Source: Burkholderiaceae bacterium
GTDB taxonomy: Bacteria; Pseudomonadota; Gammaproteobacteria; Burkholderiales; Burkholderiaceae_C
Reading direction: 5' to 3'
Assembly: GCA_039921765.1 (NCBI GenBank)
Contig: JBDSBD010000152.1
Coordinates: 1-27,472, forward strand
Length of the DNA: 27,472 nt
Below, piece after piece: positions 1-27,472 of the stretch. Made by a program: the position numbers and the translations under genes. A model generated the notes under the pieces. That model had not been told where the DNA came from, made no database searches, and saw nothing but the letters and a program-made list of their open reading frames with translations. How positions within the stretch are numbered: the first letter of the stretch is position 1; every line of letters begins with the position of its first letter.

Positions 1-21
1 AGTCGGGTCCTTGAAAAAAAG

Positions 22-798
22 TCACTCGGTGTGCAATGTGGTCAATGGGCCCAGGTTGCCGCGAAACGCGCTCGACTTCTTCAGCAGGTTCTTGGCGGTC
101 ACGGCAATGTCGTGCTCGATCGCGCGGCGCGTCGCGGCCGCCTTTCCGTTGCGCAGCGACTCGAGGATGTCGGCGTGGCCCGACGCGTCCCATTGCATGG
201 TCGGGTTGGTCAGCGAGAAGTACATGAAGGGCCCGGCGCGCAGCCACAGCGCCTCGATCAGCCCGGGCAGGATTTCCGACTGCGACGCCGCGTAAAGCGC
301 GAAGTGGAACGCTTGGTTGTACGACAGGCAGCCCAGGATGTCGCGGCGTTCGATGGCCTTGTGCAGCTGGGCGTCGAGCTTTTCCAGTTGGGCAATCAAT
401 TGCGGCGTCACGCGTTCGCAGGCCATCTCGGCCGCCATGCCTTCGAGGGCCGTGCGCACGCGCGTCAACTCGATGAAGCGCGACGGCGTCATGCGCGCCA
501 CCATCACCGATCGGTTGGGCAGCGCTTCGAGCACGCCGGCCGCCGTGAGCTGGCTGATGACCTCGCGCACCGGCATCGGGCTGGTGCCCAGCTGCTGGGC
601 CAGTTGCCGCAATGACAGCGGCTGGCCGGGCACGATCTGCCCGACCATCAGCGAGCGGCGCAATTGCTGCGCGACGCGATCCTGCAGTTCGCCGCGCCGC
701 GGCTTCGGATGTTCGTCGGCCGACCTTATCTCCGATTTGGCAGACCCGGGGCCACGTTGTATTGAGCTGAACTCATTCTGACTGGACGCCAATACCAT
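22..798 (-). CDS. GntR-family transcriptional regulator (N-terminal wHTH + FCD domain)
   Basis: 258 aa ORF. wHTH segment LQDRVAQQLRRSLMVGQIVPGQPLSLRQLAQQLGTSPMPVRE; FCD residues NQAFH, GHADIL, EHDI. AGGAGAG RBS just upstream of the ATG at 798. Confidence 0.93.
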   Translation of the reverse strand: MVLASSQNEFSSIQRGPGSAKSEIRSADEHPKPRRGELQDRVAQQLRRSLMVGQIVPGQPLSLRQLAQQLGTSPMPVREVISQLTAAGVLEALPNRSVMVARMTPSRFIELTRVRTALEGMAAEMACERVTPQLIAQLEKLDAQLHKAIERRDILGCLSYNQAFHFALYAASQSEILPGLIEALWLRAGPFMYFSLTNPTMQWDASGHADILESLRNGKAAATRRAIEHDIAVTAKNLLKKSSAFRGNLGPLTTLHTE

Positions 799-965
799 AA
801 CCGTCTCTCCTGCTGATCCCGATGAAATGTCGCGCTTATTCGTGGTCGGTGGTCAGGGGCGGCCCAGTTTGACGGGTATCTCCAAAATACTCGGAACCGG
901 CGCGAAAAATCGACGAAGCGGCAAGCGCCCCGCAGGCCATGGCATCAGCCAACACATCGTGAGTG

Positions 966-994
966 ATTGTGATCACAGCGAGGTGCGATGTCAA
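966..994 (-). promoter_or_regulatory. sigma70-type promoter for gntR with overlapping palindromic operator TGTGATCACA
   Basis: Minus strand reads TTGACA (994-989), 11 nt, TGTGATCACAAT (977-966). The -35 to -10 (CACAAT) spacing is 17 nt. Same layout as the sites at 1176 and 7162. Confidence 0.75.
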
Positions 995-1175
995 GCCGTG
1001 AGCACCGTCCTGGTCCGTCACGCGACCCCAGCGGCCGTGACACTGCTGCGCCGAGCGGTCGTGCCGCCGGGAATCGCAAAATCTGTTACTACCAAGGGGA
1101 TGGCGCGAGCATTGCGGCAGCGCGAAACCTCTCGCTCCACCGGGTTTCCCCGGCTCTTTCGAATGCCGAAAGCGC

Positions 1176-1213
1176 TTGACAGCCTCTCCGTCTGTGATCA
1201 CACTAAGTGATCA
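1176..1213 (+). promoter_or_regulatory. sigma70-type promoter for the substrate-binding protein gene with tandem operator
   Basis: TTGACA 1176-1181, 11 nt, TGTGATCACACT 1193-1204 (-10 = CACACT, 17-nt spacer), 2 nt, second GTGATCA 1207-1213. Confidence 0.78.
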
Positions 1214-1331
1214 TGCTCGATGAAACTGGAAGCGTCGACAACGCGCGCAGTACGGCGGCGCGCGGTTGGCGGGCGGGCCGGTGCATGCGATGACTGCCCA
1301 TTGAAATCCCTTGTCACTGGAGATTCATATT

Positions 1332-2330
1332 ATGGCTACGGTTCGAAATATCGCTAGATTGGTTGCCTCTGCGGTGGTTGGTGCGGCAGTATTCGGCGCA
1401 ACCACCGGCACTGCATTTTCTCAGGAGCAGGTCAACGTCCGTTTCAGCTGGAAACTGAAAGGCGAGTATGCGCCGATGTATGTCGCGCAGGAAAAAGGTT
1501 ACTACGCACGCGAAGGCCTGACGGTTCGTCTGGGCGAAGGCGCGGGCGCGCCGGCGGCGCTCGGCGCCCTGTTGCAGGGCCAGGAAGATGCGGTACTGCT
1601 GCCGGGCGTGTTCGCGTTGACGGCGATCAGCAAGGGGATGCCGATCAAGCTGATCGCGCTGTACCACCCGAAGACCCCGGTGGCGCTGATCTCGTGGCCG
1701 GACAACGCCGTGCGCACCCCCAAGGATCTGGAAGGCAAGTCGATCGCCACCGCCATCGGCGAGACCGGCACCACCTACCTCGACTCTTTCTGCAAGGCCA
1801 ATGGGGTCGATTGCGGCAAGGTCAAGCGCGTTCAAGTGAACGCGCAGTCGCGTGTGCCGCAGTTCATTCAGCGCAAGGTCGATGTCGTCAGCGTCTACCA
1901 GACCAACGACCTGCCGATCCTCGAAGAGACGCAGGGCACCAAGTTCATCGTGCTCGAGATGGACAAGAACGGCCTGGCCATTCCCGGCATGGCGCTGGTC
2001 AGCAGCGATGCGGTCATCGCGAAAAAGCCGCAGACCCTGAGCAAGCTGCTGAAGGCGGTGGGCGATGGTGTGGTCGAGATGAAGAAGGATTCGTCCGAAG
2101 CGGCCAAGATGATGATGAAGAACTGGTCGGGCCACCCGAGCGCCTCGGCGGTCACCGCGCAGGTCAAGGCGACCGCCGACGCGATACCCGCCACGCCCGG
2201 CCATCCGGTCGGCTGGATCGATGAAAAGGTGGTGGGCGACGCGCTGGCGATGCTCAAGGCGACCGGCGAGATCGACGCGCCCAAGCCCACAGCCACCTAC
2301 TTCACCAACAGCCTGCTCGACGCCAAGTGA
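1332..2330 (+). CDS. ABC transporter substrate-binding protein, NMT1/THI5-like (NitT/TauT family)
   Basis: Signal-peptide-like N-terminus (MATVRNIARLVASAVVGAAVFG..AFSQ) and family-like segment RFSWKLKGEYAPMYVAQEKGYYAREGL. ATG 1332 chosen over TTG 1311 because of the GGAG RBS at 1319-1322. Confidence 0.88.
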   Translation: MATVRNIARLVASAVVGAAVFGATTGTAFSQEQVNVRFSWKLKGEYAPMYVAQEKGYYAREGLTVRLGEGAGAPAALGALLQGQEDAVLLPGVFALTAISKGMPIKLIALYHPKTPVALISWPDNAVRTPKDLEGKSIATAIGETGTTYLDSFCKANGVDCGKVKRVQVNAQSRVPQFIQRKVDVVSVYQTNDLPILEETQGTKFIVLEMDKNGLAIPGMALVSSDAVIAKKPQTLSKLLKAVGDGVVEMKKDSSEAAKMMMKNWSGHPSASAVTAQVKATADAIPATPGHPVGWIDEKVVGDALAMLKATGEIDAPKPTATYFTNSLLDAK

Positions 2331-2371
2331 TCTGACGCTGCAGGTCGGCGGGCTGCTGCCGGCTGCGCCCT

Positions 2372-4717
2372 TCAGGGCGCCGCCGGCTCACGCGCTTCGC
2401 GGATCAGGCGGGAGAGGTTGTTCGGCGACAACGGCAGCGAGACCACCTTGACGCCAAACGATTGCAAGGCATCGGCCACCGCATTGGCGATGGCCCCGCC
2501 GACGCCTTCGATGCCACCCTCGCCGACGCCTTTGGCGCCTAGCGGGTTCAGCGACGAAGGCGCCCGGTTCAGGCTGTAGGCCTCGACATTCGGGAAATCG
2601 GTGCTGGTGGGCAGCAGGTAGTCGGCGAAGCTGCCGCACATCATCTGGCCGGAGTCGTCGTAGACAAACTCCTCGAGCAGGGTGCCGCCCAGCCCCTGCA
2701 CCGTCGCGCCGATCACTTGCCCGTGGACGATCAACGGGTTGATGACGTTGCCGCAGTCCTCGACGGTGACGATGCGGACGACCTCGAGGGTCGACGTTTC
2801 CGCGTCGATCGCGACGTGGGCGATCTGCGTTCCGTACTCGAAGGTGCAGACCGTTTGCGCGAAGTGCCCGTCGGCTTGCAGAAGGCACGCTGCGGCCGTG
2901 TCGCCGCGTCCCGTCGCTTCGCAAAGCTGCTCGACCGAGACGATCGTCTCGCCGGTGTGCCGGCTCGACACGCTGCCGCGCCGGTAGGCCAGATCCCCGA
3001 GCGCCAGTCCGCTGCGTTGCGCTGCCTCGGCCAGCAGCTGCGAGACAAACGCTTCACCGACCCGCTTGACGGCGCTGCCGCCCATCACCATGCCGCGCCC
3101 GTGATAAGTGCCGAAGCCGCGCGCCACACCGGTGGTCGAGCCGTGGAAGACCTGGATCGCGGCGCAGTCCAAGCCGATCTCGTCGGCCAGGATCTGCGCG
3201 AACGAGGTCTCGTGGCCCTGCCCACTGCTCGACGCGCCGGTGAAAAGGTGCACGTCGGTCGGTGAGTGGATCTGCAGCCGGGCGTATTCGGCCGGGCCGG
3301 CGCCGCTGCTGTCGACGAAGCACGCGATGCCCACGCCATGCCACCGGCCGTCGATCTGCTTGCCGCGCAGGCTCGACAGGCCGGCATAGTCGATCTTGTC
3401 CAGCGCATGTTGCAACACGAACGGGTAGTCGCCGCTGTCGTATTCGCCGGACCCCTCGTAGGGCACCAGCGCGCCGATCCGATAGGGCATCTGCTCGGGG
3501 CGGATCAGGTTGCGCAGGCGCACCGCGGCGGCGTCGAGCCCGAGGTCGGCGGCCATCATGTCGATCAGCCGTTCGCGAAAGAAGTTGGCCTCGTAGCGCC
3601 CGGGCCCGCGAAAGGTGCCGGATGGCGTCTTGTGCGTCATCACCGCGTTGACATCGCAGGTGTAGTGCGCGATGTCGTAGGGGCCGGGCAGGAACGAGGC
3701 GGCCTTCGCCGGCACGATACCGCCGGTGGTGCGTGCGTAGGCGCCCATGTCGGCGAAGATTCTTCCGCGCAGCCCGAGGATCGTGCCGTCGCGGCGCGCG
3801 GCGATCTCGAGCTCGCAGTCCATTTCGCGCGAATGGTTCATCGCGATCAGGTTTTCACGCCGGTCCTCGATCCACTTGACGGCGCGACCCATGAGCCTGG
3901 CGACGAGCGGAATCAGCAGATCCTCCGGGTAGAACTCGCCGCGCGCACCGAAGCTGCCACCCACGTCGAGTTCGATCAGGTCGACGGCATCCTCGTCGAG
4001 GCCGAGCATCTGCGCCAGCAGGCGCCGGTTGTAGAACGGCACCTTGGTCGCGCCCCAGACCTGCAGACGCTCGCTCGCAGCGTCCCAGCGCGCCACCAGA
4101 CCGCGCGTCTCGAGCGGCACCGACGAGTGCCGGTGACAGTGGAACGTCTCCTTGCGCGTGTAGTCGGCGTTCGCGAATGCAGCGTCGGCGTCACCGCGGC
4201 GGGCGGTGTAATGGGCCGCCCGGTTGGTCCCCGCGTCCGCATGGACGAGAACCTCGTCGCGCAGCGCCGCGGCGATGCCGACGACGGCGTCGCACGCGTC
4301 GATCTCGGCGCAGACGAGGTCGGCGCCATCCTCGGCGGTGTAGCGGTCGTGCGCCACGACGACCGCGAGCGGCTCGCCGACGTAGCGCACGGTGTCCTTG
4401 GCCAGCGGCCACTGCAGACAGCGCTCGAGCCCCGCGACCGGGCCGACGCGCACCGGAATGGCCAACGCGTGTGTCGCGATGTCGGCATGCGTGAAGACCG
4501 CCAGCACGCCAGGCACGGCGAGTGCTGCGCTCGTGTCGATCGCGGTGATGCGCCCGTGCGCCAGCGGACTGCGCACGATCACCGCGTGGCACAGATCGGG
4601 CAGTTTGAAGTCATCGACGAAACAGCCGGCGCCGCGCAAGAAGCGCTCGTCTTCGTGGCGCTCGCGGGCGCGCCCGACTTCCTGGGCCGCGGGGGGCATG
4701 GCGGGGGCTTGGTTCAT
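2372..4717 (-). CDS. Xanthine dehydrogenase/CoxL-family molybdopterin-binding large subunit of a molybdenum hydroxylase
   Basis: Real start MNQAPAM at 4717 overlaps the small-subunit stop (ATGA). Motifs VGGSFGARGE, GTFRGPGRYE, SSGQGHET, GAKGVGEGG. Lacks the AYXCSFR motif of form I CO dehydrogenase. Confidence 0.92.
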   Translation of the reverse strand: MNQAPAMPPAAQEVGRARERHEDERFLRGAGCFVDDFKLPDLCHAVIVRSPLAHGRITAIDTSAALAVPGVLAVFTHADIATHALAIPVRVGPVAGLERCLQWPLAKDTVRYVGEPLAVVVAHDRYTAEDGADLVCAEIDACDAVVGIAAALRDEVLVHADAGTNRAAHYTARRGDADAAFANADYTRKETFHCHRHSSVPLETRGLVARWDAASERLQVWGATKVPFYNRRLLAQMLGLDEDAVDLIELDVGGSFGARGEFYPEDLLIPLVARLMGRAVKWIEDRRENLIAMNHSREMDCELEIAARRDGTILGLRGRIFADMGAYARTTGGIVPAKAASFLPGPYDIAHYTCDVNAVMTHKTPSGTFRGPGRYEANFFRERLIDMMAADLGLDAAAVRLRNLIRPEQMPYRIGALVPYEGSGEYDSGDYPFVLQHALDKIDYAGLSSLRGKQIDGRWHGVGIACFVDSSGAGPAEYARLQIHSPTDVHLFTGASSSGQGHETSFAQILADEIGLDCAAIQVFHGSTTGVARGFGTYHGRGMVMGGSAVKRVGEAFVSQLLAEAAQRSGLALGDLAYRRGSVSSRHTGETIVSVEQLCEATGRGDTAAACLLQADGHFAQTVCTFEYGTQIAHVAIDAETSTLEVVRIVTVEDCGNVINPLIVHGQVIGATVQGLGGTLLEEFVYDDSGQMMCGSFADYLLPTSTDFPNVEAYSLNRAPSSLNPLGAKGVGEGGIEGVGGAIANAVADALQSFGVKVVSLPLSPNNLSRLIREAREPAAP

Positions 4718-5211
4718 GTCCGCGGCGCCTCGGCGGACTGGGCACCGAGCCGGGCGGCCGCTTCGATCGCGTCGACGATCGGAAGGTAGCCGGTGCAGCG
4801 GCACAGGTTGCCCGAGATCGTGTCCCGAATCTGCGCCCGCGTGGGTTGCGGGTTCTCCTGCAGCAGCGCGTGCGCCGTCACCAGCAGGCCGGGTGTGCAA
4901 AAGCCGCACTGCAGCGCGTGACGGGTCTTGAAGCATTGCTGCAGCACCGACAGCCCGCGCGGCGGTGACAGCCCCTCGACCGTGGTGACCTGCCGGCCGT
5001 TGAGCTGCGCGGCCAGCAGCAGGCAGGCACGCGCCGACACGCCATCCAGCAGCACGGTGCAGGCGCCGCACACGCCGTGTTCGCAGCCCAGATGGGTGCC
5101 GGTGAGGTTCAGCTCGTTGCGCAGGAAGTCGGCCAGCGTCAGGCGGGGTTCGACGCAGGCCTCGACCGGCGCGCCGTTGACGAACAGCGATACGGAGATG
5201 GGTTCAGCCAT
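4714..5211 (-). CDS. (2Fe-2S)-binding small subunit (CoxS/XdhA-like)
   Basis: GCEHGVCGACTVLLDG, LQCGFCTPG and NLCRCTGY cysteine motifs for two [2Fe-2S] clusters. Confidence 0.95.
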   Translation of the reverse strand: MAEPISVSLFVNGAPVEACVEPRLTLADFLRNELNLTGTHLGCEHGVCGACTVLLDGVSARACLLLAAQLNGRQVTTVEGLSPPRGLSVLQQCFKTRHALQCGFCTPGLLVTAHALLQENPQPTRAQIRDTISGNLCRCTGYLPIVDAIEAAARLGAQSAEAPRT

Positions 5212-6088
5212 GGTGAAGCGGGTTCCTCGGGTTCAGCGCCTGCGTCAGCGCGCGTGCGGTCAGCGCTTGCACCAGCTCGCTGCGGTACTGGGCGCTCGCG
5301 TGGTGGTCGGAGCGGCATTCGACGACATGGCGCGCATTGAGTGCGGCGTTGCGCACATGGCGCTCGGTGGGCGTGCGCCCCGTCAGCTCGGCCGCGGCGG
5401 CGCGCAGCAGCAGCGGGCTGTCATTGACACCGAAGGCGACGATGCGCGCCTGCGTGCAGACGCCGCTAGGCTCGACGTCGAGCAGGCAGGCGATGCCGAC
5501 GATCGCGAAGTCGCCGTGGCGGCGCGCGATTTCCTGGAAGCCCCAGCGGCGCGTCGCCGGCCATGCCGGGAAGACCACCTGGACCAGCATTTCGGTGGGC
5601 GCCAGCGCCGTCGTGAACAGGCTGAGCGAAAACTCCGCGGCCGGCAGTCGACGGATCCCGCGGCTGCTTTGCAAGACCATCTCGGCGTCACAGGCCAGGC
5701 ACAGCGCCGGCCACTCGGCCGACGGATCGGCATAGCAAAGACTGCCGCCGATGGTGCCGCGATTGCGGATCGCCACGTGCGCGACCGATGCCATCGCGTG
5801 GTGCACCAGCGGCAGACGCTGTGCGATCAACGCGCTGGTTTCGAAGAAGCGGTGGCGCGTCATGGCACCGGCCACGAGACGCCCATCGGGTGCCATCTGC
5901 ACGCCGGCCAGCGCATCGAGCGGGTTCAGATCGATGAGTGCGGCGGGTGCGGCCAGGCGGAAGTTCAGCGCCGGCATCAGGCTTTGCCCGCCGGCCAGCA
6001 GCTTCGCGTTGTCGCCGTGCTCGCCGAGCAGCGCGAGCGCCTCGTCGACGCTGGCGGGCGAGAAGTAATCGAAAACGGGCGGCTTCAT
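5204..6088 (-). CDS. FAD-binding medium subunit (CoxM-like)
   Basis: MKPPVFDYFSP, LLAGGQSLMP, AHVAIRNRGTIGGSL and RRHGDFA motifs. Gene order M-S-L. Confidence 0.94.
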   Translation of the reverse strand: MKPPVFDYFSPASVDEALALLGEHGDNAKLLAGGQSLMPALNFRLAAPAALIDLNPLDALAGVQMAPDGRLVAGAMTRHRFFETSALIAQRLPLVHHAMASVAHVAIRNRGTIGGSLCYADPSAEWPALCLACDAEMVLQSSRGIRRLPAAEFSLSLFTTALAPTEMLVQVVFPAWPATRRWGFQEIARRHGDFAIVGIACLLDVEPSGVCTQARIVAFGVNDSPLLLRAAAAELTGRTPTERHVRNAALNARHVVECRSDHHASAQYRSELVQALTARALTQALNPRNPLHHG

Positions 6089-6155
6089 AGGCTCCTCGTG
6101 CGGGCGCTGCGCGCGTGTCCCGGCGTGTCCAGGCCTCCGGCGGGCCCATAATCTG

Positions 6156-6191
6156 TGCGAGAATTGTTTCTCGTATTGCGAGAACTGTCAA
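6156..6191 (-). promoter_or_regulatory. Promoter for the coxMSL-like operon with CGAGAA/TTCTCG inverted repeats (candidate IclR operator)
   Basis: Minus-strand TTGACA (6191-6186), 17 nt, AACAAT (6168-6163). Repeats TGCGAGAA 6156-6163, TTCTCGTA 6168-6175 and TGCGAGAA 6177-6184 give the palindrome TTCTCG-N5-CGAGAA across the spacer. Confidence 0.6.
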
Positions 6192-6218
6192 CGCCTCCCG
6201 GGCTTGAGAATCCCTGTC

Positions 6219-7046
6219 ATGGCATCGAAGAACACATCGAAGGCAGCGGCAGCCCGCCCCGCGACCCGGCCGTCCGGCGTCGCTGCGGCGCGCCCCGCCT
6301 CGGGCGCGTAGAGCGCGCGCAGGGTGCTCAGCGTGCTGCTGTACTTCGACGCGAACCGCCCGTTCGCCACCATCGACGAGCTGGCCCCGGCGGTGGGCGC
6401 GCCGCTCAGCACGACCTACCGTTACGCGGCGTTGCTCAAGTCCATGGGGTTCCTCGGCGACGACGGCCATGGTCGCTATTTCATCGCACCGACCCTGTTG
6501 CGGCTGTCCGATGCGGCGCGTGCGGCGATCGGCTACGCCGAGCTGGCCCGTGCCGCCGTGGACGAACTCGCCGCCCAGACCGGGGAAACCGTGCTGCTGA
6601 TCCAGCCTGTGGGTCACAACGGCGTGTGCATCGCCAAGGCCGAGTCGGCGCATTCGATGCGGCTCGCCTATGAGCTCGGTGCGGCGTTTCCGCTGCATCG
6701 CGGCGCGGCTCCGAAGGCCCTGCTCGCCCACTTGCCGGCCAACGAACGCGAGCGCTACCTCGACCATGTCGCACGCAGCGAAGCGGCGCCAGGCGACAGC
6801 TTGACTGCGTTGCGCGCCGAACTCGAACGCATCCGCGCCGACGGCGTGGCCTACAGCCGGGCCGAGATCACGTCGGGCGTGTGGGCCGTTGCGGTGCCGG
6901 TGTACCAGCGCGACAAGGCGGTGCTCGCGCTGTCGGTCGCGGGGCCGGCCTTCCGCCTGAAGAAGCCGCTGCGGCCGGCGATCGAACAGAAGGTCCGCGC
7001 GGCGGCGCAGCGGCTGTCGACGCTGCTCACCGGTCTGGTCAGCTGA
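6219..7046 (+). pseudogene. IclR-family transcriptional regulator with an in-frame TAG at 6309-6311 (or an intact shorter gene from GTG 6324)
   Basis: ATG 6219 reads MASKNTSKAAAARPATRPSGVAAARPASGA*SARRVLSVLLYF in the same frame as the 6324-7046 ORF. HTH (IDELAPAVGAPLSTTYRY) and effector domain (PLHRGAAPKALLA, GVWAVAVPV) are intact. Confidence 0.6.
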
Positions 7047-7161
7047 GCGCGGCGAAGCGGCCCGGGCGCCTGCGCGAGGATCCGATCCTTGGCGCGGCGG
7101 GCGGCGCGGATGCAGGCGCTGGGGACTCGGGTATTCCCGCGGCGCTCGAGCCCGAATCGGC

Positions 7162-7199
7162 TTGACAATCCAGCCCATTGTGATCACACTGTGTGATCA
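7162..7199 (+). promoter_or_regulatory. sigma70-type promoter for the permease-to-hydrolase operon with tandem operator
   Basis: TTGACA 7162-7167, 11 nt, TGTGATCACACT 7179-7190, 2 nt, GTGATCA 7193-7199. Spacing identical to the 1176-1213 site. Confidence 0.8.
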
Positions 7200-7270
7200 A
7201 TAGAAGCTCAATGGGCCCGCCCGAACCGGCCCGCTTCCCGGTCGATCCCGGCCTCACCAACGGAGGTGAA

Positions 7271-7348
7271 ATGACCCCGCACTGTGACCCATGCAGGCGA
7301 TGCACGCAAGGTGGCTGCGGCGGCCGTCGGCGCGGAGCTGCCGGATGA
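7271..7348 (+). CDS. Possible 25-aa Cys-rich leader peptide/uORF (MTPHCDPCRRCTQGGCGGRRRGAAG)
   Basis: GGAGGTGA SD-like sequence at 7262-7269 directly before ATG 7271; lies in the about 200-nt leader of the permease. Not in the supplied ORF track (too short). Confidence 0.25.
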   Translation: MTPHCDPCRRCTQGGCGGRRRGAAG

Positions 7349-7404
7349 GCGGGGCGCTCGGTCGCGTCGTTGTCCCGGCGGCAACAACCCAAGGAGGTCC
7401 GCCG

Positions 7405-8196
7405 ATGGCGACCAGACAAGCGAAACGCAAGCCTCGAGTCCTTCGCTCCGTGCTGGAGAGCGGTGCGCCGGTCGTGCTGGCGGCGATCCTGCTGCTCGCC
7501 TGGCAGGTCGCGGTGCCGCTGTTCGGCATCTCCGAGTTCGTGCTGCCGACGCCGTGGGCCATCGTTGCGCGCATCTGGAACGACTTCGCGCTGCTGATGC
7601 AGCACGCCTACGTCACCGGACTGGAAGTGGTGTTCGGCTTCGGCATCGCGGTCCTCGTCGGCGTGCCGACCGGTCTGACGATCTTCTATTCGCGCATCTT
7701 CGAGAAGGCGGTCTACCCGCTGCTGGTTGCACTGCAAACCATCCCGAAGGTGGTGCTGGCGCCGCTGCTGGTGCTCTACCTCGGCTACGACTGGGCGCCG
7801 AAGATCTTTCTTGCGTTGCTGATCTCGTTCTTTCCGATCGTCATCTCGACCGTCGTCGGCCTGCAGTCGCTCGAGAAGCCGATGGTCAACCTGCTGCGTT
7901 CGATGGGGGCCACCGAGATGCAGACGTTCTTCAAGCTGCGCCTGCCGCATGCGCTGCCGAGCATCTTCGGCGGCTTCAAGGTCGCGATCGGACTGGCCGT
8001 CATCGGCGCGGTGATCGGCGAGTACGTTGCCGCGGAGCGTGGCCTCGGCTACCTGCAATTGCAGGCCAGCTCGCAGTTCGACACGACGCTCAGTTTCGCC
8101 GCCGTCGTCGTCATCTCGGCGCTGGGTGTGCTGCTCTTCTCCGCCGTCAGCGCCGCCGAGAGCAAGCTGGTGTTCAAGCACGAGGAGTCCAAATGA
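7405..8196 (+). CDS. ABC transporter permease (NitT/TauT family)
   Basis: AAGGAGGT RBS at 7391-7398 before ATG 7405. Multiple hydrophobic segments, IPKVVLAP, and the EAA-like loop LLRSMGATEMQTFFKLRLPHALP. Confidence 0.92.
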   Translation: MATRQAKRKPRVLRSVLESGAPVVLAAILLLAWQVAVPLFGISEFVLPTPWAIVARIWNDFALLMQHAYVTGLEVVFGFGIAVLVGVPTGLTIFYSRIFEKAVYPLLVALQTIPKVVLAPLLVLYLGYDWAPKIFLALLISFFPIVISTVVGLQSLEKPMVNLLRSMGATEMQTFFKLRLPHALPSIFGGFKVAIGLAVIGAVIGEYVAAERGLGYLQLQASSQFDTTLSFAAVVVISALGVLLFSAVSAAESKLVFKHEESK

Positions 8197-9035
8197 GCGC
8201 GACGATGGAGGCGCTGGCCCGCGCGCCCGCCGCCCGGCATGCCGACACCGCGGCCCGGGGCGTCGCCGTTCACATCGAAGGCGTCACCAAGATCTATGAG
8301 ACGCGCCAGGGCGACGAGATCCTCGCGCTCGACCGCACCGACCTCGTCATCGAACCGTCGGAGTTTGTTGCCGTGGTCGGGCCCAGCGGGTGCGGCAAGA
8401 GCACGCTGCTGAGCCTGATCGCAGGGTTGATCCCGGTGACGTCGGGGCGCATCTTGCTTGATGCCGCCGAGGTGACGCGTCCGCACCCGAAGACCGGCGT
8501 GGTGTTCCAGTCCGACCTGCTGCTGCCATGGCGCACGGTCACCGACAACATTCTGCTGCCCATCGAGGTCAAGCGGCGCCGCAATGCCGAGTACCTGCCG
8601 CGCGTGGAACAGCTGCTCGAACAGGTGGGACTGCAGGGTTTCGGCAGCAAGTACCCGACCGAGCTGTCGGGCGGCATGCGCCAGCGCGTGGCGATCTGTC
8701 GCGCCCTCGTGCAGCAGCCCGGCCTGCTGCTGATGGACGAGCCGTTCGGCGCGCTCGACGCGCTGACGCGCGAACAGATGATCATGGACCTGCAGGCCAT
8801 GTGGCTGTCGGAGGGCAACACGGTGCTGTTCATCACGCACGGCATCGAAGAGGCGATCTTCCTGGCCGACCGCGTCATCGTGATGTCGCCGCGCCCGGGC
8901 CGCGTCGACCTGTCACTGAAGATCGACATCGAGCGGCCGCGCCGCTGGAAGGATCACACCGATCCGCGCTTCCTCGGCTATGTGGCGCAGGTGCGCGAGA
9001 TCTTCGAGGCCAAGGGCGTCCTCACCGAACGCTGA
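8193..9035 (+). CDS. ABC transporter ATP-binding protein (NitT/TauT family)
   Basis: Walker A GPSGCGKS, signature LSGGMRQR, Walker B LLMDEPFGALD, H-loop FITH. ATGA overlap with the permease stop. Confidence 0.95.
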   Translation: MSATMEALARAPAARHADTAARGVAVHIEGVTKIYETRQGDEILALDRTDLVIEPSEFVAVVGPSGCGKSTLLSLIAGLIPVTSGRILLDAAEVTRPHPKTGVVFQSDLLLPWRTVTDNILLPIEVKRRRNAEYLPRVEQLLEQVGLQGFGSKYPTELSGGMRQRVAICRALVQQPGLLLMDEPFGALDALTREQMIMDLQAMWLSEGNTVLFITHGIEEAIFLADRVIVMSPRPGRVDLSLKIDIERPRRWKDHTDPRFLGYVAQVREIFEAKGVLTER

Positions 9036-9058
9036 CCGGTTCGACGGAGCAGAACAAC

Positions 9059-10156
9059 ATGCACATTGCCATCATCGGAGCCGGCGCGGGCGGTGCCGCC
9101 GCCGTCGCCGAACTCACGCTGGCCGGCCATCTGGTGACGCTGTGGAACCGCTCGGCGCAGACACTCGCGCCGTTCCAGGCGCTCGGCGGCGTGGCCTATG
9201 ACGGCGTGTTCGGTGAAGGCGTCGCGCGGCCGCGCTTGATCACCGCGGATCTCGCGCAGGCGATCACCGGCGCCGACGCAATCCTGGTGTGCCTGCCGAC
9301 GTTCTCGCATGCGGCGGTGGCACGCGCGCTGGCCGAGATCGGCGCGACGACGCTGCCGGTCGTGCTCAACCCCGGGCACACCGGCGGGGCGCTCGAATTC
9401 CGCCAGGCCTTTCGCGACGTGCGCGCCGACGTGCCGCCGGTGGCCGAGTTCTCGACGCTGACCTACGTGGCACGCAAGAACCGCCCCGACTGCGTCAGCA
9501 TCACCGGCGCGGCCAAGAAGATCCGCATCGCCGCACTGCCCGGCGGCGAGGCCGCGGCGCAGGCCGGGGCCGAGCTGTACCGCGGCGCGACGCTGATGTC
9601 CGACGTGCTGGCGTGCGACCTGTCCAACGTCAACATGGTGCTGCACCCGCCGGGCGCGGTGCTCGGTGCCGCCTGGGTCGAAGCGACCGGCGGTGAATTC
9701 ACGTTCTACGTCGAGGCAATGACGCCCGGCGTGGCGCGCGTGATGCGAACGCTCGACGACGAGCGTCGCGCGGTGGCGCGCGCCTTCGGCCACGATCTGC
9801 CGTCGCTGATCGAGGAGATGCAGGCGCTGGGCACCGTCGAGGCGTCGGTGCGCGACCTGACCGATCTGGTTGGCGCGATCTCTTCGGGCAAGGCCAACCG
9901 GCGCATCAAGGGACCCGATTCGCTGCAGCACCGCTATTACCTCGAAGATTTCGGCCACGGGCTGCTGCCGTTCCTGGCGCTGGCCGCGGCGGCGCAGGTC
10001 GCGGTGCCGGTGGCCGATTCGCTGTTCAAGCTCGGTGAATCGCTGACCGGCAACGACTACAGCGCGCGCGGCCGCACGGCGGCGCGCATGGGCATCGCCG
10101 GCCTCGACCGGCAAGGCGTGATGAATTGCGTCAGGGGGACTGCCAGTGAGTGTTGA
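9059..10156 (+). CDS. NAD(P)-dependent opine (octopine/nopaline) dehydrogenase-family protein
   Basis: Start MHIAIIGAGAGG (Rossmann GxGxxG) followed by WNRS. C-terminal family motifs NMVLHPPG, FYVEAM, RYYLEDFGHGL. Confidence 0.85.
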   Translation: MHIAIIGAGAGGAAAVAELTLAGHLVTLWNRSAQTLAPFQALGGVAYDGVFGEGVARPRLITADLAQAITGADAILVCLPTFSHAAVARALAEIGATTLPVVLNPGHTGGALEFRQAFRDVRADVPPVAEFSTLTYVARKNRPDCVSITGAAKKIRIAALPGGEAAAQAGAELYRGATLMSDVLACDLSNVNMVLHPPGAVLGAAWVEATGGEFTFYVEAMTPGVARVMRTLDDERRAVARAFGHDLPSLIEEMQALGTVEASVRDLTDLVGAISSGKANRRIKGPDSLQHRYYLEDFGHGLLPFLALAAAAQVAVPVADSLFKLGESLTGNDYSARGRTAARMGIAGLDRQGVMNCVRGTASEC

Positions 10157-11057
10157 TCCATCGAAGGTCGACTGGAGCCAGTGCGTCATCGCGGTGGTGG
10201 GCGGAGACAAGCGCGAACAGGAGATCGCCCGCCTCGCCGCCGCCACCGGCGCCCGCGTGCGCGCCCACGGCTTTCCGTGGCCCGACGCCGGGATTGCGGG
10301 CGTCACGCACGCGAGCGATGCGGCAGCGGCGTTGAAGGGCGCGCGGATCGCGCTGTTCCCGATCCCCGGCATCGCCGCCAGCGGCGCGCTGTTCGCGCCC
10401 GCCGCGCCGACGCCCATCATTCCCGACGTCGCGATGCTTCGCGGCATGCAGTCGCCGGCCCACATCATCCTCGGCTGGGGCGACGCGAATCTGAAGGCGC
10501 ACGCGCAGACGCTGGGCATCGATCTGCACGAGTACGAGTGGGACCAGGACCTGATGCTGCTGCGCGGGCCGGCCATCGTCGAGGGCCTGCTGAAGATCGT
10601 CATCGAGAACACCGCGATCACCATCCACAAGGCGCGCGTGTGCGTGGTCGGCCAGGGCACCATCGGCTTCCTGCTGACGCGCTACCTCGTCGCGCTCGGG
10701 GCGCAGGTGCATGTGGCGGCGCGCAACCCGGTGCAGCGCGCTGCGGCCTATGCGGCCTGCGCGACGGTGCATGCGCTGGACGAGTTGCCGGCGCTGGCCG
10801 GCGACCTCGACATGCTGTTCTCGTCCGTGCCGCAGCGCGTGGTCGGACGCAATGTGCTCGAGCGCCTGCGTCCGGACGCCTTGATCATCGACCTGGCGGC
10901 GCCGCCGGGTGGCGTCGACTTCGAGGCGGCGAAGGAGCTTGGGTTGAAGGCGCTGTGGACGCGTGGCCTCGGCAGCCGTGCGCCGGTCACGGTGGGTGCC
11001 AGCCAATGGTCGGGCATCCGCCCGCGCATCGAGAAAATTCTTGGAGGTCAAAGATGA
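10146..11057 (+). CDS. Dipicolinate synthase subunit A (SpoVFA/DpaA)-like NAD(P)-binding oxidoreductase
   Basis: Colinear similarity to B. subtilis SpoVFA as I recall it: IAVVGGDKREQEI, TIHKARVCVVGQG, ALGAQVHVAAR, IIDLAAPPGGVDFEAAKELGLKAL. GTG start with AGGGGA RBS. Confidence 0.85.
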   Translation: MSVDPSKVDWSQCVIAVVGGDKREQEIARLAAATGARVRAHGFPWPDAGIAGVTHASDAAAALKGARIALFPIPGIAASGALFAPAAPTPIIPDVAMLRGMQSPAHIILGWGDANLKAHAQTLGIDLHEYEWDQDLMLLRGPAIVEGLLKIVIENTAITIHKARVCVVGQGTIGFLLTRYLVALGAQVHVAARNPVQRAAAYAACATVHALDELPALAGDLDMLFSSVPQRVVGRNVLERLRPDALIIDLAAPPGGVDFEAAKELGLKALWTRGLGSRAPVTVGASQWSGIRPRIEKILGGQR

Positions 11058-12397
11058 AACGCGATCTGGTGATTCGAAACGCTCGCATGGTCGACCACGA
11101 AGGGGAATTCTTCGGCGGCATCGCGGTGCACGAAGGCCGCATCGTGATGACCGGCAACAACGACTCGTTGCCCCAGGGCCACCGCGAGATCGATGCGCAA
11201 GGGCGCGTGGTGATGCCGGGCGTGGTCGACCCGCACTGCCACCTTGGCGTGAACTACCCGTACAACGAGGACATGCGCACCGAGACGGCCGCGGCGGCCA
11301 GCGGCGGCGTGACCACCGTGCTGCTGTACATCCGCAACAAGGCCGGCTCCTATATTCCGTTCTACAAGGATCGGCGTGCGGTGGGTGAAGAGAACTCGAT
11401 GATCGATTTCGGGTTCCACTTCGGCATCCAGCGTGAAGACCACATCCACGAGATTCCGCAGATCGTCGAGCAGACCGGCGTGCGTTCGTTCAAGTGCTAC
11501 TTCGGCTACGAGACCGACAACCCGATCGGCATCGTGCCGGCGACCGACGGCTGGGTCTACGCGGCGATGCGCCACCTCGTCAAGATCCCGGGCGGCGTGC
11601 TGAGCGTGCACTGCGAAAACACCGGCATCGCGACCTGGCTCAAGGACGAGCTGATGGCCACCGGTCGCCAGGATCTGGGCGCCTACACCGAATCGCGCCC
11701 GGCCTTCTGCGAGGAAGAAACCATCAAGCGCATGTTGTTCCTCGCCGAGCGCACGAAGTGCCCGCTGCACATGGTGCACACCTCCGTCGGCCAGGGGCCG
11801 GTCCTGGCCGCCGAAGCGCGCGGGCGCGGCATCGACGTGACCGTCGAGACCTGCCCGCACTACCTGACGCGCACCTGCTACGACGCAGACCTGGACATGA
11901 CCGCCAAGATCTCACCGCCGCTGCGCGACCGCAGCGAGCTGGAAGGCCTGTGGCGAGGCATGCTCGACGGCACCGTCTACAGCCTCGGGACCGACCATGT
12001 TCCGTTCTTTCCCAAGAAGGGTGAAGACCTGTGGAAGGAAGTGCCGGGCGTCGTGTGCTTCCCGTGGGAACTGCCGCTGATGCTGCACTTCGGCGTGCAC
12101 GAGCGCGGCCTGTCGCTGTCGCGGCTGGTGCAGCTCAATTCGTATCACCCGGCGCGCCGCTTCGGCCTGTGGCCGCACAAGGGCTCGCTGCAGGCGGGCG
12201 CCGATGCCGACCTGGTGATGGTCGACATGGACGAAGAGCGCACCGTCCACCACACCGGGAACGGCCTGTGCATCTACGAAGGCTGGAAGCTCAAGGGCTG
12301 GCCTGTGATGACGGTGTCGCGCGGCGACATCGTCTACGAGAACGGACAGGTCGTCGAACGCTTCGGCGGCGGCGCGTGCGTCACCCGCCCGAAATGA
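11054..12397 (+). CDS. Cyclic amidohydrolase (dihydropyrimidinase/hydantoinase/allantoinase-like binuclear metalloenzyme)
   Basis: DPHCH (HxH), FKCYF (carboxylatable Lys), VHCEN, MVHTS, SPPLR, GTDH, GADADLV. ATGA overlap with the upstream gene. Confidence 0.9.
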   Translation: MKRDLVIRNARMVDHEGEFFGGIAVHEGRIVMTGNNDSLPQGHREIDAQGRVVMPGVVDPHCHLGVNYPYNEDMRTETAAAASGGVTTVLLYIRNKAGSYIPFYKDRRAVGEENSMIDFGFHFGIQREDHIHEIPQIVEQTGVRSFKCYFGYETDNPIGIVPATDGWVYAAMRHLVKIPGGVLSVHCENTGIATWLKDELMATGRQDLGAYTESRPAFCEEETIKRMLFLAERTKCPLHMVHTSVGQGPVLAAEARGRGIDVTVETCPHYLTRTCYDADLDMTAKISPPLRDRSELEGLWRGMLDGTVYSLGTDHVPFFPKKGEDLWKEVPGVVCFPWELPLMLHFGVHERGLSLSRLVQLNSYHPARRFGLWPHKGSLQAGADADLVMVDMDEERTVHHTGNGLCIYEGWKLKGWPVMTVSRGDIVYENGQVVERFGGGACVTRPK

Positions 12398-13071
12398 ACC
12401 TGGGCTTTCCTGCCGAACAGCGAGCCTCGTATCGCTCGACGGGATGGTGTGTGTCCGCGCAGACCATCCCCGAGTCGGTGGCGGAACCGGCAAGAACGCT
12501 GGCGCGTGAGCTGGTGCGGCGCCGCCCGCGCCAGGACATGCTGTCGGGCGTGCACAACCCGTTCGGCCACCACGCCTGCCCGAACGCAGCCTGGCGCTTT
12601 CTCGACCTCGCTGAAAGCCCCGCACTGCTCGATCCGGTGGAAAGCGTGATGGGTCCGGACCTGGTGCTGTGGGACAGCGAGCTGTACCTCGATCTGTCGG
12701 CGTGGCCGCGCGATGAAGCGCAGCAATGGCCGGTCGATCCGCTTGCCGGCACGGTGGTGTCCATCGATTTCGAGCGCCGGCGCACCGTGCTCATCGACAT
12801 CACCCGGCTGGCCGAGGTGTTCGACGCGATCGCGTTTCTGCCCGGGCCGTGCTACACGGTGCGCTACATGCCGGCGAGCTCGCGCTACAACCGCGACCCG
12901 CGGTTTGGCCCCAACCGGCTCGCCACGCAGCTTCGTCCGCTCGTGAATCACGCCATCCGACCGCTCTGGCTGGTGCGCGGCGAAGATCGCGCCGGCAACG
13001 ATTTCGTGAGCGGCTTCGCGCCGCCCGCCGCGCGCTGGGCCGATGCGGTGCGCCTTCCCCCCGAGCCATAG
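12394..13071 (+). CDS. Degenerate phytanoyl-CoA dioxygenase (PhyH)-fold protein lacking the iron-binding triad
   Basis: FLDLAESPALLDPVESVMGPDLVLWDSELY and YTVRYMPASSRYNRD...RPLWLVRGEDRAGNDF resemble PhyH-family segments. The expected WHQD reads WPRD and no distal His is evident. ATGA overlap with the amidohydrolase stop. Confidence 0.6.
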   Translation: MNLGFPAEQRASYRSTGWCVSAQTIPESVAEPARTLARELVRRRPRQDMLSGVHNPFGHHACPNAAWRFLDLAESPALLDPVESVMGPDLVLWDSELYLDLSAWPRDEAQQWPVDPLAGTVVSIDFERRRTVLIDITRLAEVFDAIAFLPGPCYTVRYMPASSRYNRDPRFGPNRLATQLRPLVNHAIRPLWLVRGEDRAGNDFVSGFAPPAARWADAVRLPPEP

Positions 13072-13086
13072 AAGAGGAGAACCATC

Positions 13087-13287
13087 ATGCCCGTCGTCAC
13101 CGTGCAAATCTGGACCGGCCGCACCACCGAGCAAAAACGCAATCTGGTGGCTGCCATCACCGACGCGATGGTCGTGCACGCCGCGTGCAAACCGGAGCAC
13201 CTGCACGTCATCATCCAGGACGTGCCCAAGGACAGCTGGGGCCGCAACGGCCGCCTCGGCATCGACAACGAACCGGAGGCCAAGTGA
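13087..13287 (+). CDS. 4-oxalocrotonate tautomerase-family protein
   Basis: 66 aa, Met-Pro start (catalytic Pro1), GRTTEQKRNLVAAITDAM, GAGGAG RBS. Confidence 0.92.
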   Translation: MPVVTVQIWTGRTTEQKRNLVAAITDAMVVHAACKPEHLHVIIQDVPKDSWGRNGRLGIDNEPEAK

Positions 13288-14276
13288 TGGCACTCGACGC
13301 ACTCGACCTGAACAAGAGCGCGCTGCTCGTCATCGACCTGCAGAACGCCTTCATCCACGACAAGGGAACGCTGGGGGTGTCCGGGGTCGACACCCAGCGC
13401 CTGTCGTCCATCGTCTCGCCGCTGGCCACGCTGATCAAGCGCTGCCAGGAGGCCGGCATGCCGGTCATCTGGACGATGCAGGAGCACTACGCGGTCGACG
13501 CGCTGCGCAAGCGCAAGAAGCTGGCCGGGCACACCGCGCGGCGCAAGCAGGTGTCGGCGCTGGCGGGCACCTGGGACGAGCAGATCGTCGACGAGCTCAA
13601 GGAGCTGGCCGCGTTCGACCCGTCGCTGGTGATCCGCAAGCACCGCTTCGGCGCGTTCTACGAGACCCGCCTGGAGCAGGTGCTGCGCATGTTCGGCACG
13701 CAGCATCTGTTCGTCGTCGGCGCCACCACCAACGCCTGCGTCGAGACCTCGATCCGCGAAGCCTATCTGCGCGACTACGACGTCGTGGCCGTCAAGGACT
13801 GCATCTCGGGCGTCAACGACGAGTGGGAGCAGACTGCGCAGCAGGTGTGGCAACAGTACTTCTGCGAGCTGCACGGCTCGGCCGACGTGCTCGGCTGGAT
13901 CGACAGGCAACAGGTGCCGCGAACGCTCGGCTACGGCCACATGCTGTTGATGGTCGAGGACGTGGCGCGTTCGACCCGCTTCTACGTCGACCAGCTGGGC
14001 TTCACGATCCGCCCGGCCAAGCCCTTGGCCGACGGCCGACCCTTCACGGCCTTCCACCAGGGTGTGGCGATCGTCGGCGGGCGCGCGCCAGCGCATCGAC
14101 AGGTGGATCACATCGCCTTCGAGGTCAACAACGTGCGCGCGTTGCGTGACAAGCTGAGAAGCTCGGCCGTGCCGTTCGAGCAGGACTTGCACGACGGGCC
14201 CTATGGCTTGACGATCTATGTGACCGATCCCGATGGGGTCCGGATCGAGCTCTACGAGGTGGGTGCCACAGCTTGA
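13287..14276 (+). CDS. Isochorismatase/cysteine hydrolase (RutB-like) fused to a C-terminal VOC/glyoxalase domain
   Basis: Asp-Lys-Cys triad in VIDLQN, RKHRFGAF, GATTNACVE. From about 13930 a VOC domain: GHMLLMVEDVARSTRFYVDQLGF, DHIAFEV, TDPDGVRIELYE. Start overlaps the tautomerase stop (TGATG). Confidence 0.9.
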   Translation: MALDALDLNKSALLVIDLQNAFIHDKGTLGVSGVDTQRLSSIVSPLATLIKRCQEAGMPVIWTMQEHYAVDALRKRKKLAGHTARRKQVSALAGTWDEQIVDELKELAAFDPSLVIRKHRFGAFYETRLEQVLRMFGTQHLFVVGATTNACVETSIREAYLRDYDVVAVKDCISGVNDEWEQTAQQVWQQYFCELHGSADVLGWIDRQQVPRTLGYGHMLLMVEDVARSTRFYVDQLGFTIRPAKPLADGRPFTAFHQGVAIVGGRAPAHRQVDHIAFEVNNVRALRDKLRSSAVPFEQDLHDGPYGLTIYVTDPDGVRIELYEVGATA

Positions 14277-14472
14277 TCCGCTGAACAGCGCTGTGGCGGT
14301 TCGGCCCGCGGTCGTGGCCACCGACGACGTCGATCTGGATCGGGTCCACAACGCACCGCTGCTCCGGGGTCCATGGCCCGAGGCCGCGTCACCCGCCCGA
14401 TCTCCGGGCTGCAGGCGCTGCGGTATCCAACACGGATCGTGATCCTCCCTGCACACGCCCGGCGCTTCAATC

Positions 14473-15528
14473 TCACATGAGTTCTGCGTTGATCGCCGCC
14501 AGCGCCGCGTTGCCCGGGCACAGCTGCGCATCGGTGAGGCGGTTCAGCGGCGCGTCGACGGTGTTCAGGTGGGCATGCAGGTCCTCGGCGTCGCCGTTCA
14601 CGTACAGCAGACCGGTCAGGATCTCGCCACGCGCCTCGAACGCCGCAATGTGGCTCATCGCCGCCAGCCGGTCACCCGCGTCGTAGCCCTGCGCAAGCTT
14701 GCGCAGGCGCAGCACGCTGCCGTCGTGCTGTGTGACCTCGATGACCTCGCCGGGGGCGTACATCGCGGTGATCGGATCGCGCCGCGGCATGAAGTCGAGT
14801 CGGTTGACGGCTTCGTTGTGGGCGCGCACGTAGTCGTAGCTCTTGGTGCTGCCGGCGTGGTTGTTGAAGGCCACGCAGGGGCTGATGACGTCGATCAGCG
14901 CCGCGCCGCGGTGGCGCATCGCGCCCTTGATCAACGGCACGAGCTGCTCCTTGTCGCCTGAGAAGCTGCGTGCCACATAGCCTGCGCCGAGCTGCAGCGC
15001 GAGCGCGGCCAGGTCGATCGCGGAGTCGCTGTTGATGGCGCCCTTCTTGCTCTTGCTGCCGGGGTCGGCGGTGGCCGAGAACTGGCCTTTGGTCAGGCCG
15101 TAGACGCCGTTGTTCTCGACGATGTAGGTCATGTTCACGCCGCGCCGCATCGCGTGTGCAAACTGGCCCAGGCCGATCGACGCCGAGTCGCCGTCGCCGC
15201 TGATGCCCAGATACAGCAGCTCGCGGTTGGCCAGGTTGGCACCGGTCACGACCGAGGGCATGCGCCCGTGCACCGAGTTGAAGCCGTGCGAGTTGCCGAG
15301 AAAATAGTCGGGCGTCTTCGACGAGCAGCCGATGCCCGACAGCTTGGCGACGCGGTGCGGCTCGATGTCGAGCTCCCAGCAGGCCTGCACGAGCGCGGCC
15401 GAGATCGAATCGTGGCCGCAGCCGGCGCACAAGGTGCTGATCTTGCCCTCGTAGTCGCGCCGCGTGAAACCGAGCTTGTTGGCGGGCAGGGTCGGGTGGT
15501 GGAGCTTGGGCTTGGCGAGGTAGGTCAT
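14473..15528 (-). CDS. korB: 2-oxoacid:ferredoxin (acceptor) oxidoreductase subunit beta
   Basis: Start MTYLAKPKLHHP. LCAGCGHD, SGIGCSSK, TPP-binding GDGDSASIG...ENNGVYGLTKGQ. Confidence 0.92.
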   Translation of the reverse strand: MTYLAKPKLHHPTLPANKLGFTRRDYEGKISTLCAGCGHDSISAALVQACWELDIEPHRVAKLSGIGCSSKTPDYFLGNSHGFNSVHGRMPSVVTGANLANRELLYLGISGDGDSASIGLGQFAHAMRRGVNMTYIVENNGVYGLTKGQFSATADPGSKSKKGAINSDSAIDLAALALQLGAGYVARSFSGDKEQLVPLIKGAMRHRGAALIDVISPCVAFNNHAGSTKSYDYVRAHNEAVNRLDFMPRRDPITAMYAPGEVIEVTQHDGSVLRLRKLAQGYDAGDRLAAMSHIAAFEARGEILTGLLYVNGDAEDLHAHLNTVDAPLNRLTDAQLCPGNAALAAINAELM

Positions 15529-15563
15529 GTTGCTCTGCATGTTCGTTTGGCGCGCGCTGCGGA

Positions 15564-15718
15564 CGCCGGGTGGCCGACTACGCTCATGCCCGGGGACAGC
15601 GCCCCGGGCGCTCGCCAGGCACGAACAGTTCTCAGGACTGTTTGTGTCCGGGCTCGCTCCCCCGGAACGGGCTTCGCCCATTCCTCCTCCTTTACTTCGC
15701 TCCGCCGGCCACCCGACG
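15564..15718 (-). repeat. Structured palindromic repeat unit A1 (minus-strand copy, carries a 69-bp nested insert)
   Basis: 15-bp terminal stem 15564-15578/15704-15718 enclosing GGAGCGAAGTAAAGGAGGAGG, hairpin GGAATGGGC-GAA-GCCCGTTCC, GGGGGA and CATGAGCG on the minus strand. Confidence 0.75.
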
Positions 15719-15769
15719 GCTTCGGCCATCCCCCCGCGGAGCTTGCCGTCGAAAAGCGGCGACCGTCGT

Positions 15770-15877
15770 AGATCAGGTCGGTGGGGTGTTCTGTGGAGCG
15801 AAGTAAAGGAGGAGGCGTCGGCCGTAGGCCGGCGACGGGGGACATGAGCGGAACAGAACACCTCGCCGGCCTGATCT
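15770..15877 (+). repeat. Structured palindromic repeat unit A2 (plus-strand copy)
   Basis: 25-bp terminal stem 15770-15794/15853-15877 (three G-T wobbles, no true mismatch) enclosing GGAGCGAAGTAAAGGAGGAGG (15795-15815), hairpin CGTCGGCC-GTA-GGCCGGCG, GGGGGA and CATGAGCG. Confidence 0.78.
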
Positions 15878-15910
15878 CGCTCGGAGCAACAAGTGAGAAC
15901 GCCGCCATCA

Positions 15911-17773
15911 TCACGCAGCCTGCTCGTTCTTGATCGGCGCGGCTTCGAACGCCCGCACGTGCTCCGCGATCGCCGCGGTGATGAAGCGTGCGGTGATCGG
16001 CGTGCCGTCGAAATGCAGGATCGGCACCAGGCGCGCCGGATTCACTTCCTGCTCGGTGACGAGCAAGGTGCGCAGTTGTGCGTCGCGGTTTTGCTCGACC
16101 ACAAAGACCGTGTCGTGCTCGGCAATGAAGGCGTCGACCATGGCGCTGAACGGGAACGCGCGGATGCGCAGCCCGTCCACCGCGATGGCCTGCGCCTGCA
16201 GGGCCTCGAAGGCTTCGTTCATCGCCGGGCTGGTCGAGCCGAAGTAGATGACGCCCAAGCGTGTGGCCTCGGCCGCGTTGCGCCGCAGCGGCTGCGGCAC
16301 CAGCGTCTTGGCGGTCTCGAACTTGGTCAGCAGCCGCTGCACGTTGTAGAGATAGTCGTCCCCGGTCTCGGAGTAGCGCGCATAGGCGTCGCGGGTGGTG
16401 CCGCGCGTGAAGAAGGCGCCCTTGTCGGGATGCGTGCCGGGGTAGGTGCGGTACGGGATGCCGTCGCCGTCGACGTCGAGGTAGCGGCCGAAGTCGCGGC
16501 CCGCATCGAGCTCGGCGGCCGTCATCACCTTGCCCCGATCCATTTGCGTCGTGTCGTCCCAGGCGAGCGGCTCGCACAGACGGTGGTTCATGCCGATGTC
16601 GAGGTCGGTCATCAGGAACACCGGCGTTTGCAGCCGGTCGGCGAGGTCGAAGCATTTCGCGCCGAACTCGAAGCACTCGGTCGGGTCTTCGGGGAACAGC
16701 AGCACGTGCTTGGTGTCGCCGTGCGACGCGTAGGCGCAGCTGAGGATGTCGGCCTGCTGGGTGCGCGTGGGCATGCCGGTGCTCGGACCGCCGCGCTGCA
16801 CGTTGATGAGGGTCACCGGGATCTCGGCAAAGTAGGCCAGGCCGATGAACTCGGTCATCAGGGATACCCCCGGGCCCGAGGTGCAGGTGAAGGCGCGCGC
16901 CCCGTTCCAGCCGGCACCGGTGACGATGCCGATCGAGGCGATCTCGTCTTCGGCCTGCACGATCGCGAACCTGTTCTTGCCGGTGTCCTTGTCGACGCGC
17001 AGCTTGCTGCAGTACTTCTGAAAGGCTTCGGCCACGGATGACGAGGGCGTGATCGGGTACCAGGCGCAGACGGTCGCGCCGCCGTACACACAGCCCAGCG
17101 CCACCGCCGCGTTGCCTTCCATGAAGATGCGCCGGCCGACCGCATCGCGCCGCTCCACCTTCAGGCCGAGCGCGTCGTCGAAGTACTCCTGACCGTGGTG
17201 CAGCCCCATCATGAAGGCATCGAGGTTGGGCTGGATCAACCTGGCCTTGCCCTTGAACTGCTCGCCCAGCAGGGTGGCGATGACTTCGGGCTCGATGCCG
17301 AGCAGCGCCGCGAGCACGCCGACATAGACGATGTTCTTCAGCAACTGGCGCTCGCGCGGGTCGTTGTAGCGCGTTGCGCACAGGTCGGCGAGCGGCACGC
17401 CGAGCACGTGGATGTCGTCGCGCAGTCCCGTGACCGGCATCGGCTTGGACGAGTCGTACAGCAGGTAGCCACCGGGTTCGATCTCGGCCAGGTCGCGCGC
17501 CCAGGTCTGCGGGTTCATCGCGATCATCAGATCCACGCCGCCGCGCCGGCCGAGCCAGCCGCGCTCGCTGACACGCACCTCGTACCAGGTCGGCAGGCCC
17601 TGGATGTTGCTCGGGAAGATGTTGCGCGGGCTCACCGGCACGCCCATGCGCAGCAGGCTGCGCGCGAACAACTCGTTGGCCGAGGCCGAACCCGAGCCGT
17701 TGACGTTGGCGAACTTGACGACGAAGTCGTTGAGGGCTTCGATGCGATTCTTGGTTGGGGTGGTGGGGGTCAT
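15911..17773 (-). CDS. korA: 2-oxoacid:acceptor oxidoreductase subunit alpha (gamma-alpha fusion)
   Basis: FANVNGSGSASAN, YPITPSS, QAEDEIA, TSGPGVSLM, QRGGPSTGMPT. Confidence 0.93.
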   Translation of the reverse strand: MTPTTPTKNRIEALNDFVVKFANVNGSGSASANELFARSLLRMGVPVSPRNIFPSNIQGLPTWYEVRVSERGWLGRRGGVDLMIAMNPQTWARDLAEIEPGGYLLYDSSKPMPVTGLRDDIHVLGVPLADLCATRYNDPRERQLLKNIVYVGVLAALLGIEPEVIATLLGEQFKGKARLIQPNLDAFMMGLHHGQEYFDDALGLKVERRDAVGRRIFMEGNAAVALGCVYGGATVCAWYPITPSSSVAEAFQKYCSKLRVDKDTGKNRFAIVQAEDEIASIGIVTGAGWNGARAFTCTSGPGVSLMTEFIGLAYFAEIPVTLINVQRGGPSTGMPTRTQQADILSCAYASHGDTKHVLLFPEDPTECFEFGAKCFDLADRLQTPVFLMTDLDIGMNHRLCEPLAWDDTTQMDRGKVMTAAELDAGRDFGRYLDVDGDGIPYRTYPGTHPDKGAFFTRGTTRDAYARYSETGDDYLYNVQRLLTKFETAKTLVPQPLRRNAAEATRLGVIYFGSTSPAMNEAFEALQAQAIAVDGLRIRAFPFSAMVDAFIAEHDTVFVVEQNRDAQLRTLLVTEQEVNPARLVPILHFDGTPITARFITAAIAEHVRAFEAAPIKNEQAA

Positions 17774-17793
17774 TTCATTTGTCCCTTGCGATA

Positions 17794-18133
17794 GCCCGCC
17801 GGTGCGCCCGGCCGGCGGTCACTTTCATTTGCTGGCCCCAATGAAAGTAACCAAAGCAAAGGGCCTGAACACGATCTGACTGGTGAATAGGGCAACCGGG
17901 TCCGGCTGTTGAAGGGCCATGGGTTCCCGAGCCAGCTGCTCGCTGTCCGGCAGATCTTGCGAGCGGTTCTTGGTGGCGCTTGTCAAACGCGCCGACGGTG
18001 TACGCTGCGTCCACGTTCACCAGCCGTACTTTGAATGCAGATGCACGGGATGATCGTGTTTGGCTCACTTCTTGGGTGACTTTCTTCTGAGCCAGCAGAA
18101 GAAGGTTACTCGCCCGCCGGGGTGAAACCCGGC
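17794..18133. repeat. MITE/REPIN-like element B: two imperfect inverted arms of about 80 bp around a 175-bp core
   Basis: Left arm 17794-17876 and right arm 18052-18133 are related as reverse complements (AACACGATC/GATCGTGTT; GTTACTTTC..GCCAGCA..GAAAGT). Each arm has its own 13-14 bp hairpin (17817-17852; 18076-18109). Confidence 0.7.
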
Positions 18134-18231
18134 GCGCTGCCGCAAGCAACACCGCAGGTTGACAATCAAACCCGGCGCGCTGCCGCAAGCAGGCGGCACC
18201 GCCTGCTGACGCAGACCGGCGCGCTACCGCA
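18125..18231 (+). repeat. Three direct repeats with about 43-44 bp period
   Basis: AAACCCGGCGCGCTGCCGCAAGCA at 18125-18148 and 18168-18191 (identical); degenerate third copy ACCGGCGCGCTACCGCA at 18215-18231. Confidence 0.8.
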
Positions 18232-18249
18232 CCAGCAACCAAGCCCATG

Positions 18250-20088
18250 CTAGCCCGCCTTCGTGGCCGGGTGGCCGCGACAGCTGCGCCCAGCCCGTGG
18301 CAACTCGATCAGGAATTTCTGCATGTCCCAGGCGCCGGTCGGGCAGCGCTCGGCGCACAGGCCGCAGTGCAGACACACGTCTTCGTCCTTGACCATCACG
18401 CGACCGGTTTTCAGCTCACCCGAGACGTACAGGTCCTGGTCCTCGTGGCGCGCCGGGGCGCGCAGCCGGGTGCGCAGGTCGGCCTCCGTGCCGTTGTTCG
18501 TGAAGCTGATGCAATCGGTCGGGCAGATGTCGACGCAGGCGTCGCACTCGATGCATTGGCCGGTGTTGAACACCGTCTGCACGTCGCAGTTCAGGCAGCG
18601 CTGCGCTTCCTTCCACGCCGCCTGCACGTCGAAGCCGAGTTCGACCTCGACCTTGATGTTGCGCAGCGCCGCGTTCACGTCGCGCCACGGCACCTTGTGG
18701 CGCAGGTCGGGCGACACCGCGTTGTCGTAGCTCCATTCGTGGATGCCCATCTTCTGCGACACCAGGGTCACGCCCCGGGCCGGGCGTTCGCTCACGTCCT
18801 CGCCGTGCAGGAACTTGTCGATCGAGATCGCCGCGGCGTGGCCTTGCGCCACCGCCCAGATGATGTTCTTGGGGCCAAGCGCCGCGTCGCCACCGAAGAA
18901 CACGTTGGGTCGGCTCGACTGCAAGGTGACCGCATCGAGTCGCGGCATGCCGTGCTCGTCGAACGCGACACCGGCGTCGCGCTCGATCCACGGGAACGCG
19001 TTTTCCTGGCCGACCGCGACCAGCACCTCGTCGCACTCGAACCGCTGCTCGGGCTCACCGGTCGAGACGAGTTGGCGGCGTCCGTTCGCATCGCGCAGCG
19101 CGCGCACCTTGTCGAACGTCATGCCGACGAGCCTGCCGCCTTCATGCAGGAACGCTTTCGGCACCAGGCAGTCGAGAATCGGAATGTTCTCGTGCGCGGC
19201 GTCTTCCTTCTCCCACGGCGAGGCCTTCATCTCTTCGAAGGGCGAGCGCACGATCACTTTCACGTCGTCACCGCCGAGCCGTTTGGCGCTGCGGCAGCAG
19301 TCCATCGCGGTGTTGCCGCCGCCGAGCACGATCACGCGCTTGGCGATGCTCGTGACGTGGCCGAACGACACCGACGACAACCAGTCGATGCCGATGTGGA
19401 CGTGCGCCGCCGCCTCGGCGCGGCCGGGGATCGATAAATCGCGCCCGCGCGGTGCGCCCGAGCCGACGAACACCGCGTCCCAGCCTCCGTCGGTCTTGTC
19501 CGCCAGCAGCGCGCGCATCGATTCGATGCGCGTACCGGCACGGAACTCGACCCCGAGGCGCAGCACATAGCCGGTCTCTTCGTCGATCACTTCTTCGGGC
19601 AGGCGAAAGCGCGGAATCTGCGAGCGGATCATGCCGCCGGCCTTCGTGTCGCCATCGAACACCGTCACCGCGTACCCCAGGGGTGCGAGGTCGCGCGCCA
19701 CGGTCAGTGCGGCCGGGCCGGCCCCGACGCAGGCCACGCGTAAGCCGTTCTTTTGCAGGGCGGGGCGCGGGAGGCGCTCGCCGATGTCGTCGTCCTTGAA
19801 GTCGGCGGCGACGCGCTTCAGGCGGCAGATCGCGACCGGCTCGGGCTTGGCGGCCTGCGCCTCCTCGACCCGGCCACGCCGGCAGGCCGGTTCGCACGGA
19901 CGGTCGCAGGTGCGCCCGAGGATGCCGGGGAACACGTTCGACTCCCAGTTGATCATGTAGGCGTCGGTGTAGCGCCCGGCCGCGATCAAACGGATGTACT
20001 CGGGAACCGGCGTGTGGGCCGGACAGGCCCATTGGCAATCGACGACCTTGTGGAAATAGTCGGGAGCGTGGATGTCGGTGGCTTGCAA
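18250..20088 (-). CDS. GltD-like FAD/NADP-dependent oxidoreductase with N-terminal Fe-S cluster and C-terminal 2x[4Fe-4S] ferredoxin domain (KorC-like)
   Basis: DCQWACP, TCDRPCEPAC, VGAGPA, GGGNTAMD, CIECDACVDICP, CLHCGLCAERCP. Likely TTG start at 20088 with AAAGGGA RBS. Confidence 0.9.
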   Translation of the reverse strand: MQATDIHAPDYFHKVVDCQWACPAHTPVPEYIRLIAAGRYTDAYMINWESNVFPGILGRTCDRPCEPACRRGRVEEAQAAKPEPVAICRLKRVAADFKDDDIGERLPRPALQKNGLRVACVGAGPAALTVARDLAPLGYAVTVFDGDTKAGGMIRSQIPRFRLPEEVIDEETGYVLRLGVEFRAGTRIESMRALLADKTDGGWDAVFVGSGAPRGRDLSIPGRAEAAAHVHIGIDWLSSVSFGHVTSIAKRVIVLGGGNTAMDCCRSAKRLGGDDVKVIVRSPFEEMKASPWEKEDAAHENIPILDCLVPKAFLHEGGRLVGMTFDKVRALRDANGRRQLVSTGEPEQRFECDEVLVAVGQENAFPWIERDAGVAFDEHGMPRLDAVTLQSSRPNVFFGGDAALGPKNIIWAVAQGHAAAISIDKFLHGEDVSERPARGVTLVSQKMGIHEWSYDNAVSPDLRHKVPWRDVNAALRNIKVEVELGFDVQAAWKEAQRCLNCDVQTVFNTGQCIECDACVDICPTDCISFTNNGTEADLRTRLRAPARHEDQDLYVSGELKTGRVMVKDEDVCLHCGLCAERCPTGAWDMQKFLIELPRAGRSCRGHPATKAG

Positions 20089-20170
20089 CGAGTCCCTTTC
20101 CGCGCGCTCGTGCCGAAGTGCAATTGCCATCGAACCAACGCGCTTGTTCTGCGCCTGCTTGCGTCAGGCC

Positions 20171-20199
20171 ATGCTAGGCCTCGCAGGGGGCACTGTCAG
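20171..20199 (-). promoter_or_regulatory. Candidate sigma70 promoter for the gltD-like/korA/korB operon
   Basis: Minus strand CTGACA (20199-20194), 17 nt, TAGCAT (20176-20171). Confidence 0.5.
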
Positions 20200-20239
20200 C
20201 GAGGGTTTGTGCGAGTGTGGCGCGCGCTCACTCACTCAC

Positions 20240-21523
20240 TCACGAGCCAAGCAATTCGCCCACCGGCTTCAGATCCTCGACCCGATCGCACGAGGCCTTC
20301 ACCACCATCAGGATCGGCACCCCGAGCAGTAGGCCCCACAAGCCCCAAAGCCAACCCCAGGCGAGCACACCGACGAACACCGCGACCGGGTTCAGGCGGC
20401 TGGCACGGCTGGTCATCCACGGCAGCAACAGATAGCCGACGACCGAATGGATCGCGAACGAGGCCCCGCCCACCAGCAGCGCCATGTCGAGCGTACCGAA
20501 CTGCATGAAGGCGACCAGCGCCGAGCCGCCCCCGACGATCGCCGCACCCAGGTACGGCACGAGATTCGTGACCGCGGCGACCACCGCCCACACCGCGGCA
20601 TGCTCGAGCCCGATCCACAGGAACGCGATTCCGGTCGCCACGCCGACGATCGCGCTGGTGAAGAGCTGCACCAGGAGATAGCGCTGAATCTGCTCGCTGA
20701 TCTCGTCGAGCGCCTGCACGGTCACGCGCTTCTGGCTCAGGGTGGGCCCGGCGAGCTTGACCATCTTGCGCCGGAAGGTGGTGCCCGACGCCAGCAGGAA
20801 GTAGGCGATCAGCACCACCATCACGGCCTGGCCCGCCAACGTGACCAGGCCGAGCGTGCCGCTCCACAGATAGTTGGTGATGTCAAAGCGCGGGCGCTCG
20901 ATCGAGACGCGGGTCACGCCGCGCTTTTCCTTCGGCGTGGCGCTTGTTTCGTCGGCGACCCGCTCGAGCTCGGTGGCGGCCTTCTGGACCTTCTCGATCG
21001 CGCTCGGCGCCGCCTGGCGCGGCTTGCTCAATGCCTGGCGCAGTTTTTGCGCCGCTTCGGGCAACGATTCGATGAGGCTGCTCGCGTCGTCGCTGAGCGA
21101 GTAGACGATCGCTCCCGCGCCGCCACACAGGCCCAGCATCAGCAGTGCCGCGCCGAGCGCTCGCGGCAGGCGCCAGCGTTGCAGCTGGTTCACCAGCGGC
21201 GTCAGCGAATAGCTCAGCATCAGGCCGAGCAACAGCGGGATGAACACCGCCGCGGCCCAGTGCAGCGTGTAGATGCCGGCCAGGATCGCAAGCACGATGA
21301 GCGACACATTGCGCACATCGACGGCGCGGCGCGACGATGAGAGCGAGGCCGCGATGACCGTCGGCGGCTCCGATGCTGGCTCGCCGTCATCGCCGTCATC
21401 GCCGTTGTCGCCGGAAATGTCGGGGTCCTCCCGATCCGGCGCGGCGGCGGTGGCCGCGAGCGCCGCAAGAGCCGCCGCCGCTGGTTGGGCGTCGCCACCC
21501 GTCGTGTCGGTCTGATCAGGCAA
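20240..21523 (-). CDS. AI-2E family (PerM/TqsA-like) transporter
   Basis: Hydrophobic pattern with LLGLMLSYSLTPLV, NLVPYLGA and LNPVAVFVGVLAWGWLWGLWGLLLGVP. Start uncertain (TTG 21523); acidic low-complexity N-terminus. Confidence 0.88.
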   Translation of the reverse strand: MPDQTDTTGGDAQPAAAALAALAATAAAPDREDPDISGDNGDDGDDGEPASEPPTVIAASLSSSRRAVDVRNVSLIVLAILAGIYTLHWAAAVFIPLLLGLMLSYSLTPLVNQLQRWRLPRALGAALLMLGLCGGAGAIVYSLSDDASSLIESLPEAAQKLRQALSKPRQAAPSAIEKVQKAATELERVADETSATPKEKRGVTRVSIERPRFDITNYLWSGTLGLVTLAGQAVMVVLIAYFLLASGTTFRRKMVKLAGPTLSQKRVTVQALDEISEQIQRYLLVQLFTSAIVGVATGIAFLWIGLEHAAVWAVVAAVTNLVPYLGAAIVGGGSALVAFMQFGTLDMALLVGGASFAIHSVVGYLLLPWMTSRASRLNPVAVFVGVLAWGWLWGLWGLLLGVPILMVVKASCDRVEDLKPVGELLGS

Positions 21524-22859
21524 GGGCGTCGGCCCAGATCGAGTGGGCCCAGCTCCAGGCGTAACGGCCTTCGAGCTCGGTCGGCTCGGATGACAGCCCG
21601 CCCGCGCCGTGCACCGGTTTGAAGGTCTTCTCGGCCGCGCGGTAGGCGTGCACGCTCGCCACGTGCACGCTGCGCCGCTTGTCGACGAAGCTGTAGCAGG
21701 TGTTGGTCAGCATCGGCGCTGGATCGATCTCCCAGCCGTTCAGCTCGGCCACCAGCGCCGCCGCCAGGACCTTGGCCTGGCTGTTGGCCATGTGGCCGCT
21801 CTTGGGCATCAGCTCGGCGATCTGGATCGCGTCGCCGATGACGTGAATGTGGCGCGCCGCGGTTGACTCGAAGTTCAGGAAGTTCACGTTGCACCAGCGT
21901 GCGTTCGAGTTCGCCAGGCCGGTCTGCACCGCGATCGCGCCGGCACGCATCGGCGGAAGCACGTTGAGCACGTCGGCGCGCACGTTGTCCTGGAACTCGA
22001 ACTTTAGGGTGTTGCTGGCCGCGTCGACCGCGCTCGCCGCATGCTGCGCCCGGTACTCGATCAGGCCCGGGTACAGCTCGGCCCAGGCGCGCTTGAAGAG
22101 CGCGCCCTTGCTGGTGACGTCCTGGTTGGCGTCGAGGATGAGCACCTTGGCGCGCGGCTTGGCGCGCTTGAAGTAGTTTGCGACCAGGCAGGCGCGCTCG
22201 TAGGGCCCGGGCGGGCAGCGGTACGGCGACTCGGGGATCGCGATCGCGAACACGCCGCCATCGGGCATGGCCTCGAGCTGGCGGCGCAACTGAACGGTCT
22301 CGGGCCCGGCACTCCAGGCCTGCAGGATGCGCCCGCTGTGGTGCGCCTCGCGCAGCCCGGCCACGCGCTCCCACATCATCTCCACGCCGGGCGAGAGCAC
22401 GAGCTTGTCGTAGCGGATGTCCGCGCCCGAGGCGAGGCGCGCGATGCGCTGGGTGGCGTCGATCGCGGCGACGCGATCCTTCACGATGCGCACGCCGTGC
22501 CGCTGCGCCAGCGTGTCGTAGGGCCGCGTGATCTCGCGCATCGTGCGGCTGCCGCCGAGCACCAGGTTGGACAGCGGGCACGAGACGAACGCCGCCTCGG
22601 GCTCGACCAGCACCACCTCGATGCGATGACGCGACAGCAACCGCACGTACCGGGCCGCGGTGGCGCCGCCATAGCCACCACCGACCACCAGCACGCGTGC
22701 GCGATCGGGCGTGCCGATCGGATTGAGCGCGCAGCCCGCCAAGCCCACGCCACCCAGGCCGCCGAGCGCCGCCGCGGCCGAAGCGAGCTTGAGCACGCCA
22801 CGGCGATGCAGCTTCGCGGGCGGTGCCGGTGCCGCGCCGGATCCAAGCTGGCCTTTCAT
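21516..22859 (-). CDS. fccB: Flavocytochrome c sulfide dehydrogenase flavoprotein subunit (FccB/SoxF-like), Tat-exported
   Basis: Twin-arginine RRGVLK signal, VVGGGYGGATAA, SCPLSN, YRCPPGPYERA and NTCYS (the two redox cysteines), MPKSGHMANSQAK. Confidence 0.88.
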   Translation of the reverse strand: MKGQLGSGAAPAPPAKLHRRGVLKLASAAAALGGLGGVGLAGCALNPIGTPDRARVLVVGGGYGGATAARYVRLLSRHRIEVVLVEPEAAFVSCPLSNLVLGGSRTMREITRPYDTLAQRHGVRIVKDRVAAIDATQRIARLASGADIRYDKLVLSPGVEMMWERVAGLREAHHSGRILQAWSAGPETVQLRRQLEAMPDGGVFAIAIPESPYRCPPGPYERACLVANYFKRAKPRAKVLILDANQDVTSKGALFKRAWAELYPGLIEYRAQHAASAVDAASNTLKFEFQDNVRADVLNVLPPMRAGAIAVQTGLANSNARWCNVNFLNFESTAARHIHVIGDAIQIAELMPKSGHMANSQAKVLAAALVAELNGWEIDPAPMLTNTCYSFVDKRRSVHVASVHAYRAAEKTFKPVHGAGGLSSEPTELEGRYAWSWAHSIWADALA

Positions 22860-23182
22860 GGCCTGGGTTGCGCGGCGAAGTAGGCCGCGAGCTGGTCGAT
22901 CTGGGCGTCACTGTAGCCACGCGCGAGCTGCTGCATGACGGTGGACTTGCGCGCGCCGCTGCGAAATGCGTTGATCTGCTCGACAAACTCGGCCGCCGGC
23001 ATGCCGGCCAGGCCCGGCACCGCGCTGCCGCGGGCGGCGTGGCCGTCGGTGCCGTGGCACTGTGCACAGTTCGCCGCCAGGCTGCGCGTGCGCAGCGCCT
23101 GTGCGGTGTCCGGGGCCGGCGCACCGCTGGCGCTGCAGGTGACCGCAACGGTGAAGAAAAACAGCCAGCCTCGCAGGTTCAT
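22856..23182 (-). CDS. Monoheme class I cytochrome c (partner of the FCSD flavoprotein)
   Basis: C-terminal 108 aa of the 22856-23866 ORF from ATG 23182. Signal peptide, CAQCH heme motif, VPGLAG, distal Met in TVMQQLA. Confidence 0.9.
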   Translation of the reverse strand: MNLRGWLFFFTVAVTCSASGAPAPDTAQALRTRSLAANCAQCHGTDGHAARGSAVPGLAGMPAAEFVEQINAFRSGARKSTVMQQLARGYSDAQIDQLAAYFAAQPRP

Positions 23183-24129
23183 GAACCGTCCTCCGCAATG
23201 GCGCCACTGTAATGGCGTTCGAGCCCCGGCGGCAGCGGCGAGTCGAGCAGACCGCAACTCAGCCGCAGTGCGTCGGCGGCGGCGTCGGTCAGGCGCGCGT
23301 TGCCATGCGGCCGGTGCGCGAGCGCGGCATCGACCCAGTTTCGCACAAGCACCGGGCGTTGCATCCAGGGCAAGGCCTGCAGCTCGTACAAGGCGTGCAC
23401 CAGCGCGTCGGCGTCGACCGGACGACACGCTGGCAGCGCCTCGCGATCGCGCCAGGCCGATGTCGCCGTCGCGTACCAGGCCGTGCCCGCCTCGGTGGGC
23501 TCTGCGGCCTCGACCGGCACCAGGCGCGACAGGAAGGCACTGTAGATGCCGAGGGCCCGCACCGCACTGTCGGGCAGGTCCGACAGATCCCCGCCGAGGC
23601 CCGCATCGAGCATCGGTTCGCGCAAGCGCAACGCCGGTGACAGCGTCGACGTGAACGGACCGGCGCGCGCGCCCGCGACGCGCGGGTGCGCCGCAAGCTC
23701 GGTCCCAGAGGCCTCGCCGAGTCGGCGCCGCATCGCGAGCCAGTGCAGCCGGTCGATGGGACGCACCGCGTCGCTTGCGCCCATGACGCGGCGCGTCGCC
23801 TTGAGCAGCCCCTGGCGCACCGCGAGCGGCTGGCTGCGAAGCCGCTCCAACAGCCGTTCGAACCACGCCAGCCGGCTCATCGCCGCGAGTTGGGCCACGA
23901 GTTCGGCGATCCGCGCGGCGCCGGGTGTGGCCTCGGTTTCGACCTGCCAGGCGCGCGCCGCACGCGCGTTGCCGTGTGGCACCAGCAACGCGAGCACGGC
24001 GGCCTGCAGCTCGAGCGGGCCGTGGACACGCGACAGCGCTTCGGCGGCGTCAAGCTCGGGCGTGATCGCGCGCGCGCGTGCGCCGCGCGATGCCGAGTCG
24101 CCAGCCGTCCGCGCGGTCGTGCGCGTCAC
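23179..24129 (-). CDS. Hypothetical protein resembling the C-terminal region of long M48 metallopeptidases, without a protease domain
   Basis: Coupled by GTGA/ATGA overlaps on both sides. C-terminus ALYELQALPWMQRPVLV...ADALRLSCGLLDSPLPP resembles long-M48 tails; no HEXXH. Confidence 0.55.
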   Translation of the reverse strand: MTRTTARTAGDSASRGARARAITPELDAAEALSRVHGPLELQAAVLALLVPHGNARAARAWQVETEATPGAARIAELVAQLAAMSRLAWFERLLERLRSQPLAVRQGLLKATRRVMGASDAVRPIDRLHWLAMRRRLGEASGTELAAHPRVAGARAGPFTSTLSPALRLREPMLDAGLGGDLSDLPDSAVRALGIYSAFLSRLVPVEAAEPTEAGTAWYATATSAWRDREALPACRPVDADALVHALYELQALPWMQRPVLVRNWVDAALAHRPHGNARLTDAAADALRLSCGLLDSPLPPGLERHYSGAIAEDGS

Positions 24130-24653
24130 AGCGTCGCACCCCGTTGAAAGCTGAACACGAGTGCGAGCAAACGGGTCGGGAACTGGCGCACCGCCTGGTT
24201 GTACTCGGTCACGGCCTCATTGAACTGGGCGCGCGCGAACGCAAGCGCCGCGTCGGCGGCCGCCAGGCTCGCGTTGAGCTCGGCGAGGTCAATGCCGGCC
24301 GCGGCCTGCACCGGCAGCCGACCGCGCGCTTCGCCGAGGATGACCTCGGCCAGGTGCAGGCTCGTCACCGCGCCGGCGTTGCTGGTGCGTTGCCGGGCGT
24401 GCGCGCAGGCCGCTTCGACCTGGCTGCACGCGGCACGCAGCGAGTCGATGCGCGGTGTCGCGTTCGTGAGCACCGGCTCCAACGCGTCGAGTTGCTGCAG
24501 CAGCAGCGCGTGGCGCCGCATGACGTGCTGGAACACCGGCACGAAGCGCTGGCGCACCGCGTCGCGCAACTGGACCAACCGGTTGTAGCCGCCGACCGCC
24601 CAGAACAGCAGCACCGCGGCCACGACCGCGCCGATGATTTGGTTGCGACTCAT
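24126..24653 (-). CDS. lemA: LemA family protein (divergent)
   Basis: N-terminal TM then WAVGGYNRLVQLR; C-terminal RAQFNEAVTEYNQAVRQFPTRLLA. Confidence 0.85.
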   Translation of the reverse strand: MSRNQIIGAVVAAVLLFWAVGGYNRLVQLRDAVRQRFVPVFQHVMRRHALLLQQLDALEPVLTNATPRIDSLRAACSQVEAACAHARQRTSNAGAVTSLHLAEVILGEARGRLPVQAAAGIDLAELNASLAAADAALAFARAQFNEAVTEYNQAVRQFPTRLLALVFSFQRGATL

Positions 24654-24691
24654 GCGACAGGACTCTACGACACGCTGGCCGGTGCCCGCTC

Positions 24692-24711
24692 GCTTCGATA
24701 CACGCCGAAGC
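24692..24711. promoter_or_regulatory. Palindrome GCTTCG-N8-CGAAGC, candidate operator of the divergent ArsR-type regulator
   Basis: Perfect 6-bp arms about 40 bp upstream of the lemA start, between divergent genes. Confidence 0.35.
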
Positions 24712-24900
24712 ATCTGGCGGCTCGGCAGCGCCATCATTCGCATCCACCCAGAGCGCACCCGATCGCCGCCAGGGTGGGCAGACAATGGCCAGCTTGGATC
24801 GCGCCGCGGGTGGGTCGACTTCGGCGCAAGGGGTTGAGTCGACCCGCGCAGGCTCCGGCGCCGAGCTTTGCGCTCACCCTGGCCGTCTCTGGAGCTTGGC

Positions 24901-25668
24901 ATGATTTCACCCGAACCGCGCTTTGCGAAGATTGCCGCGATGATCGGCGACCCGACCCGCGCGCGCATGCTTTCGGCGCTGATGGGCGGCCGGTACCTCG
25001 CGGCCGGCGAGCTTGCGGCTGCGGCGGGTGTGAGTGCGCCGACCGCGAGCACCCACATCGCCAAACTGCTCGACGCCGAGCTCGTGACGCTGCGCGTTCA
25101 GGGCCGCCACCGCTATGTGCGGCTTACCGACGCCGAGACTGCGCACGCGCTCGAGGCGCTGTCGCTCGTGGCCGAGCGCGGCGCCGGGGCGGCCAAGTGG
25201 GAGCAGGGTGCCTACAAGCCCCTGAAAGCGGCGCGCACCTGCTACAGCCACCTCGCCGGCGAACTCGGCGTGGCGCTGTTCGAGGGCTTGCTGGCGCGCC
25301 GTACGCTGGTGGCGGATGCGGGCCACCTTGTCCTGAGCGAGGCCGGGCGTGACGAGCTGCAGCGCCTCGGTATCCAGGTTCCGGCGCCGACCTCGCCCAA
25401 CAGCGCACGGCGGTTCGCGTACGCCTGCCTGGACTGGTCCGAGCGCCGCGACCACCTCGCCGGCGGTCTGGCGGTGGCGCTGCTCGAGCATTCGCTGGCG
25501 CAGGGCTGGTTGCGCCGCGCAAGCGGTTCGCGCGCGCTGACCCTCACGCCCACGGGCGCGAAAGCGCTGGCGCCGTGGATTGCCGCGCCGACGCACCACG
25601 TGGCGCACCCAGCGGCACCGCAGTCGCGTGGCGCGGCCATGGCACGAGAGGACGCGGCGCAGCGCTGA
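24901..25668 (+). CDS. ArsR/SmtB-family winged-helix regulator with C-terminal extension
   Basis: IGDPTRARMLSALM, AGELAAAAGVSAPTASTHIAKL, QGRHRY; C-terminal ARTCYSHLAG and CLDWSERRDHLAG. Confidence 0.88.
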   Translation: MISPEPRFAKIAAMIGDPTRARMLSALMGGRYLAAGELAAAAGVSAPTASTHIAKLLDAELVTLRVQGRHRYVRLTDAETAHALEALSLVAERGAGAAKWEQGAYKPLKAARTCYSHLAGELGVALFEGLLARRTLVADAGHLVLSEAGRDELQRLGIQVPAPTSPNSARRFAYACLDWSERRDHLAGGLAVALLEHSLAQGWLRRASGSRALTLTPTGAKALAPWIAAPTHHVAHPAAPQSRGAAMAREDAAQR

Positions 25669-25787
25669 GTCTGAAACCGGGACGCGCATCGGTGTGGCAG
25701 GCATCGGGCGGCGGCAACCCCGAAACCCTGACCTGGAAGGCGCAAGCGCGACGTTGCGTCACGGGACCGGCGCCACCACCGCAGGAC

Positions 25788-26498
25788 TCAACTCGCGAGC
25801 CAGGCCTCGTAGCCCTTGCGGCGTAGATCGCAGGCCGGGCACAGACCGCAGCCATAGCCCCAGGCATGGCGATGCACCCGATCGCCAAGATAGCAGCTGT
25901 GGGTGTGCTCGACGATCAGGTCGATGAAGGGCTCGCCGCCGAGCTGCTCGGCGAGCGCCCAGATCTGCGCCTTGTCGAGCCACATCAGCGGCGTCTCGAG
26001 CGTCATCGGCGTGTCCAGCCCGAGGCTGATCGCGACCTGCAACGCGCGCAGGCTGTTGTCGCGGCAGTCCGGGTAGTCTGAAAAGTCGGTCTCGCACATG
26101 CCGCCGACCAGCACGCTCAAGCCGCGTCGATAGGCCACCGCCGCGGCGAAGTTGAAGAACAGCAGATTGCGACCGGGAATGAAGTGGTCGGGCAGGCCCT
26201 GCGCGTTCATCTCGATCGCGCGCGCGTCGGTCAGGGCGGTGTCCGAGATCTGGCCGAGCAGGGCCAGATCGAGCAGATGATCGTCACCGAGCCGGCCGGC
26301 CCAGCGCGGGAACCGGGTGTGCAGTGCGGCGCGCACGTGCAGCCGGCATTCGAGCTCGACGGCGTGGCGTTGGCCGCTGTCGAAGCCGATGGTCTCGACA
26401 TGGCTGTAGCGGTCGAGCGCCCAGGCCAGGCAGGCGGTGGAGTCCTGTCCGCCGGAGAACAGCACCAGCGCACGGCGTGGATCGATCCGGTCGGCCAT
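25788..26498 (-). CDS. queC: 7-cyano-7-deazaguanine synthase QueC
   Basis: [21 protein letters not shown] and Zn ligands SCY...CGLCPAC. Several conserved-motif substitutions (see findings). Confidence 0.9.
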
Positions 26499-26616
26499 GC
26501 GCCGGCGCTGGGACTCATGCATGGTTCAGGGTGCCGGGCGCGCCGCGACGGGGTGTTCGGCGTCGGACCGCGCCCAAGCCGACCCGCACCCCCCTTGAGG
26601 GCCGGGGAGGGCCCGC

Positions 26617-27472
26617 TCAGCCACGCACTTCGCCCTGGCCGAGCACGATCCATTTCAGCGACGTGAGCCCCTCGATGCCGACCGGGCCGCGGGCATGGAG
26701 CTTGTCGGTGCTGATGCCGATCTCGGCACCCAGACCGTACTCGAAGCCGTCGGCGAAGCGCGTGCTCGCATTGACCATCACGCTGGCCGAATCGACCTCG
26801 CGCAGGAAGCGCATCGCGTGGGAGTGCGTTTCGGTCAGGATCGCGTCGGTGTGGTGCGAGCCGTAGCGGTTGATGTGCTCGATCGCCGCGTCCAGGCTGG
26901 CGACGACCTTCACGCTGATGATGGGCGCGAGGTATTCCTCGCTCCAGTCGGCCTCGGTGGCGGCGACGAGCCGGGTGCCCGGCACCGCGCGCAGCAGCGC
27001 GAGCGCGGGCGCGTCGCCGCGCATCTCGACGCCCTTGGCCGCGAAGATCGAGCCCAGGCGCGGCAGGAACGTGGGTGCGATGGCCTCGTGCACCAGCAAC
27101 GACTCGGCCGCGTTGCACGGGCTGACCTTCTGGGTCTTGGCGTTGTCGGTGACGCGCAGCGCAAGCTCCATCTCGGCGCTCGCGTCGACGTAGATGTGGC
27201 AGTTGCCGTCGAGGTGCTTGATCACCGGCACCTTGGCTTCGCGCGCGATGCGCTCGATCAGGCCCTTGCCGCCGCGCGGGATGATCAGGTCGACCGACTC
27301 GCGCGCGGCCAGCAGCAGGCCGACGGCGGCGCGGTCGGTCGTCGTCACCAGCTGCACCGCGTCGGGCGGCAGTCCGGCTTCGGCGAGGGCGGCCTGCACC
27401 ACCCGGGCCAAGGCGAGGTTGCTGTGGATGGCTTCGGAGCCACCGCGCAGGATCGCCGCGTTGCCGCTTTTG
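26617..27472 (-). CDS. proA: Gamma-glutamyl phosphate reductase, 5' end outside the window
   Basis: [72 protein letters not shown]. Confidence 0.97.

Follow-up and report, generated by a model that had tools for sequence, protein, structure and literature searches.

What kind of pathway is encoded where a repressor gene, an importer, a molybdenum (Mo) hydroxylase and a run of enzyme genes for nitrogen compounds lie side by side? This question is raised by a stretch of 27,472 nucleotides from a soil metagenome (hereafter the window), in which an earlier note had seen a complete, co-regulated cluster for the catabolism of an N-heterocycle. Our preferred reading, to which we assign a probability of roughly 0.6, is that the stretch is a conserved catabolic regulon under a GntR/FadR-type repressor, cut short by the end of its contig, and that the substrate is an N-containing carboxylate, the likeliest candidates being N-heterocycles with amino or oxo substituents and cyclic imino acids. 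We agree with the earlier note that the substrate itself is not readable from the sequence. Among RNA runs, none was found to contain the stretch.

Gene content and extent of the cluster

The importer, Mo hydroxylase and enzyme genes named previously are all present with coding-type GC3, and their family assignments were upheld. The genes are as follows.

22-798, reverse strand: gntR, GntR/FadR-type repressor with GntR HTH and FCD domains (Pfam GntR 5e-16, FCD 3.5e-21)
1332-2330, forward strand: periplasmic binding protein of the NMT1/THI5 family, NitT/TauT-type ABC system (Pfam NMT1 4e-36)
2372-4719, reverse strand: Mo-hydroxylase large subunit, 781 aa (Pfam Ald_Xan_dh_C, MoCoBD_1/2)
4714-5211, reverse strand: Mo-hydroxylase [2Fe-2S] small subunit (Pfam Fer2_2, Fer2)
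5204-6088, reverse strand: Mo-hydroxylase FAD-binding medium subunit (Pfam FAD_binding_5, CO_deh_flav_C)
6219-7046, forward strand: iclR-family regulator gene (Pfam IclR_C, HTH_IclR), between the Mo-hydroxylase operon and the nine-gene operon
7291-8196, forward strand: ABC permease (BPD_transp_1; SsuC/TauC-like), by family/profile match
8193-9035, forward strand: ABC ATPase (Pfam)
9059-10156, forward strand: NAD(P) enzyme of the opine-dehydrogenase family, OpDH (Pfam Octopine_DH 1.8e-35)
10146-11057, forward strand: DpaA/SpoVFA-like NAD(P)-binding dehydrogenase, 303 aa (Pfam DpaA_N)
11054-12397, forward strand: cyclic amidohydrolase of the hydantoinase/allantoinase/dihydropyrimidinase group (best solved relative L-hydantoinase 1gkr, 1.5e-61)
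12394-13071, forward strand: PhyH-fold protein (AF2 model pLDDT 85.5; Foldseek top matches PhyH 2a1x, ThoJ, CytC3)
13087-13287, forward strand: 4-oxalocrotonate tautomerase (4-OT) family protein, 66 aa, Pro1 (NCBIfam 4-OT 6e-17)
13287-14276, forward strand: RutB-like isochorismatase-family cysteine hydrolase fused to a VOC metalloenzyme domain (Pfam Isochorismatase 4e-38, Glyoxalase 1.6e-15)

The operon is a nine-gene unit that includes the ABC permease, the ATPase, a CENDH-like opine dehydrogenase, the DpaA-like dehydrogenase, an L-hydantoinase-like amidohydrolase, the PhyH-fold protein, 4-OT and the RutB-like/VOC fusion. Apart from it, the cluster consists of the repressor, the THI5/NMT1-type binding protein and a three-subunit, Kdh-like Mo hydroxylase adjoining the iclR gene. 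Genes overlap by 1-11 nt at most junctions, in keeping with the earlier description.

The claim of completeness has to be withdrawn. The contig stops 21 nt after the gntR stop codon, whereas in the closest relative (88% identical; 87.7% nt identity from window position 19 on, with the same gene order, iclR included) ridA, cobW and an Amidohydro_1 (TRZ/ATZ-type deaminase) gene follow beyond gntR. Further genes seen in other relatives encode an M24 hydrolase, an MLE-type enolase and a cytosine-deaminase-like protein, and M24 and MR_MLE genes also belong to the clusters of G041, L027, Shinella and Aminobacter. The Amidohydro_1 partner of the relatives resembles 8-oxoguanine and TRZ/ATZ deaminases, and the second deaminase partner resembles cytosine deaminase. 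A search for these partners elsewhere in the window's own assembly (76% complete) found none, which counts against our main reading. The stretch carries most, not all, of the conserved gene set, and is truncated by the contig end.

Operators, promoters and the Mo hydroxylase

Four regulatory regions could be delimited.

966-994, reverse strand: gntR promoter TTGACA-17-CACAAT, overlapped by the operator TGTGATCACA at 968-977
1176-1213, forward strand: promoter-operator of the binding-protein gene, with TTGACA at 1176-1181, TGTGATCACA at 1193-1202 and AGTGATCA at 1206-1213
6163-6191, reverse strand: promoter of the Mo-hydroxylase operon, TTGACA-17-AACAAT, with GCGAGAA repeats (similar sequence in L002)
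7162-7199, forward strand: promoter-operator of the nine-gene operon, with TTGACA at 7162-7167, TGTGATCACA at 7179-7188 and TGTGATCA at 7192-7199

The exact 10-mer TGTGATCACA occurs three times in the window (at 968, 1193 and 7179), each time in intergenic DNA and at a promoter; the chance expectation with up to one mismatch is 0.55. Operators of this type overlap the promoters of gntR, the binding-protein gene and the nine-gene operon, and the layout at 1176-1213 is identical to that at 7162-7199: TTGACA, 11 nt, TGTGATCACA, 3 nt and (A/T)GTGATCA. The former arrangement recurs in L001 and L002, and the latter is kept in L001, L002 and L097. Beside gntR, or upstream of operons led by DpaA-, OpDH-, SBP- or MR_MLE-type genes, the 10-mer is found in L001, L002, L005-L009, L016, L019 and L023, and in the same positions in L027, L036, L081, several gammaproteobacterial loci, Shinella pShin-03 and Aminobacter pAA01. 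In alpha, beta and gamma loci alike, orthologues of gntR (42-85% identity) adjoin DpaA-type operons. Both operator and repressor are conserved beside orthologous genes in these three classes of proteobacteria.

The earlier note had linked the whole set by one shared promoter-operator motif. The motif does connect the nine-gene operon with gntR and the binding-protein gene. It fails for the Mo hydroxylase, which has a promoter of its own with a different repeat, lacks TGTGATCACA there (6191-6163) and is separated from the operon by iclR. That regulator gene carries an in-frame TAG at 6309-6311 (codon 31), and a GTG start at 6324 could give a 240-aa product; the 89%-identical relative has GAA at codon 31 and an intact iclR of 275 aa.

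These facts raise the possibility that two independent units merely adjoin, with an IclR-linked Mo hydroxylase that acts on another substrate and is functionally unconnected to the GntR regulon. The separate promoter and the intervening iclR would fit such an arrangement, as would the absence of the Mo enzyme from most versions of the cluster and the association of iclR with a second Mo-hydroxylase operon in other Burkholderiales. Yet in L001 and L002 a single intergenic region, which holds the operator but no iclR, separates the divergent Mo and ABC-enzyme operons, and L006-L009, L014, L016 and L081 have the orthologous large subunit (60-65% identity) as an immediate neighbour of gntR and the DpaA-like gene, in another arrangement. 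Two independent Mo arrangements beside these genes argue for a functional link, and we consider the two-unit explanation unlikely. Observations that speak against our main reading are that the Mo operon of the window has no GntR operator and that the neighbouring iclR has a stop codon.

Among solved structures, the large subunit is closest to Kdh 7dqx (1e-138), followed by CoxL 8uem and Qor 1t3q. It contains GAKGVGEGG with the conserved Glu, and the CODH Cys loop is absent from it. The hydroxylase is confined to betaproteobacterial loci, where both of its arrangements adjoin gntR and the DpaA-like gene. Shinella, Aminobacter, L027, L036 and 16 gamma loci have the cluster otherwise complete but without this enzyme. 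By this distribution, it is an accessory of the cluster.

A conserved core and its accessory enzymes

A neighbourhood comparison bears out the expectation that these genes are conserved together. The genes for OpDH, the DpaA-like protein, the hydantoinase-like enzyme, the PhyH-fold protein, 4-OT and the hydrolase-VOC protein are collinear in betaproteobacteria (the window, L001, L002, L027, L036 and L094-98) and on alphaproteobacterial plasmids of Shinella and Aminobacter. In 16 gammaproteobacterial loci the six-gene set stays together except for the PhyH-fold gene, which is relocated. Conservation across all three classes supports the earlier idea of a repressor-controlled catabolic cluster for a nitrogen compound.

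The DpaA-like gene is present in 55/55 loci, VOC in 45/55 and 4-OT in 43/55, most absences falling at contig ends. OpDH is found in 25/55, and it and the hydantoinase are both missing from about 30 loci that retain the other three. By this comparison, the DpaA-like protein, 4-OT and VOC form the invariant core, common to about 50 loci, and the hydantoinase and opine dehydrogenase are accessory.

The DpaA-like protein scores 205 bits with NCBIfam DpsA, under the cut-off of 261, and has 2rir and 3d4o as solved relatives. It resembles DpaA of the SpoVFA/SpoVFB system of Bacillota over its full length (about 30-35% identity to clostridial or bacillar DpaA). In contrast to that system, the cluster has no gene for a DpaB flavoprotein partner, the host is non-sporulating and the context is catabolic; the proteobacterial orthologues, 56-91% identical in about 55 loci, form a set of their own. 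Pro1 of 4-OT is kept in all shown orthologues except that of L024. The cysteine hydrolase domain of the fusion (D17, K118, C151) has RutB 8bkd and triuret/biuret hydrolases as solved relatives and scores 87.5 bits, where the RutB cut-off is 378. In the VOC domain, H7, H64, E110 and Y100 are invariant in 35 sequences, and one candidate catalytic His is not retained in the gamma loci. By sequence this domain is nearest to the catalytic domain of homoprotocatechuate 2,3-dioxygenase (E 4.5e-8); a fold search returned generic small VOCs, with FosA, glyoxalase I and antibiotic-binding VOCs ranked first. The assignment as a ring-cleaving dioxygenase is thus weak, and this counts against our main reading. 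The hydrolase-VOC fusion occurs in 13 loci, and L084 has a 4-OT-VOC fusion.

Among the other products, OpDH carries GxGxxG and has CENDH 1bg6 (2.5e-56) as its best solved relative. The hydantoinase-like enzyme scores under every NCBIfam equivalog cut-off and has H61, H63, K147, H186, H242 and D314, presumably its metal ligands. The PhyH-fold protein matches nothing in Pfam or NCBIfam, and its Atlas neighbours are PhyH clusters. It has no 2-His-1-carboxylate triad, and a single His is invariant among 15 orthologues; the lack of an evident active site also counts against our main reading. The binding protein, which probably starts at ATG 1332 followed by a signal peptide, has weak solved relatives (4nmy, 3qsl, THI5, ThiY 3ix1) and 51-87% identical orthologues in L001, L002, L027, Shinella and Aminobacter. 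As for catalytic residues, the hydantoinase-like enzyme, the cysteine hydrolase, 4-OT, the Mo hydroxylase and the VOC domain all have theirs intact.

The earlier note had arranged these enzymes in a linear, hydrolytic order that would act on a single substrate, whether a pyridine, a pyrazine or a pyrimidine: lactam formation by the Mo enzyme, DpaA-like ring reduction, hydantoinase-like opening, RutB-like removal of an amide or ureido group, and cleavage of an N-(carboxyalkyl)amine by the opine dehydrogenase. All five enzyme types are indeed present with intact catalytic residues, the Mo subunit is nearest to pyridine- and quinoline-ring hydroxylases, and the sequence of hydroxylation, ring saturation and amidohydrolase opening has precedents in anaerobic nicotinate fermentation and the Aspergillus hxn route. 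The hxn cluster is described in PMC5746545. However, the linear order is unsupported, since it requires genes that are accessory: the alpha, the gamma and two beta versions have no Mo hydroxylase, and about 30 core-keeping loci dispense with the hydantoinase and OpDH. It also leaves VOC and 4-OT, the most conserved partners, without a role and ignores the off-contig deaminase, M24 and MLE-type genes. We regard this route as distinctly improbable.

A candidate pathway and its relation to known systems

We favour instead a core resembling meta-cleavage, fed by deaminating and amide-opening steps, whose order we infer only from gene fusions and analogy. The NitT/TauT-type system would import the compound, which would release the repressor from its operators. 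In an upper part, exocyclic amino groups would be stripped and a cyclic amide or ureide opened, here by the hydantoinase-like enzyme; two heteroaromatic-amine deaminases, an M24 creatinase/prolidase-like hydrolase, the MLE-type enolase, RidA and CobW should contribute to this, from genes that would lie beyond the contig end. The opine-dehydrogenase-like enzyme might then make or break a secondary-amine C-N bond. Next, the VOC domain (2-His-1-Glu site) would open a hydroxylated ring in a reaction that probably uses O2. From the product, the RutB-like hydrolase fused to it would release nitrogen in the form of an amide or carbamoyl group; 4-OT would ketonise an enol or enamine, and the DpaA-like dehydrogenase would oxidise or reduce the resulting 2-oxo/2-hydroxy acid or cyclic imine. 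As a lineage-specific addition, the Kdh-like Mo hydroxylase might put an oxo group next to the ring nitrogen, either widening the substrate range or preparing the ring for cleavage.

The gene set matches no characterised pathway that we tried (nic/pic, rut, reductive pyrimidine, allantoin, dip and lumazine), as the earlier note had held for all but the last two. With the nic pathway of Pseudomonas putida and the pic pathway of Alcaligenes faecalis it shares a three-subunit XDH-family hydroxylase close to Kdh and Qor, an isochorismatase-family amidase with the fold of NicF/PicF, repressor control with a dedicated transporter, and the logic of hydroxylation, ring opening and deamidation. It differs in lacking the NicC/PicB monooxygenase, the NicX/PicD 2,5-dihydroxypyridine dioxygenase, maleate isomerase and the PicC decarboxylase; it has the VOC domain, 4-OT, DpaA-like, hydantoinase-like and opine-dehydrogenase proteins instead, and its Mo enzyme is dispensable in most versions. 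The Rut system of E. coli (rutA-G) offers the hydrolase nearest to that of the cluster, together with O2-dependent ring opening, ureido/amide hydrolysis, the handling of reactive enamines (RidA of the full cluster resembles RutC; 4-OT is present here) and a final reductase. However, the cluster has neither the RutA flavin monooxygenase nor RutF, and the VOC domain fused to its hydrolase has no counterpart in the Rut pathway.

Hydantoin utilisation and creatinine breakdown via N-methylhydantoin likewise combine a hydantoinase-type cyclic amidohydrolase, an isochorismatase-family hydrolase of the N-carbamoylsarcosine-amidase type and a terminal enzyme acting on a secondary amine, and the full cluster has cytosine/creatinine-deaminase-like and creatinase-like M24 enzymes. 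Unlike these pathways, it lacks the ATP-dependent N-methylhydantoinase, an M20 or nitrilase-type carbamoylase, hydantoin racemase and sarcosine oxidase, and they lack the DpaA-like, 4-OT and VOC core. The xyl/dmp meta-cleavage pathways share with it a 2-His-1-Glu VOC-superfamily metalloenzyme that adjoins a Pro1 4-OT, a dehydrogenase and, in related loci, alpha/beta hydrolases or a decarboxylase. The VOC protein of the cluster is nevertheless a single domain of about 115-130 residues and not a two-domain catechol dioxygenase, its dehydrogenase is DpaA-like and not an aldehyde dehydrogenase, the decarboxylase of alpha loci is a split TPP enzyme, and the context is nitrogen-rich.

Two further readings deserve mention. 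CntM, of the opine-dehydrogenase family, finishes staphylopine-type metallophores, and DpaA is part of dipicolinate synthase; by these precedents, and with a CobW metallochaperone gene in the full cluster, the locus might make an opine-type metallophore or a dipicolinate-like product. This is highly improbable: the cluster has no nicotianamine-synthase-like gene, DpaB flavoprotein or exporter, and its make-up is degradative, with a binding-protein-dependent importer, a FadR-type repressor, at least five C-N hydrolases, deaminases, the Mo hydroxylase and 4-OT. To dipicolinate breakdown of the dip type we give, judging by operator and gene content, hardly any credence. The cluster has a GntR/FadR repressor, its DpaA-like protein could bind dipicolinate-like ligands, and the betaproteobacterial relatives include Alcaligenaceae (PMC11472048). 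However, GTATAC, the operator of DipR, occurs nowhere in the window, the cluster has no DipD-type monooxygenase, and the A. faecalis pathway is independent of the molybdenum cofactor according to PMC11472048.

Returning to the meta-cleavage-like scheme, enzymes that would be expected to act after ring fission and tautomerisation are added in related loci: a split TPP decarboxylase in alpha loci and alpha/beta hydrolases in beta loci. An insertion in Aminobacter holds a D-amino-acid dehydrogenase and malate synthase G, which makes glyoxylate a possible end product. Given that cultured Shinella and Aminobacter strains carry the same gene set, the proposed pathway should be accessible to testing at the bench.

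Genes, protein families and operators in the window

The gene cluster was outlined in the earlier note largely as we find it, since its genes are present and the proposed protein families hold. Real genes were distinguished from spurious ORFs by codon-position GC and stop-to-stop frames (the GC content of the window is 62-73%), which yields the following features:

22-798, minus strand: gntR
1332-2330: gene for an NMT1/THI5-type binding protein
2372-4719, minus strand: large subunit of a three-subunit, XDH-family Mo hydroxylase
4714-5211, minus strand: 2Fe-2S subunit of the same operon
5204-6088, minus strand: FAD subunit of the same operon
6219/6324-7046: iclR
7291-14276, plus strand: nine-gene operon with products that include an ABC permease, an ATPase, an Octopine_DH-family enzyme, a DpaA-like protein, a hydantoinase/allantoinase-like amidohydrolase, a 225-aa protein without a family match, a 66-aa 4-oxalocrotonate tautomerase (4-OT) and an isochorismatase-family hydrolase fused to a VOC domain

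Two junctions are spaced by 23 nt and 15 nt; at the others, the genes overlap by 1-11 nt. In an NCBIfam scan, no cluster protein reached an equivalog cut-off, and therefore current curated models supply a precise name for none of them.

The catalytic residues of several of these proteins can nevertheless be compared with those of characterised relatives. The Mo large subunit is nearest to 6-hydroxypseudooxynicotine dehydrogenase Kdh (7dqx, 1e-138), followed by a CoxL and quinoline 2-oxidoreductase, and it keeps the glutamate of the C-terminal GAKGVGEGG motif while missing the CODH-type cysteine loop. The closest relative of the opine-dehydrogenase-like protein is the Arthrobacter N-(1-D-carboxyethyl)-L-norvaline dehydrogenase (1bg6, 2.5e-56). 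The amidohydrolase is nearest to L-hydantoinase (1gkr), with its HxH, carboxylated-Lys, His, His and Asp positions all in place, and the isochorismatase-family domain, nearest to RutB and the triuret/biuret hydrolases, carries the Asp-Lys-Cys triad. A predicted model of the 225-aa protein is a confident PhyH-type jelly roll (pLDDT 85.5). Because only one His is invariant among 15 orthologues, this protein lacks the 2-His-1-carboxylate site.

The sequence TGTGATCACA occurs exactly three times in 27.5 kb, and every copy is intergenic. Two copies share an identical layout (1176-1213 and 7162-7199), in which TTGACA is followed by 11 nt, TGTGATCACA, 3 nt and a second half-palindrome, and the third overlaps the -10 element of a minus-strand TTGACA-17-CACAAT promoter facing gntR. 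A wHTH plus FCD protein and three promoter-overlapping palindromes, one of them at the regulator's own gene, are features of a GntR/FadR-type regulon. The predicted operator also adjoins orthologous gntR genes, or precedes operons led by genes for the DpaA-like protein, the opine dehydrogenase, the binding protein or MR_MLE, in many beta-, alpha- and gammaproteobacterial loci, including plasmids of Shinella and Aminobacter. Its conservation beside gntR thus spans three proteobacterial classes, and the predicted GntR regulon has good comparative support. The Mo-hydroxylase promoter (6191-6163) carries different repeats and no TGTGATCACA site, so the proposal of one operator common to the whole cluster must be given up, and the predicted regulon would exclude the Mo operon in the window.

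Several other features of the window merit mention. The spacer between gntR and the binding-protein gene (799-1331) is unusually long at ~530 nt, and holds two operator-bearing promoters ~200 nt apart, a terminator-like hairpin on the minus strand (913-933) and a 127-aa ORF (827-1210) that has neither a family match nor coding-type GC3. The iclR gene, which adjoins the Mo-hydroxylase operon, is interrupted at codon 31 by an in-frame TAG (6309-6311). Its 89% identical orthologue in the closest related locus (L097, 9459-10286) has GAA at this codon and encodes an intact protein of 275 aa. The TAG reflects either a nonsense mutation or a mistake in assembly, and most of the HTH would survive if translation restarted at GTG 6324. 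Beyond the nine-gene operon, the minus strand (14473-22859) carries korB, korA, a gene for a gltD-like Fe-S flavoprotein (18250-20130), an AI-2E transporter gene, and genes for a flavocytochrome-c sulfide dehydrogenase and a cytochrome c, none of which is kept with the cluster in related loci. The gltD-like gene travels with korAB, and the idea that these three genes form the 2-oxoacid end of the pathway was dropped, as they are conserved with the cluster in no related locus. In a search of sequencing runs for signs of expression, the window sequence was matched only in DNA metagenomes (soil, sludge and similar), with one soil run covering 90% of it.

A conserved core and partners beyond the contig end

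A scan for DpaA-like proteins, using one genome per species, returned 87 relatives, of which 49 are 56-87% identical and lie, without exception, outside Bacillota. The scan loci were combined with further metagenome, genome and plasmid loci to give 55 loci for comparison, and almost everywhere among them the DpaA-like, VOC and 4-OT genes travel as a set. Isochorismatase and VOC domains are fused in 13 loci. One alphaproteobacterial metagenome contig (L084, 10997-11596) encodes 4-OT and VOC as a single 199-aa product, which is a second fusion tying the VOC enzyme to a neighbouring step. Separately, a tautomerase homologue from Terriglobales (L024, 4042-4227) starts with MAVV rather than MPVV and therefore lacks the catalytic Pro1.

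The larger collinear block consists of the opine dehydrogenase, DpaA-like, hydantoinase-like, PhyH-fold, 4-OT and isochorismatase-VOC genes. It is found in full in the window, in related loci L001, L002, L027, L036 and L094-98 and on plasmids pShin-03 of Shinella sp. HZN7 and pAA01 of Aminobacter aminovorans, and in 16 gammaproteobacterial loci the PhyH-fold gene is relocated away from the block. The Mo hydroxylase is limited to betaproteobacterial loci, where it either sits beside the ABC operon, as in the window, or, in Burkholderiales without this hydantoinase block, has its large subunit gene immediately beside gntR and the DpaA-like gene. We also observed a second Mo-hydroxylase operon next to a minimal DpaA-like, 4-OT and VOC set in Burkholderiales (L081, 13768-20337; also L004, L005, L007, L012 and L029). 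In addition to iclR, this operon has genes for CoxG, alpha/beta hydrolases and an Amidohydro_2 decarboxylase-like protein, a content that recalls picolinate-type clusters.

The cluster family is rare, with one carrier among 40 relatives of the host and none among 393 sampled high-quality Pseudomonadota genomes. Its loci are dispersed among alpha-, beta- and gammaproteobacteria, MAGs assigned to Terriglobales and Spirochaetia contribute single loci, and its habitats include soil, freshwater, sludge, and sponge- or coral-associated metagenomes. The full cluster is plasmid-borne in Shinella sp. HZN7, Aminobacter aminovorans KCTC 2477, Aminobacter sp. MSH1 and Phyllobacterium zundukense. Its genes are shn_RS28810-28885 on pShin-03 and AA2016_RS28065-28155 on pAA01.

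These relatives also reveal that the cluster in the window, which had been described as complete, is cut by the contig end 21 nt past the gntR stop codon, and that more genes lie there in related loci. The closest relative (87.7% nucleotide identity) aligns from window position 19 onward with the same gene order, including iclR, and continues past gntR with ridA, cobW and a 479-aa Amidohydro_1 gene. At this place, the genome of L001 has MR_MLE, M24, Amidohydro_1 and cobW genes with a GTGATCAC site upstream, and L027 has M24, Amidohydro_1 and cytosine-deaminase-like genes. Shinella and Aminobacter carry all of the MR_MLE, M24, Amidohydro_1, cobW and cytosine-deaminase-like genes, plus RidA. The Amidohydro_1 protein groups with 8-oxoguanine and TRZ/ATZ-type heteroaromatic-amine deaminases, the second deaminase-like partner resembles cytosine deaminase, the M24 protein is similar to prolidase, creatinase and ectoine hydrolase, and the MR_MLE protein is similar to muconate cycloisomerase and dipeptide epimerases. 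For MR_MLE, M24, Amidohydro_1 and CobW, the window's own assembly yields distant paralogues or nothing, which does not imply absence given that this assembly is 76% complete.

A gene for a CobW/COG0523 GTPase is constant in the full cluster (L039, 3733-4707 and 2947-3720; L091, 13439-14917; L097, 1714-2757). Its position beside the PhyH-fold gene in gammaproteobacterial loci suggests that this GTPase supplies metal to one of the metalloenzymes. On Aminobacter aminovorans pAA01 (L093, 6590-10058), genes for a D-amino-acid dehydrogenase and malate synthase G are inserted mid-cluster, hinting at glyoxylate or a small amino acid as an end product.

Comparison with known pathways

Searches of all coding-type ORFs of the window against Pfam and NCBIfam uphold the claim that the cluster matches none of the nic, pic, rut, reductive pyrimidine or allantoin pathways, whose defining enzymes are absent or fall below threshold. 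The nic and pic pathways are defined by a ring monooxygenase, a 2,5-dihydroxypyridine dioxygenase and maleate isomerase together with a Mo hydroxylase and a NicF-type amidase. The window has no FAD monooxygenase (NicC/PicB), NicX-type enzyme (NicX/PicD), maleate isomerase or Amidohydro_2 decarboxylase. Likewise, the families of the Rut luciferase-like monooxygenase RutA and reductase RutF are absent from the window, and 87.5 bits are reached for the RutB model, whose cut-off is 377.95. For the reductive pyrimidine pathway, the D-hydantoinase/dihydropyrimidinase model reaches 279.9 against 393.25, and the window has neither a DHO_dh-type DPD subunit nor a beta-ureidopropionase. Allantoinase models reach 284 against 631 and 272.5 against 357.85, and no allantoate amidohydrolase/allantoicase or ureidoglycolate enzyme was found in the window.

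Two other enzyme systems were rejected on similar grounds. Dipicolinate synthase (SpoVFAB) is disfavoured by sub-threshold scores (NCBIfam DpsA, 205.1 against 261; spore_dpaA, 182.7 against 319.65) and by the absence of a DpaB flavoprotein gene from the window and from every annotated related locus. Aerobic CO dehydrogenase models reach 601 against 950 and 459 against 991, and the Mo large subunit reads GTFRGPGR, without Cys, at what we take to be the position of the CODH cysteine-containing loop.

Two published clusters also invite comparison. The dip (dipicolinate) cluster has a DipR operator of GWATAC/GTATAC and a DipD monooxygenase and is independent of the Mo cofactor (PMC11472048). The cluster described here is set apart by both operator and gene content, as GTATAC is absent from the 27.5 kb, the operator is TGTGATCACA, no monooxygenase family is present in the window and a Mo hydroxylase is. 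Lumazine/pterin cluster I of Cupriavidus sp. LA-1 encodes a lumazine dehydrogenase, an amidase-signature isomerase, a prFMN (UbiD) decarboxylase and a pterin deaminase (PMC12391406). The amidase-signature and UbiD families are absent from the window and from the Shinella and Aminobacter clusters, and the overlap is confined to the broad categories 'Mo hydroxylase' and 'heteroaromatic deaminase'. We found no published description of such enzyme combinations; few subscription journals were covered, so one may exist.

A possible ring-opening module

The general interpretation of the locus as an uncharacterised, co-regulated catabolic cluster for a nitrogen compound stands. The linear scheme offered with it, running from Mo hydroxylation through DpaA-type reduction and hydrolytic opening to cleavage by the opine dehydrogenase, is out of line with the comparative data. 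Residues H7, H64, E110 and Y100 of the VOC domain are invariant in 35 sequences. By sequence the domain comes closest to the catalytic part of homoprotocatechuate 2,3-dioxygenase (E 4.5e-8), and the VOC protein has one domain only. In known pathways, 4-OT follows extradiol ring fission. The constant partner of the VOC domain is 4-OT, the domain is fused either to 4-OT or to the amide hydrolase, and in related loci alpha/beta hydrolases or a split TPP decarboxylase are additional members. The residues, the dioxygenase match, the partner, the fusions and the added enzymes together lead us to read the core as a meta-cleavage-like module.

The remainder of the mechanism we infer. The core would carry out ring opening, deamidation and ketonisation, followed by redox adjustment by the DpaA-like enzyme. 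It might be fed by the deaminases, the hydantoinase-like enzyme, the M24 and MLE-type enzymes and the opine dehydrogenase, which would remove exocyclic amino groups, open a cyclic amide or ureide and split a secondary amine, and the Kdh-like hydroxylase would be a betaproteobacterial add-on. As a substrate for such an enzyme set, a pyrimidine, purine or pteridine with amino or oxo substituents, or a creatinine-like ring, would be a better fit than a simple pyridine. The weak point of this mechanism is the putative role of the VOC domain as the ring-cleaving enzyme, because FosA, glyoxalase I and binding proteins of equal size head the matches of a fold search, which does not separate a dioxygenase from a glyoxalase- or FosA-type protein.

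A more novel reading, to which we would give about three chances in ten, is that the regulon serves an undescribed pathway whose substrate is natural and abundant and is either an amino-/oxo-N-heterocycle or a cyclic guanidine/ureide. Oxidised purines or pteridines, aminopyrimidines and creatinine-like compounds are examples. Three enzymes would form the core of this pathway as a new module, namely a stand-alone DpaA-like dehydrogenase, 4-OT, and a VOC dioxygenase that cleaves rings with a single miniature domain and is fused to a RutB-like deamidase. Its chemistry would be new to these families.

Given that named strains carry the full cluster on plasmids and that the operator is known, the substrate is directly approachable by experiment, and the cluster can now be tested in cultured strains. 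If our reading is true, some 16-20 genes would represent a catabolic route that is described neither in curated models nor in the papers we found. It would also provide the first functions for proteobacterial DpaA homologues, for a CENDH-like opine dehydrogenase outside opine biology and for the isochorismatase-VOC fusion.

Follow-up and report, generated by a model that had tools for sequence, protein, structure and literature searches.

We conclude that the gene at positions 10146-11057 (plus strand) of the window, by which we mean the whole 27,472-nucleotide stretch of DNA analysed here, encodes an intact DpaA-fold protein composed of a DpaA_N domain and a Rossmann domain. Judged from its sequence, the protein is not a dipicolinate synthase subunit and belongs to a separate, DpaB-independent branch, since its scores fall short of the two equivalog cut-offs, its place in the tree is outside the clade linked to DpaB, and no SpoVFB was found in its own 76%-complete genome or in five larger carrier genomes. 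We favor, as somewhat better than an even bet, a catalytically intact NAD(P)(H) oxidoreductase that functions without DpaB and carries out one step in an operon for the breakdown of an N-heterocycle or a cyclic imino acid. The original prediction of an NAD(P)(H)-dependent oxidoreductase acting on an imine or ring bond still appears to be the most reasonable reading.

The open reading frame is typical of a real gene in its GC content at the three codon positions (0.72/0.50/0.87, in a window of 68% GC). It encodes 303 amino acids from a GTG start, with the sequence GGGGGA located 6 nt upstream. The start is correct, as close homologues of 303 amino acids align to 99-100% of its length. Pfam DpaA_N (PF16924) matches residues 15-130 with 64.1 bits (gathering threshold 29.2), Rossmann-domain models, including 2-Hacid_dh_C and Shikimate_DH, match residues 158-257, and the NCBIfam DpsA and spore_dpaA profiles align over residues 13-284. 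The original prediction would have fallen with a better match to another dehydrogenase family, but the best profile was still DpaA. The canonical DpaA/SpoVFA structures from B. subtilis (2rir) and B. halodurans (3d4o) match the sequence with E values of 3e-29 and 1e-26, and the AF2 model (pLDDT 94.6) has a TM score of 0.84 to both. The two-domain fold is common to all of them over the full length, at 27% identity, in agreement with the resemblance to SpoVFA/DpaA that had been claimed for the whole protein.

The residues expected of a working enzyme are in place. The dinucleotide-binding motif GxGxxG is intact (GQGTIG, residues 169-174), and the family-wide residues D21, R23, E146, H161, R193, D249, PGG254-256 and D258 are all kept. 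Besides the DpaA_N domain, the motifs GGDxR, E-G, TxH, GxGxxG, A-R and D..PGG.D are common to this protein and DpaA/SpoVFA. Other positions set it apart. Arg140, Trp271, Arg273, Gln287 and Trp288 are invariant across 31 members of its clade, and Arg278 is near-invariant within the DpaB-less clade; where the window protein has Arg140, Trp271, Arg273 and Arg278, canonical DpaA has Asn, Leu, Leu and Val. The clade-specific arginines at 140, 273 and 278 would fit an anionic substrate and suggest that the protein itself binds a small anionic ligand. The second strand ends in Ala192-Arg193 and not in an acidic residue, a hint that NADP(H) is used.

Two equivalog models for DpaA/SpoVFA (TIGR02853 and NF006162) were used to ask how close the protein is to bona fide synthase subunits. 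It reaches 205 bits on NCBIfam DpsA (cut-off 261) and 183 bits on spore_dpaA (cut-off 320). DpaB-linked controls pass the equivalog cut-offs, with 431, 298 and 364 bits on NF006162, and four other members without DpaB score 194-221 bits on the same model. In an unrooted tree from a quick search, the DpaB-linked references (B. velezensis dpaA, Monoglobus dpsA and the protein P0189, each adjoined by dpaB) fall into one clade of 34 rows with SH-aLRT support of 100. The window protein is outside that clade, in a 17-row clade of Proteobacteria and Acidobacteriota (support 93, likewise unrooted).

The flavoprotein partner was sought with the SpoVFB model TIGR02852. There was no match at E<=0.01 in the window or elsewhere in the metagenome-assembled genome (MAG); with the MAG at a completeness of 76%, this does not prove that the genome lacks DpaB. 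No protein in five other carrier genomes (3.9-7.4 Mb) scored over the cut-off, the best reaching 21.7 bits against the 229 required, and B. subtilis was the sole control genome above it. In the annotated loci examined, no dpaB annotation adjoins the DpaA-like gene (dpaB lay outside the 80-locus survey described below). The claims that the window has no SpoVFB-like gene and that the host is a non-sporulating proteobacterium therefore stand: the loci closest to the window gene are from Burkholderiales/Alcaligenaceae MAGs, and nothing scored above the Spo0A cut-off. In comparison with the canonical operon, no context of the dapA/asd/dapG type was found around the gene. It differs from DpaA/SpoVFA in having a catabolic rather than a sporulation or lysine context, no DpaB partner, scores under the curated cut-offs, and a clade of its own.

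Eight translationally coupled genes, with the DpaA-like gene in fourth place, encode in order an ABC permease, an ATPase, an opine-dehydrogenase-like (OpDH-like) protein, the DpaA-like protein, a hydantoinase-type amidohydrolase, a weakly PhyH-like protein, a 4-oxalocrotonate-tautomerase (4-OT) family protein and an amidase similar to RutB with a fused VOC domain. All are on the plus strand, and the overlaps along the operon are 4, 11, 4, 4 and 1 nt. The permease and ATPase genes (7291-8196 and 8193-9035; Pfam BPD_transp_1 and ABC_tran) overlap at ATGA and resemble SsuC/TauC in NCBIfam, under the cut-off. The OpDH-like gene (9059-10156; Pfam Octopine_DH, 122 bits) has its stop codon 11 nt inside the DpaA-like gene, an overlap that recurs in the related loci L003 and L004. 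Its product matches N-(1-D-carboxyethyl)-L-norvaline dehydrogenase (PDB 1bg6), the opine dehydrogenase of Arthrobacter sp. 1C, over the full length with E 2.5e-56. This enzyme is the closest relative of the OpDH-like neighbor, not of the DpaA-like protein, and the match points to imine or secondary-amine chemistry in the operon. A prediction of a complex between the DpaA-like and OpDH-like proteins scored 0.00, which gives no answer either way.

Downstream, the amidohydrolase gene (11054-12397) shares an ATGA overlap with the stop codon of the DpaA-like gene. Its product is of the hydantoinase/dihydropyrimidinase/allantoinase type (L-hydantoinase, PDB 1gkr, E 1.5e-61), with all NCBIfam allantoinase and dihydropyrimidinase matches under cut-off. 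Ring opening of the enamidase type is unlikely, given that its closest relatives are hydantoinase, allantoinase and dihydropyrimidinase. An ATGA overlap also joins this gene to the next (12394-13071), which encodes a conserved protein of 225 amino acids. Pfam and NCBIfam searches with that protein gave no match; its AF2 model (pLDDT 89) has a weakly PhyH/2OG-oxygenase-like fold (Foldseek match to CytC3/PhyH, TM about 0.5, E 1e-5). The tautomerase (13087-13287; 66 amino acids, Pfam Tautomerase 60 bits) has a Pro directly after the start Met and scores under or near the cut-offs of the NCBIfam 4-OT models. It is joined by a TGATG junction to the last gene (13287-14276), which encodes an isochorismatase-family amidase similar to RutB and biuret hydrolase (Pfam Isochorismatase 132 bits; RutB, PDB 8bkd, E 2e-21) fused to a glyoxalase-fold VOC domain (Pfam Glyoxalase 58 bits).

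The importer and hydrolases (identified with Pfam and NCBIfam) bear out the degradative context that had been proposed, and the window has further genes around them. An NMT1/SsuA-type substrate-binding protein (1311-2330, plus strand; Pfam NMT1, 125 bits) is probably part of the same importer as the permease and ATPase. A divergent operon on the minus strand (2372-6088, Pfam assignments) encodes the FAD (5204-6088), 2Fe-2S (4714-5211) and Mo (2372-4717, with an ATGA overlap) subunits of a molybdenum hydroxylase; among solved structures, 6-hydroxypseudooxynicotine dehydrogenase (E 2.5e-138) and quinoline 2-oxidoreductase are closest to it. An IclR-family regulator (6324-7046, plus strand; IclR_C and HTH_IclR) lies between the two operons, and a GntR/FCD regulator (Pfam GntR and FCD) is encoded at 22-798 on the minus strand.

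The gene is not a singular oddity. We found more than 2000 homologues of the protein, and a genome scan with an alignment of eight close sequences detected a close relative in 320 species genomes. Neighbors were counted in 80 related species loci. In 77 of them a 4-OT tautomerase is encoded no more than 10 kb away from the DpaA-like gene, and 69 have a small VOC protein nearby. The window has the same arrangement, with the tautomerase and the VOC domain a few kb away on the same strand. OpDH adjoins the gene in 41 of the 80 loci. The hydantoinase-type amidohydrolase is present in 30, the isochorismatase in 28, the 225-residue PhyH-like protein in 27 and the Mo hydroxylase in 18; homologues of the GntR regulator and the NMT1-type binding protein occur in 39 and 24, respectively. 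M24 hydrolase genes (32/80), MR_MLE-type epimerase-like genes (28/80) and genes for a ComDE-like 2-oxoacid decarboxylase also recur nearby. MR_MLE and M24 genes were not found in the window's MAG (76% complete) with the queries used. A homologue 57% identical to the DpaA-like protein is adjoined by the same gene module, and DpaA-like-VOC fusion proteins form 12 protein clusters from four sources. Thus, the protein stands alone in that no DpaB was found, but not in the wider sense first proposed: its gene is coupled to an OpDH-like gene, a tautomerase and a VOC protein are nearly always near, and fusions to VOC exist.

We postulate the following pathway. In the window's lineage, the Mo hydroxylase would first add an oxo group to the ring, the most likely order of steps placing it ahead of the others. 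The tautomerase, as a constant partner, could set the imine/enamine or keto/enol form of the product, and the small VOC-fold enzyme would be the second constant functional partner. The OpDH-like and DpaA-like enzymes would then carry out the redox steps. The DpaA-like enzyme would use NAD(P)(H), probably NADP(H), and the bond reduced or oxidized is most likely a C=N, or an activated C=C, that adjoins the ring nitrogen of a compound with a carboxylate. Finally, the hydantoinase-type enzyme might open the ring and the RutB-like amidase might release ammonia. The analogy to canonical DpaA is of little help here because, to our knowledge, the role of DpaA itself within dipicolinate synthase is not established. 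Some loci have a short layout of DpaA-like gene, tautomerase and VOC with neither of the ring-opening hydrolases, so the substrate of the DpaA-like enzyme may instead be an open-chain intermediate. An N-heterocycle or cyclic imino acid is the most likely substrate class. We considered nicotinate/6-hydroxynicotinate, orotate, creatinine/N-methylhydantoin, opine lactams, piperidine-2,6-dicarboxylate and hydroimidazolone adducts as candidates, and none explains all of the conserved genes.

Several known pathways break down rings reductively. Uracil is degraded by dihydropyrimidine dehydrogenase, dihydropyrimidinase and a carbamoyl amidase, orotate via dihydroorotate, and 6-hydroxynicotinate via tetrahydro-6-oxonicotinate and an enamidase. 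These routes share the logic of the long layout: an oxo-heterocycle is formed or supplied, one of its ring double bonds is reduced, the cyclic amide is opened and the linear amide is hydrolyzed. However, their reductases are flavin/Fe-S enzymes rather than DpaA-fold proteins, none of them contains the tautomerase-VOC pair, and no enzyme of the window operon reaches an equivalog cut-off for them. One might speculate that a previously unrecognized unit of three enzymes, made up of the DpaA-fold enzyme, the tautomerase and the VOC protein, saturates a hydroxylated N-heterocyclic carboxylate with nicotinamide, in place of the flavin/Fe-S reductases of the pyrimidine, orotate and nicotinate routes. 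We regard this proposal as doubtful. If it were true, spore dipicolinate synthase would be the same chemistry in reverse, with DpaB as an electron sink.

The OpDH-like neighbor is as suggestive of acyclic secondary amines as it is of rings. The operon could degrade an acyclic opine-type iminodiacid or N-substituted amino acid, with the DpaA-like protein serving beside OpDH as a second secondary-amine or amino-acid dehydrogenase, in the manner of alanine or saccharopine dehydrogenase. This is unlikely, although we give it a real chance: OpDH matches a true opine dehydrogenase (E 2.5e-56), the next-best folds of the DpaA-like model are alanine dehydrogenase/PNT domain I (TM about 0.65), and the recurring MR_MLE, M24 and ComDE-like genes would suit N-carboxyalkyl amino acids. 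An acyclic route is hard to fit with Mo hydroxylases of the type that hydroxylates heteroaromatic rings, a cytosine-deaminase-like gene found in some loci and a cyclic amidohydrolase of the hydantoinase type, and in half of the loci OpDH does not adjoin the gene. The window also differs from opine systems in having no opine-synthesis, Ti-plasmid or metallophore genes. The likeness to alanine dehydrogenase/transhydrogenase domain I (AlaDh_PNT; 1l7e, 4dio and 3p2y) lies in a cleft formed by two domains, of which the C-terminal Rossmann domain holds NAD(P), and that family transfers hydride to imines or between nicotinamides. The DpaA-like protein is shorter, only 14-18% identical, and without the catalytic Lys/His arrangement of AlaDh_PNT as far as its sequence shows.

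That second fold leaves a slim chance that the protein is a hydride-relay subunit similar to transhydrogenase domain I. In that case it would never touch the substrate but would hand reducing equivalents on to a partner enzyme, much as the flavoprotein DpaB may receive them from DpaA. Canonical DpaA does require a partner and the gene is translationally coupled to OpDH, but 39 of the 80 loci have no adjacent OpDH, the sole OpDH relatives in five such genomes that we searched are paralogues of 38-41% identity, and the invariant arginines suggest a ligand of the protein's own. There is a slightly better, still small, chance that the protein is a 2-oxoacid or 2-hydroxyacid dehydrogenase acting after the hydrolases on the ring-opened carbon skeleton. 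The 2-Hacid_dh_C and Shikimate_DH matches, the D-lactate dehydrogenases among the fold matches and the lack of a ring-opening enzyme in the short layout would accord with this, and 2-oxo or enol acids are normal substrates of 4-OT-family tautomerases. Those profile matches are limited to the generic NAD domain, whereas the N-terminal domain is DpaA-specific, and the TM score to D-lactate dehydrogenase is only about 0.45, compared to 0.84 for DpaA. It is very improbable that the protein is a genuine dipicolinate synthase subunit making dipicolinate with an unlinked or unassembled DpaB or a substitute flavoprotein. Similarity over the full length, the RefSeq name DpsA and an incomplete MAG are compatible with such a role; the subthreshold scores where all DpaB-linked controls pass, the position in the tree, the lack of a DpaB over cut-off in five carrier genomes, the missing dapA/asd/dapG context and Spo0A, and a catabolic, importer-led operon argue against it.

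Our preferred reading, a DpaB-independent oxidoreductase in ring catabolism, has consequences for annotation. The homologues carry the RefSeq name "dipicolinate synthase subunit DpsA", and thousands of database entries from Proteobacteria, Acidobacteriota, Actinomycetota and other phyla that bear the label "dipicolinate synthase subunit A/DpsA" appear to be misnamed. These entries cannot be dipicolinate synthase because they have no DpaB and lie outside the DpaB-linked clade. The label would hide a separate enzyme family and a pathway by which a nitrogen compound is broken down in soil and fresh water. Our literature search found no study on DpaB-less DpaA homologues or their gene cluster, and the sequencing runs that we found were all soil DNA metagenomes, with no RNA run among them. 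As canonical DpaA has no established role of its own either, the substrate of the DpaA-like enzyme, once found, would give the DpaA fold its first defined chemistry. The function is directly testable, as the cluster is carried by cultured strains, including Aminobacter aminovorans, Shinella sp. HZN7, Variovorax ureilyticus, Pandoraea terrae, Afifella pfennigii and Rhodoplanes species. The DpaA-like gene is AA2016_RS28100 in A. aminovorans and shn_RS28830 in Shinella sp. HZN7. On Shinella and Aminobacter plasmids, a cytosine-deaminase-like gene occupies the place of the window's Mo hydroxylase. Enzymes of these two types are alike in converting a ring carbon beside nitrogen to C=O.

The open reading frame at 10146-11057 on the forward strand is a genuine gene. 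Its codon-position GC (0.72/0.50/0.87) matches what a coding frame would show in a window of such high GC, GGGGGA lies 6 nt upstream of its GTG start, and homologues span 99-100% of the 303-aa product. In Pfam, DpaA_N is matched at residues 15-130 (64 bits against a cut-off of 29) and generic NAD(P)-binding Rossmann families at residues 158-257. The only solved relatives found by sequence are two dipicolinate synthase A chains, 2rir of Bacillus subtilis (E 3e-29) and 3d4o of B. halodurans (E 1e-26). An AlphaFold model made with 60 input sequences (pLDDT 94.6) matches both with a TM score of 0.84; transhydrogenase domain I and alanine dehydrogenase are the next folds, at about 0.65. Thus, the original prediction of a full-length resemblance to DpaA (SpoVFA) was right in every stated respect.

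Despite this fold, the protein is not a dipicolinate synthase subunit, and four independent tests speak against such a role. It scores 205 bits on NF006162 (cut-off 261) and 183 bits on TIGR02853 (cut-off 320), NCBI's two equivalog models for DpaA. As positive controls we used three DpaA genes in which dpaB is the next gene, from Bacillus velezensis, Monoglobus pectinilyticus and a metagenome (protein P0189, from an operon dapB-dpaA-dpaB-asd-aspartokinase-dapA). These score 431, 298 and 364 bits on NF006162, and four homologues without DpaB score 194-221 bits. In an unrooted quick-search IQ-TREE phylogeny of 75 sequences, the DpaB-linked references fall together in one 34-row clade (SH-aLRT 100). 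The window protein is excluded from this group and placed in a different clade of 17 rows (support 93), together with Pandoraea, Variovorax, Rhodoplanes, Afifella, Shinella, Aminobacter and two Acidobacteriota MAGs. The original prediction had seen no gene for the DpaB flavoprotein (SpoVFB) in the window; the TIGR02852 profile likewise finds none in the source genome, a 2.83-Mb soil MAG that is 76% complete. Across five larger genomes carrying the DpaA-like gene, the best TIGR02852 score is 21.7 bits against a cut-off of 229, and B. subtilis is the sole control genome above it. No Spo0A exceeds its cut-off in the host genome. Neither outcome named as refuting the original prediction was seen: DpaA remains the best profile match, and no spoVFB turned up in the genomes searched. 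Lacking four features that define the DpaA equivalog, the protein should be kept out of that equivalog and counted in an uncharacterised sister group. We found no paper on DpaA-like branches without DpaB. RefSeq labels several such proteins "dipicolinate synthase subunit DpsA" (NZ_CP015739.1, NZ_CP015006.1 and others); the Shinella protein carries this name yet scores 194 bits against the 261-bit model cut-off. The name is likely a propagated misannotation.

Residues conserved family-wide, canonical DpaA included, are Gly19-Gly20-Asp21, Arg23, Glu146-Gly147, Thr159, His161, a GxGxxG motif at 169-174, Ala192-Arg193, Asp249, Pro254-Gly255-Gly256 and Asp258. The window protein has all of them, so nothing points to a dead enzyme. 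The second Rossmann strand ends in Ala-Arg in place of the acid typical of NAD-specific enzymes, which suggests use of NADP(H). Six residues are invariant or almost invariant within the query clade yet differ in canonical DpaA: Arg140 (Asn there), Trp271 and Arg273 (both Leu), Arg278 (Val), Gln287 and Trp288. The three extra arginines would be compatible with a substrate bearing one or more carboxylates.

The gene is rare and patchy despite a large family. Over 2000 proteins are matched at E<=1e-5, the top 120 being more than 70% identical, and by a pattern scan 320 of 185,579 species genomes encode a relative. The gene is absent from all 24 genomes sampled in the host's family and present in one of 16 from other families of its order, and DpaA_N is matched in one of 400 genomes sampled evenly across the phylum. 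The nearest loci are in Burkholderiales/Alcaligenaceae MAGs; among cultured bacteria, the gene is carried on megaplasmids by, for example, Aminobacter, Shinella and Phyllobacterium. In the tree, a Terriglobales MAG sequence (locus L050) sits beside Rhodoplanes and a Vicinamibacterales one (L063) beside Variovorax, the latter keeping the long operon layout to the extent of its contig. This nesting of Acidobacteriota sequences among proteobacterial ones indicates horizontal transfer between phyla.

In the window, the DpaA-like gene is the fourth of eight forward-strand genes linked by short overlaps or gaps. It follows genes for an ABC permease (7291-8196), an ATPase (8193-9035) and an opine-dehydrogenase-like protein (9059-10156), and precedes those for a cyclic amidohydrolase (11054-12397), a 225-aa protein of no assigned family (12394-13071), a 4-oxalocrotonate tautomerase (4-OT) family member (13087-13287) and an isochorismatase-VOC (glyoxalase-fold) fusion (13287-14276). 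Upstream are an IclR gene and a divergent molybdenum hydroxylase (FAD subunit 5204-6088, 2Fe-2S 4714-5211, Mo 2372-4717), whose nearest solved relatives, 6-hydroxypseudooxynicotine dehydrogenase and quinoline 2-oxidoreductase, both hydroxylate N-heteroaromatic rings; an NMT1-type binding protein and a GntR regulator lie further upstream. The 225-aa protein has a confident model (pLDDT 89) with weak likeness to PhyH/CytC3-type 2OG oxygenases (TM about 0.5); its invariant residues include His54-Asn55, Asp89, Trp93-Asp94, Arg157 and Arg167, with no obvious HxD...H triad. Downstream, 14473-20130 on the reverse strand encodes a 2-oxoacid:ferredoxin oxidoreductase pair (POR/POR_N and TPP_enzyme_C) and a GltD-like protein with a dihydropyrimidine-dehydrogenase domain II Fe-S module and a 4Fe-4S dicluster.

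We surveyed the flanks of the gene, to a maximum of 10 kb either way, at the 80 best genome loci, with proteins of the window and of loci L002, L003 and L007 as queries. The tautomerase is present at 77 loci and a small VOC protein at 69, followed by the opine-dehydrogenase-like protein (41), GntR regulator (39), ABC importer parts (24-36), M24 hydrolase (32), cyclic amidohydrolase (30), MR_MLE enzyme and isochorismatase (28 each), 225-aa protein (27), split sulfopyruvate-decarboxylase-like TPP enzyme (23) and Mo hydroxylase (18). The split enzyme (9725-11048 in L003, and 23 further loci) resembles sulfopyruvate/phosphonopyruvate decarboxylase alpha and beta, both below cut-off, and recurs along with the MR_MLE and M24 genes. 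Two layouts recur: the long one of the window, retained beside a homologue of just 57% identity, and a short one of DpaA-like, tautomerase and VOC genes, often with TctC-type binding proteins. DpaA-like-VOC fusions of about 428 aa form 12 clusters at 90% identity in ENA, NCBI, JGI and Logan assemblies, which ties the two activities together. Among the fusions (metagenomic P0132 and P0272-P0282; P0142), the VOC part is C-terminal in those of about 428 aa, and one 848-aa protein has a VOC domain before the DpaA-like part. In five genomes without an opine-dehydrogenase-like gene adjoining the DpaA-like one, the sole relative of the former is a 38-41% identical paralogue, apparently about 190 kb away in the one case with comparable contigs, so a co-operonic copy is not obligatory. 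The original prediction of a stand-alone enzyme thus holds as regards DpaB and fails as regards these constant companions, the tautomerase and VOC enzyme; its view of a DpaB-less catabolic oxidoreductase is supported.

The simplest reading, towards which we lean, would be reductive catabolism of a ring, with the DpaA-like enzyme applying NAD(P)H to a C=N bond, or to an activated C=C bond, beside a ring nitrogen. The tautomerase could shift protons between enol/keto or enamine/imine forms. In the long layout, a ring C=O would be made by the Mo hydroxylase in the window or by a cytosine-deaminase-like protein in Shinella and Aminobacter, and a hydantoinase-type ring opener and then a RutB-type amidase would follow. 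Canonical DpaA handles a cyclic imino-dicarboxylate, the enzymes nearest in fold pass hydride to imines or from one nicotinamide to another, and the coupled opine-dehydrogenase-like neighbour is a close relative of a true opine dehydrogenase. That the protein is a DpaB-independent catabolic oxidoreductase is a much safer claim than the specific bond.

An acyclic opine-type substrate seems unlikely to us. A 2-oxo/2-hydroxy-acid dehydrogenase, which would work after the ring opener, is a poorer candidate, and a hydride-relay subunit poorer still. True dipicolinate synthesis is very improbable given the profile scores, tree and DpaB searches.

The cytosine-deaminase-like gene of Shinella sp. HZN7 pShin-03 (L095, 16247-17620) and Aminobacter aminovorans pAA01 (L096, 16183-17535), followed by GntR, RidA and CobW-like GTPase genes, occupies the flank held by the Mo hydroxylase (2372-6088) in the window. 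The two enzyme types each turn a ring carbon beside N into C=O, a hint that they are alternative entries to one pathway. In other DpaB-less branches, the genes for P0156 (L094) and P0154 (L093) lie beside creatininase, M20 peptidase and FAD_binding_2 flavoprotein genes, or an old-yellow-enzyme gene; the DpaA fold keeps turning up in cyclic-amide or ene-reduction settings.
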